Source of the DNA: a virus
Virus record (IMG/VR): IMGVR_UViG_3300038312_000193
Length of the DNA stretch: 64,000 nt
Reading direction: 5' to 3' (one strand)
Part shown: positions 1-64,000 of the stretch, piece by piece
Position numbering within the stretch: the first letter of the stretch is position 1
How the letters are laid out: each line of letters opens with the position of its first letter
Program-made: the position numbers and the translations under genes
Notes under the pieces: model-generated
Databases searched by the model: none
What the model saw: only the letters and a program-made list of their open reading frames with translations
Told to the model about the DNA's origin: nothing

Positions 1-2
1 AT

Positions 3-269
3 AAATTATTTAATACTAATGGTAATGAACAGATGATTATGGCTTTAAAAAAAGAATTGTTTGTCCCAGAAATTAACCTAACTAAGTTTTTTGTTCCTAA
101 TATGCAAGATTTAATTTCTTCAATAACTCCACAAATATCATTAGCAGGTGGAGGTACAAATAATGTTTATAATCTTAATTTTCAAGTGGATCGGTTAGAA
201 AACAGTGATAAAGGTGCAGACTATATTTTCAAGAAAATTAATCAGGGACTTTTTAAGATTGGTAAATAA
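3..269 (+). CDS. C-terminal end of probable tail tape measure protein (partial)
   Basis: Frame is open from the window edge, ends before a terminator and lies upstream of the distal tail gene; call is mainly positional. Confidence 0.55.
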   Translation, partial: KLFNTNGNEQMIMALKKELFVPEINLTKFFVPNMQDLISSITPQISLAGGGTNNVYNLNFQVDRLENSDKGADYIFKKINQGLFKIGK

Positions 270-294
270 AAGAAGGGTAAATTACCCTTCTTTT
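270..294 (+). terminator. Intrinsic terminator
   Basis: AAGAAGGGTAA-A-TTACCCTTCTTTT hairpin plus T-run. Confidence 0.75.
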
Positions 295-407
295 ATTTTT
301 TAGTGGGTAAATTAGAATGTGTACAATTCTAATTATGGATAATGTATCCTGAACATTATCTCCCACTTTTTATATTAATTCAGGGAAACTTTCAGGGAGG
401 TTTTATA

Positions 408-1250
408 ATGATAATTTTACCACAAAAATGTACTATAAAATGGAGTTATAACAATAGAAAATATTATGAATCTAAAGGATATGTTTTTACAAAATATAAT
501 GATTATTTCGATGTGGATGTTTTAGATTTATCTAAATGTAGTTCAGCATATATAAAAATTAAATGTGATTATTGTGGAGAAGAATATAGTATAAAACATC
601 ATAGATATAATAGTACAAATAAAAAAATTGTAAATAAAGATTGTTGTAAAAAATGTTCAGATTTGAAACGTAAAGAATCCACCATAAAATTATATGGGGT
701 TGAAAATGTATTTCAACTTAAAGAAATGCAAGATAAAATGAAAATAATTAATATTGAAAAATATGGAGTTGAAAATGTATTTTATCTTAAAGAATTTCAA
801 GATAAAGCTAAGCAAACTTGTTTAGAAAAATATGGTGTTGAATACTATAACCAAACTGAAAAATCTATTGAACAAAGAGTTAAATCCTTTTATAAAAATG
901 GTAGTTGTCGCACATCTTCTCAACAATTAGAAATATTTAATATATTAAAAGATAATAATTATAATGTTGAATTAAACTTACCTGTTTCCAGATGTAATCT
1001 TGATATTGCTCTACATATAAATAATATAAATATTGACATAGAATATGATGGATGGCATTGGCATGATTCACAAAGAGATCGTAAACGAGATGAATTTTTA
1101 AAATCTCAAGGTTGGAAAGTATTTAGAATAAAAAGTGGACATAAAATCCCCTCTTTGAAACAAATTCAAGAGGGGATTTTTAAATTGATAAATACTGATA
1201 GAACTTATACTCAAATTGTTTTAGATGATTGGAAAGAAGAAATCGTTTAA
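408..1250 (+). CDS. Free-standing putative homing endonuclease, Zn-finger plus DUF559/Vsr-like PD-(D/E)XK domain
   Basis: CxxC pairs, repeated KYGVENVF, C-terminal IEYDGWHWH..RDRKRDEFL..GWKVFRI; GGGAGG RBS favours ATG 408 over 342. Confidence 0.75.
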   Translation: MIILPQKCTIKWSYNNRKYYESKGYVFTKYNDYFDVDVLDLSKCSSAYIKIKCDYCGEEYSIKHHRYNSTNKKIVNKDCCKKCSDLKRKESTIKLYGVENVFQLKEMQDKMKIINIEKYGVENVFYLKEFQDKAKQTCLEKYGVEYYNQTEKSIEQRVKSFYKNGSCRTSSQQLEIFNILKDNNYNVELNLPVSRCNLDIALHINNINIDIEYDGWHWHDSQRDRKRDEFLKSQGWKVFRIKSGHKIPSLKQIQEGIFKLINTDRTYTQIVLDDWKEEIV

Positions 1251-1251
1251 T

Positions 1252-1274
1252 AAGAGGGGTTAATCCCCTCTTTT
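1252..1274 (+). terminator. Intrinsic terminator
   Basis: AAGAGGGG-TTAAT-CCCCTCTTTT. Confidence 0.7.
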
Positions 1275-1298
1275 ACTTTTAGGTGGTGATTAAAATAC

Positions 1299-2075
1299 AT
1301 GATTAAAGATTCTTTATGGTTTGAGTTTAATAACGAATTAAGTTCTGATTATGGTATTATCAACTGCAATTTATCTTCTGGTATGTTAGAAGAACCATTA
1401 ATGGCTGAATCAGAGATAGTAGAAACTGAAATTCGTGGTAGAGATGAACCTTATCTTCAAGAAATTAAATATAAACCTTTAGAATTTGATGTAAATTTTG
1501 CATTTTTAGATTCTTGGACAGAAGAATCTTTACAAAAAGTTAAAAGATGGTTAAGAAAACCTTATTATTGTAAATTAAGATTTTCTGAGAATCCAAATAG
1601 ATTATATTACGGACTTTTTACTGGAGAACCAAAAATAAATCATAATGGTATAAATCAAGGTTATTTTACTTGGCATTTTAGATGTAATAGTCCTTATGCC
1701 TACTCCCCTATCTATATAGATACTTATGATTTCTCTGCTAGTGATATTAATTATTTTGAGTTTAATAATTTAGGTGATATAGATTGTTTACCTATTGTTG
1801 AAATTACAAAAGTTGATGCACTTGGTAATATATCAATATTTAATCTATCAAATGGAAATAAAGAGTTTGGTTTTTCTGAATTAGCACTTAATGAGATTGT
1901 TGAAGTAGATTGCTTGAGAAGGAATATAAAATCTTCGCTAGAAGCATCTGCACCTAGTATTTACAGGTATGATAAACTGGTTGGCGATTATCTGAATTTA
2001 CTATACGGTAAAAATCAGTTACAAGTTCAAGGTAAATGTTTATTGACGATAAAATATGAATTCAAATTCCATTAA
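1299..2075 (+). CDS. Distal tail protein (Dit; SPbeta YomH-like)
   Basis: Siphovirus Dit pattern (EIRGRD, F.CNSPYAYS, N.GD....P, L..G.N); position between tape measure and Tal. Confidence 0.8.
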   Translation: MIKDSLWFEFNNELSSDYGIINCNLSSGMLEEPLMAESEIVETEIRGRDEPYLQEIKYKPLEFDVNFAFLDSWTEESLQKVKRWLRKPYYCKLRFSENPNRLYYGLFTGEPKINHNGINQGYFTWHFRCNSPYAYSPIYIDTYDFSASDINYFEFNNLGDIDCLPIVEITKVDALGNISIFNLSNGNKEFGFSELALNEIVEVDCLRRNIKSSLEASAPSIYRYDKLVGDYLNLLYGKNQLQVQGKCLLTIKYEFKFH

Positions 2076-2091
2076 GAAAGGAGGATAATAT

Positions 2092-4797
2092 TTGATAGAA
2101 CTTTCAAAACCCCGTTTATTTCTCGCAAAACCAGATCGAACTATAATTGCTGAATTATCAGAAGCATACGATATAAATTGCATTATAAAACTAGGTTCAA
2201 TTTCAGATTTGAATTTTAAACTCCCTACGCTTGTTGAAATTGATCACAAATTAGTTGATAACGAGCATATAAATAAAGTCTTATTTAAATACTTAATCAA
2301 ATACGAGATAGATAATTATGTAGAGTGGTTTGTAGTCAATGCTCCTACTCCTACAATGGATGAAGATATTGACATTTTGCAAGTTGAATGCTTTTCTTTA
2401 CCCTATGAATTAAATAATCAGGATTTGAAGGGTTATAGTGTTACATCAAAAACATTAACACAGATTATGACAGATATATTAAGTGAAAATAATTGGTCTT
2501 TGGGCTACGTTAATTCAGTGTTCGATTTAAAATACAGATCGTTTGAAGCGAATTGTAAAGTATTAGAAGCGGTATTAAACTGTGCTACTACATTCGGAGC
2601 AATTATTCAATGGGATACTGTAAATAAACAGATAAATTTTTATTTACCTGAACAAATAGGTACATACAAAGGTCTGAATTTTGATTATGGAAAATATCTG
2701 AAATCAATGAATCAATCTCTTGATGTTTCTGACTTCTGCACTCGTCTCAAGATATATGGTCAAGACAATTTAACAATCAACGAATACAACATAACAGGAA
2801 GTAACTACCTTGATGATTTCTCATTCTTTCTCTACCCGTATGCCGAAACAAGCGAGGGCATAGTAATTCAAAGTAGCAATTACATGTCTGATAGTCTATG
2901 CCATGCAATACTAACTTACAATGCACTTCTTTTACAAAAAGATGGAGAATATACTAGTTATTTAAATACTCTTGAAGGATATGAAACTGAATTAACAACC
3001 TTAAATAATTCATTAACTACACTAAATGAAGAATTAGCAGTAATACTTGATAGTTTAGATATAGCACAATCTAGTGGAACAGATACAACATTATTATTAC
3101 AACAAAAATCTGCTAAAGAAATTGAAATTACAAATAAGACAATTGAAATTACAAATAAAACAACACAAATTAACGGTGTTAAAACAAGCGTATCTACCCT
3201 TGGTAATGATTTAAGTATGGAAAGTAATTTTACTGCGGAACAACTGTTAGAATTAGCGGATTATATTATCGTAAAAGAAATAAATAATGAATATATTACT
3301 GATGCTAAAGAATTAATAAAATGGGGTAAGGAAGAATTCTTGAAATTAAGCTCTCCCCAAATATTAATTGATCTTGATATTGTTGATTTTAATCAATATT
3401 TAGATGAAGATTGTCAAATTGATAAAGGTAAATTGATACTTGGAGATATTGTCAATGTAAAATATTCTAAGTTTGGGATTAATATAAACGCTAAGATAAC
3501 TGAAATTGACTATGATTATGAAAATGGCGATTGTAAAATAACCATCAGCAATATTGAAACCGTTAATAAAGACTATGATAAATTTGTACAGAAAATTAAT
3601 CAAGCAATGACTACTTCAATGCAAGTAGATATGAACAAATATAAATGGAACAACACAGTTGATAAAACCAATGAAGTTGAAACAATTTTAAATGAAACAT
3701 GGAATGCGGCTTTACGTCAAATAAAAGCTGGTGGAAGTAATGAAAATATAGTTATTGATTCCCGTGGTATTACTGCTACTGATCCTAACGACCCTTTAAA
3801 AGCACTTCGTATTATGCATAGCACAATTGGCATGACACAGGACGGATTCAATACTCTTGGTTTAGCTTGCGACAGTTCGGGTCTATATGCTGACAAATTA
3901 ATCGGTAGAATAATCGCAGGAGAAAAATTAACTATATCCTCAAGTGATGGTTCGTTTGAAGTTTATGAGGATATCAATGGTAAAATAAAAGTTGATATAA
4001 TAAATGGTGCATTAACTATTATTGACGGTAAAATTCATTCGTCGAAAATTTTCGGTACTGATATTCGGTCAGGAGCAGAAGGTGCAACAAGTTATATAAA
4101 ACTCGGTTCTACATTTGAACCTCTTGAGGTAGTAGAAGACGGCAAAACTGCACTAAACATTTGGTCCTCTGGCGGCGGTATGTTGCAGTTCTATGATACC
4201 AATCTGAATGATATGGCAGGGCAGATAACGCCCGTAAATGATGCTGGTGGACAGGGCTTAGAAATAAAGGCAAGAAGCACCTCAGGGACAACAAATAAAG
4301 ATTTAAGGTTACAGGGCCGCTTTGTGCGGATTCATGGCTATCCCCCCTACTCCGACCAGTGGTCGATTTATCTGGATGGGTATACCTTTGTTACTGGAAA
4401 CCTATTCGTGCAAGGCAGTATCCAAAAAACAGACGGACTCAATTATGTTGAGCCAACGAAAAACTATGGCACTCGTTTATTAAATGCGGTGGAAGCTCCG
4501 GAGTTTAAATATTACGACAGCGGCAGGGCAACTCTAATAAACGGTGAGGCAATTGTTTATCTTGACCCGATATATTTAGAGGTTATTGAACCAGACACAG
4601 ATTTGACCCCTTGGCTATTTAAAACGGAAGTATATGGCGAAGGTGAGGATATCAGGGTTATCGAATGGGGGGATGACTATTTCAAGGTTAAGGAATGCAA
4701 CGGAGGGACTAGCAACAGAAAATTTGGCTGGTGGTTTGAGGCTACACGCATAAATTATGCAGGAATAAGATTAATGGAGGTGATAAATCATGGCTGA
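2092..4797 (+). CDS. Tail tip/baseplate hub protein (Tal; prophage endopeptidase tail domain, coiled coil, variable C-terminus)
   Basis: N-terminal prophage-tail motifs (GKYLKSM, TRLKIYG, LGDIVNV), long coiled coil, follows Dit. Confidence 0.8.
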   Translation: MIELSKPRLFLAKPDRTIIAELSEAYDINCIIKLGSISDLNFKLPTLVEIDHKLVDNEHINKVLFKYLIKYEIDNYVEWFVVNAPTPTMDEDIDILQVECFSLPYELNNQDLKGYSVTSKTLTQIMTDILSENNWSLGYVNSVFDLKYRSFEANCKVLEAVLNCATTFGAIIQWDTVNKQINFYLPEQIGTYKGLNFDYGKYLKSMNQSLDVSDFCTRLKIYGQDNLTINEYNITGSNYLDDFSFFLYPYAETSEGIVIQSSNYMSDSLCHAILTYNALLLQKDGEYTSYLNTLEGYETELTTLNNSLTTLNEELAVILDSLDIAQSSGTDTTLLLQQKSAKEIEITNKTIEITNKTTQINGVKTSVSTLGNDLSMESNFTAEQLLELADYIIVKEINNEYITDAKELIKWGKEEFLKLSSPQILIDLDIVDFNQYLDEDCQIDKGKLILGDIVNVKYSKFGININAKITEIDYDYENGDCKITISNIETVNKDYDKFVQKINQAMTTSMQVDMNKYKWNNTVDKTNEVETILNETWNAALRQIKAGGSNENIVIDSRGITATDPNDPLKALRIMHSTIGMTQDGFNTLGLACDSSGLYADKLIGRIIAGEKLTISSSDGSFEVYEDINGKIKVDIINGALTIIDGKIHSSKIFGTDIRSGAEGATSYIKLGSTFEPLEVVEDGKTALNIWSSGGGMLQFYDTNLNDMAGQITPVNDAGGQGLEIKARSTSGTTNKDLRLQGRFVRIHGYPPYSDQWSIYLDGYTFVTGNLFVQGSIQKTDGLNYVEPTKNYGTRLLNAVEAPEFKYYDSGRATLINGEAIVYLDPIYLEVIEPDTDLTPWLFKTEVYGEGEDIRVIEWGDDYFKVKECNGGTSNRKFGWWFEATRINYAGIRLMEVINHG

Positions 4798-4990
4798 TTT
4801 AGGTAGAGAGGAAATTTTAAGGCGTATTGCTATCGAAGATGCACGAATAGCGAATACAGACCGGAATATAACTGGCTTAATTACTCAAAAAAACAAGAGC
4901 CTGGATGAACAAGCCAGGCTCTTTGCTTTGCTCGATGCATTGCCGGAGGTGGCACCCGTGGAAGAAGAAACAGGGGATTTACTCCCCTAG
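4790..4990 (+). CDS. Small coiled-coil tail-associated protein
   Basis: GGAGGTG RBS; overlaps Tal stop. Confidence 0.55.
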   Translation: MADLGREEILRRIAIEDARIANTDRNITGLITQKNKSLDEQARLFALLDALPEVAPVEEETGDLLP

Positions 4991-5977
4991 TTTCTCTTCT
5001 ATTGGCATTTTAATAATTGCTTGTTTTTGAGTATCATCCCATTCAACGGTGGCCCCTAATGCCTCCGCCACCCAACGGGCAGGTAAAAAGGTGCGGTCAC
5101 TGGTTATTTCCGGTGCAACATCCATAGCGACAGATTCTTGATTGACCAGCATCACCGGATTGTTAATGGTGAGGGTGACACTGGTATCTCCCTTGTTAAT
5201 GCCTACTTTTTGGGTATCATTGTCCCATGTAACCCCGTCCTGTGGGACTCCTAAAGAGTAGGCGAGGTAGCGAACTGGTACGTATGTGCGGCTATCCTTG
5301 ATGTATGGGGCAACATCCATGCTTTTGATATCTGGTTGGACTGTTTCGGTCTCTGTGCTATTTGTAATGCTGGCAACAGAGTAGGTATTAGCATCTAATG
5401 TAAAAGTAGTTGTGAGGTATTTTTCTGCCCAAGAATCAGGGTCCGGAGTTTCAGTTTTTGTAGAAGAGCCGCCACCGCCGCCACTCGGGTTGTCATATAC
5501 TCTTTGTCTTTCAAGGCATTCCGGGATACCTGCGACAAATGCATTTAGCGTTTGGGTTTTAGTAGTGCCATAAACATAACCAAGGACTGTGTTTTCCGGG
5601 GCACTTCCCCATTGCGCTAAAAAGTTTTCTTCATCATTATTATCCAGGTAAAAAAAGAATCTAACAAGTTTATCGTGCGCACCATTGTTTCCCTGTATAG
5701 GCTGAATTTTAATATTGTTAAAGTTTGACACCGCCACAGTTTCATAGGCGGTACTGTAGACAGTAGCAGATACATTTCCTGATGAAATCTGGTTCAAATC
5801 GACCCAAACGCTGTAAACTTCATCGTTGCTCATTTTATCTGTGGCATGTAGGATGTCTATTTGATCTGATAAGTAGGTTCTTATTTGCATTATTTCTTCA
5901 GGTGTTCTAGCCATCACCGGCGCAACGGCCGCAAACAGCAGCACAGCAGTTATCGACAAGCAAATCAGTTTTTTCAT
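4979..5977 (-). CDS. Secreted protein with C-terminal copper amine oxidase N-terminal (stalk-like) domain; antisense moron
   Basis: Signal peptide MKKLICLSITAVLLFAAVAPVMA; RTYVPVRYLAYSLG and RTFLPARWVAEALGATVEWD motifs; AGGAGG RBS. Confidence 0.85.
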   Translation of the reverse strand: MKKLICLSITAVLLFAAVAPVMARTPEEIMQIRTYLSDQIDILHATDKMSNDEVYSVWVDLNQISSGNVSATVYSTAYETVAVSNFNNIKIQPIQGNNGAHDKLVRFFFYLDNNDEENFLAQWGSAPENTVLGYVYGTTKTQTLNAFVAGIPECLERQRVYDNPSGGGGGSSTKTETPDPDSWAEKYLTTTFTLDANTYSVASITNSTETETVQPDIKSMDVAPYIKDSRTYVPVRYLAYSLGVPQDGVTWDNDTQKVGINKGDTSVTLTINNPVMLVNQESVAMDVAPEITSDRTFLPARWVAEALGATVEWDDTQKQAIIKMPIEEKLGE

Positions 5978-6059
5978 GGCAAGACCTCCTTAAATTATTG
6001 TTAATTTCAATACATTATTTATTACCTATATTCATTTACTACAAACAAATTATAAATAT

Positions 6060-6088
6060 AATATAAATTATTTTTTATAATAAGTCAA
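6060..6088 (-). promoter_or_regulatory. Putative sigmaA promoter of the moron
   Basis: TTGACT-17 bp-TATATT on the minus strand. Confidence 0.5.
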
Positions 6089-6176
6089 GTAAATTTTCCC
6101 AATTTAAATAACAAAAATTATAAATCTAATTAAATAATTAAATTATTCTTTACAAAGAAAAGAAGGTGATATTAAA

Positions 6177-8075
6177 TTGACTATAAATTGGTCTAATAAT
6201 CAAATACTTTCAAAAAAACGCAAAGGCACAACCGAAGATCCTTTTTTATTAATAGAAGAATCTTTACCTTGTGTTAATTGTAAAATAGTATTAACAGAAG
6301 TTCCAAATAAACAACAAAAGGTTACTTTAAATTATTCTGAAGAATATTCATCTACTAAAAATTATATAGTAGGTGATTTAGTTTATTATGAGATAGATAA
6401 TATAAAAACTACTTATGAGTGTATAGTTGATTGTATAAATATTCTTCCAACTGATACATCTAAATGGAAAATAATTGATTTTATTGAAGTTTCTAATATT
6501 AAAGTCTTAGAAAAATATGAGTATTATGTTAATTATTTAGATTCTATTATTAGTTTGAATTCATATTTTTCTAATAAAAATATCATTTGTAAATACTATG
6601 GTGAGGGTTTAGATTTTTATCCTTCAACACGAATATGGACAAAAGCAGATGGCACAGAAGTCACAGAAACTTTACAAGATATTATTTCTTCTGGACAAGA
6701 TGCTATAGATGCCGCACTTGTATTAAAAGAATTTGAAGTTATTGAACCTTATGATAATGATAAAACATATAAAGTTTTAAATAAAGTTACTTATGAAGGT
6801 TCTACATATCAATGTATTTTACAATCTCAAGGTAATTTACCAACAAATTCTACTTATTGGATTCTTATTGCACAAAAAGGTGATCAAGGAATTCAGGGTT
6901 TGCAAGGAGATATTGGCTTAAAAGGTGATAAAGGTGATAAAGCAGTAAATTGGAAAAATACATATAATCCATCTACAACATATATTATAGATGATGCTGT
7001 ATCATATAACGGATCATCATATATTTGTATTTTAGCATCTACAGGCAATGCACCAACAAACACCACCTATTGGGATGTATTAGCAGAAAAAGGTGCTGAC
7101 GGTTCGGGTTCAGGTAGTGTAACTAACGTATCATCTGCAAATGAAGATATATCTATTGCCAATCCAACTACTACTCCTACTCTTACTCTTAATTCAGGTG
7201 CAGGAGCAAATCAAATTGTAAAACGTGATTTTAATGGTGATATACCTGGAGATATTACAGGTAATGCAGCAACGGTTACACAAGATTCTACACATAGAAT
7301 GGTAACTGATACAGAAAAATCTACATGGAATGGAAAACAAGATGCTTTAACCTTTACTCCTGAAAACACAGAAAATAAAGGACAAAATAATGGTTATGCT
7401 TCATTAGATTCGACTGGTAAAGTTCCTACTACACAATTACCCGAAGACATTGGGGGTGGTGAAACACCATTCAAGATAAAATCTGCATTTTATACGAGTG
7501 GTACAGATACATTAAGTATAGTTATTGCTAGTGGGACAGGAGAAACTTTTAATAATACAACTATAAATACTATAACAAAAACAACTGATACTACTTTGAA
7601 TATTCCTTCACCATTAGCAAGTACAACCTATACAATTTATCTTAAAAATGATGGTAATTTTGATAAATCAATAGATGGGACTACTTCAACTGGAAGTATA
7701 ACCATTGGGACAGTTAGTACAAATGCGGATAAATCTGTAAATACAATTATTGATAAAAGACCTTTGGTAAGTGGTGTTGGGAAAGAGTTTATTGCGCATA
7801 AGGCCGAAACTGCGACAGATGCCCATATTATTTCAAATATAACTGGGCTCCAAACTGCTTTAAGTGATAAATCACCTACAAATCACAATCATAGTGGGAC
7901 TTATGAGCCTGTGGATGCTGATATTATGCGTAAAGATGTACCACAAACCATGTCTGCTATACTAACTGCGCAAAATAATACTTCTTATACAACTAAACAG
8001 GTTCGTAACATTACTCTTTCTACAGCAGATGCATCAGGTGGTAGTAATGGCGATATATGGTTTAAATATGTATAA
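6177..8075 (+). CDS. Tail fibre/adhesin with three small carbohydrate-binding (CBM5/12-like) repeats and a collagen-like stretch
   Basis: Y..GD.V.Y.GS.Y.C......P.....W repeats; GDQGIQGLQGDIGLKGDKGDK; NGYASLDSTGKVP fibre motif. Confidence 0.8.
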   Translation: MTINWSNNQILSKKRKGTTEDPFLLIEESLPCVNCKIVLTEVPNKQQKVTLNYSEEYSSTKNYIVGDLVYYEIDNIKTTYECIVDCINILPTDTSKWKIIDFIEVSNIKVLEKYEYYVNYLDSIISLNSYFSNKNIICKYYGEGLDFYPSTRIWTKADGTEVTETLQDIISSGQDAIDAALVLKEFEVIEPYDNDKTYKVLNKVTYEGSTYQCILQSQGNLPTNSTYWILIAQKGDQGIQGLQGDIGLKGDKGDKAVNWKNTYNPSTTYIIDDAVSYNGSSYICILASTGNAPTNTTYWDVLAEKGADGSGSGSVTNVSSANEDISIANPTTTPTLTLNSGAGANQIVKRDFNGDIPGDITGNAATVTQDSTHRMVTDTEKSTWNGKQDALTFTPENTENKGQNNGYASLDSTGKVPTTQLPEDIGGGETPFKIKSAFYTSGTDTLSIVIASGTGETFNNTTINTITKTTDTTLNIPSPLASTTYTIYLKNDGNFDKSIDGTTSTGSITIGTVSTNADKSVNTIIDKRPLVSGVGKEFIAHKAETATDAHIISNITGLQTALSDKSPTNHNHSGTYEPVDADIMRKDVPQTMSAILTAQNNTSYTTKQVRNITLSTADASGGSNGDIWFKYV

Positions 8076-8087
8076 GAAGGTGATGAT

Positions 8088-9173
8088 GTGAGTCTAGGTG
8101 TTGACATAGGAGGTACATGGAGGGATATTCCTTCTGTTGCAGGCAACATTAAAACTAATATAGATGGGACATGGAGAACTGTAAAAAGAATCAGTGCAAA
8201 TATCGGTGGTGTTTGGAAAAAAGTTTGGGGATACAATGAATTATCAAAATATGGAACAGTTGCACTAACAGGTAAAGGTGGTGCTAGTGTTTCAGCAGGA
8301 AACTATGCTTTAATTCAAGCAGGGGATGGGCAAATGAATGCTTTTAACACATCTTTAGTAAGGACAATCGCAGGTGCATTGCCCTTTACAAATGGTGTTG
8401 GAGGTGAGACTCCTGTAGGTAGTTATGGTATTTTTGTAGAGTATAATACTAGTGCTTTGTGTGCATATGATGCTTCGTTAGTTAAAAGTACCCCATCAGC
8501 TTTAAGCACTATAAGGAATACTTATGCAGGGGGTACAATAAAGGGTAAATATGCCTTATTTGCAGGTGGATATGTATCATCCAATTATTCTAATGTAATA
8601 GATGCTTATAATGTCTCGTTAGTACAGGCTACCCCCTTTACTCAAAGTGGTGCTTCCTATACTTCCACATCGGCATCTATTACTGATACTTATGTTTTAT
8701 TTGCAGGACATCAGTATAATACATCCTATAATACAGCAGTAGATGCAATTAATTCCTCATTGGTTAGAAGTAATCCTTCAGCACTAAGTAGTCCTGCTTG
8801 GGATGCTGGTGGTGCTTCTGTAGGTAATTATGGTGTAATTGCAGGAGGGAGAGATGGTGATGATAGTTATACTACAGTAAGTGCATATAATACTTCTTTG
8901 GTAAAAAGCACCCCTTCAGCATTAGCCAACGCTAGACACGATTTAGGTGGTTCTACAATAGGAAATGGTGCTTATGCAATTTTTGCAGGGGGTTTAAGCA
9001 TTTCTGAATTTACGGCTGATGTAGAAGCTTATGATACTTCATTAGTTAAAACTACTCTTACTCCATTAAGTGGTGCAAAAGACTGTATGCACGAAGTCAC
9101 AGTTGGAGATTATGTTCTGTTTTCAAGTCATAGAGCCGGTAATACTAGTGCAGATGTTTACCAATATAATTAA
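8088..9173 (+). CDS. Kelch-like beta-propeller repeat protein, probable receptor-binding tip
   Basis: About 6 repeats of YALFAGG...V.AY.xSLVKSTP..LS. Confidence 0.7.
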   Translation: MSLGVDIGGTWRDIPSVAGNIKTNIDGTWRTVKRISANIGGVWKKVWGYNELSKYGTVALTGKGGASVSAGNYALIQAGDGQMNAFNTSLVRTIAGALPFTNGVGGETPVGSYGIFVEYNTSALCAYDASLVKSTPSALSTIRNTYAGGTIKGKYALFAGGYVSSNYSNVIDAYNVSLVQATPFTQSGASYTSTSASITDTYVLFAGHQYNTSYNTAVDAINSSLVRSNPSALSSPAWDAGGASVGNYGVIAGGRDGDDSYTTVSAYNTSLVKSTPSALANARHDLGGSTIGNGAYAIFAGGLSISEFTADVEAYDTSLVKTTLTPLSGAKDCMHEVTVGDYVLFSSHRAGNTSADVYQYN

Positions 9174-9187
9174 GAGGAGGAATTTTA

Positions 9188-9511
9188 ATGTCTTTAAAAT
9201 TGGAGAAGTTTGATGGTACAAAAACTTATATGTTCCCTAATGGAGCAGTAGCAACACCAGATGTAATTCGTTCACAATTCCCAGCAGTAGATGCTTTTCC
9301 TCATGTATTAGAAGTCAATGGTGATGTATGTCAGGCAGTAATGAGTTTAAATGCATTACGTCAGATACATGGCATTGATGATGTTTTGACAGAAACAGAA
9401 GCGATTACTGCAATTGAAACTATCATGAATACCCCGCCTCCCGAACCAGAACCGACACCTGAAGAGCGTATGGCAGCAGCTATGGAATTCCAGAATCTTT
9501 TAGCTTTATAA
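9188..9511 (+). CDS. XkdW-like tail fibre assembly protein
   Basis: C-terminal PEPTPEERMAAAME pattern; directly upstream of an XkdX-like gene. Confidence 0.55.
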   Translation: MSLKLEKFDGTKTYMFPNGAVATPDVIRSQFPAVDAFPHVLEVNGDVCQAVMSLNALRQIHGIDDVLTETEAITAIETIMNTPPPEPEPTPEERMAAAMEFQNLLAL

Positions 9512-9524
9512 GGAGGACAGGATT

Positions 9525-9659
9525 ATGACTTTTAAAATGATTAAAAAGAATTATGACAGAGGACTATGGAATAAACAAATGGTTAAGGTCACGGTAGTAA
9601 AAGGTGTAATAACAGCAGACCAATATCAAGAGATTACAGGAGAAGTGTATACTGCATAG
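9525..9659 (+). CDS. XkdX family small protein (44 aa, not in ORF track)
   Basis: MTFKMIKKNYDRGLWNKQMV...GVITADQYQEITGEVY; AGGAGG RBS. Confidence 0.85.
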   Translation: MTFKMIKKNYDRGLWNKQMVKVTVVKGVITADQYQEITGEVYTA

Positions 9660-9722
9660 TAGACCTTTACTATTCATTAACAAGTAAAAATATTAATATT
9701 ATATTTTTTGACATTATTATTT

Positions 9723-9749
9723 AGAGACTGAATAATTCAGTCTCTTTTT
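9723..9749 (+). terminator. Terminator after tail fibre operon
   Basis: AGAGACTGAAT-A-ATTCAGTCTCTTTTT. Confidence 0.75.
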
Positions 9750-9774
9750 ATATGCAATATTAGAGGTGATAATT

Positions 9775-10503
9775 ATAGAACAATATTATGGAATTATTTA
9801 CTCAGCAACAAACATTATTAATAATAAAAAATATATCGGACAAACAAAATATACATTACATAAAAGAAAATTAGAGCATTTATCATCTTATAAAAGAAAG
9901 CAGAAAACTGTTTTTCAGAAAGCACTTAAAAAATATGGTGAAGAAAATTTTATTTGGGAAATTATTGATTATGCAAAAACTCCAGAAGAAATAGATTTAA
10001 AAGAACGATATTGGATTAATTATTATAATACTTTTAAATAAGATGGTTATAATATGAATCCAGGTGGGCAAGCATTTAAATTTACAGATGATGAATGGTT
10101 ACATATTTCTCTTCTTCATGATCATAGAAAAGTGATGGTGTTTAATAAAAAAGGTAATTACATAGAAACTGTGGCATCTAAGAAAATATTTTCTATTCAA
10201 TATGATTGTAGATTACAGGATACTATAATTGTATTAAATGATATAAAGAGTTCAGTAAAAGATTATATATTAATATATGAAGATGAATATTCAGAAGAAC
10301 TATTGATAAGTAAAATAAAAAGAACTAGAAATAATCGTGAATTTACTGTGAAAGATACAGAAGATAACCTAATTGGCACATGGGATAATCAAACTTATTG
10401 TGCGAATGAATTAAATATACATCGTGGTAATGTGAGTAAATGTTTATCGGGTAAATTGTCTAAATGCAATGGTTACATATTTCAATATGTAGATAATTTA
10501 TAA
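9775..10503 (+). pseudogene. GIY-YIG/NUMOD1 homing endonuclease interrupted by in-frame TAA (10039-10041)
   Basis: GIIY..YIGQT motif; reads YYNTFK*DGYNMNPGG in one frame; C-terminal NUMOD1-like CANELNI..GNVSKCL..K...GYIF. Confidence 0.85.
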
Positions 10504-10522
10504 TATTAAAAATATAATATAA

Positions 10523-10588
10523 ATATATTACATTATCTCCTTTTATATGATAAAATAAAATAAAAATATAAAAGGAGATATAATATAT
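10523..10588 (+). promoter_or_regulatory. Hairpin covering RBS and start of the tyrosine recombinase
   Basis: TATCTCCTTTTATAT (10534-48) is the exact reverse complement of ATATAAAAGGAGATA (10566-80). Confidence 0.65.
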
Positions 10589-11567
10589 GGAATCTTTATT
10601 GAATGAATTACTACAAAAAGTTTTAGAAGTAAATTCTATAAGTTCTAATATTAATTTAATAGAACTTAAAACACATTTTTCTTCTATATTGTATAAGTAT
10701 AATATAAATTATAAAACTGATAATATAGAAGATATTGATTTATCAAATTACATAAATATGTTTTTATCAATTAAAAAATTGGAAGGATTAAGTGATATTA
10801 CTTTAGATACTTATAAACTAGAACTTAATATATTTAACAAAAATATAAACAAATCATTACCTGCAATTACAAGTAATGATATTAGATTGTATTTATCTAA
10901 ATTTCCAAAATTGAAACAAAGTTCTATTGGAAAGAAAATATATGTTCTTAAATCATTCTTTAAAATTATGGTTAGAGAAGAGGTAATAATAAAAAATCCT
11001 ATGAACAAAATTAACGCTCCCAAAAAAGAAAAAAGATTACCAAAAGCATTATCTGAAGAACAAGTAGAAACACTTAGAGAGAATTGTACAACGTTACGTG
11101 AAAAAGCCATATTCGAGCTTTTTATTGCAACGGGTTGCCGTTTAAATGAGTTGTCTCAATTAAATATTAATGATATAAATTGGAAATATCAATCAATAAA
11201 AGTAATAGGAAAAGGTAATTCTGAAAGAATAGTTTATTTTAATTTTAAAGCAACTCATTATTTAAAAAAATACCTAAATAATAGGAATGATAATTGTGAA
11301 GCTTTATTTGTCACTGAAAGAAAAGAATATAGAAGATTATCCAATAGAGGGATACAAAGAATTTTTAATAATCTTGGAGATAAGGCAAATATAAAATTGC
11401 ACGTTCACAAGTGCCGCCACACATTTGCTTCTAATTTATTAAATTCAGGTGCAGACTTAGCATTAGTTCAAGCAATGTTAGGACATAGTTCTCCTGATAC
11501 CACTCAGGTATATTGTCAATTATCTGAGCAAAGTAAATATGATGGATATAGGCGATATGCTTCATAG
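10587..11567 (+). CDS. XerC/D-like tyrosine recombinase, catalytic residues intact
   Basis: SAM-like N-terminal domain; TGCRLNE (R), GKG (K), HKCRH (HxxR), LGH, TTQVY (Y). Confidence 0.95.
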   Translation: MESLLNELLQKVLEVNSISSNINLIELKTHFSSILYKYNINYKTDNIEDIDLSNYINMFLSIKKLEGLSDITLDTYKLELNIFNKNINKSLPAITSNDIRLYLSKFPKLKQSSIGKKIYVLKSFFKIMVREEVIIKNPMNKINAPKKEKRLPKALSEEQVETLRENCTTLREKAIFELFIATGCRLNELSQLNINDINWKYQSIKVIGKGNSERIVYFNFKATHYLKKYLNNRNDNCEALFVTERKEYRRLSNRGIQRIFNNLGDKANIKLHVHKCRHTFASNLLNSGADLALVQAMLGHSSPDTTQVYCQLSEQSKYDGYRRYAS

Positions 11568-11613
11568 CATTAAAATATTAATATAAATATATAGATTAAT
11601 TTTGATTTATAAT

Positions 11614-11677
11614 ATCGTGATAAAACTTTAATTTGGTGTTGATTTTACCCCTTAGAAACGCCGAAATCTAGGCGTTT
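11614..11677. repeat. 12-6-12 palindromic site plus companion 7-8-7 palindrome next to the recombinase
   Basis: ATCGTGATAAAA-CTTTAA-TTTGGTGTTGAT, 12 bp, AAACGCC-GAAATCTA-GGCGTTT. Confidence 0.75.
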
Positions 11678-11740
11678 ATATTTTTGCAAAAATATACAAT
11701 AATTTGGAAATTTATAAAATTAGAAAGAAAGGGATGATAA

Positions 11741-11884
11741 ATGCTATTTCAAAAATTAACAGAATGGATTGAACAAAAATTGTTGGAACTTATCGATCGT
11801 TATAATGAATTTACTTATGAATGGAGTACAGGATATAAAAAATGTTTAAATGATATTTTAAAGTTTATTAAAACATTAAAATAA
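11741..11884 (+). CDS. Hypothetical 47-aa protein
   Basis: AAAGGGA RBS, open frame MLFQKLTEWIEQK.. Confidence 0.5.
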   Translation: MLFQKLTEWIEQKLLELIDRYNEFTYEWSTGYKKCLNDILKFIKTLK

Positions 11885-11995
11885 ATAGGGTAGAGAACAC
11901 TCCTTCCCCCTACCCTATTGTGTAGATAATCTAAAGGAACAATTTAGACTATCCTTATTAGATTATATCATGCAAGGAGATGATTTGCAAAGGAA

Positions 11996-12448
11996 GTGTT
12001 GTTGTTGGTAAAATCTAATGATTGTGAGCAAATAAAAATATGTGAAAAAGAATTTGATATGTTAGATGAAAAAATCAAGGTCGCGAACCACAGGCTAAAT
12101 GATCTTGAAGGGAAAGTAGATAATTTAAGTTCTATAAATGTAACTTTAGCAGAATTAAAAACTATATCTAAACAACAATTAGAAAGTAATAAGGATCGTG
12201 ATGAATTATTAAAACAACATAGTGATACATTGACTCAAATGAACACTTCTTTAATTAATATGAATCATAAATTTGAAGAGTCAGAAAAAAGTGTTTCTGA
12301 TTTAAAAGGAGAGATAAAAGAAGTTAAGAATGATGTTAAAAATATAAATAAAGATAATACTATTAAAATACCAGATATTATAAAAAATTTAATTATGATG
12401 GGGTTATCTATGGGTTTTGGAGTGTGGATTAGTTCAATATTAAAGTAA
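11996..12448 (+). CDS. Lysis-module coiled-coil protein with C-terminal TM (XhlA/holin-like)
   Basis: Long coiled coil, single C-terminal hydrophobic helix, position. Confidence 0.55.
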   Translation: MLLLVKSNDCEQIKICEKEFDMLDEKIKVANHRLNDLEGKVDNLSSINVTLAELKTISKQQLESNKDRDELLKQHSDTLTQMNTSLINMNHKFEESEKSVSDLKGEIKEVKNDVKNINKDNTIKIPDIIKNLIMMGLSMGFGVWISSILK

Positions 12449-12449
12449 G

Positions 12450-12767
12450 GTGATTTATTTGGGTAAAATAAAACAAAAGGTTTCAAATTGGTGGAACGAT
12501 GGAGTGTCATTTAAAGAGACAATTGCAATGATTCTTATTTTAATTTTTGGTTATTCAGTTTTTATTGCTTGTAAAAAAATGATGATAAAAAGTTTGGATT
12601 ATTTTGATATAGAATTTTATAAAATACTTAGTGCACAAGTAATAATAATCTTGTGTTTTTATTTTGGAGGAAGTTCTGCTGAAAATATTATTAATTGTAT
12701 TTTTAATAAAAGTAAAAAAATAAATTTAAGTAAAAATGTAATTAATGATGAAAATAGTAATATATAA
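12450..12767 (+). CDS. Two-TM holin-like protein
   Basis: Two hydrophobic helices ending in FYFGGSS; basic tail. Confidence 0.55.
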   Translation: MIYLGKIKQKVSNWWNDGVSFKETIAMILILIFGYSVFIACKKMMIKSLDYFDIEFYKILSAQVIIILCFYFGGSSAENIINCIFNKSKKINLSKNVINDENSNI

Positions 12768-12899
12768 GTAATTTTATATTATAAATTATTTTTAAAGAGT
12801 ATTTAAGGAGTAATTAACTTTAGATTAGAATGTTATCTCCCAACATTCTTTACCCTTTATTTTTTATGTTTATTTTTAGGGAGAGAAGGGAGGAATAAA

Positions 12900-13823
12900 A
12901 TGGTTAGGAAAAAGAAATATACTTATGAAGAAGTGAAATATTTTATTGAAATAGAATCTAATAGTGGATGTAAATTAATTAGTGAAGAATATATAAACTC
13001 AAAAAATAAATTAGATATTAGATGTAAATGTGGAAATACATTTCCAAAATCATTTGAAAAATTTAAAATTGGTCAAAGACAATGTAATTTATGTAGTAAT
13101 AAATTAATAAATGAAAAGAAAAAATTGCCATTTATTGAGGTATTTAATTTTGTTAAAAATTGCGGATATGAATTAGTAAGTACTGAATATTATAATAATG
13201 CTACTTCAATAATTATAAAATCAAAAGAAGGGTATTTAATAAAAACTACTTTAATGAGATTGAAAGATCATAAAACTCCTAATATATTTCATAAATCAAA
13301 TCCTTATACAATACAGAATATAAAGTTATGGTGTAAATTGAATAATAAATCATTTGAATTAATTAGTAAAGAATATATTGATGCTCATAAAAAATTAAGA
13401 TGGTTATGTTTAGAAAGTAATTGTGGTAAAGAGTTTTTCGCATCTTGGGGAAAAATTTTTCAAAATCGTAATTGTCCATATTGTAATCAATCTAAAGGCG
13501 AAAAAATAATAGCAAATTATTTAATAAATAATAATATAAATTATACACCTCAAAAAGAATTTGAAAGTTTGGTAGGAATAAAAAATGGTAATCTTTCTTA
13601 TGATTTTTATTTACTAGATTATAATTTATTAATTGAATACCAAGGAGAATTTCATGATGGAAGTGCAGGAGTATATACTCGAAGAAATTTAAAACGTCAA
13701 AAAGAACATGATAGACGTAAAAAAGATTATGCGCAAAATCATAATATAAAACTATTTGAAATATGGTATTGGGATTTTGATAATATTGAAGAAATTCTAG
13801 ATGGTATTTTAATTAATAAGTAG
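12900..13823 (+). CDS. Free-standing Zn-finger PD-(D/E)XK putative homing endonuclease
   Basis: CxxC repeats; SKGE..I, YDFYL, LIEYQGEFH, IWYWDFDNIEEIL. Confidence 0.8.
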   Translation: MVRKKKYTYEEVKYFIEIESNSGCKLISEEYINSKNKLDIRCKCGNTFPKSFEKFKIGQRQCNLCSNKLINEKKKLPFIEVFNFVKNCGYELVSTEYYNNATSIIIKSKEGYLIKTTLMRLKDHKTPNIFHKSNPYTIQNIKLWCKLNNKSFELISKEYIDAHKKLRWLCLESNCGKEFFASWGKIFQNRNCPYCNQSKGEKIIANYLINNNINYTPQKEFESLVGIKNGNLSYDFYLLDYNLLIEYQGEFHDGSAGVYTRRNLKRQKEHDRRKKDYAQNHNIKLFEIWYWDFDNIEEILDGILINK

Positions 13824-13905
13824 GTGAATTATTTAGATGAAATAAAGAAATTCAATTAAAAATGTAATTGATAATGAAGATAATAATAAAGAAGGTGAAT
13901 TATTA

Positions 13906-14817
13906 GTGTATAAAGTTGATATAATTCCTGGGCATGGCGGCGGTGATCCTGGTGCTTGTGGAAGTAAAGGCATTAGAGAATGTGATGGTACTCTAGCGGT
14001 TGCTTTAAAATTAGCATATTTATTAAATATAAATGGAATAAAATCAAATTTAAGTAGAAATACAAATATTGCTTGTGGTGGGGCAAAAAATACCAAGCAA
14101 GATGTTAATAACCAAATTGCATTTAGCAATAATTCTAATGCGGATATTGCTATATCAATTCATTTTAATTCCGCTGTAAATAAAACTGCTCATGGAGTTG
14201 AAAGTTTATATTCGCAATATAATGGATTGCTAAATAATAATATAAAATTAGCAGAATTATTAGTAAATGAAGTAGTAAATGCTACAGGATTAACTAATAG
14301 GGGTAGTAAAAATGTTGGTAAATCTATTGGAGTAGTTAGAGCAATTAAGAAACCTGTATCTTTAATTGAATGTGCTTTTATATCTAATCCTGATGAAGAA
14401 ATATGGGTTTATGATGATGCACATCAATTAGTTTTAGCAAAAGCAATTTGTAAAGCTATATGTAAATATTTTGGTGTTGAATATAAAGAACATGGAGGAG
14501 ATGAAGAAGATTTGATAGAAGCAAAAGTAAAAATTGCTGATAAACAATTAAATGCTTATTTAATTAATGACAAAACATATGTTGAACTTCGTAGTCTTTG
14601 TGATTTTATTAATAGATCAATTGAGTGGGATAATAAAACTTCAACCGCGACAGTAAGTAAAGAAAATTTTCCTAAAGTAAATATTGAAGTTGAAAATACA
14701 AAAATAAATGGAATTCTTATTGAAGATAAAACATTTGGTAGTTTAAGAGAAATTGCGGAAGCACTTGGGAAAAAAGTTGAGTGGGTGAACGAAACTAAAA
14801 CTGCAATTGTAAAGTAG
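13906..14817 (+). CDS. Endolysin, N-acetylmuramoyl-L-alanine amidase (Amidase_3) with stalk-like C-terminal repeats
   Basis: PGHGGGDPGA, E, SIHFNS, LIECAFISN motifs. Confidence 0.92.
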   Translation: MYKVDIIPGHGGGDPGACGSKGIRECDGTLAVALKLAYLLNINGIKSNLSRNTNIACGGAKNTKQDVNNQIAFSNNSNADIAISIHFNSAVNKTAHGVESLYSQYNGLLNNNIKLAELLVNEVVNATGLTNRGSKNVGKSIGVVRAIKKPVSLIECAFISNPDEEIWVYDDAHQLVLAKAICKAICKYFGVEYKEHGGDEEDLIEAKVKIADKQLNAYLINDKTYVELRSLCDFINRSIEWDNKTSTATVSKENFPKVNIEVENTKINGILIEDKTFGSLREIAEALGKKVEWVNETKTAIVK

Positions 14818-14933
14818 GTGATATTATGTTGGAACGATGGAAGTTGTTTTCGGGTTAGTAATATGGTTATTAGGGATAATTATATTTTGTTTGAGTAATA
14901 GATTATAAATATAATATAAAAAGGAGGTACTAT

Positions 14934-15287
14934 ATGTATCAAGATTTAATTATAAAAATTATTAGTGACATTGTTTATGTTCTTGCGTTAGTTTTTATTA
15001 GTTATGGGATTGCTTTAATTAAGAAAAAGATTGGGACTGAAAAAATAACTAAGATTGAGCAAGAATTAAGATTAAAACAAGGTTTAGCATATGATGCTGT
15101 AAAATTTGTTGAACAGGCATATGTTGATTTACATGGGAAAGATAAATTAGAACAAGCTGTAAATTGGGTTTGTGATAGATTGCATGAAAAAGGTATTGAA
15201 ATAAATGAAGATGAGATTGAAGGATTAGTTGAGAGTGCTTTGAGGGGTATTAAAGATGCCTATGGTGAGAATTGGGTTGCGAAATAA
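14934..15287 (+). CDS. Phage holin, LL-H family
   Basis: N-terminal TM; AVKFVEQ...G..KLEQA...IEGLVESA. Confidence 0.8.
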   Translation: MYQDLIIKIISDIVYVLALVFISYGIALIKKKIGTEKITKIEQELRLKQGLAYDAVKFVEQAYVDLHGKDKLEQAVNWVCDRLHEKGIEINEDEIEGLVESALRGIKDAYGENWVAK

Positions 15288-15289
15288 GA

Positions 15290-15319
15290 AATTAGTATAA
15301 ACAAGTAATTTGTCATGAT
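15290..15319. repeat. 12-6-12 site at end of lysis module
   Basis: AATTAGTATAAA-CAAGTA-ATTTGTCATGAT. Confidence 0.5.
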
Positions 15320-15571
15320 TTTTGGTTTGAAAAACAGAGTAAATGGAAGCAAATCGAAGAAAAACGGAGTTTGTAAAAAGTTAATTTTAGTATTTTATAA
15401 TAAATGGTTTATTAATAATAAATTTATAGGAGTGGTTAATTTCATTCCTTTTTATTTTTATTGAAAGTTAAATAAGTTATCAACTTTATAGGGGTATTCA
15501 GAGAGGTAATTGGCTCTGAATTGAAATGCTTATTTCCCTTTAAGTATTTCTTTATTCTCTACTTAAAATTA

Positions 15572-15637
15572 ATAAGGATTCCATATTGGGATTTTGATAA
15601 TATTGAAGATATTTTAAAAAATGAATTATTAATATAA
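15572..15637 (+). pseudogene. C-terminal remnant of a PD-(D/E)XK homing endonuclease
   Basis: Translates IRIPYWDFDNIEDILKNELLI*, matching the C-termini of ORFs 12900 and 33173. Confidence 0.75.
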
Positions 15638-15647
15638 AAATAATTTA

Positions 15648-15685
15648 AGGTAGTAGTATTTTTTATATACTACTACCTATTTTTT
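15648..15685. terminator. Terminator at the strand switch (probably bidirectional)
   Basis: AGGTAGTAGTAT...ATACTACTACCT hairpin followed by a T-run. Confidence 0.7.
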
Positions 15686-15687
15686 CA

Positions 15688-15774
15688 TGGTGCAGGGCGA
15701 GGGACTTGAACCCTCACTCTCAAATGAGAACTACCCCCTCAAAGTAGCGTGTCTGCCTGTTCCACCAGCCCTGC
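15688..15774 (-). tRNA. tRNA-Leu(GAG)
   Basis: GCAGGGC/GCCCTGC acceptor with encoded ACCA, GGTTCAAGTCC T-arm, anticodon loop TT-GAG-GG, long variable arm. Confidence 0.93.
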
Positions 15775-15779
15775 GAGTA

Positions 15780-17504
15780 TTATGCTATCATTATAGCATA
15801 TTTATTGAATTTTAATAGCCATGAGATAACGTCATCACAAGATGGTGTTATCTCATGGCAATAATTAAAAGGTTTTTCCCATTCAATTTCTAACCATAAT
15901 TTTTCAGGATTTTCTTTATCTCTATTAACAATAATTTTATTTATAAGAAGTGACACATCTATATTAGTTAATTCTCCTGTTTCAATTATATTTTCTAAAA
16001 TTTCTATGGTTTTTAATATCCCTTTTTTTGATTTATTATTAATTTCTTGAAGATTATCTATTTCATTTAATTGTTCTTCAAGTCTTAATTGAGTGGTTTT
16101 TGTGTCTTTAACTAAATCTTTAAAAATATCTTCATCAATTAAACCTTTAGCAAGTTGTTGAGAATAACTTTTAAGTTCATCTTTACATTCCGCTAATTGG
16201 ATATTAATTTTATTTTTTAAAGAATCATAATTATGTTTTTTATCAAGGTTTTCTTTAATTTTTTCATCAACCATTTTTAAAGTTTCTTTAGCAGTTTCTT
16301 TTAATTTATCAACTTGATCTAATATAGTTTTGTCAATATCTGTTTCCAAAATTTGATGTGTTTCACATTCGTTTTTACCATATCTAAAATAGGTTGAACA
16401 AATATAACATATAGGATTATCAGGATTATGACCAATATTCCTTTTAATAAATCCTTTTCCACAATTCCCACATTTCAAAATACCTGCATATTTATAAATC
16501 TTTCCATTCCCTGCTCTCACACTATTACTATTCCTTTTATTTAAAATAGTTTGTGCTAAATTAAAAGTATCTTTATCTATAATTGGTGGGAAAAAATTTT
16601 CATGAATACAATATTCAGATGGATCAGTATTTCTTCTTCCACCTTTTATCATAGTTCTTTGTGTAGTTCCGCATACTAATGTGCCTATATAACATTTGTT
16701 GGTGATTATTCTTTTTATCCCAATTTCACTCCATAAATGTTCATATTGAACATCAGTTTTAGCATTAATTCTATTAAATTTTTGTTTCTTATATAAAGAT
16801 GGAGTAATAACATTTTTTTCATTTAAATGATTTGCTATCTTTCTAAAACCATATCCATTGATATATAAATCAAATATTAGTTTAATTATCCATTCTACTT
16901 CTTCATCAATTATCCACTTATATTTGTCGTTTTCATTAGGATTTTTTATATATCCGAAAGATGGCACAATTACTAAACCGTCCTTTCTTTGTTTGGTTTT
17001 TATAGCACTTCTAATTTTTTTGCTTATATCCTTTATATAAAGTTCATTATACCATGTCTTAATTCCTATAATAGATTCATTTTGATCGTTTTTAGTATCT
17101 ACTGAATCATTGATTGCTATTAATCTTTTTTCATGAGATATAATCCATTCCAAAAATAATAAAGTTAAAGCATTATGTCTTCCAATTCTTGATAAGTCTT
17201 TTGCTATAATACCATATGCTTCGCTGTTTTCTAGTTTATCTTTAATAAGATTAAATCCAGGTCTATCAAACTTATAACCAGTAAAATTATCATCGATAAA
17301 TATACCTTTTAATTCTACTTGATTTATAACTGCCCAATCTTGAATTAAATCAATTTGAGTATTAATAGAATCTTTTTTAACATTGTCTTCATCTCTTGAA
17401 AGTCTAACATAACCATAAAAGACGCCAAGATATTTATTATTGGGTGTAGAAGGTTTAATATTACATTCAATATAATTTGAATTGATTTGCTCTTTTGTTG
17501 CCAT
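15780..17504 (-). CDS. Large serine recombinase (phage integrase)
   Basis: YVRLS catalytic motif, DRPGF, DLSRIGR, recombinase domain, Zn ribbon CGNC..YIC..C, coiled coil; AGAGGAG RBS favours ATG 17504. Confidence 0.95.
   Translation of the reverse strand: MATKEQINSNYIECNIKPSTPNNKYLGVFYGYVRLSRDEDNVKKDSINTQIDLIQDWAVINQVELKGIFIDDNFTGYKFDRPGFNLIKDKLENSEAYGIIAKDLSRIGRHNALTLLFLEWIISHEKRLIAINDSVDTKNDQNESIIGIKTWYNELYIKDISKKIRSAIKTKQRKDGLVIVPSFGYIKNPNENDKYKWIIDEEVEWIIKLIFDLYINGYGFRKIANHLNEKNVITPSLYKKQKFNRINAKTDVQYEHLWSEIGIKRIITNKCYIGTLVCGTTQRTMIKGGRRNTDPSEYCIHENFFPPIIDKDTFNLAQTILNKRNSNSVRAGNGKIYKYAGILKCGNCGKGFIKRNIGHNPDNPICYICSTYFRYGKNECETHQILETDIDKTILDQVDKLKETAKETLKMVDEKIKENLDKKHNYDSLKNKINIQLAECKDELKSYSQQLAKGLIDEDIFKDLVKDTKTTQLRLEEQLNEIDNLQEINNKSKKGILKTIEILENIIETGELTNIDVSLLINKIIVNRDKENPEKLWLEIEWEKPFNYCHEITPSCDDVISWLLKFNKYAIMIA
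15818..15859. repeat. 42-bp inverted repeat, candidate attP inside the integrase 3' end
   Basis: GCCATGAGATAAC-GTCATCACAAGATGGT-GTTATCTCATGGC. Confidence 0.6.
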
Positions 17505-17528
17505 ACATTCAACTCCTCTAATAGATAA

Positions 17529-17561
17529 ATGAGATAACACATAATTTATGTTATCTCATGG
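17529..17561. repeat. Second copy of the integrase inverted repeat upstream of its RBS
   Basis: ATGAGATAAC-ACATAATTTAT-GTTATCTCAT. Confidence 0.65.
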
Positions 17562-17568
17562 TATGCTT

Positions 17569-17751
17569 TTAGTCAATATATTTATTTGTTTTTAAATAAT
17601 TATGGCATAAACCATATAAAACATTTTCTATTTTTACATCGTTATTATATTTATGAATCACTTTTGAAATATTTGAACCTTCATAATACGTTGTACGTGT
17701 TTGATTTTCTTTATCTTCTATAGTTTGAATTTCTTTAAGTTTACTTATCAT
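17569..17751 (-). CDS. Small protein upstream of integrase (possible directionality factor)
   Basis: AGGAG RBS; function inferred from position only. Confidence 0.4.
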   Translation of the reverse strand: MISKLKEIQTIEDKENQTRTTYYEGSNISKVIHKYNNDVKIENVLYGLCHNYLKTNKYID

Positions 17752-17780
17752 ATGTATTCTCCTATAAATTTATATTATCA

Positions 17781-18206
17781 TTATGATACATGTTTCCAAC
17801 TCTTACCTGTTTTGATATCTGAGATAGTAGAGTGACTCATATCATATAATCTTGCTATTGTCCTTACACCCATTCCTTTTTCTAAATAATCTTTTATTAT
17901 CTCTACATCCTTTTCGGTTAATTTAGATGTCTTAACTTGACTTCCTCTTAATTTTGGCGCATCTTTTAATTTTTGTTTTGTTTCTTCTGATATTTTTCCT
18001 TTTCTTTCAATACCATGTTCTCTTGAGTGTTCACTTCGTGATTTCAATTCTAGATTTTCTATTCTATTGTCATATGTATCACCGTTTATATGATGGACTA
18101 CTTCATTAAACTCTAGTTTTCTTCCAAGATATTGCTCCATTATGTAACGATGTTCATCTATTGTTTCATCACTTGATAATCTTATTCTCTTATATTTACT
18201 TGCTAT
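17781..18206 (-). CDS. HNH endonuclease with C-terminal HTH (probable ATA start)
   Basis: EHRYIME..LGR.L...EVVHHINGD..DNRIENLE; frame open to ATA 18206 after GAAAGGA. Confidence 0.85.
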   Translation of the reverse strand: MASKYKRIRLSSDETIDEHRYIMEQYLGRKLEFNEVVHHINGDTYDNRIENLELKSRSEHSREHGIERKGKISEETKQKLKDAPKLRGSQVKTSKLTEKDVEIIKDYLEKGMGVRTIARLYDMSHSTISDIKTGKSWKHVS

Positions 18207-18238
18207 AATATATCTTTCCTTTCTATATATTTATATTA

Positions 18239-18802
18239 CTATTTTAATAACCCTCCCCTTATCTCACTCCATGTTTCATAATATTCCCCTGTCCACTCTC
18301 TGTTCCAATCAAATTTCTTACCGTACAGTATCTTTCGTTCAGCATTTGAACTATCAAGATTACTTTTTACATCATCGATAAAAACCGATCCTTTATACCC
18401 CATCTGGACAATGCCCTTATCCATTTTAATTCCTTGATTAGTTAGTAAAATAGCATCTTTAATATAAGGCATATTATTTTTTATCCATTGTGATTTTAAA
18501 GATATATTATTAAAACATCCAATAGAACATATAATAATTTGATATTTATTAGTTAATTCTTTAATTACTTCTTCTGCATTTGGCATAAATTTAAGATTTT
18601 TAAAAAATAATGGATGACTAAATATGTATAAAGGACTTTCTACAAGAGGACATTGAGTCTTAAAATCCCATTCTTGATTTTTAGTATGGTCAGCAGGTAT
18701 AAAATCTGGAGTAAATCTATTAATTTCATTGTAGGTTTCGCAATATGCTAAAACTGAATCAGTAATAACACTATCAAAATCCAAAAATAGTTTTGATTTC
18801 AT
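18239..18802 (-). CDS. HAD-family 5'(3')-deoxyribonucleotidase
   Basis: LFLDFDSVI motif I, FIDD motif. Confidence 0.8.
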   Translation of the reverse strand: MKSKLFLDFDSVITDSVLAYCETYNEINRFTPDFIPADHTKNQEWDFKTQCPLVESPLYIFSHPLFFKNLKFMPNAEEVIKELTNKYQIIICSIGCFNNISLKSQWIKNNMPYIKDAILLTNQGIKMDKGIVQMGYKGSVFIDDVKSNLDSSNAERKILYGKKFDWNREWTGEYYETWSEIRGGLLK

Positions 18803-19333
18803 TTATACCTCCAACCATGCAACAAATTTATCAATTTCTAATTTAAGTTCGTTTATTCCAAAATCATTATGTATATAATAATCAAATTCATAATTATCTA
18901 AAGCAGTTTCAGAAGGATGATTTAATTGCTCTGAAGTTAAACTACTTATAAAATTATCTCTTATTACTTTTACTGTAATATTAGACCAATTATCAATTTT
19001 CCATATTCTACATTCATTAGGAAATCTACAGTCTGGTATTAAGACATAATTCCATTCATCTTGGAACATAGTTAAAAATTCTTTAACAAAATTAACCCAA
19101 TAATCAGGATTTTTTGCTCTTATTACATCAGTACCTATATATTGAAGTATCTGTCTACCTTTCTCATCTTTTAATCCATTCCAATTAAAAAACTGTTTAG
19201 CTTCATATTTTAATAAATCTGCATAATGAGTTAATAATACTTTTTTATTTTTTGATTCTAATTTTTCTTTTAAAATTAATGCCGTTGTATCTTTACCATG
19301 TTGTGCTTTACCTGATATATTAATTATTTTCAT
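18803..19333 (-). CDS. Deoxynucleoside monophosphate kinase
   Basis: ISGKAQHGKDT P-loop, RQILQYIGTD, DCRFPNE, HPSE. Confidence 0.8.
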   Translation of the reverse strand: MKIINISGKAQHGKDTTALILKEKLESKNKKVLLTHYADLLKYEAKQFFNWNGLKDEKGRQILQYIGTDVIRAKNPDYWVNFVKEFLTMFQDEWNYVLIPDCRFPNECRIWKIDNWSNITVKVIRDNFISSLTSEQLNHPSETALDNYEFDYYIHNDFGINELKLEIDKFVAWLEV

Positions 19334-19335
19334 AT

Positions 19336-19920
19336 TTAGTTATCTTTTACCTCCCAATCATTTATATTTATGCGATATTTATTTAATTGTTCTTTAAATT
19401 GATTTGTTTTGTGAAAACCACATGATTTATATTCATAACACCAACCCCTGTATATACAATCAGGTACGCAAACACTATATAATTCAGGTTCTTTATATCT
19501 TAAACTTTTTAAAAATAGTTTCCATGCTTCTCTAGTTTCAGGCATTGCTTGATTACATAATCTTTTTCTACTAATATTAATAACTGCTTGTGGATTTGCT
19601 TCACATTCATGATCAATTAATGTTCCTTGTGGTGCATTATCTCTATTATCTCTATTTCCCGTTCTGTCAGGTCTTTGACTTTTAACCCAATGTTCAATTC
19701 CAAATTTATGACGTACAAAATGTACACTTATCCATGACTTTAAATTAATCCATTTCCAATTAATATGTATTTTTCTTATTGGAGAATGTTCACATAAAAG
19801 CATTTTCCTTTTCCAATTAGAAGAAGGTTCGTTTGTTCCTGCCTCCATCCCAATTGTAGTCCTAGCTGCATCTGCTACATCTCTCCAGGTGCCTTTTACT
19901 TTTATTAATTTAACGTCCAT
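19336..19920 (-). CDS. thyX: FAD-dependent thymidylate synthase
   Basis: EHSP, VHFVRH, SQR, RLC..A..ETR motifs. Confidence 0.8.
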   Translation of the reverse strand: MDVKLIKVKGTWRDVADAARTTIGMEAGTNEPSSNWKRKMLLCEHSPIRKIHINWKWINLKSWISVHFVRHKFGIEHWVKSQRPDRTGNRDNRDNAPQGTLIDHECEANPQAVINISRKRLCNQAMPETREAWKLFLKSLRYKEPELYSVCVPDCIYRGWCYEYKSCGFHKTNQFKEQLNKYRININDWEVKDN

Positions 19921-20073
19921 TAATTAATCCTTTCTATTATATAATTATATATTTCCTTTCTTTAATTTGAAAACAATCTAAATACAATTAAATACCATAC
20001 ATAAACACATAATCCTATCCCAAAGGCAAGTATTAGATTTGCTAGTTTATTTGACAATACATTATCACCTCGT

Positions 20074-21331
20074 TTACTTAAAAAATATATATTCAAAACT
20101 TGGCATATAATTATATTGCAAATCTTTATTGATATAAACTAATACTAAATCTTTAATAATACTATTGCGTTCATATTTATTTTCACAATTTTCATTTACT
20201 ACTTTAAAATGACAATCCATATTACATATGTAACCACGCATAAATTCGGGTATATCTTCAGCACATTGTAAAATTACTTTATCTTCGTTTTCTTTGAATT
20301 TTTGGACAGTTGTAATATTAAATAAATATTTATTGTTTTGCGATATTTTAATTATTGGTACTCCTTTAATAAAATTCATATATTTAAATCTCCTTTCCCT
20401 TTTATCATTTCTTTATACATTTCAAACGCTTTTCTATAATTCTTATCTAATTCTTTTAATACCTTAATAAAATCATCACTTAATTCTTGAATATAATTAC
20501 AATCTAAACATTTTAATATAACCTTATCATTTTCTTCTACTGGCACTAAATTTTGATGATTTGAATTATTACCACAAGTTAAAGGATGAACAAATTGATT
20601 ATCTTGATATGAAGTTAGTATTTTAATTTTTTGTTTATTAGTCATTTTGTTTATTCCTCATATTATCTTTAACTCTACTAATAAACATTTGTTTTAATTT
20701 CCCAATTTCACCTTCTTTAAAATTTAATTCTCTACACATAGTTTGACAGGCCTTAAGTAGTGCAGTATCTAAAATGAAATTTTCTAATTGTAGTCTTTGA
20801 TTTTCAAGTTGAAGTTGAATTATGTAGTTTTCACTTCTCATATTAATTCTCACTTTCTTTTGCTATTATAAATGATCCATTGTAGCACATCCAATACATA
20901 TTTAAACTCCCGTCTTCTCCTTTAATAAAATAATCTTCTTCACCAAAACCATCTTCATGTTTTATTAATTCATATACTTTATTAGGTTCAATATAATCCT
21001 TTACGGGACTTTTATTATCCGTGTGGGCAAGCCAATGGGTAGCCTCGTCAATATTATTTGTGATTGTATAATCCAATAACTATGTACCTCCTATGTTTAT
21101 TTATTATGTATTTTCTATATATTTATTTTACTATTTTAATTAGAAGTTTTCAAGAATAATTTTCCATTTATCTTTGTTTTGTTGAAATGTTTGATGATCC
21201 TGACAGTTTTGGATTTCTTCTATATTTTTATAAGTGATTTCAATACCTTTTAAAGTACAAGTAGATTTTTTAAGGTTATTTGGTTTTTCTAATTCACAAT
21301 AATGGATACATACGGGTAAAGTACATTTCAA
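20074..21331 (-). other. Five small hypothetical CDS (20074-20379, 20376-20645, 20638-20853, 20843-21076, 21140-21331)
   Basis: Co-oriented, mostly overlapping ORFs with RBSs; no recognisable motifs. Confidence 0.6.
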
Positions 21332-21398
21332 TATGATTAACCTCCTTTTAATATTGATTTAAAAGAAAGCAGGAGAATGAACCCCCTGCTATTTCTAT

Positions 21399-21923
21399 TT
21401 ACTTACCTGAATCACCCAAATAACTTAATCCTCTTATAGATTTCATTTCGAGAAGTTCTTTATAATCAATTTCTTTTACTTCAACTTTTGGAACGGGGAG
21501 CAATACTACTTGACATATTGCTTTTTCATAAGAATAAAATATAAAATTGTTTAAACTACCACGAGTTGTTCCAAATAATTCTTCTACCACTTTTGATTTA
21601 GATACATTTTCTTTAATTATAATTAAATGTCTATCATTATGATTAGTAATGGGTACAAACCATTCATTTCTATATCCAGAATCTATAACTCCACATCTTT
21701 GACCAATTCCTTTTGTTCCCGTACTCCCTCTCTCAAAGAGTTGAAAATAGTAATCTGAAGAACATGCACTTGCTATACCAGTAGGTATCATTTCTGTGCT
21801 ATGTGGTTTAATCCATATAAAATCTTCTTCAAAATTAGCGTACACATCATATCCTGCATTCTCTTCTATTTTTGATGGAATTATTGCATCTGGATTTACT
21901 TTTGAAAAATAAATTTTATCCAT
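21399..21923 (-). CDS. dut: Trimeric dUTPase
   Basis: AGYDVY, ERGSTG, GVIDSGYR, RG...LGDSG. Confidence 0.92.
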   Translation of the reverse strand: MDKIYFSKVNPDAIIPSKIEENAGYDVYANFEEDFIWIKPHSTEMIPTGIASACSSDYYFQLFERGSTGTKGIGQRCGVIDSGYRNEWFVPITNHNDRHLIIIKENVSKSKVVEELFGTTRGSLNNFIFYSYEKAICQVVLLPVPKVEVKEIDYKELLEMKSIRGLSYLGDSGK

Positions 21924-21924
21924 A

Positions 21925-22146
21925 TTAATTCTCCTTTTTATTTATATTTTTATTGTTTATAATACCAATAAGTAAAAATATTAATCCCAAACATAATATA
22001 TTTGAAAAAATATCATTTGGATTTGGTTGATAATAATCTAATTTATAAAGAATTGCACCTACGATATTTATTAATCCTGCTAACATAAGTATTAAATTTA
22101 TAATTTTTAGAAATTTATTTTCTTTGTTTTTAATCCAATTAATCAT
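21925..22146 (-). CDS. Two-TM hypothetical membrane protein
   Basis: Two hydrophobic helices; GAAAGGAG RBS. Confidence 0.6.
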   Translation of the reverse strand: MINWIKNKENKFLKIINLILMLAGLINIVGAILYKLDYYQPNPNDIFSNILCLGLIFLLIGIINNKNINKKEN

Positions 22147-22167
22147 AACTTTCTCCTTTCAAAAAAA

Positions 22168-22197
22168 ATCAACACCAAATGTCTCTTTGGAACACAG
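22168..22197. repeat. 12-6-12 site abutting the TnpB right end
   Basis: ATCAACACCAAA-TGTCTC-TTTGGAACACAG. Confidence 0.75.
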
Positions 22198-22320
22198 TTG
22201 AAAAACTTTTCCTATTAAACCCAATAGGCTACCAGTCATTAACTAGGTTGTGTCCCGCAACATCTACTACTTCAACTACTTAAACTTATGCTATCCGTAG
22301 ATACTTTAAATTATTATATT
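22177..22320 (-). ncRNA. Putative TnpB omegaRNA (scaffold ending ..TTTTTCAAC, then guide)
   Basis: Non-coding 3' of tnpB with CCTATTGGGTTTAATAGG hairpin and IS200/605-type TCAA(C) end; 5' boundary uncertain. Confidence 0.6.
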
Positions 22321-23485
22321 TAGTAACTTTATATTGTGAGTTGTCGTTAAGAATATTAATTGCTCCATTAACATCTCTATGCATTATATAACCACAATTA
22401 CATTGATAATTTCTACCTTTTGGTGAATTTAAATTTCCACAACAAGGACACCTCTTGGAAGTCCAATATTCTTTAACTTTGATTAATTTAATATTACTTC
22501 TAATTAATTTATTTTCTAATTGTAACATTATCAATCCATAACACCATTGACTTAATTTTTGTCGAGTTTTTCTACTACCCCTCCCTTCTATTTTAGTATT
22601 TCTAGTACAATCATCTAAATCTCCGTAATAAACAATAGAAATATTATTTTGTAAACAATAATCTAAATAAAGCTTAGTGGTTTTATGTACTGCATCTAAG
22701 ATTTTATTATCAGTATCATATTTTAAATTTTGCATTGCTTTACTATATTTTTTATACTGTTTACTTCCTTTAATGCATTTGCTTTGTCTACTTCTTAATT
22801 TAGCTAACTCTTTATTTCTAAGTCTTTTTATACTTCTAATCTTTCTACCAGTAATTATAATTACATTCCCATTATTATCAATTGAAGTTATACTATGTAT
22901 TTCACCTAAATCTATAGCTGATTCATTATTGGATTGAATTAAATGTTGTTTATTTTCTTCTTTATATTTAATAGCTAGTTTTAAACCATTACGATAAACC
23001 AATTCAATCTCTACAATATTATTAGGAATGTTTTTTAGATGGCATTTAATAGGTTTTTGTCTTCTTTGTTCCTTTTGTTTATTTAATATCATTGGTTTTG
23101 CTAGAGTTAAATATTTTTCATCTTTATATATTTTAATATTTTGATATGTCCAACCAGTATTAAAAAATTTCTTTTCTTTATATGGTAGTTTAACTTTATT
23201 ACTATTTTCGTGTTTTGCCATTATTGATTTCCACATTGCATCCCTAGCAGTAACATATTTTATAATTACAAAATTAATACTATTTGCTAATAATATTGGA
23301 ACAGATTTTTTCATCATAAACTGCAATTCAGATTGAGTAAGAGATTTATTAAATTTCTTACGATTTTTTTGATCTGCTTTAACACAAGCATTCCATACTT
23401 TTGCTGAATATTTGTTACATTTCATAAGATAATCATAATCTTTTTTATTACAATTTACTGGCACTATTAATGTTTTATAAAGTAT
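22286..23485 (-). CDS. tnpB: Solo TnpB RNA-guided endonuclease (IS200/IS605 family, IS1341-like, no tnpA)
   Basis: AIDLG (RuvC-I), EYWTSKRCPCCG/CNCG Zn finger, HRDVNGAINI (RuvC-III); probable ATA start at 23485 after GGAGG. Confidence 0.92.
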   Translation of the reverse strand: MLYKTLIVPVNCNKKDYDYLMKCNKYSAKVWNACVKADQKNRKKFNKSLTQSELQFMMKKSVPILLANSINFVIIKYVTARDAMWKSIMAKHENSNKVKLPYKEKKFFNTGWTYQNIKIYKDEKYLTLAKPMILNKQKEQRRQKPIKCHLKNIPNNIVEIELVYRNGLKLAIKYKEENKQHLIQSNNESAIDLGEIHSITSIDNNGNVIIITGRKIRSIKRLRNKELAKLRSRQSKCIKGSKQYKKYSKAMQNLKYDTDNKILDAVHKTTKLYLDYCLQNNISIVYYGDLDDCTRNTKIEGRGSRKTRQKLSQWCYGLIMLQLENKLIRSNIKLIKVKEYWTSKRCPCCGNLNSPKGRNYQCNCGYIMHRDVNGAINILNDNSQYKVTKYNNLKYLRIA

Positions 23486-23517
23486 AATTAACCTCCTTCC
23501 TTATTGTTTTAAATAAT

Positions 23518-23581
23518 ATCAACACCAAACAAACCTTCTGTCATGATTTCATGTTTCACAAACGCCTATTTCTAGGCATTC
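23518..23581. repeat. 12-6-12 site plus companion upstream of tnpB
   Basis: ATCAACACCAAA-CAAACC-TTCTGTCATGAT, 12 bp, AAACGCC-TATTTCTA-GGCATTC. Confidence 0.75.
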
Positions 23582-23588
23582 GCAAAAA

Positions 23589-23970
23589 CTACTTTTTGAG
23601 TTTTTCTTGTCTTTGATGCTCTTTTTTAGCTTTTTCGTAATTTGGACTAAATTTACACAAGACATATTCTTTAAAATTACATTTATCACATTGATTTTTA
23701 TTGAAGAGGTCAATTCTGTAGCAGGTTCCAAAAGACGGACGGAAACGTAATTCCCTATCTTCACTCATTTCCATTAGTACCTCCAATAATTTCTTCTAAT
23801 TTTCTTAAATTATCTCCATCTCTAACTTTAATTAACATTTTATAATTTTCAGATTCATTACATATTAAGAACTCATCATATAATTGATCTTCATCGGGGA
23901 ATGTACGCAACCTATAACATTCATTTGCTTTTAGACAAGTAAATTTTTTACACATTACTATATTGGTCAA
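23589..23970 (-). other. Two small Cys-rich hypothetical CDS (23589-23786, 23761-23970)
   Basis: Co-oriented ORFs with RBSs. Confidence 0.55.
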
Positions 23971-23985
23971 GATTTAGTTCTCCTT

Positions 23986-24441
23986 TTATATTTCTATTTT
24001 ATATATCTTTTGATTACTTGTTGCTAATTTAATTCCATTTTGAATATTATCATTTACCTCTAATTCAGGAATATATTTACCTGTTTTAATATAGTTACAA
24101 TATCCAATTATTTCATCTGGTATTTCTTCAATTTCATATCTAGTGAACAACCAAATATTTTTATTAAATTTCTTTAAATCTGATAATAATTTAATTAACT
24201 CATCATAATCCTGGTCTAATGGTTCTCCTCCCATAATCATAATATTGTCAATTAATAAATCAAATTCTTCTATTCTACGTTTAATATAAGATATATATTT
24301 ATTATTATATTCTGCTCCTTGATCAAAATCCCAAGATTCAGGATTATGGCAATCCTTACAGTGTGGATTACCATTACATCCTGCTACATAAATATCTAAT
24401 GATTTATTTTTTAAAGTAAAATCAATATATAGTATATTCAT
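23986..24441 (-). CDS. nrdG: Anaerobic RNR activating enzyme (radical SAM)
   Basis: GC.....CKDCHNPESW, GGEPL, SNQ motifs; adjacent to nrdD. Confidence 0.9.
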   Translation of the reverse strand: MNILYIDFTLKNKSLDIYVAGCNGNPHCKDCHNPESWDFDQGAEYNNKYISYIKRRIEEFDLLIDNIMIMGGEPLDQDYDELIKLLSDLKKFNKNIWLFTRYEIEEIPDEIIGYCNYIKTGKYIPELEVNDNIQNGIKLATSNQKIYKIEI

Positions 24442-24443
24442 TA

Positions 24444-26348
24444 TTATATATCTGACCCCTTATACCATTGTCTATTAGGGAAATCCTTTTCCCTTCTTAC
24501 TTCATGCCAATTTTTAATTGATGTTAAAAACCCAACTACTCTAGTAAACTTATTAATAATATTACCACCACAAATTGTACATTTATCACTAGTTGTAACA
24601 CATATATGACCTTTTTCACATTCAGCAATAACATAATTTATTGCAAAATAAACTACTCCCATTTTTGCACAAGTCTCAATTAAGTTTTCAATTTGAGTTA
24701 AATCTTCTATAGGAGTATCAATATTTATATGGGCAATTGCCCCTCCACTAAAGTGCTTATCAAAAACACCTTGTAATTTAATTCTATCTAATACATTTGC
24801 TTTAGTAGTAAGTGGTATAAATTGATTACTATAAATATTATATGTATCTTGATATTTTAAAACTTTATCTTTATTGGCAAGTTTAATTGATACATTTTCT
24901 GCTGGAATTTGCTCACAATTATGTGGTGTTTTATACTGTTTTGCACATTTATCGTTTTCAATATTTATAGTTTCAATAATACTTAATCCTAAGTCAATTC
25001 CATTTTGCTCTAAAATATTTTCTCCTAAAATGTCTATACACTCATTAAATCCATTAATACCAACGGTACTATATTGAGTATTGATATTAATAAAACCTAA
25101 TGTATATAAAGGATGATTGCCATTATTAATCCTCTTTTGAATTAATTTTCTTTTGGCATGATTTATTTTAGAACACAACTGGACTAAATGCGCTAATTCC
25201 ATATAAAATGTTTCTTTATTATTTTTATGCTTTATTGCCAATCTAGGGAGATTGATTGTAACTACCCCAAGACTACCAATTTTACTTGAACCTGAACCAA
25301 AACTATTAAAATATTCATTATTTTTGTCTGATCTCAACCGACAACATGAACTTAACGTAGAACTATCACCACAATAAATATTAATAAATCCATACTTCTG
25401 ATTATGTTTTGCTATAAATTTAATGAATTCCCTGTCTTTTATATTATTGTTTTCATCTATAGAAAAACAAGCAGTAGTAATTGGGAATGTAATAGGAGTT
25501 CTTTGCATTTCAGTATTCATAATAGTTAAGAACATATCTTGTAATTGTTTGATTATATTTATATCTAATCCACTACCATCTGGGAAAATATAATCATCTT
25601 TCATTGCTTCTAAAAATATATCATCATAAATGGATATATTAGTAAAACAACTTTGGTTTCCTCTCATTGGTTGATTAATAGTGTAAATAAAACTAATTAA
25701 ATTTTCCTTTATATACTTCCATGCATCTTCTTTAGTTGAAAACTTAAATTTAGCATCTGACAATGTACTAAGAATATTCTTAACATAATAACTCATTACA
25801 ATTAATAAATCAGCTAATCCAGTTGCTCCTAAAGTTGAGTTTGCTGCAATAATAGTAAATTGTTCAAGTTGTGATTTAAAGGAATAAAGATATTTTGGTG
25901 GAAAAGATTTAATTTTTTTGACCATCGGTAAACCTTTAGTCATAATATCGTATGTAGAATAATTATAGCAGTATGGGAGTCCTGCACCAATACCATGAAA
26001 ATCATTTATATAAATATCACCAATGAGGTTTCTTTCTACAGTTTCATTAGCAATCTCTAAATTAAATAATCTTCTTAATTCTTTCCAAACCATATAATAA
26101 CTATTTAACCGAAGGAAAGGTTTTGGTAATTCAGTACTATAGGCAATAACACTTATATCGTCAACATTAGCATTTGCATCAATACTAGCATCTGCCGTAG
26201 TTGATACTGAGAAAAACTTCTTACTGAATTTACTCATATCCGTTTGCTCACCAATTCCATCTAAATCAAATATTTTTGACGGATATTTTGACCGTAGATA
26301 CATCATTAAATCATCGAACTCTTGATCGTAACTAACTTTTATATACAT
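24444..26348 (-). CDS. nrdD: Class III anaerobic ribonucleotide reductase, no ATP cone
   Basis: SSCCRL, GSLGVVTINLPR, EQIPAE, C..GH..C..CG, TRVVGF glycyl radical motif. Confidence 0.93.
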   Translation of the reverse strand: MYIKVSYDQEFDDLMMYLRSKYPSKIFDLDGIGEQTDMSKFSKKFFSVSTTADASIDANANVDDISVIAYSTELPKPFLRLNSYYMVWKELRRLFNLEIANETVERNLIGDIYINDFHGIGAGLPYCYNYSTYDIMTKGLPMVKKIKSFPPKYLYSFKSQLEQFTIIAANSTLGATGLADLLIVMSYYVKNILSTLSDAKFKFSTKEDAWKYIKENLISFIYTINQPMRGNQSCFTNISIYDDIFLEAMKDDYIFPDGSGLDINIIKQLQDMFLTIMNTEMQRTPITFPITTACFSIDENNNIKDREFIKFIAKHNQKYGFINIYCGDSSTLSSCCRLRSDKNNEYFNSFGSGSSKIGSLGVVTINLPRLAIKHKNNKETFYMELAHLVQLCSKINHAKRKLIQKRINNGNHPLYTLGFININTQYSTVGINGFNECIDILGENILEQNGIDLGLSIIETINIENDKCAKQYKTPHNCEQIPAENVSIKLANKDKVLKYQDTYNIYSNQFIPLTTKANVLDRIKLQGVFDKHFSGGAIAHINIDTPIEDLTQIENLIETCAKMGVVYFAINYVIAECEKGHICVTTSDKCTICGGNIINKFTRVVGFLTSIKNWHEVRREKDFPNRQWYKGSDI

Positions 26349-26567
26349 TTATTTCACTATCTCCTGTAACGTAATTATTTCATCATCTTTTATTATCATC
26401 GGGAAGTTCATTAATCCTGCAATTCTTGCCTGTTTTATATATCTAGTTAAATTAAACTCTGGTATTTCATCACTGAGTTTATATGTATATTCTATACCTT
26501 TATTATCTAGTATAGATTTTGTCATATTACAGCGTGAACAATTTGGTATTCCAATTACTAATATCAT
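26349..26567 (-). CDS. Glutaredoxin/NrdH-like redoxin
   Basis: CSRC motif and cis-Pro FP; abuts nrdD. Confidence 0.8.
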   Translation of the reverse strand: MILVIGIPNCSRCNMTKSILDNKGIEYTYKLSDEIPEFNLTRYIKQARIAGLMNFPMIIKDDEIITLQEIVK

Positions 26568-26585
26568 CTACTACCTCCTTTACAA

Positions 26586-28530
26586 TTAATAAACAGCACC
26601 ACAACATTGACAATAAACTTCCGTTACATCTTCATATGCAGGAAACCCCATATACTCATTTCTATAATCTTTAAAAGTTTTGAAATTCAGTTGACTTAAA
26701 CATCTGGGGCATATATTATGTTCAATGGCATAATCCTCAATATCTTGTCTATCAATGGTATTTAAGATTTCAATAATTTCTACTGGTAAGTATTTTTCTT
26801 CTAATATTTGTATTAAATCATCCATATGTATATTATTACTTTCTCCTGTTTTTATTTTATAGTTTTAATTGATTACTTAATAAGTATTTGGGTATTACAT
26901 TTTTTACAATAGATATTGTTGTTTTCATCTCTGTAAATATCAGTTTCTAAATTAATATGTTCCTGGCAGTTCGGATTTGGGCATATTATTATTTCTGCCA
27001 TATAATTTTACTCCTTTCTTAAACTTAACCAATTATTTCATCTCCATTATCCATAATTTTCACCTTCTTTCTTTATTAATATAATTATATTATACTTTTA
27101 ATTTAATGTCAATATCCATTTCATTTACTTCTTCTAAATCATCTTTGTGGAACCAATCTCCATCTAACGGTCTACCCTGTTTATCAGTATCGGTTATTAT
27201 ACATCTAAAATCACAGAACATATTATCGTCTGAAATAAAATGTCCAATCATATAACCTGTTTGACATAAGTATTTTTTATGGTATTCTTCGTTAAATTCT
27301 CCATATCTTTCTAATTCAACCTTTTTGGTATTTTGCAAAGATATGATTTTATAATATTTCAATTATTTTCTCCTTTCTTAATATATTACTTATTTAATAG
27401 TGACTTTAATATCAATACTTTGCCATATAACATATCACTTATATCTTCAATTTCGGATTCACTTTTATCATCGTAACATTCCCAATTTGCCCAATCATAT
27501 AGATAAAGTTCAATATCATCAATTAATTCTTGTGCAAGTTCTCTAAAATCTTTACTAATCAAATGTACGGTTAATTTATCTTTATGAACTATAATATAAC
27601 TACAATAATGCGAAGATACTAGATGAAAATCCCAACCTTCAGCATCAAAGAAAATTGTAACTGGTCTATTATTTTTTAATCCATAAATAAAAGCATCTAA
27701 ACAATTATTGGGCACGTTAGTTAGGTAACTTGCTCTTAATGAAAGATTACTAAGTTCTAGATTAACCCATCCATTTTTAGGTTTTGTAAACATATTATCT
27801 CCTTTCTTAAATCATTACCAAATTATTGATTTGTAATGATTTTTCTTCTTACCTTTTCATCTTTATAATTCATACACTTAACCCACAAATCTTCATTATC
27901 ATGAAAACAATTAACGCATTGCTTAAACATTGCACTTGGATCACCAAATGCTTTACATAATTTTTTTGCTAATTCTAGTGTCATTAAATCCCTCCATTTG
28001 TATTTATTATTATATTATAGTTTTATTGTAAAGGGGAGGAAGTACTAAACTTCCTCAATACTAATCTCAATTTTATACTCACATTCACCTAACAACGAAT
28101 TAGCAATTCCCTGGAACCTTTTAATTGCTTCTTCACCAGACATAGTTTTATTAAGAGTAATACCAAAAGCATTTGATTTAGGTTTAGGTGTCTCAGTAAT
28201 TGGTGGAACATTTGTTGTAGTATCTTTTGATTCAGTTTCTTTCTTTGCTTCATTATTTTCTTGAGTCTGTTGCTTTTGAAGTTCTAATTGCTTTTGTTGC
28301 TCTCTTTCTAATTTCTTCTGTGCTTTTTCCTCTTCGGTCATTTTCTTTCTGCCAACGGTTTTACCTTCAAGATATTTTCCTACCATATTACTTACTGCAA
28401 TGTGAGCTACATTCCAATGTTCTGCTAACATTTTGTTTTCAGGATAGATTGTTTTTAGTTCTTTTAATGCTATGATCTTTTGGTCATCTGGTAGAGATTT
28501 AACTTGTTCGTAAGTATAGGATTCGTACAT
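26586..28530 (-). other. Hypothetical CDS (26586-26825, 27090-27362, 27386-27793, 28045-28530 and smaller ORFs)
   Basis: Co-oriented ORFs with RBSs. Confidence 0.6.
27809..27842. repeat. Most symmetric copy of the 12-6-12 site
   Basis: AAATCATTACCAAA-TTATTG-ATTTGTAATGATTT. Confidence 0.8.
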
Positions 28531-28860
28531 GCTAATACCTCATTTCAATTTGTTTAGTTTAATTTTATTATAAGTATTAACATGTTATGTTGTAAATAAA
28601 CAAATTAATAATTAGGTTTATTTCACTCTATATAAAGTAAAAATTTTATTTTAATCATAATCTGGCACACATAATTCATTATCTCTAGTTAATTTTTTAT
28701 TTAACCATTTTTGATAATAATCTACTGGACATTTATATTTATCATCAAGACAAGGACAATCAGGATGATTATTTTTATATACAAAAGGACAACTATTTCT
28801 ACAAAAATCACTTATTAAACTCATTTTTAACCTCCAATCAATATTTTAACAAAACAGATA

Positions 28861-29121
28861 TTAGGTCACGATCTTCTTTATAAATTCAAATAATTCCATC
28901 TTAAAATCATCTATATTCTTATATCCACCAGCATCAAATATTGGTATATTATAATGTTTTGCAATTCTTAATGCTTGACCAGTTCCACCACTACCCTTAC
29001 CGTTTTTAGTCCAACATATAATAAAATTAGATGGTGTATTTAAATCTTTTCCTAGTACTTGATGGCTATTTCTTGCTTGAAGTTTCTTAGCACCTTGTTT
29101 TAAATTGTGCCAATTTGGTGA
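28861..29121 (-). pseudogene. 5'-truncated SLOG/DprA-like phage protein
   Basis: PNW..L....KLQARNSHQVLG.DL..PS.FIICWT..G...GGTGQALRIA....IPIF with no start and an upstream in-frame TAG. Confidence 0.7.
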
Positions 29122-29243
29122 CTAAACAAAATATATAAGTTCCTTGATATGTATCTTTGTTATGTGGTTTTCGTGTATAATATTTTTTATTAATTTTTAA
29201 TGTCATTTTATTTTTCCTTTTCTATTATAATCAAACCAAGATT

Positions 29244-29708
29244 CTATATTATGTCTAATTCACTTATATTTATAAGATTTGAAGTACCATTTTTATTCTT
29301 ATAAAAAGCGTTACCTAACGCACATGTATTAGGTTTATCAGAACACCAAAAAAATTCTATTTCTTCACCATCTTTAAAATCACCATTAAAATATATTCTA
29401 TTATTAATTCTTTTATATTTTGCTTTTAATGGCATATCAAAACCATAATGTTTATATATATTTATCATTTCTTGTTGGTTTAACATATCTATCTCCTTTC
29501 CTTAAATTAAATTGAATATTGGCAGTTCATTTGCCCATATTAAACTAATAATTTCTTCAAGGGATAAATTTAACCCAAGACTTTGTACTTTATTTACTGT
29601 ATCTAAAATATGATTATCTGTATATGGAGTATGCCTTATAATATCATAAATCATATCTATTACTTTTTGATTACCACCACACCAATTAAACCATTCTTCA
29701 TTAGTCAT
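29244..29708 (-). other. Two hypothetical CDS (29244-29486, 29502-29708) between sites 29224 and 29735
   Basis: ORF track, RBSs. Confidence 0.6.
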
Positions 29709-29832
29709 TATTGAACCCCCTCCACTCTCTAAATATCATCATAAAATTCCAATTTGGTATTGTTTTTAGGGTTTAAGAATCCCATAATATTGGGATTCTT
29801 AAAATTGTAATTTTAGAATATTTAAACGTAAA

Positions 29833-29919
29833 AGAGAGCAAACTCCCATGTTTATCCCACGGTTAGGGATTCCGTTTTTATTGGGCATGGAACTGATTTA
29901 TTCAACCCCTTCGCTCTCT
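29833..29919 (-). ncRNA. Candidate ~87-nt sRNA or structured leader
   Basis: Ends pair (AGAGAGCGAA/TTTGCTCTCT) followed by a T-run; starts at the predicted TSS. Confidence 0.55.
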
Positions 29920-29925
29920 AGTAAT

Positions 29926-29954
29926 AGTATATATTTAGTTGTCAGTATTGTCAA
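29926..29954 (-). promoter_or_regulatory. sigmaA promoter
   Basis: TTGACA-17 bp-TATACT. Confidence 0.8.
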
Positions 29955-29977
29955 GTATTTTTATTTTATAGTTTTAA

Positions 29978-30898
29978 TTAATCAGTAATTTCAACTTTAT
30001 AATTATACAATGCATTATAAAGTTTCTCAGGAATATCTTTTTTAAATTTATTTGCAACATTCTTTATGTATTCTTCTTTAAATGCTTTATATGCGTAATA
30101 AGCATCTTCAGGATTATCATAACCACCAAGCCACTTATTTTTACGTTCTCCATAATCTGTAATATAAGAACATTGCGCTCTATATTCTTGATCTCTATCA
30201 TGCCAATATACCCCTATTGGTAAATCACCTCTAGATTTATCCGCTTTTAATAATAAAACGTTTATAATATCTGGTACAAATACACAAGTATTGGGAGAAT
30301 ATATTTTATTTCCTTTTATTAAAATGTCTTTATCTAATTCCATTTTATAATTATTTATTTCATAATAATTCTCTTCAGCCCATTTTGCAAAACATTGATA
30401 ATTATACCATTCTTCACATATTGTTACATCAGCATATGTACGATGAAAATTATCATTTTTTATATGTACTCTTTCTATCATTGCTCTCCAATAATCGTAC
30501 CAAATATCATCACAAACATATTTACCTTCTCCTAAAAAACCTATCCCTCTAAAAGTTTTACAATATGGTGATTTTATATTACCTTTATTAAAATGACTCC
30601 ATAATGTTTTTGTAATATAACCATTATCAAATTGAACATATACATTACTAGAATTTATATAATCTATTACAGTTATCTTACTTCCGAAACTATTAAATCT
30701 GGTTTCTCCTATTCTTTTTGAATAATCGTTATGATCAATTGCACCTCTTTTAAAATCAGTATAAGCTAAATTTTTTCTAATAAAACCATTTTCAAATTCA
30801 ACATCAATATCAAAAACACCATTATATTTAATTATTTTCATTTTACATCCTTGATTATTTAGTTTTTCTTCTCCTAATCTATATGATTTTATACTTAT
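29978..30898 (-). CDS. HNH-variant homing endonuclease (probable ATA start overlapping recD2 stop)
   Basis: Repeated RLGE/RIGE..N..G.K..II units, ELDKDIL, LPIGV AP2-like tail. Confidence 0.75.
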   Translation of the reverse strand: MSIKSYRLGEEKLNNQGCKMKIIKYNGVFDIDVEFENGFIRKNLAYTDFKRGAIDHNDYSKRIGETRFNSFGSKITVIDYINSSNVYVQFDNGYITKTLWSHFNKGNIKSPYCKTFRGIGFLGEGKYVCDDIWYDYWRAMIERVHIKNDNFHRTYADVTICEEWYNYQCFAKWAEENYYEINNYKMELDKDILIKGNKIYSPNTCVFVPDIINVLLLKADKSRGDLPIGVYWHDRDQEYRAQCSYITDYGERKNKWLGGYDNPEDAYYAYKAFKEEYIKNVANKFKKDIPEKLYNALYNYKVEITD

Positions 30899-33180
30899 AA
30901 TATATTACTCCTTTTTAATAAATCTAATAAATGCGTATTTCTATTTAAATTTGCTCTCTTTTTTAATGCTCGATTAATTACTTCTGGTTCACCTAAATGA
31001 TAACACCGTTCCTCTGCTCTGGTCTGACCTACATAAATCAAATTTGCATTTAGCATATATGTATGTGCTTTAGGGGTAATTAAAATAATGTTTTTAGCCG
31101 AACCTCCTTGTGCCTTATATAAGGATATGCTATATGCTAATTTTAGATTCAAACCTGTTTCTCTATCATAAACAATTCTTTCATTATCAAATTGCACCAC
31201 CATAAATTGCCGATCTATTAAAATTACTTTCCCAATATCACCATTGCTTATAAATGTTTGAAACGTATCATCTTCAAAAGGATTAAAACTTTCAGGATTA
31301 TAAACTATAGCTTTATAATTATTTTTTGTTTGAATTACAATATCATCTAAATAATAAGTCGTATCTCCACATTTAAATTTTAAATCACTATCATAATTTT
31401 TATTTGCTATCTTTTGAATCATTTCATTTATTTTTTCAGTACCATAATCACCAATATTATATGAAGATAAGATTAAAATATCTTCTGGAGATACCCCACT
31501 ATTCATTAATTTAAGATATAGATTTTTAACAGTTGAAATGATTTTTTCTTGTGACATAGGCATATAAATATATGCTTTATCTTCACCAAATATATTAATA
31601 TTAGTTTTATCTTTTATCCAGGACTCTCCGTATCTTGTTTTTGTTGATATAGTTGATATTCCACCTATTCCGAATCTAAATACTTTGGTTAATGAAGTAA
31701 TTGGTATTACACCTGAATTAATTAAATCATATAGTACATTTCCTGCTCCAACTGAAGGAATTTGGAAATCATCACCGATAAATAATAATTTGGTTCTTGA
31801 AAAATCTATTGCTTCAAGAAGTCTTTTTAATAAAAATATATCAGTCATTGAAGTTTCATCTACTATTACTACATCAAAAGGTAATTTATTATTTTCATTG
31901 TAACCCCATTGTGGATCGACAGATGGATTAAATGCTAAACCTCTATGTATTGTATAAGTATCTTCTTTAGTATATCCTGCAAGAACCTTACTTGCTCTAC
32001 CAGTAGGACAAAGTAAATGAAAGGTTTTGCCTAATCTTTTAATCAAAGATAAAATTGCTTGAGTGGTGAATGATTTGCCTACACCTCCTCCACCATTTAA
32101 AATACTTATATTATTTTCATAAAACATTTTAATTGCATTAAATTGTTCATCAGTTAATTCATCATCACCAATTTTTTTAAACTCATTAATACTTATTTCG
32201 TCCCATTTATTTTTACTTTTTAATCCTTCAATAAGTCTTTCTGCTACATATAATTCGGTATTATAAGTTTCCAAAATTGATATACTTTTACTTTCTTTAT
32301 CAATATGAAAATCTTCTGTATTTTTAATAGCTTCTATAAATTTATCACTACATTCAGGTGTTAGTTTATCAAATAACTTTCTAAATTCTACAATTGATAT
32401 TCTAGTATGACCATCATTTTCATTTTGCTCTAATAAATATTCAATTGCAGACACGGCACGTTGAATAGATGTTTTTATATCAAAATCAAAATATACTAAA
32501 GGTATTTTACCTTGTTTCTTTTGTAATTTTGATTCTTTATCTAATTCAAGAATAATACTATCTGCGGTTTTAAAAGAAATTTTAGATAGAGAACATAAGC
32601 AATGATAAGGTTCATTTTGTATTTCTTGTTTAATCCTTAATGTAGAAGGATATCTATCGTATAACTTTCTAACGGTATTCATATCAAGTAATCCTTGGAA
32701 CATCTCAATTAATTCAGCAAATACAAAATTTTCTTCTATTTTTTGCCTGATAATATTAAATCGGAATTGACCAATATTATATAATTTCTTTAAATCAATA
32801 TCTTCAAGTCTATTATTTATAACCCTATCCACAATATCAGGATAACTTTCCATAATGGTTTTAACTTGATCTGGTGTTAATAATTCAGATAAAAACATAC
32901 GAGTGGTATTTTCATTTGTAGGTCTATCCCGTTGGATATGGATAACTTTATATTGATACCCATATCCATTCTTAGATTTTTGTTCTTCAGCTTTAATATG
33001 ATACTCGATTCCTAATCCCAGATTATGTATATTGCCAAGAATAGTATAATTACCATATTTATTTTGCTTTATATTTGGGAATTTTTCTTTATCAATATCT
33101 ACTGCATATATCTTATATTTATCTGTATCATAAGAGCATATAAATGGTATGCAAGTAAATTCTTTAATTATTTTATCCAT
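30895..33180 (-). CDS. recD2: RecD2-like SF1B helicase
   Basis: GGGGVGKS, VDETSM, GDDFQIPSVGAG, AYSISLYKAQG, YVGQTRA. Confidence 0.9.
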   Translation of the reverse strand: MDKIIKEFTCIPFICSYDTDKYKIYAVDIDKEKFPNIKQNKYGNYTILGNIHNLGLGIEYHIKAEEQKSKNGYGYQYKVIHIQRDRPTNENTTRMFLSELLTPDQVKTIMESYPDIVDRVINNRLEDIDLKKLYNIGQFRFNIIRQKIEENFVFAELIEMFQGLLDMNTVRKLYDRYPSTLRIKQEIQNEPYHCLCSLSKISFKTADSIILELDKESKLQKKQGKIPLVYFDFDIKTSIQRAVSAIEYLLEQNENDGHTRISIVEFRKLFDKLTPECSDKFIEAIKNTEDFHIDKESKSISILETYNTELYVAERLIEGLKSKNKWDEISINEFKKIGDDELTDEQFNAIKMFYENNISILNGGGGVGKSFTTQAILSLIKRLGKTFHLLCPTGRASKVLAGYTKEDTYTIHRGLAFNPSVDPQWGYNENNKLPFDVVIVDETSMTDIFLLKRLLEAIDFSRTKLLFIGDDFQIPSVGAGNVLYDLINSGVIPITSLTKVFRFGIGGISTISTKTRYGESWIKDKTNINIFGEDKAYIYMPMSQEKIISTVKNLYLKLMNSGVSPEDILILSSYNIGDYGTEKINEMIQKIANKNYDSDLKFKCGDTTYYLDDIVIQTKNNYKAIVYNPESFNPFEDDTFQTFISNGDIGKVILIDRQFMVVQFDNERIVYDRETGLNLKLAYSISLYKAQGGSAKNIILITPKAHTYMLNANLIYVGQTRAEERCYHLGEPEVINRALKKRANLNRNTHLLDLLKRSNIL

Positions 33181-34465
33181 TAATTACCTTTCTCTTTAAT
33201 AATAATTTTTCTTTTAATATATCTTCAATATTATCATAATCCCAATACCATATTTCTAAAAGATTTATATTATTATTCTCAGCATATTCTCTTTTTCTAC
33301 GATCATGTTCTAATTGTTTTTTTAAATTCTTCTTTATGTAATAGTTTCCATTGCCATCATGAAATTCCCCTTGATATTCTATAAGTAAATTATAATTAGG
33401 TAAATAGAAATCATAGGATAATAAACCTCCACCTAAACCTATAAGACTTTGAAATTCTTTTTGAAAATCATATTTTATATTATTTTTTATTAACCATTCT
33501 TCAATTTGTTTTTCGCCCTTAGATTGATTACATTGTGGGCAACGAAAATTATAAATATTTGAATTACTTATATTTCTTTTATAATCTTTATGTATTCCTT
33601 CAAAACATTTCCAATAAACATCTTTATTACTCATGGGTGCATATTCATAAGGAGAAGTTTTGTTTTTATCAGACCATATATTTAATACTTCTGGATACAA
33701 TGTTCCTAAACTGTCTAATGGATGTATTTTTCTATTAGCACAATATGAACATCTATTATTTTGAATAGTAAAATTAGATGGAAAAGTTTTATAACTTCCA
33801 TGATAGTTTTTAATTTGACATTTAATATATATTATTGTTTTATCAGAACCATAACTAATTTCCCAAGGATCAACTGTATTCTTTTCATAATCCCAATACT
33901 TCACAAGGAAATCTTCATCTAAATTATCTATTCCCCATTGTGCAAAGGAGTTACATGCTTTACAATCCATACCATGTAATTTATTTGTAAAATTATTTAA
34001 ATTTTTTAGTTCACTTTTATGTAATCCTCTTGGGCATTTAAAATAATACTTTTTCTTATTAACACTATAAGCAATTTCATTTGGTTTGCAATCATTTAAT
34101 TCATAATCCCACCTGTCAAGAATATCTTTATAATTATTTTCAATGCACCATTGTTCAAAAGATTTAGATTTTTTTAATTTAGTTTTTCTACATTTTTCTT
34201 TTCCAAATAAATTCGCAGAACATTTTTTACAATAATATCTACCATCATTTTTAACATGTTTTAAATAATTTTTCCAAGGTATATTTTTTAATTCTTTTCC
34301 ACAACCATCACATTCTATATCTATTTGAATATGGCTCCCTTTACTTATATCTTTAATATCAACTCTAAATTCATCACCTATATTAGTAAAAGAATAACCT
34401 TTAGCAATATAATAATTTTTATTCCTTGCTCTCCAATTCATTATTACGTATTTTGTTTTTATCAA
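33173..34465 (-). CDS. Zn-ribbon repeat PD-(D/E)XK putative homing endonuclease
   Basis: WDYE.N...P repeats, SKGE, YDFYLP, IEYQGEFH, IWYWD. Confidence 0.8.
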   Translation of the reverse strand: MIKTKYVIMNWRARNKNYYIAKGYSFTNIGDEFRVDIKDISKGSHIQIDIECDGCGKELKNIPWKNYLKHVKNDGRYYCKKCSANLFGKEKCRKTKLKKSKSFEQWCIENNYKDILDRWDYELNDCKPNEIAYSVNKKKYYFKCPRGLHKSELKNLNNFTNKLHGMDCKACNSFAQWGIDNLDEDFLVKYWDYEKNTVDPWEISYGSDKTIIYIKCQIKNYHGSYKTFPSNFTIQNNRCSYCANRKIHPLDSLGTLYPEVLNIWSDKNKTSPYEYAPMSNKDVYWKCFEGIHKDYKRNISNSNIYNFRCPQCNQSKGEKQIEEWLIKNNIKYDFQKEFQSLIGLGGGLLSYDFYLPNYNLLIEYQGEFHDGNGNYYIKKNLKKQLEHDRRKREYAENNNINLLEIWYWDYDNIEDILKEKLLLKRKVING

Positions 34466-34482
34466 ATAAAAATAACCACCTT

Positions 34483-37400
34483 TTAATATACTTCATAATC
34501 ATATAATATTTCTTCATCTTCATTTGTTTTTTGCCATTTACCATTTATATTTTTAGTTTTCTTTTGTATTTTAAATTTATTAACTTTTAAAACATCAAAT
34601 AATTTAAAGGATGATTCAATAAATATTTTTTCATTTGTTATTTTTGTTTTTAAATCATCACCTGTTTTTAAATTTCTTAAAGTTACATATGGTTTACATT
34701 TATTTTTATAAACCTTATATTCAACAACTATGTACAAACTTTTATCTGCTTTAGGATATATAACAGTTGTATATTCTAAAAATTCCATTTCAAATTTTAC
34801 CTGTTCTTTCACTGATAAAGGTTTATCTTCTATTAATTCTGAAATTTCCTTAATATAGGAGATAGTATCAATATCTTTATATAATTTATTTGTTTCTTTT
34901 TCAGTGTATTTAAGTAAAATATCTATATTCAACTCTAATTTTACTGCTTTGTCTTTATTAATCTGCTTAATATCCGCAATAGATTCATATAAATTAAGTA
35001 TTTCTAGAAGTTTTTTATTTTTCCCAAATTCACTAAAGAAATTTAATCCTGTAAGTATACGCAACTGACGAGAGTTAGTTGATGTTTTTTCTTTGATATC
35101 TTTGATTAAATCAATAAAGTTTGTATATTCACTTTCTTGCGATAGTTGATAAAGTTCTTGTGCTACTTGAGAATTAAGGAATTTAATTGAAGATACAGAT
35201 TTATAAATTATATTAGTTTCTTTATCAAATGAATAAATATTCGTAGATTTACCAAATTTAATATCAGAAAGTTTTATATTAAAATAAGGTAATTCTAATT
35301 GTATTTTACGAGTTCTTTCAGAATCCGATTCATACTCATTAAGTATTACAGTATAATATTCAAGCGGATAATTTGCTTTTAAATATGCACCATAAATACT
35401 ATCCCATGCAACACTAAGACTATGAGATGCATTAAAACTGTATCGTGAAGCATCTTCTACTACTTGCCATACTTCTTCAAATTTTTCATCATTACCTACA
35501 TTATTAACAAATCCATTACGCAATTCTTCTTTTAACTCAATTAATTCTTCTTCTTTAAATTTTTTCTTGGCAATCTTTTTTATAATATCGTAAGTATGAT
35601 CTTCTTTTAATCCACACCAAACAAGAAATGCCATTATTGATTCTTGATATAACATGAAATGATATGAAGGTTCTAATATATTATCAATTTCTTCTACTCC
35701 TGTTGAATATTTTTGCCTACTTAAAAAAGTATTTAAGAGACTTGCAAACCCTGGACGAATTGCAGCTACAAAACCACTAATTTCTGCTACATTAGATGGT
35801 TTATATTGTTTTACAAATGTTGTACTTAAATCTGTATCTACTTGATTAAGAGTTGCGGTTAACCCATTTTTGTATAAATCCCATACTTTATTATCAAGTA
35901 ATTCTTTTAATTCTCTAATTGTTGGTATTGGTTTATTTAATAATTTAAAAGTATCAGATATTATTTTCCAAACCCTAACTGTAAGGAAATCATTTTTAAG
36001 ATATTTCCAAACATCTGAAGTATATCCATCTATGCAAGCACATATTTCATCACCTACTTTAACTAATCCTAATTCCTTAGATATAGGTTTGTTTAACATT
36101 ACAAAACTACAAGGACTTGGTGATATACTTTCTATAACTCCTTGAAACATTTTAGATTCTTCAATTAAGTCTTTCCATTGTGGGTCTTTTCTATATTTAT
36201 CTAAATCTTTTCCTACTTCATTATATTGATCCATAGGCAAATCATATGCTCTACATAGATTTCTAAAAGCAGATGACTCTTTCATAAATCCAATAGCATA
36301 CATATAATAAACATTATCTTCTCCAAGGATATCTTTTGATGCTTTAATTGGTGCATCTACATTTGCCCAATTAAAATCTATATCTGGTAAGGATTTTGAA
36401 TCCAATATTCTTGCTACACTCATAAATCTTGTTGGATATAACGGCACTTCTGCTTCAAATCTATCTATTTCAGTGAATCCTAATAATTTATTAATATAGA
36501 AAGATACTGCCGATCCCCTACCTGTACGAGTAAGAACCCCATTATATTCATTTACTGCTTTATTTATAATCTTTTCATTGAGAAGAAAATAATCTGCCAT
36601 ATTGGTATTTTTGATGATATCATATTCAAATGCGATACCTTCCATATATTCTTTATATCTATTTGGATTTATATTCTTTCCTTCTTCTTTCCATTTTTGA
36701 ACTATTATAGATTTTAATTTTTTATTTGAATCTTCATTTGGATATATAGTAGGCATTTTAATTTCTTTATCAAAATATAACTCTTCACAATCATCAAAAA
36801 TAAGAGTATTTTTTATTGCTTCTTTTGCTTGTAATTCAGATAAAACACCTTGCTGTTTATATCTAGTTAAAATAGTTTCATAATCAGGATAATCTAATAT
36901 AAATCCATCTTCTTCATCGTATTTCAACCCTTTGCCTTTAAGAAACATATCTCTTTTATAACTATCTTCAGGATATATATAATGAGAATCATTTGCGTGA
37001 ATTATATCAATATTATATTGTTTATTTAATTCTAATATTTTTTGATTATATTTGACTTGATATTCATGCACATGTGCCTGTATTTCTAAATAAAAATTAT
37101 TTCCGAAATGTTTTAGTATTGGTTCTAAAAATATATTTCTACTCTCTTCATTTTTTAATATTCCAGCAACACAAGCAGATGTGATAATAAAATTATTAGG
37201 ATTAAGAGATAATAATAATTTTAAATCAATTCTTGGTTTATAATAAAAACCTGTTTTATTGGATTCAGACATAATTTCATTTAATTGATAGAAAGCATCC
37301 TGGTTTTTGCCAACTATAATAATATGGTTATTACTATTATCTTTTTCAAATCTATCTTTTACTATATATAGTTCTGCTCCATATATCATTTTCAAATTGT

Positions 37401-37578
37401 TTTTTTTACATAAATCATACATTTCTAAAAAGTTACCTGTCCAACCATGTTGTGTGGTAAACATTGTTGTATGATTTAGTTCCAATGTTCTATCAATATA
37501 ATCTTGTGGTTTCACAACACAATCTAGTGTTCTAATATTTGAATAATGACAATGTTTATGATAATTATTATATCTCAT
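34483..37578 (-). CDS. dnaE: DNA polymerase III alpha subunit (PHP plus polymerase)
   Basis: HKHCHYS PHP, GRGSA, PDIDF, YQESIM, YSFNASH, YLKANYPLEYY. Confidence 0.95.
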   Translation of the reverse strand: MRYNNYHKHCHYSNIRTLDCVVKPQDYIDRTLELNHTTMFTTQHGWTGNFLEMYDLCKKNNLKMIYGAELYIVKDRFEKDNSNNHIIIVGKNQDAFYQLNEIMSESNKTGFYYKPRIDLKLLLSLNPNNFIITSACVAGILKNEESRNIFLEPILKHFGNNFYLEIQAHVHEYQVKYNQKILELNKQYNIDIIHANDSHYIYPEDSYKRDMFLKGKGLKYDEEDGFILDYPDYETILTRYKQQGVLSELQAKEAIKNTLIFDDCEELYFDKEIKMPTIYPNEDSNKKLKSIIVQKWKEEGKNINPNRYKEYMEGIAFEYDIIKNTNMADYFLLNEKIINKAVNEYNGVLTRTGRGSAVSFYINKLLGFTEIDRFEAEVPLYPTRFMSVARILDSKSLPDIDFNWANVDAPIKASKDILGEDNVYYMYAIGFMKESSAFRNLCRAYDLPMDQYNEVGKDLDKYRKDPQWKDLIEESKMFQGVIESISPSPCSFVMLNKPISKELGLVKVGDEICACIDGYTSDVWKYLKNDFLTVRVWKIISDTFKLLNKPIPTIRELKELLDNKVWDLYKNGLTATLNQVDTDLSTTFVKQYKPSNVAEISGFVAAIRPGFASLLNTFLSRQKYSTGVEEIDNILEPSYHFMLYQESIMAFLVWCGLKEDHTYDIIKKIAKKKFKEEELIELKEELRNGFVNNVGNDEKFEEVWQVVEDASRYSFNASHSLSVAWDSIYGAYLKANYPLEYYTVILNEYESDSERTRKIQLELPYFNIKLSDIKFGKSTNIYSFDKETNIIYKSVSSIKFLNSQVAQELYQLSQESEYTNFIDLIKDIKEKTSTNSRQLRILTGLNFFSEFGKNKKLLEILNLYESIADIKQINKDKAVKLELNIDILLKYTEKETNKLYKDIDTISYIKEISELIEDKPLSVKEQVKFEMEFLEYTTVIYPKADKSLYIVVEYKVYKNKCKPYVTLRNLKTGDDLKTKITNEKIFIESSFKLFDVLKVNKFKIQKKTKNINGKWQKTNEDEEILYDYEVY

Positions 37579-38338
37579 CTATATCCTCCGTATCGGCATA
37601 TTTAAATATAAAACCTCCTGCTGTTTTCCTATTGCCTTTACAAACATTACATATATCGCCTTTTTGAATATTAAGATAATCACTTGCTTCTTTAATGGAA
37701 TTATGTATTTTTATTATATTATTATTTTTATCAAGTTGTATTATTTTTTGTTTTCTCTTTTCTCCTTTTTCTTTTACAATAACATTTGGCTCAATATAAG
37801 TACCATCTTCATTTAAATATCGAAAAATTCTTCCGTTAACATTTAATCTTTTGCCTTTACAAACTTCAATTATATGAGAAGCATTAATTAAGTTCATTTC
37901 CATTTTTACTTCATATAATGATTTATATTTTTTAATAATATCTCCTTTAATATTTATTTCTGCTATAGGTTTTAATTCTCTGCCTTGTTTATGTCTGCCT
38001 CTTTCAACCATATCTTGTGAATTATCTTTAATACTTCCAACTTCTAAATGATCTGGATTTATACAGCATGGATTATCACATTTATGTCTAGTGATTTCTT
38101 TTGGAAATTCCAATAATTTTCTTCCTAATTTTTCTTCCAAAACAAGTCGATGAATACCATTGTTTACCATATTCAATTTTATTTGTGCATATCCTTGTTT
38201 ATTTAAAAAATGACTTACGCATTCCCAACATCCTGTTTTTTCATTAACAATGTACTCTATTGGTTTTCGATTATTTACTTTTTGATTATATTTATCTAAT
38301 ATTTTTAAATTTAGTATATTCTTATTAATATAATTCAC
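37568..38338 (-). CDS. HNH endonuclease with NUMOD1 repeats
   Basis: TGCWE, RHKCDNPCCINPDHL..G...DN..DM; I..VCKG.RKTAGGF. Confidence 0.85.
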   Translation of the reverse strand: MNYINKNILNLKILDKYNQKVNNRKPIEYIVNEKTGCWECVSHFLNKQGYAQIKLNMVNNGIHRLVLEEKLGRKLLEFPKEITRHKCDNPCCINPDHLEVGSIKDNSQDMVERGRHKQGRELKPIAEINIKGDIIKKYKSLYEVKMEMNLINASHIIEVCKGKRLNVNGRIFRYLNEDGTYIEPNVIVKEKGEKRKQKIIQLDKNNNIIKIHNSIKEASDYLNIQKGDICNVCKGNRKTAGGFIFKYADTEDIDEI

Positions 38339-38341
38339 CCC

Positions 38342-39493
38342 TTATAATATGTCATCCAACCAACCAAAATCTTCTGCTATAGATTTATCTTCAATTGTTT
38401 TTATACCATTTTGTAAATCTAATTCTTCTAAGTATTTCTTATATGGTAAATGCAATAAACTACTATAACCGCTTAAATTAGCATGATAATAACTACTTTC
38501 TCTAGTAACATCTTGCCAAAATATATTTTTGTCTTTTGTTTTTTCAAATTCATTTTCTTTTTTAATTATTTCGGTTATTATATTTATAATTTTATTTTTA
38601 TGTTCATTTATAATTTCTTCATTAAGTTCAACTTCCACATAGCAATCATTTATTTCAAATTTTTCTTTAACTTCATCTGGTAAACAATCTATCCCATTTA
38701 TATTAATCATTTGCTTTAAAAATATATCTATCTGGTTTTCATCATAATCAAAATACTTTAACCACATTTTAGCATTAGATTGTAAATTTTCTCCTATAAC
38801 ATTTCTTTCAATTTGCCTTATTTTTATATCACCTTTTTTTTGAGTATATGAAACATTAACGTATTTCATAAAGTTAAATCTAATAATTATATCTTCATAC
38901 GGTATATTGTTTTTTTGATGTATACCTTCACCATAAAGTAAAAGCTGACCTGAATTATCTATTAACTTTTGACCTTTGTAAATAGAACTAGTTTTCCAAT
39001 CTGTAAGAATTACTTTTTTTCTGCCATCTCTTACTTCAACATTAAGAAAATCAATATAACCCTGGAAATATTGATTACCAATTTTGATTAAAATAAATGG
39101 TTCTATAATTGGTTTATCGGTAATTCGTTTATGATTTAAAAAGAAATGTCTCATGCAATCTTCATATTTTTTTGCTATCTTTTCATTCTTATCTTTATCG
39201 GTTCTATCATATAATAATCCCATAGTATTAAATTCAAATAATTTATCTTCATATAATTCAAGCATTTCTTGATGATTTAATTTGCCTCTATAAAATTCTT
39301 CCATACTTTCATGAGAAATTGTACCTGATACATTGTAAATTGAATCATTTCTATCTTCTGGTACTTTTAATATATATTTGAGTAGATATTCATAAGGATC
39401 AGTCATATATGTATTAAGTCTACTCCATGACCATAATCTACTAATATTAAGTTCTTTTTTTATTTGCTCTAATTCTTCACTTGTTTTTCGCAT
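38342..39493 (-). CDS. PD-(D/E)XK (RecB/Cas4-like) exonuclease
   Basis: SWSRL, GTISH, GYIDF, DWKTS, QLLLY. Confidence 0.8.
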   Translation of the reverse strand: MRKTSEELEQIKKELNISRLWSWSRLNTYMTDPYEYLLKYILKVPEDRNDSIYNVSGTISHESMEEFYRGKLNHQEMLELYEDKLFEFNTMGLLYDRTDKDKNEKIAKKYEDCMRHFFLNHKRITDKPIIEPFILIKIGNQYFQGYIDFLNVEVRDGRKKVILTDWKTSSIYKGQKLIDNSGQLLLYGEGIHQKNNIPYEDIIIRFNFMKYVNVSYTQKKGDIKIRQIERNVIGENLQSNAKMWLKYFDYDENQIDIFLKQMININGIDCLPDEVKEKFEINDCYVEVELNEEIINEHKNKIINIITEIIKKENEFEKTKDKNIFWQDVTRESSYYHANLSGYSSLLHLPYKKYLEELDLQNGIKTIEDKSIAEDFGWLDDIL

Positions 39494-40565
39494 TATCTAT
39501 CTCCTTTAAATGTTCTTTATGCTCTTTTTCATCATATTTTATTTTATGTTTTAATAAAAATTTATATAATTTATCAGGTAAATCAGATGGACTATCTTTT
39601 TCTCCTAGTAAATCATATTTATCCCATGTATAGAATATATTGCGGATTCCATAAAATCGCTCACATTCAGAACGAATATGTTTAAGTGAAACATCTTTAT
39701 CATATTGTATTATGATGTCTACATTAAGACCGATTAAAATTTTAACTTGTTCATCACTAAGATTATGTGAACCTATTGCAACACAAGTTTCATCTAATCT
39801 ACTATGGCGTTTTAATACCGCTTTCTCACTTTCAAATACCGATATTTCACCTACTTCTTGAATACTTTTATAATTCTCTTGAAGACCATATAAATTAATC
39901 CCTTTAGAATAAGATTTAAGAGGATAATATTTTGCTATATCAAATAAATCAAAATTTTTTATCGTAGTTCTACCAATAATTCCTATGTAATCATCTTCTT
40001 CTCCTGCCCAATACCTAACAGGTATAACAATTCTTTTATGTTTATAACTGTAACCAATATTAAATCTTTTACGAGTAAATTCCATTATCCCATCTTCTTT
40101 AACCCAATCTATATACAAGCATGGTTCATATTCTTCTATTATCGTGTTGTCATATATTTCAATATCATTAATATTAACGGTATTTCTTTTACGTTTTATT
40201 TTTTTGAAGATTTCTAATGGATCAATTTTATCTTCTTCTTGTTTATTTTTATTTTTTAATTTTTTATATTGATATTTTAATCCGAATAAATTATGTAAGT
40301 ACTTATTTGCTTCTACAAATGATATATTTTTTATATGCATTACAAGAGTAATTATATTCCCTCTTAAAATTCCACCTTCTGATTGGAATATTTTTGTTTT
40401 TAAAGTATCTTTTTTAATTGCCACACTTGTTTTATTTTTATGTCCTGGTAATCCGCAACGATATTCGGTTGTATATGGTTTCAAATCATGACAACCTAAA
40501 TCATCAAGAATTACTTTTAAAGAATCATTTTTTATAATATATTCAATTAATTCTGTTGCTGTCAC
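39477..40565 (-). CDS. DNA primase (Zn-binding plus TOPRIM)
   Basis: IVIP, GRT, LYGL, FESEK, YDKD; adjacent to helicase. Confidence 0.85.
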   Translation of the reverse strand: MTATELIEYIIKNDSLKVILDDLGCHDLKPYTTEYRCGLPGHKNKTSVAIKKDTLKTKIFQSEGGILRGNIITLVMHIKNISFVEANKYLHNLFGLKYQYKKLKNKNKQEEDKIDPLEIFKKIKRKRNTVNINDIEIYDNTIIEEYEPCLYIDWVKEDGIMEFTRKRFNIGYSYKHKRIVIPVRYWAGEEDDYIGIIGRTTIKNFDLFDIAKYYPLKSYSKGINLYGLQENYKSIQEVGEISVFESEKAVLKRHSRLDETCVAIGSHNLSDEQVKILIGLNVDIIIQYDKDVSLKHIRSECERFYGIRNIFYTWDKYDLLGEKDSPSDLPDKLYKFLLKHKIKYDEKEHKEHLKEIDNAKNK

Positions 40566-40582
40566 AATTTATATTTCACCAC

Positions 40583-42082
40583 CTACCAATCAATTGCTAC
40601 ATGAGTGATACCTACTTCTTTCATAATATTACGTGACATATCATGTTCTATGACTACTTGATAAGCATTGGCACTACCTTCTCTATTTTTTATAATAAAG
40701 ACAATTTGATACCTCTTATCAGCATCTAATTTTACTGGAATTTTAGTTTTACCATTTTTACCTTCAAGTCTATATACTTTTAATTCATGTTTACCATCAG
40801 GAAATTCATCGTCTAAAACGTCTCTAATCATAATACAAGTACTTGCTGGATCAACAATATTTTTTGAAACACCTATATTATCTTGCGTGTAATACCGTTG
40901 TTTAGCACTACCTTTAACTAATTGAAATGTACAAGTTATATGTAGATTTTTTGCTTCTGGTTTTACAACATCATTAATATCAACCATAGCTTGTTGCATT
41001 TCTAACCATGAATTATTTGTTACTTTTCCAGCATCCATTTTAAAAGTATCAAGAACAAAATATTTAACACCCATACTGGCATATTTTTTAATTACTTTAA
41101 TAGCTTTAGAAGTTTCATATTTTTCAAAAGGTATAAGTGTAATAGTATGATTATTAGCTTGTTGTTTTAACCATTCGGCACTCTCTCTTAATATTTGAAT
41201 TACTTCATCACTATATTTTCCATCTCTAACTATGTATTTTTGTAAATCCTTCTTGAATATATTATTGGCAATCCATACTAACATTTCTCTTTGCCATTTC
41301 TTTTTTCCATCTTCGTTTAATATTATTACAACCTTTTCTTTTTCTTTAATAATACTAGGTATAGTAACCGATCTTGCGAATGTACTTTTACCTACATTTG
41401 ATAACCCACCAATTAAAGTAATGTTGCCTATTAACATACCACCTGTTTCTTTATTTATAAGTGGTAGATTATAAAAAGGCAGACCTATCGCAATACCTTC
41501 ATTCAATTCTTCAATTAAATCATCAATGCCATCAGTAATACAATAACTTTGCACATCTCCTTCTACGTTAACAAATACATGATTTAGTTGAGTTTCAAAC
41601 ATATCATAAATTTCTTCTGCATTCATATCTACAAATTGTTTAATCTTATCATGAATAGGAAATCTTCTTGCTAATAATTGCAATACGGCATTCCACTTAT
41701 TTAACTCATTAATATAACCACCGATATTTTCAACAATAACATATTCTTTAGATTTATCAATGGTATCATAACCACCATATTCATCATACTTTTGTTTAAG
41801 TTTAGGATGTTTTTCAAGATATAATCCAACAGTAATATCATCTAAAGACTTTTTGCTTTCTTTAACAATAATGTCATAACCAATTTGCCAATAAACACGC
41901 CAGATGTTATTACTAAAACTTTTAAGGTTCAATTTATCATATGTAAAATATAAATCAGGATTTTTATACAGAATAGCAACTATATTTGCTTCACACGCAA
42001 GTTTATATTCTTGAACTTGTTTACTACTTTTAATCAATTCAATTTCTAATGGGGTTAATTCTTTGTCTTTTTTATCTGCCAT
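40583..42082 (-). CDS. Replicative DnaB-like helicase
   Basis: GGLSNVGKS Walker A, LDTFK, QL, KNREG. Confidence 0.88.
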   Translation of the reverse strand: MADKKDKELTPLEIELIKSSKQVQEYKLACEANIVAILYKNPDLYFTYDKLNLKSFSNNIWRVYWQIGYDIIVKESKKSLDDITVGLYLEKHPKLKQKYDEYGGYDTIDKSKEYVIVENIGGYINELNKWNAVLQLLARRFPIHDKIKQFVDMNAEEIYDMFETQLNHVFVNVEGDVQSYCITDGIDDLIEELNEGIAIGLPFYNLPLINKETGGMLIGNITLIGGLSNVGKSTFARSVTIPSIIKEKEKVVIILNEDGKKKWQREMLVWIANNIFKKDLQKYIVRDGKYSDEVIQILRESAEWLKQQANNHTITLIPFEKYETSKAIKVIKKYASMGVKYFVLDTFKMDAGKVTNNSWLEMQQAMVDINDVVKPEAKNLHITCTFQLVKGSAKQRYYTQDNIGVSKNIVDPASTCIMIRDVLDDEFPDGKHELKVYRLEGKNGKTKIPVKLDADKRYQIVFIIKNREGSANAYQVVIEHDMSRNIMKEVGITHVAIDW

Positions 42083-42096
42083 TTATTCACCATCCA

Positions 42097-42564
42097 TTAC
42101 CACAATTCATCTAGTTCATTATTCACCTTTTTATCTTTAGATTTATTTTTATATTCAGCACCTTCATGAATCACATTCGTAAGATCAATTTTTTCTATTT
42201 TTTCTTCGGATTTAACTTTTTGCTTTAATCTATTAACAACATCATTAATATCTTTTTCAATTATTATCATTATTGTATTGAATTTATGTTGCTCATTTTG
42301 AAAACTAGATGATTTTACAATTTCTTTTATCTTTATTTTATTAAGTTTAAAAGTATATAATATATGTTTATATTCATATTTAGCCATAGGTTTGACATAT
42401 TTATTTGCCATAAATTTACCTTCGACTAAACCTTTTAATCGTAAAATCATATACTTAGGTAATGCTTGATTTGTATATTCAAATATTTCTGTTTTTATGT
42501 ATTGATATAATTCATCCCAATCATCTTTTTCTTGCTGTGTCATTTTTACCATTTTAAATTTCAC
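42097..42564 (-). CDS. Conserved replication-module protein (SPbeta YorH-like position)
   Basis: Synteny between ATPase and helicase. Confidence 0.5.
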   Translation of the reverse strand: MKFKMVKMTQQEKDDWDELYQYIKTEIFEYTNQALPKYMILRLKGLVEGKFMANKYVKPMAKYEYKHILYTFKLNKIKIKEIVKSSSFQNEQHKFNTIMIIIEKDINDVVNRLKQKVKSEEKIEKIDLTNVIHEGAEYKNKSKDKKVNNELDELW

Positions 42565-42610
42565 CTACTTTAAAGAATTAGAGGGGATATACCCCTCTAT
42601 TTAATTTAAA

Positions 42611-43777
42611 CTAAACTGTTTTAATAAATTTAACAAATTCTTGTAGTTTACTTATATCAGCAGAATCTAATTCTTTTGCCGATAATTCTAACTCTTTCAT
42701 TTTCTTAGTTATTTTAGATACTTTTTCTTTATCCTTTTCGCTAACTATTACTGCCATTAATTCTTTAAATTCACTTATTAAATTTTCTCTTAATTCTGTT
42801 TCATTTTTTTGTTGTATTTCTTCTTTTTTCTTAGTAGCAACTTCTTCTACAATTTTATTTTTTGCAATATCCTGCTCTTGTCTTGCTTCATCAATTGATT
42901 TTTTATCAGGTTGTTTTTCATGTTCAATTTTAATTGCATCTTCAACAGCTTTGATAAATTCATCTGAATCAAAAATTATTGAATCAATAATTCCGGAGAA
43001 TCTTGATTTAGAGTCAATATTAAAATTATCATCTCTAAATGTAATCTTTCTAATTTCATTACTTACTTTTCCTTGAATTTTTTCTTTACCAGAAAAATCT
43101 TTTTTACCAGTTTTCTCTTGAATTATTTCTCTATCAATACTAGCAACACCAAGTATATGCAATTTAGTTTTAAGTGCATTAAAATAATTATATTGCATAT
43201 TTGTTGTTAAGATATCATAATCCATTCCAGATACAGGATCATTCATAGTTCTCTTTTTCGTATGTCCAACCAAGAACATAGCAACCCCTACTTTTTTAAG
43301 TTCCCACATTCTTTCCATAATTAAATCTATAGTATATTTTTCACCTTCGCCATAACCACCCCATGCCTGTTTAATGGTTTTTGCTTCTCTTTTTTCCTTT
43401 TTACTAGGATTTTCTCTTATTTCTTTATTATAAAGTCTTATAGCTTCTGGTTCTGCTATTCTAATTAATTCATCGATTGTATCCCATATGATAACTTTTA
43501 AATCTTTGTAATCTGTAAGTTTATTTTCAATTATATCTTCGGTAAATTCATCAAATGTATCCCAATCAGGAATATCTTCATAAATAGCACCAGCAATTGC
43601 ATCTATTCCATCTTCACGACCAGTATTGGCTATTATGTATCCATTTTCACCAACTAAAGTTTCACATACTTCTTTTGCTAAAGTTGTTTTGCCTACTCCA
43701 GATTCTCCTATAAGTCCAATATTATAAGCCAAAGGGTCAATTTTAATCACATTTTTCTTTCCAAATTTTCTACTCAA
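42611..43777 (-). CDS. AAA ATPase (Sak4/AAA_24-like)
   Basis: GESGVGKTT, IWDTIDE, GGYGEG, GH. Confidence 0.8.
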   Translation of the reverse strand: MSRKFGKKNVIKIDPLAYNIGLIGESGVGKTTLAKEVCETLVGENGYIIANTGREDGIDAIAGAIYEDIPDWDTFDEFTEDIIENKLTDYKDLKVIIWDTIDELIRIAEPEAIRLYNKEIRENPSKKEKREAKTIKQAWGGYGEGEKYTIDLIMERMWELKKVGVAMFLVGHTKKRTMNDPVSGMDYDILTTNMQYNYFNALKTKLHILGVASIDREIIQEKTGKKDFSGKEKIQGKVSNEIRKITFRDDNFNIDSKSRFSGIIDSIIFDSDEFIKAVEDAIKIEHEKQPDKKSIDEARQEQDIAKNKIVEEVATKKKEEIQQKNETELRENLISEFKELMAVIVSEKDKEKVSKITKKMKELELSAKELDSADISKLQEFVKFIKTV

Positions 43778-43855
43778 ATATATACTCCTTTCATTCTTAA
43801 CAATTACATACTTAAAGGGTGAAAATAATCACCTTTTTATAATTATTTAATTTTA

Positions 43856-45079
43856 CTAAAAAGGTATTTCATCCAACATAGCATCTAAATCGTCTAAACT
43901 ATATTCTTCTTTATCATCATTGGTATCAGAAGATGTTGTTTTATTATTATCCTTTTTACTATCATTATTATCTTCATCTTCATTAACTAATTGACTCAAA
44001 AATACCAAATCATCAAATTTATATTTATCTTCTGTTCTCATAATAACAGGTGTTTTTTCATCACCTTCGCCAACCATTCTAATAACAGGTTTTTTAATAA
44101 CCATTTTCTTTTCTCTGGTATTTCCAACAGCACACTTTGCTAATGCTTCTTCTTCAGTATAAGCACCTAATTCAATTAGTTCCTTAATATCATCAGGAAT
44201 ATCATCAATAGTAATATTTACTTTTGCTTGACCTTCGATAATATTACCTTCAACCATAATTTCATTAACATTGTCTTTTTTGGCTTTAAACATCTTATTA
44301 AGAAGTTTTGTGCCTTTTTCAATTTCTGTTTCAGCAACTTCAAATTGGAACGTTTTAGGGAATACAACATTCTGTTTAATTTCCTGTTTCTTCTCACCAT
44401 ATTTGCCAACATAATCAATTACATATGCTGATATTGGGAATGCTCCAGTTTCTTTATCATATTTACCAATACTATCTTTATCAACAAGAATAGTTTGCTG
44501 GAAAGTTGCAGAATATTTAGAAGATTCATCTGCTTTTGAAAGAAATACCGATGTTACTTCTTTCTTAATCTGAGTATTACCTTGATATGGGGAATACTTT
44601 AAATTACCTTTAACATTAATAACCGTACCTTCAGTAAGATTTTCTTGAATATATGCGATTGCATCATAAGCAGATAGGAATCTCTTTATAAATGTTTTAT
44701 CTTTAGCATCTTTTTCAAGACCTATAGTAATAAAGCATTGTTTTCCAACCTGATCAATAATATCTTGGTCAAATCTATCATCCCAATCTATTGTAAATCT
44801 GTTTTCAAAATCATCTACTTCTTTACCATTATCATCTTCAATTTTACCATGAACATAGATTACAGAATCACTTGTACTACTATATCCACCCATCATGTCA
44901 CAATAGACAGTATTGCCATTGCCACAATCTACTCCAAGATTCATATTATTATAAACCCATCCTGAATTAGATTCCTCGTCAATCTTAAAAGTGTAGTCAT
45001 TAATCTTTGCCTCACCAATTAGTTGAAAAGTTGAAGCTCCTTTTTTAAGAACAGTTTTTTCTTCTTCTTTTTTCGCCAT
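43856..45079 (-). CDS. Probable single-stranded DNA-binding protein
   Basis: Beta-rich body, acidic tail ending DEIPF; first gene of the replication block. Confidence 0.65.
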   Translation of the reverse strand: MAKKEEEKTVLKKGASTFQLIGEAKINDYTFKIDEESNSGWVYNNMNLGVDCGNGNTVYCDMMGGYSSTSDSVIYVHGKIEDDNGKEVDDFENRFTIDWDDRFDQDIIDQVGKQCFITIGLEKDAKDKTFIKRFLSAYDAIAYIQENLTEGTVINVKGNLKYSPYQGNTQIKKEVTSVFLSKADESSKYSATFQQTILVDKDSIGKYDKETGAFPISAYVIDYVGKYGEKKQEIKQNVVFPKTFQFEVAETEIEKGTKLLNKMFKAKKDNVNEIMVEGNIIEGQAKVNITIDDIPDDIKELIELGAYTEEEALAKCAVGNTREKKMVIKKPVIRMVGEGDEKTPVIMRTEDKYKFDDLVFLSQLVNEDEDNNDSKKDNNKTTSSDTNDDKEEYSLDDLDAMLDEIPF

Positions 45080-45119
45080 ATGTAACAATATACCTCCCAA
45101 TTTTATTTTATATTTTTTA

Positions 45120-45818
45120 TTAAGTATTTATATACCTATACTCACCAAAGTATTCTATTTCTGCTTGCTTTCTAACTTCAACAGCTTCATCGAAAATATC
45201 AAAGTAACCTAAATGAATATGTTTATTATTTATAGTAATATATGCCCTCCATTTTTCTTTATCTTCTCGCCAAACAACTCCTTTAATACCAGATGTATTA
45301 TTACTTTGAGTCCTTCTATTCATTTGATTCTGACTTGGAGTAACTATTCTTAGAAATTCCTTTCGGCAATCAAATTTTTTATGAAAAATATGATCTACCT
45401 CCATATCGTCAGGACAGTTCATAATAATTCTGTGCATAAGTATCTTATTATACCCAGTTACAATATAACCATCTTTGTTAAAATGCCAACTATAATTTTT
45501 TATTTTATTATAGTCTTCTAAATCAAACCAAAATTTTTCTTTTTTAAAAGTCCATCCTACTCCATACTCACCTGATAAATCGTATGTATTATGATTTTTG
45601 TTTATTTGACTTATTTCTTTAATTTTTTCTCTTTGTAAGCAACCGCATGATTTAGTATGTCCACTTCTTAAACTTGATCCCTTTATCACTTTTAAACTAT
45701 TTTCACCTTCACAATTACATTGGCATAACCACTGAGGTTGACCCTGTTTGTCATTTTCTGCCCTTTCTAATACAGTCAATCTTCCAAATGTTTTATTTTT
45801 TAAATCTATAATAGCCAA
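45120..45818 (-). CDS. HNH-AP2 homing endonuclease
   Basis: FGRLTV, WLCQC.C, TKSCGC, VDHI, NTSGIKGV...KWRA.I...HLG.F. Confidence 0.85.
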   Translation of the reverse strand: MAIIDLKNKTFGRLTVLERAENDKQGQPQWLCQCNCEGENSLKVIKGSSLRSGHTKSCGCLQREKIKEISQINKNHNTYDLSGEYGVGWTFKKEKFWFDLEDYNKIKNYSWHFNKDGYIVTGYNKILMHRIIMNCPDDMEVDHIFHKKFDCRKEFLRIVTPSQNQMNRRTQSNNTSGIKGVVWREDKEKWRAYITINNKHIHLGYFDIFDEAVEVRKQAEIEYFGEYRYINT

Positions 45819-45840
45819 TATATCTCTTCCTTAACTATCT

Positions 45841-46113
45841 TTAATCCTCTTCTTCAGTTTCCTTAACTAACTTCAAACTACCTTCGCTAATCACAACAAT
45901 AGGCCAGATTTCTTCGTAATTTTGATTAATTGGAACTAACTGGATTTTCAACTTTTCATTTTTTCCGTTTAATTTAGTCACGAAACCTTGCTTAACTTCT
46001 CCTGTAGATTCAATAGTGAATTCAATTTTATTTCCTTCGCTAATTGTAAGCAATTCTCCCTCATCATCTACTATAACAATAGACTTATATGGGTTAGTAT
46101 CGATTTCTACCAT
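45841..46113 (-). CDS. Hypothetical protein
   Basis: GGAGG RBS; first ORF after promoter. Confidence 0.6.
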   Translation of the reverse strand: MVEIDTNPYKSIVIVDDEGELLTISEGNKIEFTIESTGEVKQGFVTKLNGKNEKLKIQLVPINQNYEEIWPIVVISEGSLKLVKETEEED

Positions 46114-46253
46114 ATATATTATTTCCTCCTTTCTTCTAAATTTTCAACATTTACTTATTTTAAAATAAATTCTTATATATGAATTTATATAAGACAAAAT
46201 TAACCAAATCATGATCCAATCCTTTGATCTATGTTGTTTGCTTTTATATTTAT

Positions 46254-46282
46254 ATTATACATTTAATATAATGATTTGGCAA
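46254..46282 (-). promoter_or_regulatory. sigmaA promoter of the replication operon
   Basis: TTGCCA-17 bp-TATAAT. Confidence 0.7.
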
Positions 46283-46290
46283 GTAAAATT

Positions 46291-48177
46291 TTACCTGCCT
46301 ATCATCTTCAGAAAATCATCTTCTTGCAAGATTTTAACCCCGTCTTTTCTAGCTTTATCTTCTTTTGAACTTCCTTTAATACTACCAACCACTAGATAAT
46401 CAAGTGACTTAGCATATCCACTTGTAAACTCAGCACTTAAACCTTCACAAATTGCTTTAAGTTCATCTTTCTTATATGAAGCAAATGTCCCGGTACAATA
46501 TAGTTTTTTACCTGCAAATGGATTATCTGTATTGGATACTTCTTTCTTTTCTATTTGTTTAACATTAAGATAACCCATTAATTCTTCAAGTAAATGAAAA
46601 TTACTAATGAAACTATCAATAATATTATCTCCAATACCAACAATACAACGTAACATATCCATAATTTCAACTTTAGGAGAAGTTTTTAAGTTATTCCATG
46701 TTCCAAATTCTTTAGCGATATCCTTACTTACTTTCCTACCAACTAATTCAATTCCACTTGCATAGATTGCCTTATCAAAATCACAATTCCTAGCACTCTG
46801 AATATTTTCATATATCTTCTTTGCCGATTTCTTTGCAAAACCATCTAATCTTAATATTTGTGCTTCTGATATATCAAAAATTTCCCAAAAATTTTTAACA
46901 ATATACCCTGCGTCAATAAATTTTTGAATCGTTTGTTCAGATAATCCCTCTATATTAAGTGCATCTCTTCCTACCATATGTTTAGTTCTGTAAAGTAATT
47001 TTGCTTGACAATTATTATTAGTGCAGAACAATTGATCATTAATCTGTTTTAAGGCACTTCCACATGAAGGGCATTTATCTATTATTTCAATAGGTTCACT
47101 ACTTTCAGTTTCTTTACATTCAATTACGGCAGGAATAACATCGTTTGATTTTACTACTAATACTTCATCACCTATTTGTAACCCTAATGCATTAATATAC
47201 CCTATATTATGCAACATAGCACGTTCTATAGTGCTTCCTAAGATATCTACAGGCTTCAATTCAGCTACAGGAGTCACCCTACCCGTTCTGCCTGTTTGCC
47301 AAGTTATAGAGTTTAAAACACTCCACTCACCTTGATTTGGAAATTTGAAAGCCACAGCAGAATTCGGGTGATGTTCAACTTCACCAAACACATCTAAAGC
47401 ATTCGCTTTATTAGATTTAATAACAAGACCATCAATCTCATAATCTAATTTTAAACGATCAAAATTTTCAATAAAACTAATTGCATCATCTATTTCACTA
47501 TAATTCCATATGGTATCTGCTTCAGGAATCTCAAAGTATTCTCTAAGTTCTAATAATTGCCGAATATGAGAATTTGCTGATCCTACAATTTCATAAGCAA
47601 TAAATCTTAAACCCTCTGGTACATTAGAATTATCTTTATTCCTTAAAATACCTGCTATTGCATTTCTAGGATTTTTAAATAATTCTTTACCTTCTAATTC
47701 TCTTTTTGCATTTATTTCTTTAAATAAAGAAATAGGCATTATTGCTTCACCACGAATAGGTAAATCAAATGGTAAATATTTAAAGGGATGATTTTTATTT
47801 ACGAATTTGCTTGCACAATAAGTAACATCTTCCCCTATTAACCCATTACCTCTTGTAACTATTTTCCCATCAGGATACAAAACTAAAGTCAACCCATCAT
47901 ATTTTGGTTCAATAACTACTGGAAAAAGTCTTTTAATTTCCGTTTTTGCTTGTTCAATAGTATTAATTTTACCTAATGATTTAACAGGAAATTGATGTGT
48001 ATATTTTTTAAATTGTGCTTCTCCAGGTATGTAGTTATATTCCTGTTGGTTAATTAAATTAAGATATTCAGATTTTAAAGCATCGTATTCTGCATCAGAT
48101 AATTCAGGATTATCTTTGTTATAGTACAAATCATCATGATAATCTAATTGTTGTTTAAGGTTTTGAATTTTATCCAT
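46291..48177 (-). CDS. ligA: NAD-dependent DNA ligase
   Basis: EPKYDG, TRGNG..GEDVT, NPRNA, DGLVIK, GRTGRVTP, Zn finger, HhH, BRCT. Confidence 0.95.
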   Translation of the reverse strand: MDKIQNLKQQLDYHDDLYYNKDNPELSDAEYDALKSEYLNLINQQEYNYIPGEAQFKKYTHQFPVKSLGKINTIEQAKTEIKRLFPVVIEPKYDGLTLVLYPDGKIVTRGNGLIGEDVTYCASKFVNKNHPFKYLPFDLPIRGEAIMPISLFKEINAKRELEGKELFKNPRNAIAGILRNKDNSNVPEGLRFIAYEIVGSANSHIRQLLELREYFEIPEADTIWNYSEIDDAISFIENFDRLKLDYEIDGLVIKSNKANALDVFGEVEHHPNSAVAFKFPNQGEWSVLNSITWQTGRTGRVTPVAELKPVDILGSTIERAMLHNIGYINALGLQIGDEVLVVKSNDVIPAVIECKETESSEPIEIIDKCPSCGSALKQINDQLFCTNNNCQAKLLYRTKHMVGRDALNIEGLSEQTIQKFIDAGYIVKNFWEIFDISEAQILRLDGFAKKSAKKIYENIQSARNCDFDKAIYASGIELVGRKVSKDIAKEFGTWNNLKTSPKVEIMDMLRCIVGIGDNIIDSFISNFHLLEELMGYLNVKQIEKKEVSNTDNPFAGKKLYCTGTFASYKKDELKAICEGLSAEFTSGYAKSLDYLVVGSIKGSSKEDKARKDGVKILQEDDFLKMIGR

Positions 48178-48203
48178 AACTTCCTCCTTTCGTTTGTATA
48201 TTT

Positions 48204-48232
48204 ATTTTATACTTTTAATAAAAATTTGTCAA
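48204..48232 (-). promoter_or_regulatory. sigmaA promoter of ligA
   Basis: TTGACA-17 bp-TAAAAT. Confidence 0.7.
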
Positions 48233-48270
48233 GCATTTAATTTCATGACCAAAAACTAGGTTGGTTTTAA

Positions 48271-48822
48271 CTATGATAAACCAGCAAACTTGCCATAATA
48301 TTTTTGTCTTGCTTCTTCTGCAATCCTTCCAGCTTCATTAACATCATCAAAATAACCTATTATTATTCGTTTATTATTTCGACACAATGACACTTGCCAT
48401 TTTTCTCTTTGAGAATTCCAAAATACATTTCTATAACCACTTTTATTATTAGAATTTTTGCTTTTACGATTCTGATTATTATTAGGATGTAATGTTACTC
48501 TTAAATTAGATTCTCTATTATTTAATCCATTGTGATCTTTATGGTCTACTCGTATATGTTTCTCAGTAGCATCTGTTAAAAATCTATGTATAGAGATTGT
48601 TTTTGGATGTTCTCCAGATGGATACACCATTGTACGAACATAATATGTTTGTGATCCCTTATCCCATTGAGCATTCCATCTATATCCTGCTTTAATAAGT
48701 TTATCTAATTTTTCTAAATCTACAAAACATTCAAGAATTTTATTCTTATGCTCAATAAATAATACAATATCTTCACCACGTATTTCATAATTATTAAATC
48801 CTTTAAAATATCCCTTTGCTAT
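48271..48822 (-). CDS. HNH-AP2 homing endonuclease (probable ATA start)
   Basis: IHRF, VDHKDHNGLNNRESNLR, NKSGYRNV..KWQV; frame open to ATA 48822 after GAAGGTG. Confidence 0.85.
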   Translation of the reverse strand: MAKGYFKGFNNYEIRGEDIVLFIEHKNKILECFVDLEKLDKLIKAGYRWNAQWDKGSQTYYVRTMVYPSGEHPKTISIHRFLTDATEKHIRVDHKDHNGLNNRESNLRVTLHPNNNQNRKSKNSNNKSGYRNVFWNSQREKWQVSLCRNNKRIIIGYFDDVNEAGRIAEEARQKYYGKFAGLS

Positions 48823-48878
48823 ATTATCACCTTCTTTATATTTTTATTTTAATAACATTACCAAAGACGCATTTGGAT

Positions 48879-49112
48879 TTATTTTATAACATTCATATTT
48901 TTATCAATATCATATTTTTTACTTTCTTCATAAGTAATTTCAAATTCAACCACTTCGGCATTTAAATATTTCTCACAATCTTCAAACATGTTTAAATGAC
49001 CATTAACATTACCAAAAGTTGACCATGCATGACCGTTTTTACTCCAACCACCATACATACCTTTATTAGCATATAAACCTGTTTCTTTATCTCTTATTTT
49101 ATAAACCTTCAA
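48879..49112 (-). CDS. Hypothetical protein
   Basis: GGAGGTG RBS; bounded by sites. Confidence 0.6.
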   Translation of the reverse strand: MKVYKIRDKETGLYANKGMYGGWSKNGHAWSTFGNVNGHLNMFEDCEKYLNAEVVEFEITYEESKKYDIDKNMNVIK

Positions 49113-49198
49113 TAAATTTCACCTCCTATAAATACCAATATAACGACTTTTCTGTTTTAACCAAATCAGACTTTTATAATGATTTTGTTCCTATTTGT

Positions 49199-49882
49199 TT
49201 ATATTATATTTTTGATTCTAGGTGTTATAATTTCATCTATGTATTTTGATTTAGTTTCGGTTGCCAGCCAATTACGATTATTTTTAATACAACTTTCAAT
49301 TTCACTACCTGAACCAGCAAAAGGAATATAAACTAAATCATTTTCATTTGAAGATTGAGTTATTAGGATATCAGCAATTTCTACACTTTTTTCAGATGGA
49401 TGTTTCCTTTTTTTACCTTTAGGGAATTTTACATCTATTAAATTAGATATGGAATTATTATTTACTTGTTTTGCCTTACCAATAGAATTTCTAAATAATA
49501 ATACAAATTCTATTTGTTTCATATACCAACCGAATATTACTTTATTACCTTTATTCAGAACTATTACATTCATCAACTTTAAACCACATTTATCTGCATT
49601 ATACAAAATATCTAATAAATTTTTATCATTACTATAAACATATAAATGAGCAGACGGTTTTAATATTCTTTTAAATTCACTCATATATTGATCAGCTTGA
49701 AGATAATCAAATAATTTTCTTTCTTCTTTATTTCTATAAAATATCCCACTTCTCATTTTCCCTGCTCCTCCACCAGCTTCTATTTTATATGGTGGGTCAG
49801 CGATTATTAAATCAATATATTCATTAGGCAATTGTTTCATAAATTCATTGCAATCTTCATTGTATATTTTATTAATTTCTAT
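49199..49882 (-). CDS. N6A/N4C DNA methyltransferase (beta class), probable ATA start
   Basis: IYNEDC, DPPY, HPSEK, PFAGSGS. Confidence 0.9.
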   Translation of the reverse strand: MEINKIYNEDCNEFMKQLPNEYIDLIIADPPYKIEAGGGAGKMRSGIFYRNKEERKLFDYLQADQYMSEFKRILKPSAHLYVYSNDKNLLDILYNADKCGLKLMNVIVLNKGNKVIFGWYMKQIEFVLLFRNSIGKAKQVNNNSISNLIDVKFPKGKKRKHPSEKSVEIADILITQSSNENDLVYIPFAGSGSEIESCIKNNRNWLATETKSKYIDEIITPRIKNII

Positions 49883-49974
49883 GTTTTTGACTCTCCTTTC
49901 TATAACTTTTAATCAAACAAAAATTTGGTGTTGTTTTTGTAATTTATAAATGCCATTATTTCGGACTTTGTATT

Positions 49975-50739
49975 TTATACTATTAATCTGTTTTTTGCAA
50001 TTTCACAATATTTTTCTTCCAATTCGATGCCAATACATTTTCTTTTTAAATTCCTTGATGCTAATAATGTTGTACCAGAACCGCAAGTGAAATCTAAAAT
50101 AAGTTCGTTTTCTTTTGTGTATGTATTAATTAAATATTCTATAAGAGGCACTGGTTTTTGTGTTGGATGTAAACCACTTTCAGAATTAAATTCTAAAATA
50201 TTATTCGGATAATTTGTATATTTTTGAGTATAATCATTTTGTCTGCTTGGACGTTCTTCAATTGTAGTCCCTTTTCTTGATTTGCCTTTATTGCTTTTTT
50301 GTTTATTAATTTCTATTAACCCTTGAGGATAATATTTCATCATGTTTTTACTGCCATTTGCTATGTTTCCAAAACTAAAACACATTACATCTTCATATTT
50401 TTTCATTGGACTATTTTTAGCATTTAGAAAATTACCTACTTTTGATTTAATCCATTTATAATCATATTTATAAAGTTTTTCATTGCTCAATCTTAAATGA
50501 CTACTAAATGGTTCTGTGCCAAATAAACAAATACATCCATCGTCTACTATTAAATTTTCAAGTCTATCCCATATTTCTTTATAATTAATTACACTATCCC
50601 ATTTACATGCTGTAGTCCCATAAGGTGGATCAGTGATTATTGCATCAAATTTTATACCCTTCTCAATAATCTTATCCATCACTTCTAAACAATCACCTTG
50701 AAATAGTCTTATGTATTCATCTTTATAGTATAATTGCAT
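49975..50739 (-). CDS. N6A/N4C DNA methyltransferase (beta class)
   Basis: GDCL, DPPYG, HPTQKP, DFTCGSGTT. Confidence 0.93.
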   Translation of the reverse strand: MQLYYKDEYIRLFQGDCLEVMDKIIEKGIKFDAIITDPPYGTTACKWDSVINYKEIWDRLENLIVDDGCICLFGTEPFSSHLRLSNEKLYKYDYKWIKSKVGNFLNAKNSPMKKYEDVMCFSFGNIANGSKNMMKYYPQGLIEINKQKSNKGKSRKGTTIEERPSRQNDYTQKYTNYPNNILEFNSESGLHPTQKPVPLIEYLINTYTKENELILDFTCGSGTTLLASRNLKRKCIGIELEEKYCEIAKNRLIV

Positions 50740-50767
50740 CTATAATTAATTCAACCCTCCTTTTATA

Positions 50768-51346
50768 TTATATTTTTACATCACTTTCAACTTCATTACC
50801 CCATACGTCCCAACCTACTCTTTTATTTCTAGCAAACAATTCAATGTAAGGTGCATAACTAACTTTCTCTATCATTTCATACATCTCTTTTGGTTTTTCA
50901 GAATGTTCCCCTCTAGGAGCAACAAATACCGTTTTACCTTGTTGCCTTTTACTATTTAAAGTCTTATATGGCAAAACACCTTTTACACCAAACAAACATA
51001 CTTCATCAAGTCCACGGAAATATTGTCCTAATCCTGCATTTTCAAATTTAAAAGTTTTACCTTCTGAATCAAGACATTCTCCTTTTACCCATGTGATTTT
51101 TGTTTTATATGTAAATCCCCATGCTTTCATAACTTGTAAACCATCTTTAAGAAAATTATTTGTAACCCATAAGTATAAGTGACAATTATCATCTGCTAAA
51201 TTATGTATTGGTAAATTTATAATATCCTTTGTTTTCATTAATGGATAATGTCTATCTGCTCCACGTTTAATCTTTCCTCCACCTGATTCCATCCAAGGAG
51301 GATCGGCATATATTGTTTTATATTTATTAATCTTTTTTACCTCCAT
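50768..51346 (-). CDS. MT-A70 family adenine methyltransferase
   Basis: ADPPW, LYLWVT, HSEKP, IELFAR...GWDVWGNE. Confidence 0.92.
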   Translation of the reverse strand: MEVKKINKYKTIYADPPWMESGGGKIKRGADRHYPLMKTKDIINLPIHNLADDNCHLYLWVTNNFLKDGLQVMKAWGFTYKTKITWVKGECLDSEGKTFKFENAGLGQYFRGLDEVCLFGVKGVLPYKTLNSKRQQGKTVFVAPRGEHSEKPKEMYEMIEKVSYAPYIELFARNKRVGWDVWGNEVESDVKI

Positions 51347-51438
51347 TTTTATATTATTGTTTTATTATGACTTGTGACAAAACCGAAGTTTTGTGTTGAT
51401 TTTTGGATTTATAAAGCCCAATATTACGGGATTCTTGT

Positions 51439-52182
51439 TTAAGCAATTTTGTGATTTTTGACTCTTTCTAAAGATAAATTATAATATTCTTCATCTGTTT
51501 CAAATCCTATGTAATTTCTTTTGGTATTTAAACAAGCTATCGCTGTTGTACCAGAACCCATACAATTATCTAAAACTAATTCATTTTCATTTGTGTATGT
51601 ATTAATTAAGTATTCAAATAATTCCACTGGTTTTTGAGTAGGATGAACTTTTTCTTTCTGATTTGCGTTACCGATTTCAATAATGCTTGTTGGATAGTAT
51701 TCATCATATATTTCTTTTTCTTTAGGTTGATTTATAGTGCCATAACAATCACTTAAAGAATAAAGTTTTCCACCTTTACTTCTCTGTTTTCCTTTTCTCA
51801 TAATTGGATTATATGTAGGCATTTTTTTATAAAAACATAATATTAATTCATGTCTTCTTAAAGGTTGTCTTTTGGCATTTAAAAAACCTGTTGATAATTT
51901 TTTATCCCATATTAAATCATATTTAAATAATTTATTATTACTATTAATTAATTTAGTTGCAAATGGTTGTGTAGCAGTAAAACACATCATCCCATTATCT
52001 TTTATAATTCTTTCATACTGCTCCCATAATGGTTCAAATGGAATTATCTCATCCCATTTATTTCTTGCCGTAACCCCATACGGCAAATCACATAAGATCA
52101 TATCAATACTTTTATCTGGTATTAAACACATACCATTTTCTTTAATACAATCTTCATTATAAATAGTATTCAATTCAATCAA
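51439..52182 (-). CDS. N6A/N4C DNA methyltransferase (beta class)
   Basis: CDLPYG, HPTQKP, DNCMGSGTT. Confidence 0.92.
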   Translation of the reverse strand: MIELNTIYNEDCIKENGMCLIPDKSIDMILCDLPYGVTARNKWDEIIPFEPLWEQYERIIKDNGMMCFTATQPFATKLINSNNKLFKYDLIWDKKLSTGFLNAKRQPLRRHELILCFYKKMPTYNPIMRKGKQRSKGGKLYSLSDCYGTINQPKEKEIYDEYYPTSIIEIGNANQKEKVHPTQKPVELFEYLINTYTNENELVLDNCMGSGTTAIACLNTKRNYIGFETDEEYYNLSLERVKNHKIA

Positions 52183-52491
52183 TTTATGTATTATTATCCT
52201 CCTTATTTTTATTTTATGCTTTTAATAGTTTTTTTTCAGAAAATCATGCCTCACAAACGCCCAAATTTCGGACTTCATTTCTGCACCAAATAGAGAATTT
52301 ATCAACACTCCTCTTTAAATGCCTCGTAACACCCTTTTGTATATTCAATTATTTCCATGTCTTCACAATCATTACAATTAAGACTACAAGAGTATTGCCC
52401 ATCTGTGATTTCTTCTACGTCAGCACACCAACTGCCGTATGTATTACACCATTTAGCCATATTTACCTCCAATCATTATGAAACATAGTTT

Positions 52492-52908
52492 TTATGCTGA
52501 TATTTCTTTTCTTACTCTCATAAGAATTTTGCCCAACATATTCTTACCTCTACCCCTGCACACTCCCCAATATATATCATTCCATGTGTTTCCTTCTATT
52601 AACTCCTCATTACCAGTATCAACAAGTCTTTGTCTTAAATCTTGGTTACGAGTAAACTTATCCTTAACACATTGATACATCACTTCGTCTTTAATATCTT
52701 CCCAATCATTTCTAAGTAAAACATTTCTACCTTTCTTCTTTGCTGTTGAAGGGTCAAGTTGGCAAAATTGTTTTCTACGTTCTATATCTTTTACTTTAGC
52801 AGATTGAAAAGCAGCTTCATTATTTTGGTAAAGTAAATCTTCAAATATTACTGGTGCAGAATAAAAATTACTAAGAAAATAATATTTGCCTTTAAATTCA
52901 TTAATCAT
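52492..52908 (-). CDS. NADAR (YbiA-like) family hydrolase
   Basis: FLSNFY, EAAFQSAK, KKKGR, KF..N..L...L..TG, D.YWG, G.N.LGKILM.VR. Confidence 0.92.
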   Translation of the reverse strand: MINEFKGKYYFLSNFYSAPVIFEDLLYQNNEAAFQSAKVKDIERRKQFCQLDPSTAKKKGRNVLLRNDWEDIKDEVMYQCVKDKFTRNQDLRQRLVDTGNEELIEGNTWNDIYWGVCRGRGKNMLGKILMRVRKEISA

Positions 52909-53033
52909 ATTTATAACCTTCCTTTTAAATCGTGATCAACCTCAAATTTTATTCAAATATTTATCTATATATTGTGCCATCAATTGTTTTATGTCAGAAT
53001 ATATAGTATACTAATCTTTTTATTTTGAGTAAT

Positions 53034-54761
53034 TTATATTATTTTTTGTAGTTTCTCCATATATCCCCTATTAACTATTATTATATTATTATCAAAATTT
53101 AGATGATAAAGTTTAAATCCATTGTAATCATAAATATTGGTTATAACTGCTTTAACATTATTATAATTAATTTCTTTTATGTAATCTCCAATAATGTGTT
53201 GTACTTTAATCTTATTTATAATGAATATATCTCCAATTTCATATTCTTCTCTATCCCATAGTAACTTTCTATCTTCAGGAGAAGCAAAATCTAAATATCC
53301 ATTAAAAGTTCTTCCGTATATTTTATTAATTTTTATTTTACGCCATTCACAATATAAATTATCATCAAAATTCATAAGATCACAATAAGTCTCTTTTAGA
53401 GAATCATTTTTATTACCAATAGCTAAAATATCTCTATTATTATAATTAACCGTATAATATTTTCCATCATCCATTTCTAAAAGATATCCCGCTTTAATAT
53501 CATCTATATTGTACATACCTTTCTCCTTTCTTAACCAATTCGATTTTTGGTTTTAATTTTATAGATTACCAATATTTTATTTCCCCATTTTTTCTTACCT
53601 ACTATTTTTATATTATTTTTTAGTTATAAGTTCTTTTTTTAATCTTTCTACTTCTTCTTCAACAATCATAATAATACATGGTTCACTATCTTCATCATTG
53701 TTAAACTTAACTAATTCCAATTCTTTACCGTTATATTCATTACCATAGATTTTATACATAACCAAATAATCTCCATCATCACAAAGAATTTTATGACTAT
53801 TAGAAAATCTCTTTTTACATTCTTCGTATGTCATATTAATATATCTCCTTTATTTAATTCTCCTGTACAATATTATTATAATCAGTTTCAACGACACATT
53901 TTTCATCAACTCTAATTTGTACTAAATTACATTCACTATCCGCACCTACCACCTTACCTTTAACCCCTTTTAGGATACCATTTAAAATTGTTGCTTCTTG
54001 ATTGACTTTTACAGCCATTATTAATCCTCCTTTACATAATTGTATTTTTTATTTTCTTCTCTTAACGGACACCAATCTGGACTAGATTTTTTATAAACAT
54101 TCATTGGAATAGTTAATGCATCTAAAAAATCATCATCAAAAGTATTACCGTAAGTATCATAATCTGGGACAACATATTCACATACATATAAATATCCGTT
54201 TAAACCGTAATCCTCACAGTTTTCACAGGTCTTGCATTTTGGTGTTTTCATAATATATCATCCTTATTTATTTCTTTATGCTCTTTTTTAAACATATAAT
54301 ATTCATGCTTATTTCCGTCAAATAAAACTCTTTTACAATTTTTACAAGTAAGTTTATAATAGCCTGATTCATAAAAATATTCATCAGGCTCGACACGAAA
54401 TTCTTCTTTCAAATTTTTACAACTACATTTTTTATTATTCTTCATCTTCTATTTCTCCATCTTCCCCTCTAACATTCTTTTTTACAGCTTCCCATAATAA
54501 ATCACATAATTCTATTTGATTATTAGTTAATCGTGCCTCACCCGTTTCAAATAATAATGCTATAGAACATCCATAATCTTCATCTAAAATGATCTGTATA
54601 GGAATATCTTGTGAATAATTATCTCTTAAATATTCTAACATTTCTCCAATAGTAAACAGTTTTCTTTTGGTAATATTAGAATTAGTATCCCATTGCTTTA
54701 AAAATACTTTTTCTTTATAATTCAATTCATCCCATTGTTCTTTTGTAATTTGTTGTTTCAT
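53034..54761 (-). other. Hypothetical CDS cluster (53034-53516, 53613-53834, 54021-54251, 54248-54445, 54435-54761)
   Basis: ORF track, RBSs. Confidence 0.6.
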
Positions 54762-54806
54762 ATTAATTCCTTTTTAATTCATTTTTCTAATAACTTTCAT
54801 ATGTAA

Positions 54807-55165
54807 TATAGAAAGTAATAGTTACCCGAAATACCTACTACTTTCTATAACCGTACCAACCAATACGGATTAGTCTTTTGACAGCAGGGACACGATATTG
54901 TGTTTACTGTTTTTGCTCGACCACAACTATCACTTTCGGGGAGTAATGGTTGAGTTTGATGTTTGATCCACCCTCAGTCTCCGTCAAGGAAACCTACTTC
55001 CCCCTCTTAGTTATAAGAGTCCCCAGATTTTTAGTTTTGTCTGCTTCCCACCCTTTATTCAGACCATGATTGAAATAACAGAGTTTTTTGAATCTCAATC
55101 ATCCCGTATATAATTCCACTACTTTTAATAGAATTTTTTAGCCACTCTGTCATTAGCTAAGTAGT
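54807..55165 (-). ncRNA. Candidate ~360-nt structured non-coding RNA
   Basis: ORF-free, GC-elevated, many hairpins, G-U pairs favour the minus strand, complementary loops CCCGAAA/TTTCGGG. Confidence 0.65.
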
Positions 55166-55271
55166 TTCATTATATACACTCACCAAATTAACTTATAATA
55201 AAATAAAATAAGTATATCAAACTTTATTATGTATTTTTATTATAATTTTTTATATTATAGTTTTAATATAT

Positions 55272-55418
55272 TTAACTAATCTTATTAATTCCATAAAATA
55301 TTACATTAATAATTGCAAAACCAATATTAAGTACCGTTCCACAAATATTTTCTTTTGCCGCAAAATAAGCTGCTAATAGTATACATGCGACTATTAATAT
55401 TAAACTTATAGTAGACAT
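55272..55418 (-). CDS. 48-aa hydrophobic two-helix peptide (not in ORF track)
   Basis: MSTISLILIVACILLAAYFAAKENICGTVLNIGFAIINVIFYG..; GGAGGGGG RBS. Confidence 0.65.
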   Translation of the reverse strand: MSTISLILIVACILLAAYFAAKENICGTVLNIGFAIINVIFYGINKIS

Positions 55419-55471
55419 ATTTTCCCCCCTCCCTGCTTTTAAATATTATTAAGATCAAGCTCTCCTCTATT

Positions 55472-55500
55472 AGTATAATATCATATGTATTATTTGTCAA
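55472..55500 (-). promoter_or_regulatory. sigmaA promoter
   Basis: TTGACA-17 bp-TATACT. Confidence 0.8.
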
Positions 55501-55599
55501 TATTTATTTTTTGCTTTTAATGAAAGTTTTTTATAAAATTCATAGTTCAAGAATCCCAATATTTAGGCATCCATTTCATGATAGAACTAGAATTTTATG

Positions 55600-58500
55600 T
55601 TAATCTTCATTTTCAATATTTATATTAATAAATATTTCATCCTTTACTATTTCTACTTCTTGACCAACATTATGATATTCTGATTCTCCCAACCATTTTA
55701 TTCCTATGTATGATACAGACTTATTATTTCTCATAAAATCAATATGAGTAATGTCACTATATTTATTAACTCTTTCATATTCTGGTTTATTCTTAATTAT
55801 TAATTTTGCTTGCGTTGCACTTTTGTCCAATTCAAAACCGTCATTTTTTCGATAACAAATATTATTTATAAATAATCTTTCTTTAATATCTCCTAACCAT
55901 ATAAATCTAACATCACTCATCGGAACTTGTATTACTTCACAATTTTCAAAAACTATATCAATTCTATCTATTTGTTTTCCCATTACTTCTCCTTTCTAAA
56001 ATCAACACCAAATTGATGATTTATTATATTATTTATTTTGGTAATATAGACATTAATACATTTCTTAAATCTATATTGTCTATTTCTTTTCCAGTTTCAA
56101 CTTCTCTAATAGATAAATTATCTTGTATATCTAAATTTCCTTGAAAAGTAACTATTTTACCTAATTCAGTTTCCCAAACTAATCCTAGAATTTTCTCATG
56201 GTCTACAATAACATACATTGGTTTACTTTCTCTCATATTAACTCCTTTCTTTAATCACTACCAAAGTGATATTCTATTTAATAAAGTGATCCATTTTTTA
56301 TTGATCTCCCAATAATATAACTTATTATTATAACAACTATAGGAACAACATATTTAGGGAATGTAACACAACCTATTATGACCCCTATTATTATACTGAT
56401 TATTAAACCTATTAGTATTAATCCTATTAAACCTAACAATACTGTCACAAGGATATCTAATAAAATATCTTTCAAAATAAAATAATTTCCTTTCTTTAAA
56501 GTTTGAATGAAACGTAGATTTGGTAACGAAATATTATCGTATTTCATAATGTACGCAATATGTAATTCCTTTAACACAACATTCATCTTCTTTATGTTCA
56601 TCAATATATTCACAATCAGAGCAATTCTTTTTCTTATAACATGAATTACATAAACATAATTTAACGCACATATCTTACCTCCAAATTATTATAGAATACA
56701 GTATTGAATTGATTTTATTATTTATATCTTTCATAGTCTTTATCTGTCATTAACTCATATGAAAAATCATTTAATTCACCATATCCTTTTTCTACACATT
56801 CATCTATATGTAAAACACAATCCTCTTCGGAATCAAATCTGTCAGACCATAATTCTCCATTTAATAAGACTTTCCACTCCACAACATCTTCATATTTATA
56901 TCTACTCATATTAATCCTTTCTTAAATATTGTTTTAAAACATTCATTTGGTTTTAACTTTCTACTTTTACCCAAAACCCATCTGCAAAATTTTCTTCAAC
57001 TTCCTTGATAGAATAATTTACATTTTCTTCTATCTCTCCATCTTCTACCCAAGTAATTATATATTTATTATCTTTCATTATTAAATTATATAGGTGATTT
57101 TCAGTAGGAAATTTTTCTATTAAATCTTGACTTAATCTAAATTTTACTTGCAAATTTAAACTCCTTTCTAATATTTAATCCAAAACTAGATTCTGATTAA
57201 ACTCTAATAAATCTATCAAGATATTTTTTCATGACTTCTTCAGTCTTATTAACTTTAATTACTTCATCTATATATTTGTTACAATCTTTACACATATATG
57301 GACTTACATGATTTTTGATATCAGATAATGCCCAAGCATAACCAAGCCTTAAAACACTTTCAAATTGCTTTGTAGGAAACATGTCATTAAATAAGTTTGT
57401 TACTTCTTGATTAATTGGATTTTCTTTACGTCTAAATTCCATAATTTCTTCAATTCTATTTAAGTAATCTTTATCATTAGTCATATGTATTTCCTTTCTT
57501 TATTTTAATAATTTTATAAAAGAGAAATTTGGTTGAAATTAATCTAAAACTTGTTTAATCGTATGTGTTAACCCAACGCCTAATAAAAATAAACAATAGG
57601 CTATTGTAATAATAACAAGGGTAGGTTTATCAAAAACGAACATCATGATAAAACCAATTGGAGCTAAAATGCACAAAGGAACCCCAATAATATAAGGCAA
57701 CAAAGATAAAAAACGATCCATAATTCTCCTTTCTATATTGAGTTAAAAGGGTTATTTGATTACGATTCTAATCCCAACCTTCAGTAACATCTAATACCTC
57801 ACCGCATTCACATTCAACTTTGACGACATCATCTAATCCAGTAGGAATAAACGTATAACTCAATCTTACACCCGTAACGTCACCACGTTTACTTGCATTG
57901 CATTTATGACCAGTTTCAGCATTATCCCATTGTTTAATTTTTTCTATTTGGGTATCACTTAATTCAAATACTCTCATAACTGCCTCCCTTCACTCGTTAT
58001 AAAATCGGGGTTTTAATCTATTAATTGTTTAATTATTTCTTCTTTATCTTTTTTAGATAACTTATCACTTTCTTTTAACAATCCTAAAGCATCTTCTTTA
58101 TGTTCTAGTAGATATTTTTTAATATATTTCGATTTCATTTGTTTGATATAATTAAATTCATTCCATACCTTTTTAATAAAAGGATAAATCTTATCTAAAA
58201 AATCATCGTTATCTATAAGATGTATATATTCCAGAATAAAATTACCAATACTATTATTTTTTAATCCTGTCAATTTGGCATAATCAATATTATCTAATAT
58301 AATTTTTACTTCATTTTCATTTAAATTTTGATATTTATAAATATTTGCAAAATTATTTCCATGCGTTTCAGTCATTTTTTGTCCCATTAATTTAAGATAC
58401 TTTTCTGTTTTTAATAATGGATTTCTCAATACATATTGCCAAGGTATTTCCGAATAATTTTTATTACATTGCTCTTTAACGGATTTCAAAGAACTACTAC

Positions 58501-60538
58501 TCCAAAAATGCAAATTATATTGAAAGAAATTCCCATTGCAATTATAATGATTTCTCATAGTATCAAAAAAGATATCTAATTCTTCTTCATTCCAATCTAT
58601 AGGCAATCTAAAATTATTAATATCTTTTGGTCTTTTTATATTAAGAATATTAAACATTTCAATAATTTCATTTTTGTGTGAATAATATTCTGTTAATACC
58701 CTTAACCATAATGGAGTTTCTTCTGTTGACCAAGATTCTTCATAATCTTTTTCATAAACAACCGCAAGGAATTTAGTGAAATTATCTTTATTAATATTGT
58801 TTGAGATTAAATCAATGAATAGAGAATTTTTACACTTTTCATTCGATAATTTAACTTCCTCTTTTAATTGCCTTGCTTCATTTCGTAATTTTTGATTTTC
58901 TTCTCTTAGTTGAATATTGTTGTTTTTAATATCATCAATTTCGCTTTGAACTGATGCTAAAAGGATAGTTTTACATTTCTCTCTATACTCTATAAACAAT
59001 TCATCTAAAGGCGTTGGCTCATAAATCTGCTCATCATAATATTCATTATATCCATACATTTTTTACTTCCTCCTATATTTATTTTTATAACATTATAAAA
59101 GCTGGATTTGGTATTAATCTTGCTCACCACAAAATCCTTTAACCAACCACTTAAAAGTAGCATACAATTCTTCTAATGATTCAAATTCACTATTAATATT
59201 TAATCCCCTGGTAAACACATCATATATATCTACTTGCTTATTAAGACTATATCCCTGGTTAATCATCCACCCTGTTAAATTATCAAATAAGTGTTTAATA
59301 TATGTCTTCTCTCCATCATGCCCATTTGTAAATTCATACACTGTTTCAATACTTATGGAATACATTTTACTTTCTTTATTATAAGTAATATCAATGTCAT
59401 TCATTGTATATAGATTTGCTTCACTATAAGACGGATCGTTTGCTGATTTGATTCCCCAAATAAATTTATATGTATCTTCGTATTTTTCATATTCTTTAGA
59501 ATATTGATGTTTATTCCATAGTGATTTTAATTTACGAAACATATTATTCTCCTTTATTATTATATTATACATTTAATGTAAAATCAAACATTTATAACGA
59601 TTTTATATACTAATTAGTGTAAGATTTACTTCCATATCATTTTGATAAATATCAATATTTCTTTGTAAAGATTCTTGTAACTGTTTTATTTCATTTTTTA
59701 TTCTTATATCTTTTTCTTTGAATGTTTTATCACCAATCTTTATATTTCCTAATTTTCTTAGTAGTTGAATAATTCATACTTCCTCCTTCTTAATTTGTAG
59801 CATCTGTATTTTTTGGTTTCCTACTTTTCTTTTTCTCTTTACTACTCTCATATACCGATTTCAATAATTGCCCTACATATGTATTAGTACCCTCATAAAA
59901 TATAATCACTTCGGCCTTTTCTTGTTTGTTTAAAGTTTCAAATTCTACAATAAGATGTTGTATTGCTTGCTCTACATTGTTACATATAAGTAGAATGTCA
60001 TCAGAATTCAAACCGATTATATTTGATTTACGTTTCAATATGTATACTCCTTTCTATATATTTATATTATAATTTTAATACAATGTTTGAATAAAATCAA
60101 TAGTTGGTCATATTATTTATTGCAGTTTTAATATTCCTGTTTGCATTTCTTCTAACATAATTATGTATTTATATTTTTCATCTATAATTTCACTTATATT
60201 GCATTCTTTATCTGAATCTTTATGAAAACTAATACCATCTAAATTGCAGGTTTTATAACTTTCTCGATAATCATGACTAATACAATATCCGCATTTGCTT
60301 TTAACACATTTCATTATCAACCCTCCTTTATTTTTACATATTGATTCTTTTATATTAATATTATTGACTCTTCTTTAGATATTGTTAATTTTCCATCTTT
60401 ATCAATATGAATATAACAATCTTCTTTAGGTTCAAGATATATATCACCATTTGCATAATGAATAATAGTAATATTTTCAGCTTCAATAGTTAATTTATTT
60501 TCATCTATTGTAAACATCGAATTATTAATCACAATCAA
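55600..60538 (-). other. Array of about 14 small hypothetical CDS, mostly one per pair of sites (includes 58013-59059, 348 aa)
   Basis: ORF track; most have an RBS and end at or in a palindromic site. Confidence 0.7.
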
Positions 60539-60550
60539 ACCTCCATTTCA

Positions 60551-60925
60551 TTAAGATGCTTTTATCAAACTTTTATGATAATCTTTTAAAAATTGTGGCG
60601 TTTGCATTGTTGTATATCCGACCATTTCTTTTATGATTTTTCTTTTAGATTTAAACGTCATAAGAATATTATTATGTTTTTTATGATACCCCTTACGACC
60701 TAGTATACAATTACATCTATAACAACAAGTTGCTAAATTATATTCGTTATTATTTCCTCCTTTACTTTTAGGAATTATATGATCTAATGTCGCAATATTA
60801 TTAGGCATAGGAGTATTTTTATTGGGATAATATACTATTACCTGTTCACCACAATACAAACAAGTAAAATTATCTCTCTCATATAATTTTATATGATTCA
60901 AATTATCACCTACTTTCATTAGCAA
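60551..60925 (-). CDS. HNH endonuclease
   Basis: RDNFTCLYCG, TLDHIIPKSKGG.N...NL..CC..CN. Confidence 0.88.
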   Translation of the reverse strand: MLMKVGDNLNHIKLYERDNFTCLYCGEQVIVYYPNKNTPMPNNIATLDHIIPKSKGGNNNEYNLATCCYRCNCILGRKGYHKKHNNILMTFKSKRKIIKEMVGYTTMQTPQFLKDYHKSLIKAS

Positions 60926-60944
60926 ATGATGTTTTGGTTATGAT

Positions 60945-62956
60945 TTATCTTCTATATTTAATTCTTATATAAGGCCAAAATAAATCAACTACCCAACCAT
61001 ATATTCTAAGATAAATCTTTTGCCACCATTTTAAATGAAAATTTTCAATATAAAAATATTTCATTTTTCCTCTTGTTGTATTGCTCGAATATATTGATTC
61101 AATTTTACTACCATTTTTAAATTCAATTTTCATAATGCCTCCAAATCTACATTTCATAAAAATCTGATAACATAATATATAAAATCAAAGCATTTCTTTT
61201 GCCAATCTTAGATTCACAATAAGAGATTTTTTCTTCTGGATTAATCCTAACATTAAATTCTACAATAATATTTCTGAATTGTTCCATAAAATTATTAATA
61301 ATTTCATTTCCATCTTCATCGCGACATAATCTACAAATCAATATCCTTAAATATGCACCTGCTTTATCTCCGTCTATTGGTATAACACTATTATAAGCAT
61401 TTTTCAAAAATGTATCATAGGCAATGTAAGATTCTATTGTAAGTTTAACATAATCCTCTATTGGTATTTGATAAACATTTGCTACAGAAGAAGACCTGTA
61501 AAATATTTTTAAAATATCTTCATATGAAATTATTCCTTTAAACCCTGGATATTTTTTAAATTCTTGTTCTACTACGTTGTATAAAACATTGACTGCTACA
61601 TCAAAGTTTTCAATATTTGTATCACATTCTTTCAAATACACTTAATCACCATCCTCCTTTCATTCATTATGAAATGTCTATTTGATTATTACTTTTCATT
61701 TTCTAATTGTGTTATAAAATTCATCATTGCCTTAATAGATAATAAAGCACCTTTCCGAGCCTCAATTGGTATAACATCATTCTTTTTCTTTTGTCCATCA
61801 ATTAATTTTTGTTTTTCTTTTTTAAGGTAATCCAAAACCGCTTTTCTACTTATTAAATCATTATCCATTTTTATACCTCCATTACTTTTAATAGAATACC
61901 GATATTATTCAAATTACTCAATATAAATTGTTAATGAATTATCAATAACTTCAAGTTTTTTAACTATCGCTTCAACATAACTATTCGCTAAATTATCTAA
62001 GGTTTCAAACTCGGCAAATGATCCATATTTCTCACTCTGGAGATAAATTCTAGCATTACTATCTGTACAATATACCTTTGAAATATCCTTTACTTTCATT
62101 TTTAAAATCCTCCTTTTAAAAATCATTATCAAATATAAGTTTCGTTTAATCTATTAACTTATATTTAAAAACAATCTCACGTTTTCCACCACACATATCA
62201 TCAAGTATTTGTTGCATTTTTTTAACTAATTGCTCTCCTGTCATAACTGGTTCATGCGGTAAAGTTTTAGCTATTTTAGGAACTTCGATATATACAACAT
62301 TACAATCAGTCCACTTTTTTATTTTAACGCCCATTTGCTCCCATGCCCCTAACATCCCTTTAACTATTAATTCATTCATAAAAATTACCTTCTTTCTTAG
62401 ATAAGTTAATCTATAGGGAGAAGCGGAATATTCTCGTCAGAATATTTTCACTACCACTTCTCCCACATGTCAAAAAGGTTGATGGACTCAGTAGTTAGCC
62501 CATCTAGCTAACATATAAAAATCAAATGCTAATTCTATATTAACATAAATTATCTATATCTTAATATCAATAATACCACACTCAGCATCATTGTCAACAT
62601 ATTTATTTTATATTTTTAATTAAAAATGAGGATAGAACTTCTTCTTATCCTCTATCTTTATGCCAATGGATTACAACTTCTCTACATTCATCAAAAGTAT
62701 TAAACATTAATCCATATTTTAATGAATTATAAGAAACGTATAAATCACAATTATCTTTTATACATTGCTCTAATCCACAACGTTTTTTAAAACAAGTAAT
62801 ATAAAAATGGTAATTACCATTTGGTATGTGAAAAATAAAACTTACCAACCCTGTTTCTCTATTTTTATGTTGCCAAGTTTCATATACTTTTCTTTTTTTA
62901 ATTTTTTGAAATTTCACTTTGTCATTCTCCACTCTTATTAAATATGTATTAGGCAT
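60945..62956 (-). other. Further small hypothetical CDS (60945-61157, 61147-61641, 61914-62132, 62146-62379, 62645-62956)
   Basis: ORF track. Confidence 0.6.
62570..62597 (-). promoter_or_regulatory. sigmaA promoter with extended -10, heading the accessory array
   Basis: TTGACA-16 bp-TATTAT with TG at the extended -10 position. Confidence 0.7.
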
Positions 62957-62992
62957 GTGGAATTACTGAATGACTATGTGAAATTTTAAATA

Positions 62993-63388
62993 TTATAAAT
63001 TATTACCAATCAATCCTTTTAATACGTCTATTACATCATAAGTTATTTCTTTACTTTCCTTATTCATTATAAAACCATTAAATTTTACTTCATTTTCTTC
63101 TAATTGCGTTTGAATTTGACCTAATAGCTTATATATGTCATTATCTTCCATGCCGCTATTAATGTCAAGGATATAATTATCATTATTGTCTTTTAATAGT
63201 TCATCAAGAGTAATTTGATTATATTGAGCAATAATAATCAATCTGGTGATATCTATAGTCTTTATAGTCTCTTTCTTTTTTAAATCCAAAAGCCAATCGC
63301 CGGGGAGTCCCATTGCTTTACCCCAATCGGCATAATTTTTATATCCAGACCGTTCAAATAGTTTATTAATTTTCTGTCCAATATTCAT
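62993..63388 (-). CDS. XRE-type HTH transcriptional regulator
   Basis: MNIGQKINKL...IAQYNQITLDELL N-terminal HTH pattern. Confidence 0.7.
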   Translation of the reverse strand: MNIGQKINKLFERSGYKNYADWGKAMGLPGDWLLDLKKKETIKTIDITRLIIIAQYNQITLDELLKDNNDNYILDINSGMEDNDIYKLLGQIQTQLEENEVKFNGFIMNKESKEITYDVIDVLKGLIGNNL

Positions 63389-63413
63389 TTATTCAACTCC
63401 TTTATTTATTAAG

Positions 63414-63803
63414 TTACTGCCATTTATTATTAATATACTTTTGCCCGTAATTATTTTGAGTAAAACATAATAATTCTCTCTCAGTAGAAAAAATTAATGA
63501 ATTTTTATTTATCCATTCATTATAATTATTTTCAATTTTACATAATCTCCATTGTTCGGGATATTTTAATATACTCACTAGATTTTCTTGTCCTTTTTCT
63601 ATTTGTTTAAGAAGGCGGTAATTTGTTTTTTCATATAATAAACGATTTAATGTATCGAAACTTGTTTCTTTTATTAATTTTTCTAATATCTCTATTTGTG
63701 AATTAAGATAAGAGATATGTTTGAAATTATATCCCTTATCTATTAATCCATCTTTAAGATATGTTATTATTTTATATCTTCTCCACATTGTTACTAGAAT
63801 CAT
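63414..63803 (-). CDS. Hypothetical protein
   Basis: ORF track; start uncertain. Confidence 0.45.
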   Translation of the reverse strand: MILVTMWRRYKIITYLKDGLIDKGYNFKHISYLNSQIEILEKLIKETSFDTLNRLLYEKTNYRLLKQIEKGQENLVSILKYPEQWRLCKIENNYNEWINKNSLIFSTERELLCFTQNNYGQKYINNKWQ

Positions 63804-64000
63804 ACACGCAACAACTCCTTATACTGATAAAACATATCTTTTATTACGTACCAGTAAGAAGATTCTTTATTGCTTGTATTTTCTTTAACACCATAGTTAT
63901 ATCGGACACAAACATCATCAAAATCTCTATCGGTTATTTCACCTTTTTCTTTATAAATATCAAAACACATTTGTAACATCCCCGAAAAATAGATGCTGGA

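Follow-up and report, generated by a model that had tools for sequence, protein, structure and literature searches.

Xer-type recombinases act at dif-like sites of about 11-6-11 bp. The single-Xer systems XerA/dif, XerH/difH and XerS/difSL share a two-domain Xer fold, a full catalytic set and a short dyad with a 6-bp centre near the gene with the locus described here, which lies in a 64-kb stretch of phage DNA (the window). They differ from it in that the recombinase studied here is encoded by a phage at a tail/lysis junction, carries an added N-terminal segment of ~55 residues and is accompanied by at least ~10 look-alike sites scattered over the phage genome. Cre/loxP of phage P1 likewise pairs a phage tyrosine recombinase, acting alone, with a nearby dyad, and serves genome circularisation and resolution; however, Cre is a distant structural match, loxP has a 13-8-13 layout, and P1 carries one loxP rather than a family of sites with varied centres.

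The closest published parallel to this recombinase and its neighbouring site is gp50 of the Tyrovirus Bacillus phages Tsamsa and Thrax, a tyrosine recombinase with an 11-6-11 palindrome immediately 3′ of its stop codon (PMC9703825). As at the present locus, gp50 is a late-gene recombinase of a large Firmicute phage that also carries other recombinases (PMC9703825), but its gene is located between the neck and tape-measure genes, in the slot of SPbeta YomM, and a leader hairpin is not reported for it.

Integrons (IntI/attI/attC) resemble the locus in having a tyrosine recombinase beside a recombination-type site and many gene-junction sites in the genome, whereas the window holds fixed 30-bp dyads instead of long folded attC sites, has no divergent Pc/attI layout and encodes a protein that fails the IntI model. 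In the pdif modules of Acinetobacter plasmids, many Xer-type sites bracket small modules that vary between related replicons; it is the host's XerC/XerD pair that reads pdif sites, in contrast to the single phage Xer-like candidate here, and each site of the window has its own centre. Last, the repeated intergenic element SPBRE of SPbeta is read by MrpR/SroF, a catalytically dead protein with a tyrosine-recombinase fold, so such folds can also be regulators (PMC10516654; 10.1101/2025.11.27.690993). The recombinase of the window is the obvious candidate reader of the phage's gene-exchange palindromes, and its status shapes how such sites are to be tested. Our analysis narrows this question: the recombinase is a portable Xer-type cassette, and relatives with variant palindromes manage without it.

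A Xer-like recombinase gene between tail and lysis genes

The window belongs to a large Clostridium-type phage and has a GC content of 27%. The genes that frame the locus are as follows.

9766–10503, plus strand: GIY-YIG homing endonuclease in two ORFs (catalytic part 9766–10041, NUMOD-like DNA-binding part 10054–10503)
10587–11567, plus strand: tyrosine recombinase gene, XerA/XerC/XerD-like, 326 aa, catalytic residues intact, ending in a TAG stop codon (11565–11567)
15780–17540, minus strand: large serine integrase (phrog_95 integrase, E 5.7e-91)

The tail genes are followed by the GIY-YIG endonuclease, the recombinase, a small ORF, an XhlA-like gene, an HNH endonuclease, the endolysin and the holin. 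The genes past the serine integrase lie on the minus strand over a long stretch; they comprise a replication set, with DNA polymerase III alpha among its members, and small accessory genes. Selfish genes (GIY-YIG, HNH and TnpB) crowd the neighbourhood, and a partition gene was not recognised anywhere in the window. The serine integrase is likely the lysogeny integrase of the phage; with this enzyme present, the tyrosine recombinase is unnecessary for ordinary integration, in line with the initial annotation, which saw no obvious need for it in lysogeny.

The 326-aa product matches the Pfam family Phage_integrase (PF00589) with an E-value of 3.5e-40 and has a SAM-like domain at its N-terminus. 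Its catalytic set, reported earlier as R-K-HxxR-H-Y residues, was recovered in full (R185, K209, H274, R277, H300 and Y309) and comprises every element that defines the PF00589 superfamily (R, K, HxxR, H/W and the nucleophile Y). Both among ten relatives of 74–98% identity and in a 28-sequence alignment that reaches down to 48% identity, H300 is nearly invariant and the other five residues show no variation. That the recombinase is intact and Xer-like is near certain.

Within the Xer group, the protein passes the XerA-type model NF040815 by ~6 bits (225.7 bits against a cut-off of 220) and fails the models for XerC (211.5 against 335) and XerD (199.4 against 330). The best PDB matches by sequence and fold are archaeal XerA (5hxy and 4a8e), then XerD, followed by progressively weaker structural or sequence matches to IntI4, Tn1549 Int, XerH, lambda Int, Cre and the SPbeta-type repressor SroF. 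The alignment and the structure model (mean pLDDT 84.8) reveal a conserved extra N-terminal segment of ~55 residues, predicted as two short helices. Searching the 64-kb window with a profile of the recombinase family returned no second Xer-like protein.

Other family assignments were examined and rejected. An integron integrase is rejected by the scores for TIGR02249 (93.8 bits against a cut-off of 265) and NF011946 (46.6 against 435), and by a site that lies 3′ of the gene and is co-oriented with it, with no divergent cassette array; the sequence match to IntI4 is confined to the C-terminal ~58 residues. Rather than an integron integrase, the protein is a Xer-like recombinase with an added N-terminal helix pair. 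A lambda-type integrase is rejected since Pfam gives only the SAM-like and catalytic domains and no arm-binding domain; repeated arm-type sites were not seen in the flanks. Orthology with YomM or gp50 is rejected because the BLASTP match to YomM of SPbeta is marginal (E 0.002 over 73 residues) and the slot is that of tail-fibre and lysis genes, not of neck and tape-measure genes.

The same slot is occupied by homologues in four other, unrelated backgrounds, where a tail-fibre or XkdX gene is followed by the recombinase and then by an XhlA, holin or lysin gene. These homologues share 37–47% identity with the recombinase and belong to smaller phages and phage-plasmids.

Terrisporobacter phage TPELB_ph1: 36 kb, 40% identity, own serine integrase
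Clostridium perfringens phage phiCp-D: 55 kb, 37% identity, ParM
IMG/VR contig L001: 47% identity, partition protein
Clostridium botulinum phage-plasmid: 49.9 kb, circular, 42% identity, ParM

The initial caveat that XerD-like genes are common beside the tail-fibre genes of Firmicute phages was thus well placed, as the same kind of gene is found in unrelated Firmicute phages. A scan of viral contigs with the single protein returned no relative, profiles run against viral and genome contigs retrieved relatives at ≤47% identity only, and a tail-protein scan gave only relatives of 41–44% identity. A metagenome scan for the recombinase yielded seven short contigs; relatives with 97% and 83% identity reside on contigs of 139 kb and 135.6 kb. 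The distribution among relatives is patchy, and the recombinase is a sporadic, portable accessory cassette rather than a core gene. The occurrence of this Xer-like clade in a fixed tail-fibre/lysis slot across very different Firmicute phages and phage-plasmids is a result that stands on its own.

Leader hairpin and predicted promoter

Upstream of the recombinase, a perfect inverted repeat of 15 bp covers the AAAGGAG ribosome-binding site, as the initial annotation had described, and overlaps a predicted promoter.

10528–10556, plus strand: predicted own promoter (−35 TTACAT at 10528–10533, 17-nt spacer, TG at 10548–10549, −10 TAAAAT at 10551–10556)
10534–10548, plus strand: left arm of the inverted repeat (anti-Shine–Dalgarno), inside the promoter spacer
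10566–10580, plus strand: right arm of the inverted repeat, in which the ribosome-binding site AAAAGGAGA lies

The two 15-nt arms are 100% complementary across a 17-nt loop, and AAAAGGAGA is positioned 9 nt upstream of the ATG. Across the 64 kb, perfect inverted repeats of at least 15 nt with a loop of up to 40 nt are limited to two loci; of 30 block-shuffled controls, 28 contained none. The promoter scan reported the upstream element as ATTACA-18-TAAAAT with TG. From the position of these hexamers we infer that the recombinase's own transcript would begin near 10563, within the hairpin loop.

Both features recur among close relatives. Six metagenome relatives with upstream sequence (L026, L027 and L029–L032; 74–83% protein identity) have promoter-like hexamers in equal register; across the close clade, the −35 variants are TTGACA, TTGTTT and TTACAT, the −10 variants are TGnTATAAT, TACAAT and TAAAAT, the spacer is 17 nt, and the left arm falls within this spacer. 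A hairpin over the ribosome-binding site was predicted in each of the seven close sequences (the window and these six), and also for the homologues of phiCp-D (37%) and TPELB_ph1 (40%). Z-scores of the nine leader folds range from −2.5 to −8.1. The ribosome-binding sites themselves vary (GGAG, GGGGG, GGGAGG, GGGG and GGG), and every one pairs with a matching upstream segment. Leader structures were taken from per-sequence folds: MAFFT combined with RNAalifold yielded no common structure for the leaders because their loops differ in length. In Rfam, no family matches the leader or the downstream module.

The terminator scan detected no terminator between the endonuclease gene and the recombinase gene, and read-through is therefore expected. 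Read-through RNA from the upstream genes would carry both arms, fold and mask the ribosome-binding site. RNA from the recombinase's extended −10 promoter would instead start in the loop; since the left arm lies upstream of this putative start, such RNA would lack it, leave the ribosome-binding site open and be translatable. Computed probabilities that the ribosome-binding site is unpaired agree with this picture, at 0.22–0.86 for own-promoter RNA versus 0.00–0.15 for read-through RNA. With read-through RNA occluded and own-promoter RNA open, recombinase output would be low, at a level set by its own promoter, and off during heavy transcription of the flanking late region. The recombinase is thus probably translated only from its own promoter's RNA, judging from the leader sequence, and we consider it quite likely that the leader acts as a gate against read-through transcripts. 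The tightly limited translation proposed earlier is retained in the form of an RNA-structure gate and gives way in its breadth: the predicted block is limited to transcripts starting upstream of ~10549, and the own-promoter mRNA is predicted to be open.

Transposase genes offer a precedent for such a gate. Davis, Simons and Kleckner reportedly described in 1985 the fold-back inhibition of IS10/IS50 transposase mRNA. In IS10/IS50, a segment upstream of the element's own transcription start pairs with the ribosome-binding site, and only outside transcripts are silenced. The recombinase leader is alike in the predicted occlusion of only those transcripts that enter the gene from outside. It differs in that a phage site-specific recombinase is guarded, in that the start is a predicted one, and in that the anti-Shine–Dalgarno arm sits within the promoter spacer. 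This placement of the left arm inside the conserved spacer of an extended −10 promoter is new here. The prediction that the leaders of clade members should silence read-through transcripts likewise stands by itself.

Cassette edges and the downstream 12-6-12 site

Downstream of the recombinase gene we found the core and companion elements that had been noted 47 bp past the stop codon, and copies of a recurrent AT-rich box on both sides of the gene.

10505–10528, plus strand: AT-rich promoter-like box ATTAAAAATATAATATAAATATAT, upstream copy of a motif recurrent in the window
11569–11592, plus strand: second exact copy of the AT-rich box, at the right edge of the shared cassette
11614–11643, unstranded: 12-6-12 junction site ('core'), ATCGTGATAAAA-CTTTAA-TTTGGTGTTGAT, 27.8 bits
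11656–11686, plus strand: 'companion' GC hairpin and T-run, identified by the terminator scan as an intrinsic terminator, here for the recombinase gene

The AT-rich box is present in ~27 copies at up to 5 substitutions in the window, compared with 4–14 in shuffled sequences, and its strong copies lie 2–25 nt upstream of ribosome-binding sites. The copy at 10505–10528 could fire as a promoter too, in which case it would give occluded RNA. The upstream box region forms a direct repeat with 11561–11611 (51 nt, 71%), and box TATTAATATAAATAT is retained past the stop codon in four of six relatives. Comparison with the relatives places the left limit of homology at 10473–10507, with the exception of L030, in which homology reaches into the endonuclease gene, and the right limit at 11587–11596 in every relative. 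These cassette edges coincide with copies of the AT-rich box ATTAAAAtAnTAATATAAATATAT.

What lies beyond the right edge differs between relatives: the window, L027 and L032 have a core-plus-hairpin module, L026 a subtilase-type protein and L028 a papain/SPOR protein, and L029 passes directly into the XhlA-like gene. The 12-6-12 site thus falls outside the cassette common to the relatives, and it adjoins the gene in three of six sequences (the window, L027 and L032); in L026, L028 and L029 no site was found within 1–3 kb of the gene. The site of L027 has the identical spacer CTTTAA and is weaker (11.3 bits), and the DNA beyond it differs from that of the window. L032 has a 31-bit site with a different spacer after a gene whose catalytic half has given way to another ORF; this ORF has weak homing-endonuclease repeats and is likely a homing endonuclease. 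This layout does not support the intI/attI-like arrangement first proposed, given the failed IntI models, the 3′ and co-oriented position of the site, its location outside the cassette and its absence from half of the sequences.

The adjoining site is among the top four of the 10 sites scoring ≥12 bits in the window, compared with 0.1–0.2 expected from shuffles, by a half-site matrix derived from the sites of the window, 11614–11643 included. In these sites the arms are conserved and the 6-bp spacers are variable. The companion is a stem-loop AAACGCC-N8-GGCGTTT at 11656–11677; three more cores (23518, 29735 and 51371) are trailed by hairpins of the same class, which keep to one and the same side. 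A scan with the companion hairpin returned chance matches only, and generic dyad counting did not recover the motif over the AT-rich background, the window included.

The arm type of the window's sites was found only in the window, L027, L032 and the IMG/VR fragments G031 and G032, which end short of the tail/lysis slot. The relatives G001, G002, G004, G007 and G008 (polymerase identity 62–77%) have neither this arm type nor the recombinase gene. Of these, G007 and G008 have many copies of a variant palindrome, TGAAA-N6-TTTCA, at gene junctions. Their recombinases are only 25–29% identical to that of the window, one of them (in G008) is a YomM orthologue, and no site was found beside them. Junction palindromes therefore occur in this phage group without the recombinase clade. 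The initial annotation had named motif-rich relatives that lack the gene as evidence against its proposal; G007 and G008 supply such a case in part, with the variant palindrome in place of the same arms. Among more distant homologues, the four examined have terminators only and no dyad site beside the gene, and no same-arm sites occur in the 11–15 kb examined of each.

Possible targets and roles of the recombinase

We suggest that the locus is a self-contained accessory cassette, composed of a promoter, a gated leader, a XerA-like recombinase and a terminator, in the interval between the tail-fibre genes and the lysis genes. Judging from XerA/dif, XerH/difH and Cre/loxP, the recombinase would most likely work without a partner on a short dyad with a centre of 6 bp, and its likely job would be to resolve or circularise phage or plasmid-prophage genomes; that the phage needs multimer resolution is assumed here. 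The neighbouring 12-6-12 site would be the best candidate target, as conserved arms around a free 6-bp centre fit a core of the Xer/Cre type. The full reading, an accessory, self-regulated single Xer/Cre-type recombinase that serves resolution or circularisation at a short dyad with the adjoining site as best candidate, has in our judgement about an even chance of being correct. Against it count the lack of the adjoining site in L026, L028 and L029 and its position outside the shared cassette, as well as L032, which keeps the best-scoring site though its recombinase gene is broken, and the distant homologues, which have terminators but no dyad beside the gene. The AT-rich box at 10505–10528, as a second possible promoter that would yield occluded RNA, also counts against the reading. 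The link between the recombinase and the palindromic junction sites is plausible but unproven.

An alternative that we regard as unlikely, yet the best placed of the others, is that the recombinase and the junction sites are unrelated: the former would be a moron-like mobile gene with its target elsewhere, such as a dif-like or att site of the host or of a phage, and the adjoining 12-6-12 module would be a mosaic boundary or a regulatory element for another factor. The cassette edges (10473–10507 and 11587–11596), which match AT-rich boxes and not the site, argue for this view, as do the patchy distribution of the gene and its selfish-gene neighbourhood, which includes the endonuclease-like ORF of L032 in addition to GIY-YIG, HNH and TnpB. 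SPBRE provides a precedent for a repeated element read by a repressor of tyrosine-recombinase fold and not by a recombinase (PMC10516654; 10.1101/2025.11.27.690993), but the box bound by the SPbeta repressor monomer is long and asymmetric, unlike the dyads of the window (10.1101/2025.11.27.690993). A chance neighbourhood also sits poorly with the numbers: from ~90 gene junctions in the window, we estimate an expectation per junction of ~0.1 for a site of ≥12 bits beside a given gene and of ~0.05 for a 'full' site, and a site beside the gene nonetheless recurs in the window, L027 and L032. Moreover, the search near the gene gave no alternative target.

At the other extreme, the recombinase might be a cassette-exchange enzyme that reads all same-arm 12-6-12 sites and swaps cassettes between related genomes at matching centres. 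Because each site has its own 6-bp centre, exchange would be limited to matching positions; the adjoining 'full' site would be the enzyme's primary site, and the leader hairpin would silence the enzyme during heavy transcription and replication. If true, the phage would encode a natural equivalent of heterospecific lox cassette exchange. Consistent with such exchange are the constant arms and varying spacers of sites far in excess of chance (10 against ~0.1–0.2), the spacer shared by L027 ahead of differing DNA, the location of the module at the border of conserved and variable DNA, and the status of the recombinase as the only Xer-like protein of the window; gating, too, would suit an enzyme that puts at risk a genome in which its sites abound. 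The presence of same-arm sites in G031 and G032 and the joint absence of sites and gene from G001, G002, G004, G007 and G008 point weakly in the same direction, but this pattern tracks phylogeny and is not independent evidence for the enzyme reading the sites. Counting against exchange, small phages and phage-plasmids keep the clade in its slot with no same-arm site in the stretches examined, the palindrome-rich G007 and G008 have only divergent recombinases that no site flanks, and the adjoining site is absent from three of six sequences and, as a strong site, outlives the dead gene of L032. Exchange by this enzyme is quite improbable in our view, and a YomM-type gene, which would lie outside the window, remains an alternative reader of the junction sites.

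Least probable by far is that the recombinase flips an adjacent tail-fibre segment to alter host range: the gene does directly follow tail-fibre genes in five independent phage backgrounds and low constitutive expression would fit, but there are no convincing inverted repeats around any tail-gene segment, and the lone candidate pair (6330–6368 and 10266–10304) is only 72% complementary, of low complexity, and encloses no alternative fibre gene on the opposite strand. Gin of phage Mu and Cin of P1, whose position is comparable to that considered here for a tail-fibre invertase, are serine enzymes.

AT-rich boxes and the recombinase cassette

Both the left and the right edge of the cassette, that is, the segment of the Xer-like tyrosine recombinase gene shared with relatives, coincide with copies of an AT-rich box, ATTAAAAtAnTAATATAAATATAT. 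The box occurs about 27 times in the window, compared with 4–14 times in shuffles, and its usual position is 2–25 nt upstream of a ribosome-binding site. Apart from the five copies listed here, about 20 copies are weaker. The box is probably a class of phage promoter that doubles as a mosaic boundary.

AT-rich box copies in the window
10505–10528
11569–11592
18225–18248 (−)
21117–21140 (−)
60056–60079 (−)

Companion hairpins and a possible small RNA

The GC hairpins that accompany the 12-6-12 core sites are conserved in sequence as well as in structure, reading AGAATCCC-loop-GGGATTCT or AAACGCC-loop-GGCGTTT, and lie about 12 nt from the core, on the same side every time. In the early region, where the minus strand is the coding strand, no T-run follows the hairpins on that strand, and in this region they are therefore not ordinary terminators.

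Companion hairpins in the window and in two metagenome contigs
Window 23560–23581
Window 29777–29798
Window 51413–51433
L027 1552–1580
L032 about 2340–2366

Downstream of the recombinase gene (11569–11686), the box at 11569, if it is a promoter, would direct synthesis of an RNA of about 90 nt that contains the core and its companion hairpin and extends to a T-run. Core and hairpin could thus possibly represent a small RNA and not only a DNA site; an Rfam search returned no match.

Genes beside and within the recombinase locus

In two metagenome relatives, a gene for a wall-targeted protease lies directly 3′ of the recombinase gene, and the two proteases look like alternative lysis accessories exchanged at one slot.

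L026 1247–2308, protease with subtilase and Cu_amine_oxidN1 domains
L028 1020–2057, protease with papain-type and SPOR domains

In a third relative (L032 688–2207), the recombinase gene is broken: a terminator and an ORF of 475 aa, whose homing-endonuclease-associated repeats are weak, stand in place of the part that corresponds to window 10993–11485, and a 31-bit junction site with its hairpin is still present after the recombinase remnant. The window itself carries a GIY-YIG homing endonuclease divided between two ORFs (9766–10503); the gene may be broken, or the enzyme may consist of two parts.

9766–10041, catalytic ORF
10054–10503, NUMOD-like DNA-binding ORF

Palindromes and recombinases in IMG/VR relatives

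The palindrome TGAAA-N6-TTTCA occurs dozens of times in two IMG/VR relatives, G007 and G008 (loci L149–L162; 62–63% polymerase identity), with its copies clustered at about 24–78 kb in G007 and 86–123 kb in G008. G008 encodes two recombinases.

G008 50677–51714, orthologue of SPbeta YomM
G008 78519–79529, second recombinase

Follow-up and report, generated by a model that had tools for sequence, protein, structure and literature searches.

A dif site consists of two 11-bp arms around a 6-bp centre and is cleaved at the ends of the centre; strand exchange is blocked when homology of the centres is absent, and in single-recombinase Xer systems the recombinase gene adjoins its site (PMC8371274, PMC5357621). 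Integrons, with IntI, attI and attC, have been reported in phages (PMC9892861). About ten promoters of SPbeta have a repeated element to which MrpR binds (PMC10516654), and SroF/MrpR was described as a monomer on a long box of 24-26 bp that is read almost base by base (10.1101/2025.11.27.690993).

The DNA analysed here (64 kb, the whole stretch being referred to as the window) comes from a large, SPbeta-like phage. Between its accessory genes it carries repeated 30-bp sites, each composed of two 12-bp arms and a 6-bp centre of its own. Near-identical relatives have swapped genes exactly at the centres of such sites, as would be expected if the phage had a gene-exchange system of its own that acts at set positions.

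Sites were scored with a half-site matrix (TTTGGTnnTGAT) applied as a dyad. At a spacer of exactly 6 bp, 27 sites scoring at least 12 bits were found in the window, versus 0, 2, 1 and 2 sites with spacers of 4, 5, 7 and 8 bp; the matrix was trained on the spacer-6 sites of the window, so that part of this contrast is fitting. Block-wise dinucleotide shuffles of the window gave a mean of 1.2 sites (maximum 5). Five relatives outside the training set behaved likewise, with 21, 15, 14, 15 and 13 sites at the 6-bp spacer versus 0-2 otherwise. The half-site TTTGGTNNTGAT, allowing at most one mismatch, was matched 33 times (10.9 ± 3.3 in shuffles). The loose core YMRAA-N6-TTYKR gave 36 matches and, because shuffles reach 19.7 ± 4.7, is by itself about half noise. 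The repeated two-armed sites proposed in an earlier, sequence-only reading, with very strong enrichment over shuffled background and strict 6-bp spacing, are thereby confirmed, and its three quoted examples (27811, 48854 and 60915) are present at those coordinates.

Conservation is strongest in the inner AAA and TTT that flank the centre, and the centre is the least conserved part when sites are compared; every site in one genome has a different centre, none being repeated or inverted. Among 80 unique sites the arms did not covary (6.96 complementary positions per site versus 7.16 after random re-pairing, p = 0.91), which identifies the sites as double-stranded protein-binding dyads to the exclusion of hairpins. 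That each arm matches the consensus independently indicates a probable dimer on duplex DNA.

The sites are listed below by coordinates, without strand, with matrix score and centre.

11614..11643, best-scoring site, 25.1 bits, centre CTTTAA (plus strand); 47 bp past the recombinase stop codon
15290..15319, decayed site after the holin gene, below threshold, centre CAAGTA; the orthologue in relative N40 scores 20.4 bits with the identical centre CAAGTA
22168..22197, site downstream of the TnpB cassette, 16.3 bits, centre GAGACA (gene orientation); a site with this centre and other arms is present in relative L004, where TnpB is missing
23518..23547, site upstream of TnpB, 23.9 bits, centre GGTTTG
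27811..27840, site, 23.4 bits, centre CAATAA
28843..28872, site, 19.2 bits, centre TATCTG
29224..29253, weak site, 11.6 bits, centre TCTTGG
29735..29764, site, 22.8 bits, centre TTGGAA; adjoins a terminator-like hairpin
48242..48271, site, 20.5 bits, centre CTAGTT; same centre at the same place in N40
48854..48883, site, 19.5 bits, centre TGCGTC; centre, right arm and downstream DNA identical in N40, left arm and upstream DNA different
49154..49183, site, 21.2 bits, centre GTCTGA; N40 homology stops right after the centre and TTT
49906..49935, site, 19.9 bits, centre TTTTTG, found with three arm combinations
51371..51400, site, 20.8 bits, centre CTTCGG; L029 homology stops at the centre
52279..52308, weak site, 10.6 bits, centre TCTCTA; same place in four relatives
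52472..52501, site, 20.2 bits, centre ACTATG; N40 homology begins at the inner left arm
52929..52958, site, 17.2 bits, centre TTTGAG, found with five arm combinations; homology begins here in some relatives and stops here in others
53528..53557, site, 19.0 bits, centre AATCGA
55575..55604, site, 13.6 bits, centre TTCTAG; one left arm with five different right arms among relatives
56001..56030, site, 17.8 bits, centre CATCAA; L024 homology begins at the outer edge of the left arm, N2755 homology resumes a few bases upstream
56254..56283, weak site, 11.4 bits, centre TATCAC; L012 homology stops after the centre and TTTG
56501..56530, site, 16.4 bits, centre TCTACG; within a 111-aa ORF that was called from a GTG start
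56928..56957, site, 16.5 bits, centre TGAATG; same centre and other arms in N40
57510..57539, site, 15.4 bits, centre TTTCTC; one left arm with three right arms
57737..57766, site, 17.9 bits, centre TAACCC
57993..58022, weak site, 11.2 bits, centre CCCCGA; L017 homology stops within the right arm
59089..59118, site, 20.3 bits, centre TCCAGC, common to two left and three right arms
60085..60114, site, 14.4 bits, centre TATTGA; same centre and other arms in L012
60528..60557, site, 20.1 bits, centre TGGAGG; one left arm with three right arms
60915..60944, site, 21.5 bits, centre ACATCA
61134..61163, site, 13.5 bits, centre TGTAGA; N40 homology stops after the centre and TT
61663..61692, weak site, 11.3 bits, centre TAGACA; the single exception, another centre preceding this right arm and gene in N40
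62122..62151, site, 17.8 bits, centre CTTATA
62999..63028, site, 13.9 bits, centre GGATTG; in the last codons of a 131-aa gene and at the same place in N40, N2755 and L029

Members confirmed by the matrix are those at 11614, 22168, 23518, 27811, 28843 and 29735, together with 21 sites between 48242 and 63028. Six weaker copies were also recognised: five at 9.5-12 bits (29224, 52279, 56254, 57993 and 61663) and the one at 15290, below threshold. Three of the sites listed in the earlier reading were rejected. That at 28626 is plain AT-rich DNA, that at 62626 is a perfect hairpin with a different sequence, and the window has no dyad near 46209. The IMG/VR relative L002 has a dyad at the place equivalent to about 46209. 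The matrix scan found no sites in 1-11613 and none in 29765-48241, so that the replication block, contained in the latter interval, is free of sites, as had been claimed. Placement between a stop codon and the next gene was also borne out: among 31 minus-strand copies, 20 have a left arm that abuts or overlaps the stop codon upstream of it (-18 to +2), and the next start codon lies mostly 11-65 nt downstream of the site. Several sites directly follow sigma-70-like promoters, for example 48242 and the leader of the L002 replication operon; most have no promoter and occur once per gene junction inside operons.

Homology breakpoints were mapped on 14 partly overlapping contigs of near-identical relatives by using HSPs of at least 97% identity. 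Breakpoints had been predicted to coincide with the sites, and they do so at the edges of the 6-bp spacer: 32 of 68 distinct breakpoints fall within 16 nt of a site centre, a zone that makes up 3.5% of the sequence. With a single exception among these 32, the shared side includes the centre (31 of 32, binomial p = 1.5e-8): homology begins at the inner left arm or stops just past the centre. Across the short identity of AAA, centre and TTT (ca. 12 nt), rare recombinase-independent exchange would be possible in principle. About half of all breakpoints are off-site, either inside genes or at a terminator-like hairpin, and no site accompanies one clean mosaic junction, near 20079. Site pairs that differ in both arms have the same centre in 16 cases versus 1.5 expected. 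The centres follow one another collinearly in the window and in five or more relatives, while the intervening genes differ; part of the relatives' contigs are metagenome assemblies, in which long-range cassette linkage could be chimeric, although no assembly k-mer is as short as one of the 30-bp junctions. Variable neighbours were found at 10 of 29 junctions with a site versus 3 of 21 without, a difference that is not significant (p = 0.19).

The candidate enzyme is encoded beside the best-scoring site.

10587..11567, plus strand, XerA/XerD-like tyrosine recombinase, 326 aa (Pfam Phage_integrase, 3.5e-40)

Besides Phage_integrase, the predicted protein has a Pfam match to SAM_1. It scores 225.7 bits against NCBIfam recomb_XerA_Arch (cut-off 220) and matches XerA (PDB 4a8e, 4e-37) and XerD (1a0p, 6e-32). 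As judged by alignment with XerA and XerD, the gene is intact and all catalytic residues (R, K, HxxR, H and Y) are kept. The centre CTTTAA is also found behind recombinases of 83% (L036) and 97% (N40) identity, with different arms. In N40, a relative with a swapped integrase module, the recombinase gene is retained and the lysogeny integrase is a different, tyrosine-type enzyme; the 10587 gene is thus not the integrase. On the basis of adjacency, family and geometry only, this enzyme presumably binds and cuts the dyads; their partner could instead be a Xer enzyme of the host or some other dimeric protein.

Taken together, these data make it fairly probable that cassettes are replaced between co-occurring phages by recombinase-mediated, centre-matched exchange. 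The phage would then have its own site-specific recombination system of the Xer type, with a single recombinase and with the 30-bp dyads as core sites. Dimers of the XerA/XerD-like recombinase (10587-11567) would occupy the two 12-bp arms, two sites from different phage genomes (co-infecting phages, or a phage and a resident prophage) would be brought into synapsis, and strands would be exchanged at the edges of the 6-bp centre. Completion would take place only between identical centres, that is, with the matching site in a relative; because the centres within a genome all differ, its own sites would not recombine with each other, an event that would delete genes. Two crossovers would replace the DNA between two addresses by the relative's version and would preserve gene order, along with the stop codons, which lie in the left arm or ahead of it, and the ribosome-binding sites that follow the right arm. 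We infer both the requirement for centre identity and the timing of the exchange. Cassette exchange by site-specific recombination, as proposed in the sequence-only reading, is thus supported by enrichment, breakpoints and the intact recombinase. Free cassette hopping of the integron or pdif type is rejected on account of the unique centres and their conserved order; genes seem rather to be replaced at fixed addresses, by exchange from one genome to another.

The dyads might instead be operators, regulatory or architectural sites of a dimeric DNA-binding protein, possibly the Xer-like protein acting by binding only, at which crossovers arise without a recombinase: exchange at the core of about 12 nt (AAA, centre, TTT) would be rare and short-homology or illegitimate, and selection would retain only products in which the site and both genes are preserved. 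Dyad geometry and independent arms suit any dimeric binder, and the position of several sites just after sigma-70-like promoters (48242; the L002 replication-operon leader) is as expected of operators. We nevertheless consider this unlikely. It leaves unexplained why the centre, the part least conserved between sites, is on the shared side in 31 of 32 breakpoints and why it stays the same where both arms and both flanks differ (16 pairs versus 1.5 expected). Moreover, a stretch of 12 nt offers very little for homologous exchange, operators are not usually found once at each gene junction within operons and mostly with no promoter, and every catalytic residue is kept in the recombinase.

Operators of the MrpR/SPBRE type, previously the main alternative, fit poorly. 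The dyads would then be SPBRE equivalents, bound by the MrpR/YopR/SroF-family master repressor at the right edge of the window.

63800..64000, minus strand, MrpR/YopR-family gene truncated by the window edge, C-terminal end only; the relatives have the equivalent gene

In the relatives this gene encodes a protein of 339-343 aa with an MrpR_N_CB match (8e-14) that also matches YopR structures 9rd5 and 8a0a. It lies upstream of the 129-aa and 131-aa genes, so that a true MrpR homologue is present just upstream of window genes 63414-63803 and 62993-63388. However, SroF/MrpR is reported to bind its 24-26 bp box as a monomer, with no dimer action, whereas a symmetric 12-6-12 dyad with a variable centre is found here; some 30 gene junctions are occupied rather than about ten promoters, and crossovers at the centre are not predicted. 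The window-edge protein is not thought to act on the dyads, and this explanation is regarded as highly improbable. Hairpins in RNA or single-stranded DNA (intercistronic processing sites, attC-like folded sites or weak terminators) are scarcely credible even though the copies, on the transcribed strand, follow a stop codon and precede the next ribosome-binding site and two compressed copies (56001 and 56254) can still fold, since arm covariation is zero, stems would be AT-rich and often mismatched, Rfam gave no match, and the centre, as the loop, should not be the element that persists.

Among known systems, the PeSL cassettes of T4-type phages resemble the phage sites as intergenic repeats in plastic regions of a large phage (PMC2839356, PMC4122927), and both kinds of repeat mark gain, loss and replacement of small genes between close relatives. 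PeSLs are promoter and stem-loop repeats, and homologous recombination between them is thought to produce deletions and mini-circles, whereas the repeats of the phage are dyads of the recombinase type, each with its own centre and with no sign of a hairpin. SPbeta and phi3T, with MrpR/YopR/SroF and SPBRE, share the kind of lineage, a recombinase-fold protein and a repeated intergenic element; their repressor, however, is catalytically dead and monomeric and uses a long asymmetric box at about ten promoters.

Integrons likewise hold arrays of one- or few-gene units between tyrosine-recombinase sites, with cargo rich in accessory and anti-defence genes. In integrons, however, attC is a folded single strand with paired arms, any attC recombines with attI, cassettes are excised as circles and the integrase has its own signature; the phage system shows none of this. 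The pdif modules of Acinetobacter plasmids also place Xer-type sites around small accessory-gene modules in varied contexts (PMC7399989, PMC9455709). They differ in having distinct XerC and XerD arms, host enzymes, a plasmid location and modules at various places, whereas the phage has arms that are alike, its own recombinase and collinear addresses.

Heterospecific lox and FRT sites have the same arms and different centres and recombine only with a matching centre; in cassette exchange, an engineered laboratory method, the DNA between two different sites can be replaced cleanly and in order. No description of a natural system of this design was found in the literature searched. Archaeal XerA/dif, XerS/difSL and XerH/difH resemble the phage sites in their inverted arms of about 11-12 bp, A-rich inner ends and 6-bp centre, and these single-recombinase systems also have one recombinase of the same family encoded right beside a site. 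They have one site per replicon, used to resolve dimers, whereas the phage has about 30 or more sites at gene junctions, with differing centres, and its comparative signature is gene replacement.

The repeated element of the window is a 30-bp site (dyad), in which two inverted 12-bp arms enclose a 6-bp centre. The three sites that the sequence-only reading had quoted as examples were exact where it had placed them; its degenerate core was only about twofold enriched (36 occurrences versus 19.7 ± 4.7 in shuffles), and the half-site TTTGGTNNTGAT was threefold enriched with one mismatch allowed. A first EM motif search on intergenic DNA recovered the RBS alone; k-mer enrichment and a seeded matrix succeeded. 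With the half-site matrix, trained on the window and scored as an inverted pair (site threshold at least 12 bits), 27 sites were obtained at an arm spacing of 6 bp, as against 1.2 in shuffles, and 0, 2, 1 and 2 sites at spacers of 4, 5, 7 and 8 bp. At 6 bp, relatives unseen by the matrix had 21, 15, 14, 15 and 13 sites, and at other spacings 0–2. The proposed enrichment was thus confirmed, with a strict 6-bp spacing. Six weaker copies accompany the 27 sites in the window. Most positions listed before were recovered, but 28626, ∼46209 and 62626 are not members; the matrix scan of the window gave no site before 11614 or between 29765 and 48241. The junction placement also held: left arm and upstream stop codon mostly overlap, and the following gene starts 11–65 nt downstream. 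A perfect 20-base palindrome pattern had no exact match in IMG/VR.

A half-site matrix was also built from 80 unique sites of the window and its relatives (fetched sequences, handles beginning with L or N). Both arms fit a single consensus, with the strongest conservation at the inner AAA and TTT that flank the centre. Arm complementarity within these 80 sites was 6.96 positions, compared with 7.16 after re-pairing (p = 0.91), and an Rfam scan of the window gave no match; reading the dyad as an RNA or DNA hairpin was rejected on both grounds, the arms being without covariation. Each arm follows the consensus independently, as it would where a protein dimer binds duplex DNA. Judged by this pattern, the dyads are protein-binding elements with Xer/dif geometry.

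The window DNA has a G+C content of 26 %. Late genes lie on the plus strand up to ∼15.3 kb and every later gene lies on the minus strand; the Pfam picture is that of an SPbeta-like phage:

10587–11567 (+), XerA/XerD-like tyrosine recombinase, 326 aa (candidate enzyme)
15780–17540, large serine recombinase, adjoining tRNA-Leu
34483–37578, PolIII alpha (Pfam)
within the window, tail protein with YOMG_N (Pfam)
within the window, NrdD, RecD2-like helicase, primase, helicase, NAD ligase and TnpB (Pfam)

The nearest isolated phages are distant; the closest isolated DNA polymerase, that of Clostridium phage c-st, is 55.7 % identical, and the replication block, compared with isolated phages by megablast, had no match. 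The c-st replication and nucleotide-metabolism block (c-st 31580–74675) is collinear with the window. In these 43 kb the dyad was not enriched (one site, the same as at other spacings), and the Xer-like gene was not found in c-st, the only tyrosine recombinase of that record being 24 % identical. Since dyad array and Xer-like gene are both absent from the c-st DNA scanned, the system is not general to this phage group.

Two genes of the plus-strand region stand apart. A gene on the minus strand at 4979–5977 (43 % G+C, Cu_amine_oxidN1 domain) lies within the tail block of 26–30 % G+C and looks like a recent foreign insertion. The 307-aa gene at 12900–13823 weakly matches a treble-clef zinc finger (DUF4379, at a score under the Pfam cut-off), and one stretch of it is 76 % identical to part of the 430-aa gene at 33173–34465. 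It is missing from two relatives (L004 and L005) that are elsewhere 99.7 % identical to the window, and is probably a mobile, free-standing gene of the endonuclease type.

Relatives were collected by exact-protein look-up, which yielded many metagenome contigs, from fermentation and other sources, among them N40 (139 kb) and N2755 (17 kb). Searching with the recombinase gave one unrelated match in GTDB genomes and none in IMG/VR. Over long stretches these contigs match the window at 97–100 % identity, but their small genes differ. Breakpoints were taken as the ends of stretches of at least 97 % identity in 14 sequences, refined to the last identical base, with duplicates merged. This gave 68 distinct homology ends, of which 32 lay no more than 16 nt from a site centre; DNA this close to a centre makes up 3.5 % of the sequence. 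The expectation that breakpoints among relatives would coincide with the sites was therefore borne out, and they fall at the edges of the centre. Homology starts with the inner AAA of the left arm; it stops either just past the centre, with the conserved TTT or TTTG still included, or where the right arm ends. The centre was on the shared side in 31 of the 32 site breakpoints (p = 1.5 × 10−8). Cassettes carrying their own centre, or crossovers anywhere in the arms, would leave a class of breakpoints with the centre unshared; this was seen once, at site 61663. By sequence comparison, the breakpoints map to the centre ± 3–7 nt, which is compatible with strand exchange at the centre ends. On the evidence of these homology ends, the sites are places where closely related phages exchanged genes, with the crossover at the centre.

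The other 36 ends comprised 12 within genes between diverged alleles, 12 within genes beside unrelated DNA and 12 at the edges of genes where no site was called; among these last 12 are several sub-threshold sites and a cluster of ends where a terminator-like hairpin finishes. At one clean junction, near 20079, there is no site. At the level of junctions, the association of sites with variable neighbours was in the expected direction and was not significant (p = 0.19). Assembly chimeras were rejected as the source of the junctions themselves, because a 30-bp site with a unique centre is far below the k-mer length of assemblers; long-range cassette linkage in the metagenome contigs was not used as support.

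When each genome was written as a series of genes and centres, a single order of centres emerged for the window and its relatives:

first part, GGATTG, CTTATA, TGTAGA, ACATCA, TGGAGG, TATTGA, TCCAGC, TAACCC, TTTCTC, TGAATG, TCTACG
second part, following TCTACG, CATCAA, TTCTAG, AATCGA, TTTGAG, ACTATG, CTTCGG, TTTTTG, GTCTGA, TGCGTC, CTAGTT

The gene families between the centres vary, and some segments carry additional internal addresses. No centre was duplicated or reverse-complemented in any one genome examined. Individual centres occur with several arm combinations (TTTGAG with five, TCCAGC with two left and three right arms, TTCTAG with one left and five right arms), and the same centre was found in site pairs with both arms different 16 times, compared with 1.5 expected. 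In these comparisons the centre behaves like an address, a label that persists and is specific to its position. Two units bounded by dyads deserve mention. A lone TnpB gene and its RNA scaffold form one unit (22168–23547) between the dyads with centres GGTTTG and GAGACA; the scaffold runs right up to the left arm of the downstream dyad, and the GAGACA address is retained in a relative without TnpB. The 419-nt gap at 28825–29243, between two dyads, holds an interrupted reading frame with an ATG after an RBS (28873–29223), possibly a decayed cassette gene.

Three further repeated or gene-free features were noticed. The first is a short G+C-containing hairpin of the AATCCCA...TGGGATT type, 12–15 nt from a dyad in several gaps:

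11650–11680 (+), hairpin
29775–29805, 49940–49975, 51405–51440, 52250–52285 and 55545–55580 (−), hairpins

Its stem shows a compensating change between the window and the relative L036 (AAACGCC/GGCGTTT versus AAATCCC/GGGATTT), which marks it as a genuine stem-loop that is probably a terminator or attenuator; homology ends cluster at its 3′ edge. The second is ATTAAAAnTATAAAATAAAnAT, found at ∼29920–29980, 48185–48235 and 62570–62630 (−) and in other gaps. A TTGACA...TATAAT-like promoter often follows it, and it may represent an early-promoter cassette of the UP-element or extended −10 kind. Lastly, the gene-free gaps at 54762–55326 (565 nt) and 62380–62644 (265 nt), on the minus strand behind promoters, contain G+C-rich, apparently structured sequence; neither had an Rfam match.

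The candidate enzyme belongs to the Xer group. It scored 225.7 bits with the NCBIfam XerA model (cut-off 220), the next-best models being XerC and XerD, and the residues R, K, HxxR, H and Y are in place in alignments to XerA (4a8e) and XerD (1a0p). The top-scoring site of the window (11614) lies 47 bp past its stop codon and is kept in N40 and L036; its CTTTAA centre is retained even where the recombinase is only 83 % identical and both arms have changed. Near-identical phages have swapped lysogeny modules: in the place of the large serine recombinase, N40 has a different 382-aa tyrosine integrase and an excisionase-like HTH_17 gene (L037, 13755–15523). The Xer-like gene is thus not the lysogeny integrase, since the window has a serine integrase and N40, with its different integrase, retains the Xer-like gene at 97 % identity. 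Sites of the dif type have two 11-bp arms and a 6-bp centre and are cleaved at the ends of the centre, single-recombinase Xer genes adjoin their site, and strand exchange is blocked by non-matching centres (PMC8371274, PMC5357621).

The most economical reading of the sequence would be centre-matched strand exchange between different genomes by the phage's own Xer-like recombinase, with cassettes replaced in register. Both the action of this enzyme on the dyads and the need for identical centres are inferences. The main rival is a regulatory dyad whose part in the exchange is only that of a crossover point with short homology.

A more specific regulatory reading had been put forward as the main alternative, namely operators of the MrpR/SPBRE type, and it fared worse. 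A true MrpR/YopR homologue does exist: in relatives it lies immediately upstream of the window genes 63414–63803 and 62993–63388, the protein in L009 (3859–4890) has an MrpR_N_CB match (8e-14) and matches YopR structures, and the open frame at 63800–64000, by itself without a Pfam match, is the 3′ end of this homologue. About ten promoters of SPbeta carry a repeated element that MrpR binds (PMC10516654), and, according to a preprint, the protein binds a 24–26 bp box as a monomer and has no catalytic tyrosine (10.1101/2025.11.27.690993). A monomer that reads a long asymmetric box at few promoters is a poor fit to the dyad, which is symmetric (12-6-12), has a free centre and is present at about 30 gene junctions.

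Under centre-matched exchange, the unique 6-bp centres would make dozens of sites mutually incompatible, and the pan-genome would be an ordered graph with addresses as its nodes. Accessory genes, including methyltransferases, NADAR and the TnpB unit, would be swapped in register between co-occurring phages with their order kept, as perhaps would the lysis module between CTTTAA and CAAGTA (centres at 11614 and 15290). We give about even chances to the full proposal, a lineage with natural recombinase-mediated cassette exchange that combines a XerA-like enzyme, dozens of sites and incompatibility through unique centres. Phage genomes are mosaics, and it has long been asked why their joints so often sit precisely at gene boundaries; this is usually put down to random illegitimate exchange followed by selection, or to short "linker" sequences that are conserved. 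The joints here coincide with recombinase-type sites whose variable centres behave as position labels, which would amount to a dedicated enzymatic mechanism of ordered module exchange. If true, this would explain the fast turnover of anti-defence and other accessory genes in a collinear 130-kb phage; if the system works, it would offer dozens of ready orthogonal sites for one and the same recombinase.

In the literature searched, no account of a system of this kind was found. With the single-recombinase type of Xer/dif, the window has in common inverted arms of ∼11–12 bp, a fixed central region (6–8 bp in that type, 6 bp here), a tyrosine recombinase with an R-K-H-R-H-Y active site as candidate cognate enzyme, and a recombinase gene beside a site; Xer/dif, however, has one site per replicon for dimer resolution, whereas about 30 sites occur here in 64 kb. 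Integron membership was rejected and pdif membership is unlikely, in both cases on defining features. The integron-integrase signature is absent (93.8 bits with TIGR02249, far under the cut-off of 265); attC folds single-stranded with covarying arms, unlike the dyad; and an integron array begins at attI by the integrase, whereas the main dyad array lies at least 37 kb from the recombinase and on the other strand. The pdif sites have distinct XerC and XerD arms and are acted on by the host XerC/XerD, whereas left and right arms of the dyad share one consensus. PeSLs are repeats of a promoter and a terminator stem-loop that recombine by homology; the dyads have no hairpin covariation, their centres are unique and their arms only partly alike, and the hairpin and promoter-like motif nearby are separate elements. 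The nearest described systems are pdif modules, integrons, T4-type PeSLs and, as a likeness, the laboratory use of heterospecific lox sites.

Follow-up and report, generated by a model that had tools for sequence, protein, structure and literature searches.

SPbeta-like phages serve as a model for arbitrium signalling, and their lysogeny needs an integrase-fold repressor, MrpR/SroF, together with a second, unexplained repressor, SroE. MrpR binds a box termed SPBRE at ten promoters (PMC10516654). In phi3T the box is 26 bp long and A-tract-rich; SroF binds it as a monomer at multiple sites that lie far apart, and the second repressor SroE may stabilise the SroF complex (bioRxiv 10.1101/2025.11.27.690993). 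As read from the SPbeta genome, SPBRE has a 7-7-7 structure, AAATACA-N7-TGTATTT.

The DNA analysed here is a stretch of 64,000 nt, hereafter the window, from the virus record IMGVR_UViG_3300038312_000193 (IMG/VR). A wider set consisted of the window and the related contigs L125, L131, L132, L148, L175, L188 and L191-L195. The phage of the window is a large, SPbeta-like one; its host is a low-GC anaerobe (27% GC), and the contigs stem from metagenomes of fermentation samples. The SPbeta-like gene order comprises a YomG-type tail protein, a serine recombinase and a yorF-to-yorL-like replication block. The succession of a DndB-like and then an MrpR-like gene is common to SPbeta and the present phage group. 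In the relatives, the protein encoded after the DndB-like gene carries the Pfam MrpR_N_CB domain (8e-14), shares 22% identity with YopR across 292 residues (E 7e-12) and matches PDB entries 8a0a and 9rd5; the window keeps the C-terminal 66 codons of this gene.

At junctions between accessory genes of this phage group, two elements make up a module of about 64 bp. One is a 22-bp palindrome (7-8-7) of the pattern RAAYSCC-N8-GGSRTTY, referred to as the 22-mer. The other, the core or junction site, is a 30-bp 12-6-12 element, ATCAACACCAAA-N6-TTTGGTGTTGAT, which was scored on 20 specified positions. The features of the window are the following.

10587..11567, plus strand: Xer-like tyrosine recombinase gene; catalytic residues R, K, HxxR, H and Y all aligned
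11614..11643: core, 17/20; 47 bp past the Xer-like recombinase gene; conserved in L131 and L132
11656..11677: palindrome AAACGCC-N8-GGCGTTT, 12 bp past the core; perfect stem and T-rich run; -9.4 kcal/mol
23518..23547: core, 18/20; the TnpB insert adjoins its right arm on the minus strand, TTTGGTGTTGAT
23560..23581: palindrome, 12 bp from core 23518
29735..29764: core, 17/20
29777..29798: palindrome, 12 bp from core 29735; GAATCCC-N8-GGGATTC, with arms perfect over 12 bp
49130..49151: degenerate palindrome, immediately preceding the RBS of ORF 48879-49112 (minus strand)
49154..49183: core, 15/20; 2 bp from palindrome 49130; after the methylase gene 49199-49840
49906..49935: core; homology to L125, a relative, is lost immediately beyond the 6-bp spacer
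49948..49969: palindrome, 12 bp from core 49906; 5 nt after the stop codon of the methylase gene 49975-50739
51371..51400: core, spacer CTTCGG (sense strand)
51413..51434: palindrome, 12 bp from core 51371; 4 nt after the stop codon of the methylase gene 51439-52182
52255..52276: palindrome; a weak -35/TAAAAT promoter-like site of the methylase gene follows about 15 bp downstream
52279..52308: weak core, 12/20, with a good left but a poor right arm; 2 bp from palindrome 52255
55551..55572: palindrome; spacing 2 bp in the window versus 12 bp in relatives (10-bp indel)
55575..55604: weak core, 13/20; 2 bp from palindrome 55551; overlaps the end of ORF 55600-55983
63803..64000, minus strand: last 66 codons of the MrpR/SroF-type integrase-fold repressor gene, the remainder lying beyond the window

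The eight 22-mers named in the preliminary description (11656, 23560, 29777, 49948, 51413, 49130, 52255 and 55551) were all confirmed by sequence. Three fit the pattern exactly and four have one or two mismatches, while the copy at 49130, called degenerate in that description, has three. When the window was scanned with at most two mismatches allowed, 11 hits were obtained against 2.9 expected, and 11 or more were reached in 0 of 100 shuffles; three of the 11 are intragenic and are attributed to chance. The spacing reported earlier is also exact. On the plus strand, the palindrome follows the core after precisely 12 bp in five pairs (11614/11656, 23518/23560, 29735/29777, 49906/49948 and 51371/51413), and it precedes the core by precisely 2 bp in three (49130/49154, 52255/52279 and 55551/55575). 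A core thus stands at offset 2 or 12 of all eight window palindromes, as compared with 1.7% of all window positions; the copies are kin by descent, and nominal probabilities therefore overstate their independence. The spacing distribution, which had been proposed as the check, is sharply peaked and not flat: among 27 non-redundant composites the gap was 12 bp in 18, 13 bp in two, 2 bp in six and 7 bp in one, so that 26 of the 27 fall at 12/13 or 2 bp. Gaps of 12 and 2 bp represent spacing classes one helical turn apart, and at the orthologous site 55551 a clean 10-bp indel turns the former into the latter. The palindrome is associated with a subclass of junction sites, as had been supposed. 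Shared ancestry in one 64-bp repeat unit could account for part of this fixed spacing.

The 22-mer does not behave as a hairpin, and its conservation is independent of pairing. First, no covariation between the arms was detected, with 82.3% of cells paired versus 81.5% in shuffles. Secondly, 13 of 29 copies lack a pair at arm position 4 and 16 lack one at position 5, and 12 of the 29 fold more weakly than -4 kcal/mol. Positions A3, C7, G17, T20 and T21 are invariant, and C6 and G16 are kept in at least 90% of copies. On the sense strand, the 3' half is nearer to GGGATTY in 16 copies and the 5' half in 3, with 10 equal. The polarity of the 22-mer therefore tracks gene direction, as does that of all SPBRE copies, and is consistent with a binder that is itself asymmetric and aligned with the genes. 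Most copies lie 4-30 nt past the upstream stop codon, many starting 0-5 nt after one, and many are directly 3' of DNA methylase genes; only two (49130 and L188:4286) are placed directly before an RBS. The late-region copies (11656 and L132:3084) have perfect stems with T-rich tails and resemble ordinary terminators. Because its perfect stem is followed by a T-rich run, the palindrome at 11656 may double as the terminator of the recombinase gene.

From comparison of sequences, we tentatively suggest that the 22-mer may be a protein-binding box in helical register with the core, most likely the counterpart of SPBRE/Phi3TRE, a reading that is plausible rather than probable. A phage protein would bind the 22-mer as double-stranded DNA, and the 22-mer and the core would form a two-site module at selected accessory-gene junctions. 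Spacings of 12 and 2 bp would put the nearest half-sites about two and one helical turns apart, so that proteins bound there would share one face of the helix and could be in contact. The best guess for the protein on the 22-mer is the MrpR/SroF-type integrase-fold repressor of the phage, while candidates for the core are the DndB-like SroE homologue, further copies of the repressor, or the Xer-like recombinase. In the lysogen, the bound pair might shut off or modulate transcription through certain cassette junctions, above all those that follow methylase genes. Anatomy, phasing, absence of pairing constraint, polarity and presence of the repressor gene are established here; the identity of the binder and the effect of binding are what we infer. 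The one-turn spacing classes and the pairing-independent conservation fit a protein site acting jointly with a core binder. Of the earlier proposal that the 22-mer is an accessory protein site in a higher-order complex, one part stands, in that the element is real, tied to a subclass of sites and fixed in its spacing, whereas no evidence of recombination was seen at the palindrome itself. By analogy, a regulatory reading through an integrase-fold repressor appears at least as good as the comparison with cer/psi.

The likeness to SPBRE/Phi3TRE lies in a box of 21-26 bp, in some ten distant intergenic repeats and in one orientation with respect to genes. The outer AAAT/ATTT and the AT-rich centre of SPBRE are shared with AAATGCC-N8-GGGATTT, and the copy number is similar, with 8 palindromes in the 64-kb window versus 10 SPBRE in SPbeta and more palindromes in relatives. 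In contrast, the inner triplets are unlike and the present centre is 1 bp longer; SPBRE sits before the RBS, in the interval from promoter to RBS of repressed early genes, whereas the 22-mers mostly follow a stop codon. Each 22-mer is also phased to a second, larger site, while no core-like partner adjoins SPBRE in SPbeta. In L192, no copy of the 22-mer is present in the DndB/MrpR-like operon's promoter, which counts against the repressor-box reading. The right arm of the cores ends 0-5 nt before the RBS, and the cores are thus closer to SPBRE by position than the 22-mer is; the assignment of the box could accordingly be reversed, the core and not the 22-mer being the counterpart.

Another possibility, which we regard as rather doubtful, is that the 22-mer acts, or once acted, as a short hairpin of the intrinsic-terminator type closing a gene cassette on its 3' side, and that the core is part of the start signals of the next one. 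The spacing would then come from descent of one terminator-plus-leader repeat, which would also supply short homology for exchange between co-infecting phages. A precedent exists in the PeSLs (promoter-early stem-loops) of T4-type phages (PMC2839356, PMC4122927): they too are small composite repeats between accessory ORFs of a plastic region, with gene-swap joints inside the repeats, although they belong to another phage family. Such an origin is consistent with the many copies that begin within 5 nt of a stop codon, with the T runs behind the perfect stems of late-region copies and with the concentration of mosaic joints at cores. Hairpin terminators follow homologous recombinase genes in other phages, one of them with an 8-nt AT loop, and the mean fold is stronger on the sense than on the antisense strand (-5.1 versus -3.5 kcal/mol; 15 versus 7 G-U pairs). 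However, a PeSL combines a proven terminator with a strong sigma-70 promoter, whereas the present stem-loop shows no pairing constraint, about half of the copies having two central mismatches and no covariation. Early-region copies lack a U tract, and genuine terminators of the window are far stronger (-13 to -14 kcal/mol). At the cores no in-register sigma-A signal was seen: matches to a sigma-70-type promoter averaged 2.7/6 and 3.3/6 in register, the same as in antisense, and the promoter scan gave no enrichment. Nor does descent alone explain a spacing variant of exactly 10 bp that recurs at five sites with unlike flanks.

It seems unlikely that the module serves site-specific recombination, the Xer-like recombinase swapping strands in the 6-bp spacer of the core and the 22-mer binding an accessory factor or additional recombinase, which would govern the direction or activity of a subclass of sites. 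Parallels are the accessory sequences of cer/psi (XerCD) and the direct-repeat motifs beside the resolution core of Tn4430/Tn5401 (TnpI). As in those systems, two inverted arms of 11-14 bp surround a spacer of 6-8 bp with an extra site at a fixed one-sided distance, and a gene for an Xer-like recombinase adjoins one copy. Unlike them, this phage has tens of cores with unlike spacers, and the extra element, a distinct 7-8-7 motif, is no known binding site of ArgR, PepA or ArcA. The recombinase has the full set of catalytic residues, aligning with those of XerA and XerD, and is retained in relatives with a swapped integrase. The composite behind its gene is conserved in two relatives, the core has the classic 12-6-12 geometry, and the 12-bp linker looks like a degenerate third arm, which is perfect in L132:3084. 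Relatives differ by gains, losses and swaps of genes with joints in cores, and 9 of 34 distinct homology breaks lie no more than 25 bp from the centre of a strict core, versus 4% of the region. Junctions with the same spacer (TTTGAG, TCCAGC, TGCGTC, CTTCGG or TTTTTG) differ in arms and flanking genes.

Against recombination by this enzyme, spacers differ from site to site within one genome, so that canonical tyrosine recombination could join only allelic sites; where genomes are compared at orthologous junctions, the spacers are identical. The joints lie at or near spacers, and short homology accounts for the same mosaic pattern equally well. Homologues of the recombinase (about 37-52% identity) lie between tail and lysis genes, as in phiCp-D and TPELB_ph1, and the sampled stretches of L202-L205, about 9 kb each, hold 0 or 1 core. 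Neither excision, inversion nor a circle junction was seen among the compared sequences, and the polarity of the 22-mer tracks genes, not the side of the core. The further proposal that the palindrome is itself a second recombinase core with an 8-bp overlap found no support, because homology between relatives breaks in or beside the 12-6-12 cores and not in the 8-bp centre; a single conversion-like patch does begin in that centre.

The 22-mer might also be the operator of some other regulator of phage or host, outside the MrpR/SroF family, controlling promoters a short way downstream, for instance from about -60 in the manner of a class I-type activator site; we consider this improbable. Half-sites conserved without pairing constraint are compatible with it. 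The centre of the palindrome at 52255 lies about 62 bp upstream of an inferred start, with a weak -35 and a TAAAAT -10 hexamer, and the homologous stretch at 55551 has by eye a like layout. However, these promoter positions are inferred, no enrichment came out of the promoter scan, and no helix-turn-helix candidate was found among the ORFs searched.

Exchange of cassettes by the phage itself is a bolder and very unlikely form of the recombination reading: the Xer-like recombinase would swap single-gene cassettes between co-infecting relatives at some 35-40 12-6-12 sites addressed by the 6-bp spacer, and the 22-mer would license or orient a subclass, possibly recruiting the integrase-fold repressor and so coupling recombination with lysogenic repression. 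Ends of an IS200/IS605-type or palindrome-associated element, where cleavage at TTGAT would occur a set distance from a hairpin, are close to refuted: a solo tnpB (22286-23464) does lie exactly after the TTGAT of a core arm and is missing from the relatives L120 and L132, but TnpB accompanies one site only, no tnpA was found among the ORFs scanned, the palindrome has no pairing constraint, and composites occupy orthologous junctions of relatives and not insertions. Integron attC was rejected: both systems combine a tyrosine recombinase with an imperfect palindrome that closes single-gene cassettes on the 3' side, but attC is 57-141 bp long and folds as a single strand with extrahelical bases, RYYYAAC/GTTRRRY core sites and an R''/L''-L'/R' layout, none of which occurs in this 22-bp element of other consensus without pairing constraint, and an attI or Pc arrangement is absent.

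A repeated box locked in register with a second repeated site would offer a direct handle on any cooperation of two proteins on DNA. With natural spacing variants exactly 10 bp apart, two sites and two or three candidate proteins, the system lends itself to a simple test. The junction sites coincide with the joints of a highly mosaic, methylase-rich accessory region, and the module therefore bears on the trade of anti-restriction genes among large temperate phages.

The eight copies of the 22-bp palindrome RAAYSCC-N8-GGSRTTY reported in the preliminary description (11656, 23560, 29777, 49130, 49948, 51413, 52255 and 55551) were all found on reading the sequence, and the pattern is enriched in the window (11 matches at two or fewer mismatches, against 2.9 expected); three of the 11 fall inside genes and are chance matches. 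The core was defined as ATCAACACCAAA-N6-TTTGGTGTTGAT, a 30-bp junction site of 12-6-12 structure lying between accessory genes, which is the site meant by "core" in that description. The fixed spacing claimed there holds: the gap between core and 22-mer is exactly 12 bp at five window sites and 2 bp at three, while a core stands at either offset at 1.7% of window positions. With relatives included and duplicates removed, a recognisable core lies beside 27 of 36 non-redundant 22-mers, and the nine others are mostly chance matches in coding sequence. Among these 27 composites the spacing is 12 bp in 18, 13 bp in two, 2 bp in six and 7 bp in one, a distribution clearly peaked at 12/13 and 2 bp rather than flat. 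The relatives compared form a single closely knit phage group, and nominal probabilities for the spacing are too small because the copies share descent.

The linkers between core and palindrome are strongly diverged in sequence and kept in length. Downstream of the 127-aa gene, a 2-bp gap in the window corresponds to a 12-bp gap in three relatives; the difference is a single clean 10-bp indel in the alignment. On the sense strand, both orders (palindrome to core and core to palindrome) are present. The 12-bp linkers (such as window 11644-11655 and 29765-29776) often begin with TTT, and linkers resemble a degenerate direct repeat of the right arm of the core. The linker of one relative (L132:3072-3083) matches TTTGGTGTTGAT perfectly, and the composite may thus consist of three arm-like units plus the palindrome. 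An Rfam search of the entire window at gathering thresholds gave no match. The composite pattern had no match in viral contigs and 54 in metagenome contigs, of which 52 were an unrelated conserved coding sequence and two were true relatives (L148 and L175); a scan of viral contigs with a core 15-mer gave nothing but chance single matches.

The window has a G+C content of 27%, is phage throughout, and has the gene order of SPbeta; its early block lies on the minus strand, from the serine recombinase through to 64000.

2092-4797, plus strand: YomG_N/Prophage_tail protein
Plus strand, with the tail genes: Dit-like and fibre-like proteins, amidase, holin
10587-11567: Xer-like recombinase, all catalytic residues in place when aligned with XerA and XerD
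15780-17540, minus strand: large serine recombinase
Early block, minus strand: NrdD, RecD-like helicase, DNA polymerase III alpha subunit, DnaB, Sak4-like ATPase, NAD ligase
Early block: HNH-AP2 endonucleases and a solo TnpB
49199-52182, early block: four DNA methylases
48198-48232, 55472-55529, 60048-60087, 62590-62628 and others: promoter-like repeats TTGACA-N17-TAAAAT
63803-64000: end (last 66 codons) of the MrpR/SroF-like repressor gene

Fermentation metagenomes yielded near-identical and mosaic relatives, of which two lie on contigs 135 and 139 kb long. A tRNA-Leu(GAG) gene (15688-15774) adjoins the serine recombinase gene, in a gap that separates lysis genes from the early block and where attP would be expected. 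Upstream of the Xer-like recombinase, a GIY-YIG/I-HmuI-like endonuclease gene (9766-10503) is intact (245 aa) in L120-L122 (L120:1299-2036) but broken into two ORFs both in the window and in L123. A 307-aa ORF at 12900-13823 that encodes a DUF4379 zinc-ribbon domain, flanked by direct repeats of 66-77 bp (region 12786-13840), varies in presence among phages otherwise 99% identical (window versus L120, L121 and L132), and has a paralogue on the opposite strand at 33173-34465. In L191 (13410-14141) two paralogous methylase genes (window 50068-51645) have recombined into a hybrid through an 81% repeat (50092-50169 and 51568-51645), with deletion of the MT-A70 gene between them. The solo tnpB (392 aa; region 22147-23547) is inserted exactly past the TTGAT of a core arm and is flanked on both sides by the 12-mer TTTGGTGTTGAT; L120 and L132, which lack it, have the palindrome, a short linker and the core directly upstream of the dUTPase gene. 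Past the end of tnpB, the sequence resembles a guide-RNA scaffold, which would read into the next core.

In many copies the 22-mer starts 0-5 nt past a stop codon, and a copy follows six different DNA methylase genes (N6_N4 family, of 247, 254, 243, 223 and 213 residues, and a D12-class Dam methylase). It abuts the ribosome-binding site at two copies (49130 and L188:4286), and the right arm of the core ends 0-5 nt upstream of the next gene's ribosome-binding site. A putative promoter whose -35 hexamer is weak follows the copy at 52255, its inferred start about 62 bp downstream of the 22-mer centre; judged by eye, the layout is the same in the homologous stretch at 55551. A TACATATGA-type motif common to the repressor-operon promoter and the 55500 promoter was discarded as marginal (35 matches in the window against 23 expected, a count reached in one of 100 shuffles, with one exact copy only). 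The promoter-like repeats of the early block carry ATTAAAAG in their spacer, a word also found ahead of several ribosome-binding sites. Downstream of a strong predicted promoter (TTGACA-17-TATACT) at 55500, an ORF-free gap of 565 nt (54762-55326) is G+C-richer and structured-looking; an Rfam search of it at a permissive threshold returned nothing meaningful.

To separate a hairpin from a duplex site, 29 copies of the 22-mer were aligned in sense orientation and pairs were counted, with 3' arms shuffled among copies as control. Paired cells amounted to 82.3%, against 81.5% in the shuffles, 187 of 500 of which equalled or exceeded the real value. Arm position 4 lacks a pair in 13 of the 29 copies and position 5 in 16, while A3, C7, G17, T20 and T21 never vary and C6 and G16 are kept in at least 90%. 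Folds are weaker than -4 kcal/mol in 12 of the 29, against -13 to -14 for true terminators of the window, and early-region copies have no U tract. The hairpin was therefore rejected on covariation and fold energy, and the palindromic look reflects two conserved half-sites rather than selection for pairing, which points to duplex DNA read by a protein. The sense strand folds somewhat more strongly than the antisense (mean -5.1 versus -3.5 kcal/mol; 15 versus 7 G-U pairs), and the late-region copies at 11656 and L132:3084, which have perfect stems and T-rich tails, may well be transcription terminators. The element is polar: on the sense strand, 16 copies have the 3' half and three the 5' half nearer to GGGATTY, the two halves being equally close in 10, and this polarity tracks gene direction, not the side of the core. 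GANTC methylation sites are not a general arm feature, being found only in GAATC/GATTC variants. The core was likewise not supported as a hairpin (of 150 possible pairs at free positions 37 were Watson-Crick, shuffles gave 48, and no covariation was seen there) or as a sigma-A promoter of 17-bp spacing (no in-register signal in either orientation).

When the window was compared with five relatives, nine of 34 distinct homology breaks fell within 25 bp of a strict core centre, a zone that makes up 4% of the region, and further breaks, several in number, fell at weaker cores; at core 49906, homology with L125 stops just beyond the spacer. Junctions with a common 6-bp spacer (TTTGAG, TCCAGC, TGCGTC, CTTCGG or TTTTTG) differ in arms and flanking genes from phage to phage. 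Mosaic joints fall elsewhere than the 22-mer, where the sole joint-like hint is a 33-nt patch with 12 differences between window and L188, starting within the 8-bp centre at 52255. These joints, and the location past stop codons, would be accounted for if the composite were the relic of a terminator plus leader like the promoter-early stem-loops (PeSL; PMC2839356, PMC4122927). Such a relic leaves the missing pairing constraint and the 10-bp spacing class unexplained, and we consider it rather doubtful.

The preliminary description suggested an accessory site for recombination. A composite does lie downstream of the Xer-like recombinase in the window, L131 and L132, the arms of the L131 palindrome having changed symmetrically to a form resembling the 29777 copy, and the recombinase is retained where relatives carry a tyrosine integrase in place of the serine recombinase. 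However, homologues of 37-52% identity in the same tail-lysis position (a Sutcliffiella prophage, Clostridium phage phiCp-D and Terrisporobacter phage TPELB_ph1) have ordinary terminators downstream, and sampled stretches near the Sutcliffiella and metagenome homologues hold no core or one. With cores scarce or absent in these stretches, spacers that vary and no recombination product in the sequences compared, this role appears improbable. A related-locus search with the recombinase in viral and genome contigs gave nothing useful. In a number of unrelated phages of Firmicutes (L202, L203, L206 and L207), the recombinase family occupies a conserved slot apart from the integration module, with tail-fibre genes on one side and holin-endolysin genes on the other. 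That the 22-mer is an unrelated operator seems equally improbable, and ends of an IS200/IS605 element were rejected.

In relatives, a gene for a DndB-like protein and then one for an MrpR_N_CB-domain protein lie just past the right edge of the window; the latter protein has 22% identity to SPbeta YopR and matches the solved MrpR structure. Located at window 63803-64000 (the last 66 codons of the second gene), L191:72-1103 and L192:710-3055, the two genes are the yopQ-yopR (sroE-sroF) pair of SPbeta, here carried by a phage whose host has 27% G+C. The predicted operon promoter of L192 (TTGACA-18-TATAAT) has TGTATATA-type repeats on its flanks. At ten SPbeta promoters, the repeated element SPBRE is bound by MrpR, an inactive integrase-fold repressor (PMC10516654). 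SroF, the MrpR homologue of phi3T, binds as a monomer that nearly encircles DNA at a 26-bp A-tract-rich box, with multiple distant sites, and the SroF-DNA complex may be stabilised by SroE, a second repressor (bioRxiv 10.1101/2025.11.27.690993). Read from the SPbeta genome, SPBRE is TATACATATTWTTTGTATTTG, i.e. AAATACA-N7-TGTATTT, and its copies are always in a single orientation and end at the ribosome-binding site. The 22-mer resembles SPBRE in size, AT-rich centre, outer AAAT/ATTT, copy number and polarity with gene direction, whereas judged by position the cores are closer to it, so that the core rather than the 22-mer could be the repressor box. On the features shared with SPBRE, we tentatively favour the 22-mer as the candidate repressor box of this phage, which would be kept in fixed helical phase with a second site.

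Follow-up and report, generated by a model that had tools for sequence, protein, structure and literature searches.

The closest described systems to the locus analysed here are the TnpB-omegaRNA pairs of IS200/IS605 elements such as ISDra2 and Geobacillus IS605 (PMC8612924, PMC10690162, PMC13565253), which belong to the same family, encode the omegaRNA at the 3′ end of the gene and derive the guide from the flank of the element. TnpB is known as the restorer of its own transposon after excision. The target in IS200/IS605 elements is the element-free allele, the occupied allele being safe as the element end replaces the TAM, and we propose the same relationship for the phage TnpB. However, the phage TnpB has no TnpA, left end or transposon copies, and its flank always consists of a spacer and the right arm of a palindromic site. 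Its candidate TAM would be TARAW, as opposed to TTGAT or TTTAT, and its proposed target is a rival phage and not the sister chromosome. Non-restorative homing of TnpB into co-infecting phages has been raised in a review as a theoretical possibility only (PMC13565253), and in the literature on TnpB we found no description of an association between the guide and palindromic junction sites. The clade described here is large, lacks a transposase and is tied, by its guide end only, to one palindromic junction-site family in large Firmicute phages.

On alignment, this TnpB appears to share with the TnpB clades whose RuvC-II motif is rearranged (RIIr; PMC10691335) a Gly at the RuvC-II Glu, an alternative Glu before the zinc finger and carriage by viruses. 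Some RIIr branches are virus-specific according to the available part of that account, which mentions no fixed link between guides and palindromic junctions, unlike the clade studied here. The free-standing homing endonucleases of T4-like phages (Seg, Mob), known from intron-less homing and marker exclusion, are alike in that the nuclease gene lies between genes, in a mosaic region and at exchange boundaries. They cut, and the phage TnpB is predicted to cut, the allele without the gene in a co-infecting relative. The phage TnpB differs in its predicted RNA guide and TAM, as opposed to recognition by protein, and in that its target would be a repeated regulatory or recombination site individualised by a 6-bp spacer. 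Xer/dif, IMEX and integron attC systems resemble the locus in their inverted arms around a 6-bp centre, junctions at the spacer edge, a recombinase by a site and small gene modules. However, recombination at the sites described here is putative, their spacers are all different and only a minority of the TnpB genes have sites on both sides. Lastly, the MrpR/SPBRE system (PMC10516654) comes from SPbeta, likewise a temperate Firmicute phage of large size, in which an intergenic element recurs and may be bound by a protein resembling recombinases. The likeness to SPBRE lies in general features and in the enrichment of an 18-bp core (see below), and no link to TnpB is known for SPbeta, unlike for the present sites.

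The window, i.e. the whole 64-kb stretch of DNA that was analysed, belongs to a phage of low GC content (27% GC) and to a 146-kb contig from a fermentation metagenome. It contains a single copy of tnpB, and the locus is made up as follows.

23561-23580, minus strand: terminator-like companion hairpin of the 7-8-7 type upstream of tnpB, read directly
23518-23547, minus strand: complete 12-6-12 junction site upstream of tnpB, PWM score 21.7
23492-23500, minus strand: RBS of tnpB, GGAAGGAGG, read directly
22286-23485, minus strand: tnpB frame of 399 codons, matching Pfam OrfB_IS605 and Cas12f1-like_TNB
22186-22272, minus strand: omegaRNA scaffold in the 3′ UTR, a 3′ region conserved in ~80 relatives
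22166-22185, minus strand: predicted guide, comprising the spacer GAGACA (22185-22180), the right arm TTTGGTGTTGAT (22179-22168) and 2 nt

Reading the minus strand confirmed the order given in the original prediction, namely an upstream TTTGGTGTTGAT, about 30 bp with the RBS, tnpB, and then TTTTTCAAC, TGTGTTCCAAA, GAGACA and a second TTTGGTGTTGAT (22179-22168). The upstream site (23547-23518) has its left arm at 23547-23536, the spacer GGTTTG and the right arm TTTGGTGTTGAT at 23529-23518; it lies 17 nt from the RBS and ~32 nt, RBS included, from the tnpB frame. About 100 nt of non-coding sequence separate the tnpB stop from GAGACA, whilst past the second TTTGGTGTTGAT come a T run and the RBS of a gene for 73 aa. 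The neighbours of tnpB are genes of nucleotide metabolism, encoding glutaredoxin, NrdD, NrdG, dUTPase, a ThyX-like protein, dNMP kinase and 5′-nucleotidase.

TTGAT stands directly before the AT-rich stretch ahead of the tnpB RBS, and classical TnpB-only IS elements, with defined ends and the TAM TTTAT, are found among distant relatives (38% identity) in Desulfosporosinus and Thermincola. Both observations would suit an ordinary non-autonomous IS200/IS605 element that was inserted 3′ of TTGAT by a TnpA acting in trans, but we consider this origin extremely improbable. A Pfam check of the 17 ORFs within ~5 kb of tnpB found no Y1 transposase, and the relatives have no conserved left end or subterminal hairpin; the upstream regions of 43 distinct relatives share nothing past the RBS, and similarity between close relatives ends directly 5′ of it. 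The lack of tnpA and of a left end, first read from the window alone, is therefore borne out. Moreover, several near-identical copies at different places in a genome, as is the habit of IS elements, were not found in the window, G001:C25, G002 or G003; tnpB is present once each in G001:C25 and G003, and once with a doubtful second copy in G002. Upstream of the gene, the hairpin and site together can come or go as a module, forming a 118-nt indel between promoter and RBS when L019 is compared with L021.

The encoded protein matches OrfB_IS605 (PF01385) and Cas12f1-like_TNB (PF07282) with E-values of 1.7e-10 and 1.1e-18, respectively. Searches returned 591 homologues, many of them on 100-170-kb contigs; the best outside relatives have ~82% identity and the nearest isolate homologue is gp153 of Geobacillus virus E3 (58% identity). 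Across an alignment of 30 TnpB sequences D192, E339, D371 and the four zinc-finger Cys residues are invariant. Alignment to the solved Cas12f 9nzq puts G288, within the motif YYGDLD, at the canonical position of the RuvC-II Glu, and by this alignment E339 is likely to be the relocated RuvC-II Glu. The protein is of full length and appears to keep its RuvC residues in rearranged form. A swap of Glu for Gly together with a conserved alternative Glu is predicted to be an active rearrangement in the available part of Altae-Tran et al. 2023 (PMC10691335). We regard the gene product as a free-standing and probably active TnpB nuclease that has its own omegaRNA.

The contrary view, that the gene is a decaying and non-functional remnant kept by linkage alone, strikes us as highly improbable. 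It could draw on a scaffold without the third hairpin, on a single-sequence folding of the omegaRNA that is not significant (z-score -0.96) and on the probable start codon, ATA (23485-23483), 6 nt past the RBS. However, the frame of 399 codons is intact with all clade-invariant residues present, and two relatives, L042 and L046, likewise shorten the third scaffold hairpin. ATA is found at the equal position in L002, L004, L005, L006 and others, with E3 and L003 using ATG, and is therefore a trait of the clade. As a start codon, the ATA of the window tnpB is weak.

The structure of the omegaRNA was deduced from ~130 collected loci of relatives. Their 3′ regions all open with a conserved RAGTAGTARA box and all close with a short strand, an NAA linker, six variable bases and TTTNRT. 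In the window the scaffold, which probably begins inside the end of the tnpB ORF, consists of stem 1 with the loop GGGACACA (22256-22249), two hairpins, the pseudoknot 3′ strand TGTGTTCC (22196-22189) and an AAA linker (22188-22186). Here TTTTTCAAC represents the third hairpin in a shortened form, most relatives having it in full. The loop GGGACACA and the 3′ strand TGTGTTCC pair at 6 of 6 positions in 76 of 77 sequences, using 38 distinct pair combinations; when loops were permuted among sequences the mean fell to 4.5 pairs, against 5.97 observed. This covariation identifies TGTGTTCC as a strand of the omegaRNA pseudoknot and not as an arm of a phage site. Moreover, TGTGTTCC-AAA is conserved beside TnpB in every relative, and the window contains no further copy of it. 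The original prediction had closed the scaffold at TTTTTCAAC, a boundary 11 nt too early, and had read TGTGTTCC as a site arm with which the guide starts, whereas the scaffold continues through TGTGTTCC-AAA. The empty allele that it had proposed to search for, TTGAT-(C)TGTGTTCCAAAGAGACA, is accordingly wrong in form, because the guide does not begin at TGTGTTCC but past the AAA linker. Rfam contained no family for the omegaRNA, nor for a structured leader in L020. A CCAAA/TTTGG stem around the spacer was considered and rejected, as its covariation was not consistent.

The layout of pseudoknot, NAA, 6 nt and TTTNRT is present in 77 of 77 relatives (46-100% identity), with a fixed spacing from the pseudoknot. 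We place the boundary between linker and spacer where we do because comparisons of occupied and empty loci of relatives break there. The clearest such pair is L020, which carries TnpB, and G001:C25, the phage of L097, which is TnpB-free at this locus. Their left flanks are 79% identical over 575 nt, 19 nt of the empty allele are then exchanged for a cassette of ~1.37 kb, and to the right 27 nt are identical, the first of which is the start of the spacer. The replacement of 19 nt is no simple insertion behind a TAM and speaks further against an IS200/IS605 element. An alternative right end after TTTNRT, with the hexamer as cleavage site, was rejected as TnpB-free alleles also share the spacer. 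The spacers that follow the scaffolds are hypervariable, with 60 distinct hexamers, and their GC content is 46% against 22-24% in the flanks.

The sequence that the guide enters past its spacer proved to be part of a repeated family. A PWM was trained on 25 distinct 12-mers located 3′ of TnpB in close relatives and inverted pairs 6 nt apart were scored. It recovered 16 bipartite sites in the window, 25 in G001:C25, 16 in G003 and 12 in G002, whilst shuffled sequence gave 0.15-0.4 for the window and up to ~1.2 across the four genomes. The 12-6-12 palindromic junction-site family is real. Its consensus is a palindrome whose half-site resembles TTTTATCATGAT, and the sites are positioned at gene junctions, mostly with an RBS directly behind them and in many cases in phase with a terminator-like hairpin, with spacers that all differ from each other. 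E3 and SPbeta likewise show an excess of the 18-bp core pattern (38 against 5 in the control and 20 against 4, respectively). Within the 64 kb there are four exact copies of TTTGGTGTTGAT (11632 on the plus strand; 22168, 23518 and 56001 on the minus strand), all intergenic, and its 9-nt core has four occurrences compared with 0.34 expected. Apart from those at the tnpB locus, the copies are as follows.

11614-11643, plus strand: full site with the same right arm as in the tnpB guide, PWM score 21.9
56001-56012, minus strand: fourth exact copy of TTTGGTGTTGAT, directly upstream of an RBS

Upstream of the first of these sites, with its stop 47 nt away, lies a gene for a tyrosine recombinase (10587-11567), the product of which matches Pfam Phage_integrase (3.5e-40). 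The view of the gene as a solo TnpB whose guide reads into a site thus stands, since the right arm belongs to this junction-site family. On the other side of the gene the association is much looser, as a full site at most 100 nt upstream of TnpB was found in 4 of 43 distinct relatives, the window among them, against a background of 1%. With the site universal at the 3′ side and present at the 5′ side in 4 of 43, the link between TnpB and the sites runs through the guide end. The downstream ‘site’ of the window (22168-22196) is itself a hybrid of the omegaRNA end, the spacer and a genuine right arm. Therefore, the earlier description of tnpB as a cassette between two sites applies at the window locus, where the upstream site is complete and the downstream one hybrid, but does not carry over to relatives in general.

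What the guide targets looks like a conserved regulatory palindrome flanked by a terminator-like hairpin and an RBS, its right arm is present three more times in the window, and domestication of TnpB as a repressor is known (PMC10705468). The RNP might then be a DNA binder or regulator of the TldR type, which would modulate transcription or block the recombinase or repressor at junctions matching the guide. We hold this to be quite improbable. The hallmarks of TldRs, loss of RuvC residues and C-terminal truncation, are absent from the window TnpB, which is of full length with invariant RuvC residues and zinc finger, unlike those truncated and inactivated proteins. Furthermore, in the three other sites with the same arm, most or all of the six seed positions are mismatched to the guide.

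Natural targets were found for the guides of relatives, one of them in the window itself.

52279-52308, minus strand: TnpB-free junction site, the exact protospacer of the L017/L023 guides, 18/18 match to L017

Here the spacer TCTCTA and the right arm are preceded by GATAAAT, and the right flank of L017 is identical to the window at 57 of 58 aligned nt (98%). The 100% match of the L017/L023 guide to TnpB-free sequence extends to the IMG/VR contigs L150/L154 and L153, and the guides of L056 and L072 match TnpB-free sites in L069 and L007 with one mismatch in 16 nt. The left flanks of the L017/L023 pairs are non-syntenic and the region is highly mosaic. Across the four independent TnpB-free protospacers, the six bases 5′ of the spacer read ATAAAA, ATAAAT or ATAGAT. 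TA at positions -5 and -4 is thus present in all four natural targets; it is present in 0 of 66 distinct TnpB loci, at which the commonest scaffold ends are TCCAAA, ACCAAA and ACAAAA, and in 34 of 138 arm cores of ordinary sites. A motif present in targets and avoided in self is the pattern of a TAM. These four independent sites point to a candidate TAM of approximately TARAW, i.e. TA(A/G)A(A/T), and lend no support to TTGAT, which had been put forward earlier and does not precede the natural protospacers, these being preceded by ATA(A/G)A(A/T). The case for TTGAT by analogy with E3 was likewise rejected, since in E3 and L076 TTGATA forms the -35 box of a promoter whose spacer measures 17 nt.

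For the window’s own guide, a scan of IMG/VR with 18 nt gave four chance matches in coding regions and no target, and a scan with 15 nt gave at least 119 matches, overwhelmingly to unrelated sequence, with no usable site among them. A protein search with the 73-aa neighbour returned only 3 contigs, all with TnpB and hence with no empty allele, and in 10 IMG/VR loci followed by synteny from the NrdD neighbour the synteny was lost directly past NrdG, leaving no empty allele to be read. The pairing of L029 with 45140-45180 of the window as an empty site was rejected, the two being diverged phages that differ by two genes. The idea of homing or of attack on rival phages therefore gains from relatives, whose guides match TnpB-free alleles at 100%, and has no such match for the window’s own guide.

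The interpretation that we favour, with a probability a little above even, is that TnpB acts as a nuclease of homing or exclusion, directed by its RNA to the junction sites. tnpB would occupy the former place of the left arm of a site, so that the pseudoknot strand and AAA abut the 6-bp spacer, and the transcribed guide would consist of spacer and right arm, GAGACA and TTTGGTGTTGAT, with the unique, GC-rich spacer as the TAM-proximal seed. In a co-infecting relative with the same junction and no TnpB, the left arm of the site would supply the TAM-like ATA(A/G)A(A/T) and the RNP would cut there. Repair from the TnpB-bearing genome may then copy the gene in, which would amount to homing, or the cut may just damage the rival. 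The TnpB-bearing allele would be immune because the scaffold end TCCAAA stands in for the left arm. As the right-flank identity is only 27 nt in the best pair and the left flanks of L017/L023 are non-syntenic, these comparisons do not demonstrate clean homing by homologous recombination. Several observations tell against the homing interpretation. The window scaffold is without the third hairpin and the ATA start is weak; the guide of the window has no target among those found, and the inference of the TAM draws on four independent sites.

The main rival reading, which is compatible with homing, is that TnpB travels as a passenger cassette of an Xer-like tyrosine recombinase whose substrates would be the 12-6-12 sites, with a guide that is whatever the adjoining site happens to be and no selected targeting. 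We rate it as unlikely, although several observations fit it. Recombination sites of the dif type have a geometry resembling 12-6-12, and in the window a full site follows the tyrosine recombinase gene (10587-11567) at a distance of 47 nt and tnpB has sites at both sides. Mosaic breakpoints fall at both edges of the spacer: the L020 and L017/L023 comparisons break between left arm and spacer, and L021 and L022, whose ORFs are 100% identical, break directly past the spacer. Moreover, many distant relatives have a scaffold that ends in a perfect left-arm core (e.g. ACCAAA), which fits a recombinase site and means that the distinction of self from non-self rests on two positions only. However, the upstream site is found in only 4 of 43 relatives and the guide-end site in 77 of 77. 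The presence of TA at -5 and -4 in all natural protospacers and in none of the self loci is also hard to obtain without selection on targeting, and the invariance of the catalytic residues is a further counter-argument. Equally, a repressor with a recombinase fold could use the sites as operators, as with MrpR/SPBRE of SPbeta (PMC10516654). Taken together, the avoidance of TA and the fact that sites are tied to the 3′ side but rarely to the 5′ side argue for selection on targeting.

A more elaborate version joins both lines, and we advance it tentatively, as something possible but doubtful. A phage-borne TnpB lineage may have fused the 3′ end of its omegaRNA to the left half of a dif-like or operator site, whereby it would be reprogrammed automatically by the spacer of each junction and would attack rivals that have the same junction free of TnpB. 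The gene might be placed by the phage tyrosine recombinase or by homing, making it an RNA-guided gene drive that rides a site-specific cassette system. If the favoured account of a homing or exclusion nuclease is right about cleavage, the clade would show that intron-less homing or interference guided by RNA occurs between viruses in nature, and would give a reason for the carriage of RuvC-II-rearranged TnpB by phages. It would also offer a compact nuclease whose scaffold is short and defined, whose guide start is mapped and whose TAM can be tested. The mosaic boundaries of phage genomes of the window type would be tied to a specific pair of nuclease and site.

Lastly, the hypervariable spacers include three exact reverse-complement pairs, compared with 0.41 expected (P = 0.006). 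In two pairs the right arms differ, as is expected from reading or inverting a palindromic site. L026 and L036, the third pair, share both the arm and the gene downstream.

Comparison of loci carrying the solo TnpB gene (tnpB) revealed variation at the 12-6-12 site, the palindromic gene-junction site (left arm, 6-nt spacer, right arm) abutting the omegaRNA scaffold. In L026 and L036, orthologous loci that are otherwise near-identical, the TnpB-adjacent 6-nt spacers are exact reverse complements of each other, and both loci have the same right arm and downstream gene. The L021 and L022 contigs encode 100% identical tnpB genes and share the 5′ flank, and divergence starts immediately past the spacer and a TTT; different downstream genes follow, and an extra 39-nt hairpin module is present in one contig only. 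At two further loci (L094 and L095), a second, degraded omegaRNA tail, together with its spacer and right arm, lies directly before the start of the TnpB gene, an arrangement that looks like tandem or serial occupation of one junction.

Gene content also differs between the window and its relatives. In L029 (2850-4760), an AP2/HNH-like gene is separated from a conserved gene downstream of it by a segment of about 2 kb that encodes TnpB and a small ORF and includes a promoter; the window counterpart (45140-45180) lacks this segment. The matches to the NrdD genes of L014, L015 and L016, relatives of window 24444-26348, are broken into two or three parts with gaps of 0.8-1.3 kb between them, a pattern suggestive of inserted introns, inteins or endonucleases, which are absent from the window NrdD.

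In region 10054-11643 of the window, a high-scoring 12-6-12 site and a hairpin follow 47 nt past the gene for an Xer-like tyrosine recombinase. The region contains the following features:

10054-10503, I-HmuI/NUMOD-like protein
10587-11567, Xer-like tyrosine recombinase

In isolated phages, the 18-bp core AYNAAA-N6-TTTNRT occurs 5- to 8-fold above the reversed control in SPbeta (NC_001884) and Geobacillus virus E3 (KP144388). One SPbeta copy (2628-2645) is contained within an annotated stem_loop feature (2622-2651).

A conserved leader of about 90 nt is found between a consensus promoter and the junction site (L020 430-570; L138 1130-1260; L027). It is apparently structured, with a closing helix GGAGCGA...GCTCC, and had no match in Rfam.

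Two features of the window tnpB were compared with its relatives:

22197-22210, minus strand, place of the missing third omegaRNA hairpin
23483-23485, minus strand, ATA codon of the tnpB frame

The third omegaRNA hairpin (TTAAAT...ATTTAA type), found directly before the pseudoknot strand in most relatives, is missing from the window copy and is also shorter in L042 and L046. The window tnpB has a strong RBS with no ATG, GTG or TTG nearby in frame. An ATA 6-10 nt past the RBS is kept among the closer relatives (L002, L004, L005, L006, L017, L021) and appears to be a weak, non-canonical start used clade-wide; the tnpB genes of E3 and L003 have ATG instead.

Follow-up and report, generated by a model that had tools for sequence, protein, structure and literature searches.

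Palindromic sites with ordered 6-bp centers between accessory genes of a Clostridium phage: possible core-type recombination sites for cassette exchange

Palindromic sites of ~30 bp separate the small accessory genes of a large Clostridium phage; in the 64,000-nt stretch of viral DNA analyzed here (the window), template counts and direct reading place ~23 of them, of the form ACCAAA-N6-TTTGGT, between positions 48248 and 62145. Across related phages, the identity of the 6-bp spacer follows the genomic slot and not the neighboring gene. We judge the chances to be evenly balanced that these are core-type recombination sites for cassette exchange, a phage counterpart of the Acinetobacter dif modules. 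Slightly more tentative is the fuller proposal that they form an ordered scaffold of ~40 mutually incompatible sites, at which the phage’s own Xer-like recombinase would swap single accessory genes slot-wise with relatives.

Phage genomes are mosaics with joints at gene boundaries, and ever since the modular theory was put forward it has been debated whether these joints arise from illegitimate events at random, filtered by selection, or from dedicated linkers. In this phage family the joints are readable at base resolution, as a defined palindromic site with a retained, ordered 6-bp label and changing cargo. If the proposal is correct, the sites would represent natural recombinase-mediated cassette exchange and would give the “linker” model of modular evolution an enzymatic basis; they would also supply orthogonal recombination sites of natural origin and would parallel, in a phage, the dif modules by which resistance genes move on plasmids. 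If a phage recombinase is responsible, this would be a new gene-flow route for counter-defense and other accessory genes.

Anatomy, composition, and placement of the sites

The logo of 55 non-redundant sites (AAAA-ATCA-nn-ACCAAA-N6-TTTGGT-nn-TGAT) comprises two inverted arms of 12 bp each (ATCAnnACCAAA), a length typical of recombinase-type arms (~11–13 bp), with inner ACCAAA/TTTGGT and outer ATCA/TGAT elements separated by two free bases. One arm is poor in many sites (e.g., TTTTAT); A-runs precede the sites and T-runs come after them. The spacing is fixed: N6 gave 15 non-coding matches, N9 gave one, and N3, N4, N5, N8, and N10 gave none, while the six N7 matches are uninspected and may be one-base shifts of N6 sites. 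The central region is thus of constant length, within the 6–8 bp of a tyrosine-recombinase core site.

Matches with at least 10 of 12 arm positions number 15 in non-coding and 3 in coding DNA, so that non-coding DNA, which is 11.6% of the sequence, has 15/18 strong sites (~38-fold intergenic enrichment). The sites are placed on the transcribed strand between a stop codon and the next ribosome-binding site, which lies 3–33 nt downstream at most junctions; a −35/−10 promoter pair between site and ribosome-binding site is absent at most sites. Within a 3.1-Mb Clostridium MAG, the sites are confined to the phage contig (149 kb), which accounts for 12 of the 25 matches, the other 13 being at control level (11).

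The sites below are read on the minus strand and listed as left arm, spacer, and right arm, with the corresponding spacer of the first-pass annotation where it quoted one:

62128..62145, minus: ACGAAA CTTATA TTTGAT
61669..61686, minus: ATCAAA TAGACA TTTCAT; the sole junction (versus L019) without a shared spacer
61140..61157, minus: ATGAAA TGTAGA TTTGGA; L019 homology block terminates within right arm
60921..60938, minus: ACCAAA ACATCA TTTGCT
59095..59112, minus: ACCAAA TCCAGC TTTTAT; spacer in two left and two right contexts (W, L019, L021)
57999..58016, minus: TTAAAA CCCCGA TTTTAT, weaker; quoted as TCGGGG
57743..57760, minus: ATCAAA TAACCC TTTTAA, weaker; quoted as GGGTTA
57516..57533, minus: ACCAAA TTTCTC TTTTAT; left flank and spacer common to L001 and L019
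56934..56951, minus: ACCAAA TGAATG TTTTAA; spacer in three unrelated contexts (W, L019, L018)
56507..56524, minus: ACCAAA TCTACG TTTCAT
56260..56277, minus: ATAGAA TATCAC TTTGGT
56007..56024, minus: ATAAAT CATCAA TTTGGT(GTTGAT)
53534..53551, minus: ACCAAA AATCGA ATTGGT
52935..52952, minus: ATAAAA TTTGAG GTTGAT; TTTGAG in at least three left and at least four right contexts
52478..52495, minus: ATAAAA ACTATG TTTCAT; quoted as CATAGT; L019 block begins in left arm
52285..52302, minus: ATAAAT TCTCTA TTTGGT; spacer common to IMG/VR relatives
51377..51394, minus: ACAAAA CTTCGG TTTTGT; quoted as CCGAAG
49912..49929, minus: ACCAAA TTTTTG TTTGAT; spacer found in five contexts
49160..49177, minus: ATAAAA GTCTGA TTTGGT; quoted as TCAGAC; L019 block terminates in right arm
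48860..48877, minus: TCCAAA TGCGTC TTTGGT; quoted as GACGCA; L019 block begins in left arm
48248..48265, minus: ACCAAC CTAGTT TTTGGT; quoted as AACTAG; upstream of ligase promoter; spacer common to relatives G003 and G004
23524..23541, minus: ACAGAA GGTTTG TTTGGT(GTTGAT); upstream of TnpB gene
22174..22191, minus: TCCAAA GAGACA TTTGGT; downstream of TnpB cassette, outside 48242–62655

The first-pass annotation had suggested an address code, noting that the spacers it read are all different and often GC-richer than the arms. The spacers that it quoted are all in place, each inside an A-run/T-run palindrome, and all spacers do differ among the ~23 sites in 48248–62145, as they do in the strict set (11/11 in range and 25/25 in the minus-strand part of the window). 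Distinctness nevertheless has no weight as an argument for an address code, since the probability that random 6-mers would all be distinct is 0.98 given the composition of the spacers and 0.95 given that of the genome. The GC-richness is confirmed (42–44% versus ~27% in controls): spacer GC in the window is 44%, whereas the 84 other AAA-N6-TTT contexts there have 27.6% (Fisher p = 0.009) and intergenic DNA has 24%; in the relatives (55 non-redundant sites), spacer GC is 41.5%.

Central regions across related phages

Comparison with 25 related loci, sampled from a small number of related bioreactor and fermentation metagenomes such that the junctions are not fully independent, provides the evidence on whether spacers track position or cargo. 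The spacer is kept when either neighbor is replaced: it was retained, with the break at an arm/spacer border, in 13/14 mosaic junctions at sites with one orthologous flank (7 left-shared and 6 right-shared, with one weak exception), compared to the ~50% predicted by arm crossovers between different spacers. Shared spacers are collinear in 33/33 locus pairs, and these pairs show no exchange from one slot to another. The same spacer recurs between two unrelated flanks in 31 pairs versus 6.5 expected (P < 0.001), and one spacer pair may enclose unrelated cargo: TTTCTC to TGAATG spans 564 nt in one locus and 612 nt in another, with 0% cover, and CTTCGG to TTTTTG encloses two genes in one locus versus 218 nt in another. 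The spacer retention, these recurrences, the collinearity, and the unrelated cargo favor the address reading of the first-pass annotation, whose interpretation is partly supported, and the free variation of spacers at orthologous sites that it named as evidence to the contrary is not seen.

Among near-identical relatives, ~16/37 homology-block ends are inside sites, with blocks beginning at site positions 3–4 or finishing at positions 12–16; these junctions are compatible with cleavage at the borders of the central region, as far as sequence comparison can indicate. The spacers are better conserved than the outer arm bases, outlasting arm positions 1–3 and 16–18; at the 57516..57533 site, a shared left flank and TTTCTC are followed by three different right arms and downstream genes. 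The other ~57% of mosaic breakpoints fall outside the sites, inside genes or at ribosome-binding sites, start codons, and A-tract boxes, so that general recombination must also operate in this region. Spacer retention and collinearity are indirectly in line with a need for matching central regions, but would equally be expected from homology-dependent exchange, which an identical 12–18 bp core could guide as well.

Proposed exchange mechanism and alternative explanations

The sites lie between small accessory genes of an SPbeta-like Clostridium phage family, with two inverted 12-bp arms (ATCA-nn-ACCAAA) flanking a center of exactly 6 bp. Every gene junction (slot boundary) has its own central region, with relatives keeping the same order but differing in their genes. 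In the proposed mechanism, co-infecting or resident relatives would exchange at sites with matching central regions, and unique spacers might, as the first-pass annotation suggested, keep the array from deleting itself. Crossovers would take place at the arm/central-region borders, and for this reason the outer arm bases would travel with the cargo while the center persists. We infer the identity of the binding protein, site-specific catalysis, and a block by mismatched centers; the catalyst is proposed to be a phage tyrosine recombinase, for which the window provides a candidate with its own adjacent site:

10587..11567, plus: Xer-like tyrosine recombinase, 326 aa, catalytic R, K, HxxR, H, Y present
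11620..11637, plus: ATAAAA CTTTAA TTTGGT(GTTGAT), 53 nt past the recombinase stop

The gene product matches PF00589 (3.5e-40), and its R, K, HxxR, H, and Y align with those of XerD (1a0p) and an XerC-like protein (4a8e). Structure matches are to XerC-like (4e-37) and XerD (6e-32) proteins, and to IntI4 over the last 60 residues only. A tyrosine recombinase that is catalytically intact (by residues) is thus available in the window, and the adjacent site makes it a candidate cognate enzyme. The CTTTAA spacer also follows a 44%-identical recombinase in relatives G003 and G004, with the site 36 nt past the stop; in a further relative (contig C25) an Xer-like gene, apparently in the late region too, has a site 70 nt upstream. 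However, the recombinases adjoining sites diverge strongly (24–44% identity) while the arm consensus is constant, which is unexpected if these enzymes read the arms.

The constancy of the arms is more readily accommodated by the main rival explanation, which we consider rather unlikely overall: that a dimeric phage DNA-binding protein, possibly an early-gene regulator or a nucleoid-organizing protein, uses the sites as operators or binds them in some other role, and that general recombination happens to use them. Being conserved where the rest of the region is hypervariable, the sites would be where homologous or short-homology recombination (by a phage annealing protein or host RecA) resolves, with the spacers as passive passengers. 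This is consistent with palindromic, sequence-conserved half-sites at fixed spacing, with the proximity of the ribosome-binding sites, and with breakpoints that also occur at ribosome-binding sites, start codons, and A-tract boxes, comparable to T4 PeSL shuffling (PMC2839356). However, the free spacers of a simple operator, an alternative raised by the first-pass annotation, should drift, yet they are retained at all but one of the one-flank junctions, recur with unrelated flanks well above expectation, and outlast the outer arm bases; this weakens the operator explanation, which still remains the main rival. In addition, a promoter is missing between most sites and the ribosome-binding site, the GC-rich centers are left unexplained, and all locus pairs are collinear with none exchanging between slots, whereas PeSLs recombine between neighboring elements.

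A role in RNA, with the sites forming intercistronic hairpins for the termination, processing, or stabilization of polycistronic early transcripts, is very unlikely. Their transcribed-strand position between stop codon and ribosome-binding site and the A-runs before and T-runs after them would suit this role, and a few fold well, such as the 51377 site (UUCG loop, −5.6 kcal/mol, z = −3.2). However, the RNA hairpins are weak (0 to −5.6 kcal/mol), with 4/12 unfolded and most z-scores near 0, unlike the stable G+C-rich stem and U-run of an intrinsic terminator or intercistronic hairpin. A search for covariation of paired positions in the site arms found none, so that it is the sequence of the arms that is conserved, and where arms are imperfect the mismatches are C-A and C-U clashes instead of wobble pairs. 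Furthermore, beside the recombinase, which is encoded on the plus strand, the site still has the array’s companion-to-site order on the minus strand (one site, by eye), and an Rfam search was without matches.

Least probable of all is that the spacers are scars or coupling sequences of homology-independent (Tn916-like) insertions, as the first-pass annotation also entertained, or that the sites are an AT-rich chance pattern: spacer composition is nearer uniform than that of the genome and AAA-N6-TTT is common in the window (74% A+T), but scars would not be conserved, ordered, and common to phages with different cargo, and intergenic enrichment, fixed spacing, and phage-contig restriction together exclude chance.

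Comparison with known systems

The SPBRE/SroF (MrpR) system likewise has a repeated element dispersed intergenically in an SPbeta-like phage that encodes an MrpR-family protein. There, an SroF monomer binds a 26-bp non-palindromic A-tract box at ~10 promoters; identity with this operator (a non-palindromic 15–26-bp box) was rejected for the present sites, which are palindromic and mostly away from promoters. The window’s other repeat, the A-tract boxes (family D1), fits the SroF operator description.

Heterospecific lox/FRT sites have identical arms and incompatible spacers that restrict exchange to matching pairs, and a cassette between two different spacers can be swapped without deletion; these are engineered, 13-8-13 sites. 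In contrast, the arrangement described here is natural, with ~40 or more different centers per genome.

The array resembles integron cassettes (IntI, attC, attI) in its one-orientation series of small, mostly promoterless genes, each followed by an imperfect inverted repeat, and in the tyrosine recombinase encoded nearby. However, attC sites are 57–141 bp, with R''-L''...L'-R' boxes, and are read as folded single strands with extrahelical bases and a crossover fixed at G/TT, whereas the phage sites are 18–30 bp with sequence-conserved arms and breaks on both sides of the center. Given this length, the lack of structural covariation, and a recombinase that is Xer-like and not IntI-like, identity with attC was rejected.

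PeSLs are short intergenic elements that bound insertions, deletions, or replacements of small genes (PMC2839356; PMC4122927), and the crossovers of T4 PeSL shuffling are homologous recombination (PMC2839356). As in the hyperplastic regions of T4-type phages, small non-essential genes are bordered here by conserved elements in the intergenic DNA. However, PeSLs carry an early sigma-70 promoter and a terminator hairpin, and neighboring non-allelic copies recombine to give mini-circles, whereas most of the present sites are without promoter or stable hairpin, each position has a unique 6-bp center, and only allelic, collinear exchange is seen. The absence of a −35/−10 pair at most junctions and the weak hairpins led us to reject PeSL identity.

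The dif modules of Acinetobacter plasmids, bounded by pdif sites and acted on by XerC/XerD, similarly have many sites per replicon, with ~11–12-bp arms and 6-bp spacers that vary from site to site and have a relatively high GC content. Recombination of pdif sites by XerCD requires identical or nearly identical 6-bp spacers, and a single dif module can be replaced where the paired sites share their spacers (PMC13141974), as would be the case for the phage modules. In contrast to pdif, the replicon here is a phage, and the candidate enzyme is phage-encoded. The arms are symmetric, suggesting one recombinase rather than an XerC/XerD pair, and there is accordingly no C/D alternation of modules; the cargo is all in one direction within operons, and the modules are single small genes of ~0.2–1.5 kb.

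Genome context of the array

The window has a G+C content of 26%, and its gene regions, together with genes on the related loci L001 and L066, are as follows.

Gene regions and accessory genes of the phage
1-15.3 kb, plus strand: tail, lysis and related late genes, with an intact tyrosine recombinase
15.7-17.5 kb: large serine recombinase beside tRNA-Leu
16 to 64 kb, minus strand: gene region with PolIII-alpha-type polymerase, helicases, NrdD, TnpB and NAD-dependent ligase
48 to 64 kb: dense small-gene array of function-unknown genes, methyltransferases, NADAR protein and HNH endonucleases
L001:1590-2207: AgrB
L001:2412-2639: small ORF, 75 aa
L001:3553-5898: DndB-like and MrpR-like genes
Window 45120-45818 and 48271-48630, L001:503-1597 and 2712-3452, L066:1299-2036: homing-type endonuclease genes

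Directly past the window end, near-identical metagenome contigs carry an MrpR/SroF-family gene and a DndB-like gene; gene content that includes these two genes marks the element as an SPbeta-like phage, and the closest relative among genome bins bears the label Clostridium sp. The serine recombinase (window 15688-17540; 586 aa) has tRNA-Leu(GAG) immediately adjacent and the lysis genes on the opposite side, and probably serves as the integration module, in which case integration would not require the tyrosine recombinase at 10587. In the near-identical contigs, the AgrB-family gene and the small ORF are upstream of the DndB-like/MrpR-like lysogeny genes, just past the window end, which hints at an Agr-type peptide signal in place of the arbitrium of Bacillus SPbeta phages.

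In and around the arrays there are several free-standing endonuclease genes of the homing type, namely HNH_3 plus AP2 paralogues and one GIY-YIG gene shortly upstream of the tyrosine recombinase; they could be an additional source of local gene conversion. The 248-nt gap at 48631-48878, upstream of the ORF 48271..48630, appears coding-like by eye; if it is coding, the HNH-AP2 gene would probably start earlier, either at an atypical start codon or downstream of a frameshift. A gene-free stretch of 565 nt (window 54762-55326) has locally high G+C, is strongly self-complementary, and is partly kept in the related locus L021 (85-96% identity in pieces); it has no match in Rfam, and may be a structured RNA.

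Palindromic sites and their composition

The sites conform to the consensus ACCAAA-N6-TTTGGT (minus strand), with a constant arm spacing of 6 bp, and are placed after a stop codon and before the next ribosome-binding site. Every spacer quoted in the first-pass annotation was found in the window, and its statement that all spacers are distinct holds for the ~23 copies between 48248 and 62145; the distinctness stands as an observation but not as an argument, given that chance alone would make every 6-mer in such a set different with P ~0.95-0.98. Likewise, no spacer occurs twice within any one of the sample genomes, as chance also predicts. The higher G+C that it described for the spacers is borne out (44% vs 27.6% in other AAA-N6-TTT contexts, p = 0.009). 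The site signal emerges only with location and the C/G positions taken into account: CAAA-N6-TTTG and CCAAA-N6-TTTGG (2 mismatches) are not enriched by whole-window counts, and in intergenic DNA TTTGGT and CCAAAT are 4-5-fold enriched, with 15 of 18 strong matches falling within non-coding DNA (11.6% of the sequence).

A logo built from 55 non-redundant sites (the window and seven related loci) defines a site of ~30 bp, AAAA-ATCA-nn-ACCAAA-N6-TTTGGT-nn-TGAT. Symmetric positions are kept as sequence, and complementarity does not exceed the column-composition prediction (i.e., no covariation); folds are weak or absent, and Rfam gave no match. An RNA element was rejected on these grounds, which point to a double-stranded DNA element that would be read by a dimeric protein. 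A host-wide (REP-like) repeat is ruled out by a 3.1-Mb Clostridium MAG with a relative, in which 12 of 25 matches, including all three perfect ones, are on the 149-kb phage contig and matches elsewhere equal the control count. No match was obtained for the array by megablast against GenBank phages, or for the window by exact search of IMG/VR, and the perfect 30-bp palindrome was not found in IMG/VR.

Many sites have a companion hairpin (GAATCCC-loop-GGGATTC, or an AACGCC/GGCGTT variant) ~18 nt upstream, as at window positions of about 29520-29560, 55545-55570, 51400-51440 and 49940-49975, and in the related loci L049, L050 and L053; repeated at different slots (gene junctions), it can mimic orthologous flanks. 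A "cassette" between two sites (window 22147-23541) consists of a solo TnpB gene (22286..23464, minus strand) and 139 nt of non-coding DNA downstream of it. Both sites end in TTTGGTGTTGAT, and the sequence immediately beyond the putative guide-RNA scaffold is the next site. For ISDra2 TnpB, the TAM is TTGAT.

Spacers and breakpoints among relatives

Exact-protein look-ups retrieved contigs that are near-identical yet mosaic, drawn from several metagenomes of fermentations and bioreactors, and more distant relatives were added by pattern and protein scans. Among 163 unique site contexts, 31 pairs share an identical spacer with both flanks unrelated, against 6.5 expected from 1000 column shuffles (shuffle maximum 20). 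In a smaller first set there were 7 identical-spacer pairs vs 1.5 expected and no excess of one-mismatch pairs; the excess for identical but not one-mismatch spacers suggests that the sharing reflects identity by descent rather than a composition effect. TTTTTG recurs in five contexts, TAATGC and TTTGAG in four each, and TGAATG and TTCGGG in three each; the three TGAATG contexts have only the 18-nt site in common, with no DNA or protein similarity in their flanks. The order of shared spacers is the same in 33 of 33 locus pairs with at least two shared spacers, and one spacer pair can enclose unrelated cargo: TTTCTC to TGAATG spans two genes in the window and two other genes in locus L019 (blastn cover 0%), CTTCGG to TTTTTG spans 1447 nt (two genes) in the window vs 218 nt in the IMG/VR relatives G003 and G004, and TTTCGA to TCTCTA spans 841 nt in one relative vs 419 nt in another.

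Homology blocks between relatives end abruptly, with ~16 of 37 distinct block ends located within sites and the remainder inside genes, at ribosome-binding sites/start codons, or at A-tract boxes (a second repeat family). At sites (positions 1-18), blocks start at positions 3-4 or end at positions 12-16; the outer arm bases (1-3 and 16-18) thus go with the neighbouring gene, and both partners have AAA-spacer-TTT in common. When only one of the two flanks is orthologous, all clear cases keep the spacer, whether the shared flank is the left (TTTCTC, TGTAGA, TGGAGG, TTTGAG, GTCTGA, TCCAGC, TTTTTG) or the right (TAATGC, TTTGAG, TCCAGC, ACTATG, TGCGTC, CTAGTT), with a weak exception at 61669. Arm-only crossovers between sites with different spacers should switch the spacer in about half of such comparisons. 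A wider screen gave eight apparent counter-examples (left flank shared, spacer different), which were rejected: six share only the GGGATTC-type hairpin and represent different slots, and two are true orthologues with the spacer kept. Assembly chimeras are an unlikely source of the junctions, because the shared core (12-18 nt) is far below assembler k-mers and independent assemblies show the same junctions again (L028/L029, L035/L039, L029/L022). The first-pass annotation had raised a possible address code, to be checked across relatives, and that comparison speaks for it, with spacers kept at one-flank junctions and collinear while the cargo differs.

Candidate proteins and known systems

The tyrosine recombinase (10587..11567) is Xer-like with complete catalytic residues, and its stop codon is followed, after 53 nt, by the sole strong site of the 15-kb late region. 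G003 and G004 encode a homologous recombinase (44% identical) with a CTTTAA-centred site 36 nt past the stop, the same centre as in the window. The MAG relative encodes an Xer-like gene (24-27% identical) with a site 70 nt upstream; this gene adjoins a Cu_amine_oxidN1-domain gene, and such genes are also present in the late region of the window.

Recombination of pdif sites by XerCD requires 6-bp spacers that are identical or near-identical, and single dif modules are replaced between sites whose spacers match on either side (PMC13141974). The spacer/cargo pattern of the phage array matches this documented exchange, and on that basis we give even chances to the array being a phage counterpart of dif modules, with symmetric arms. 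We infer the enzymology, for which the phage-encoded Xer-like recombinase would probably be the catalyst.

In the main alternative, which we consider less likely, the palindromes would be operators of a dimeric regulator, with general recombination resolving in these conserved islands in the way proposed for the PeSLs (promoter/stem-loop elements) of T4 (PMC2839356). The constancy of the arms despite very divergent recombinases and the many breakpoints outside sites would fit operators, and an identical 12-18-bp core could steer homology-dependent exchange; however, spacer persistence extends beyond the outer arm bases, no exchange was seen between non-allelic sites, a downstream promoter is lacking at most sites, and the centres are GC-rich.

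The palindromes were rejected as MrpR/SroF operators: the target of phi3T SroF is a 26-bp A-tract box that is not palindromic, and the protein binds it in monomeric form (bioRxiv 10.1101/2025.11.27.690993). SPBRE, a motif of 15 bp, occurs at about ten promoters (PMC10516654). The second repeat of the window (family D1) is a non-palindromic A-tract box of ~24 bp, ATTAAAAnTATAAAATAAATATA (minus strand).

A-tract boxes
Window 48197-48231, 52204-52238, 55499-55533, 60057-60091 and 62598-62632
Also 11572-11598, and near 29.7, 26.8 and 21.1 kb

These boxes overlap or abut sigma-70-type promoters (e.g., 48197-48231 overlaps the -10 of the ligase promoter), and one mosaic breakpoint stops exactly at a box (window 55500). 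The A-tract box would be a likelier operator of the MrpR-like repressor than the palindromes because of its loose likeness to the SroF box (15/24 matches by eye, in AT-rich DNA). An MrpR query had no match in IMG/VR, and yielded five short loci in metagenomes that added little.

Within the searched literature there is no description of a phage array of this kind; the known systems that come nearest to it are dif modules, integron cassettes, PeSLs, and engineered heterospecific lox/FRT exchange.
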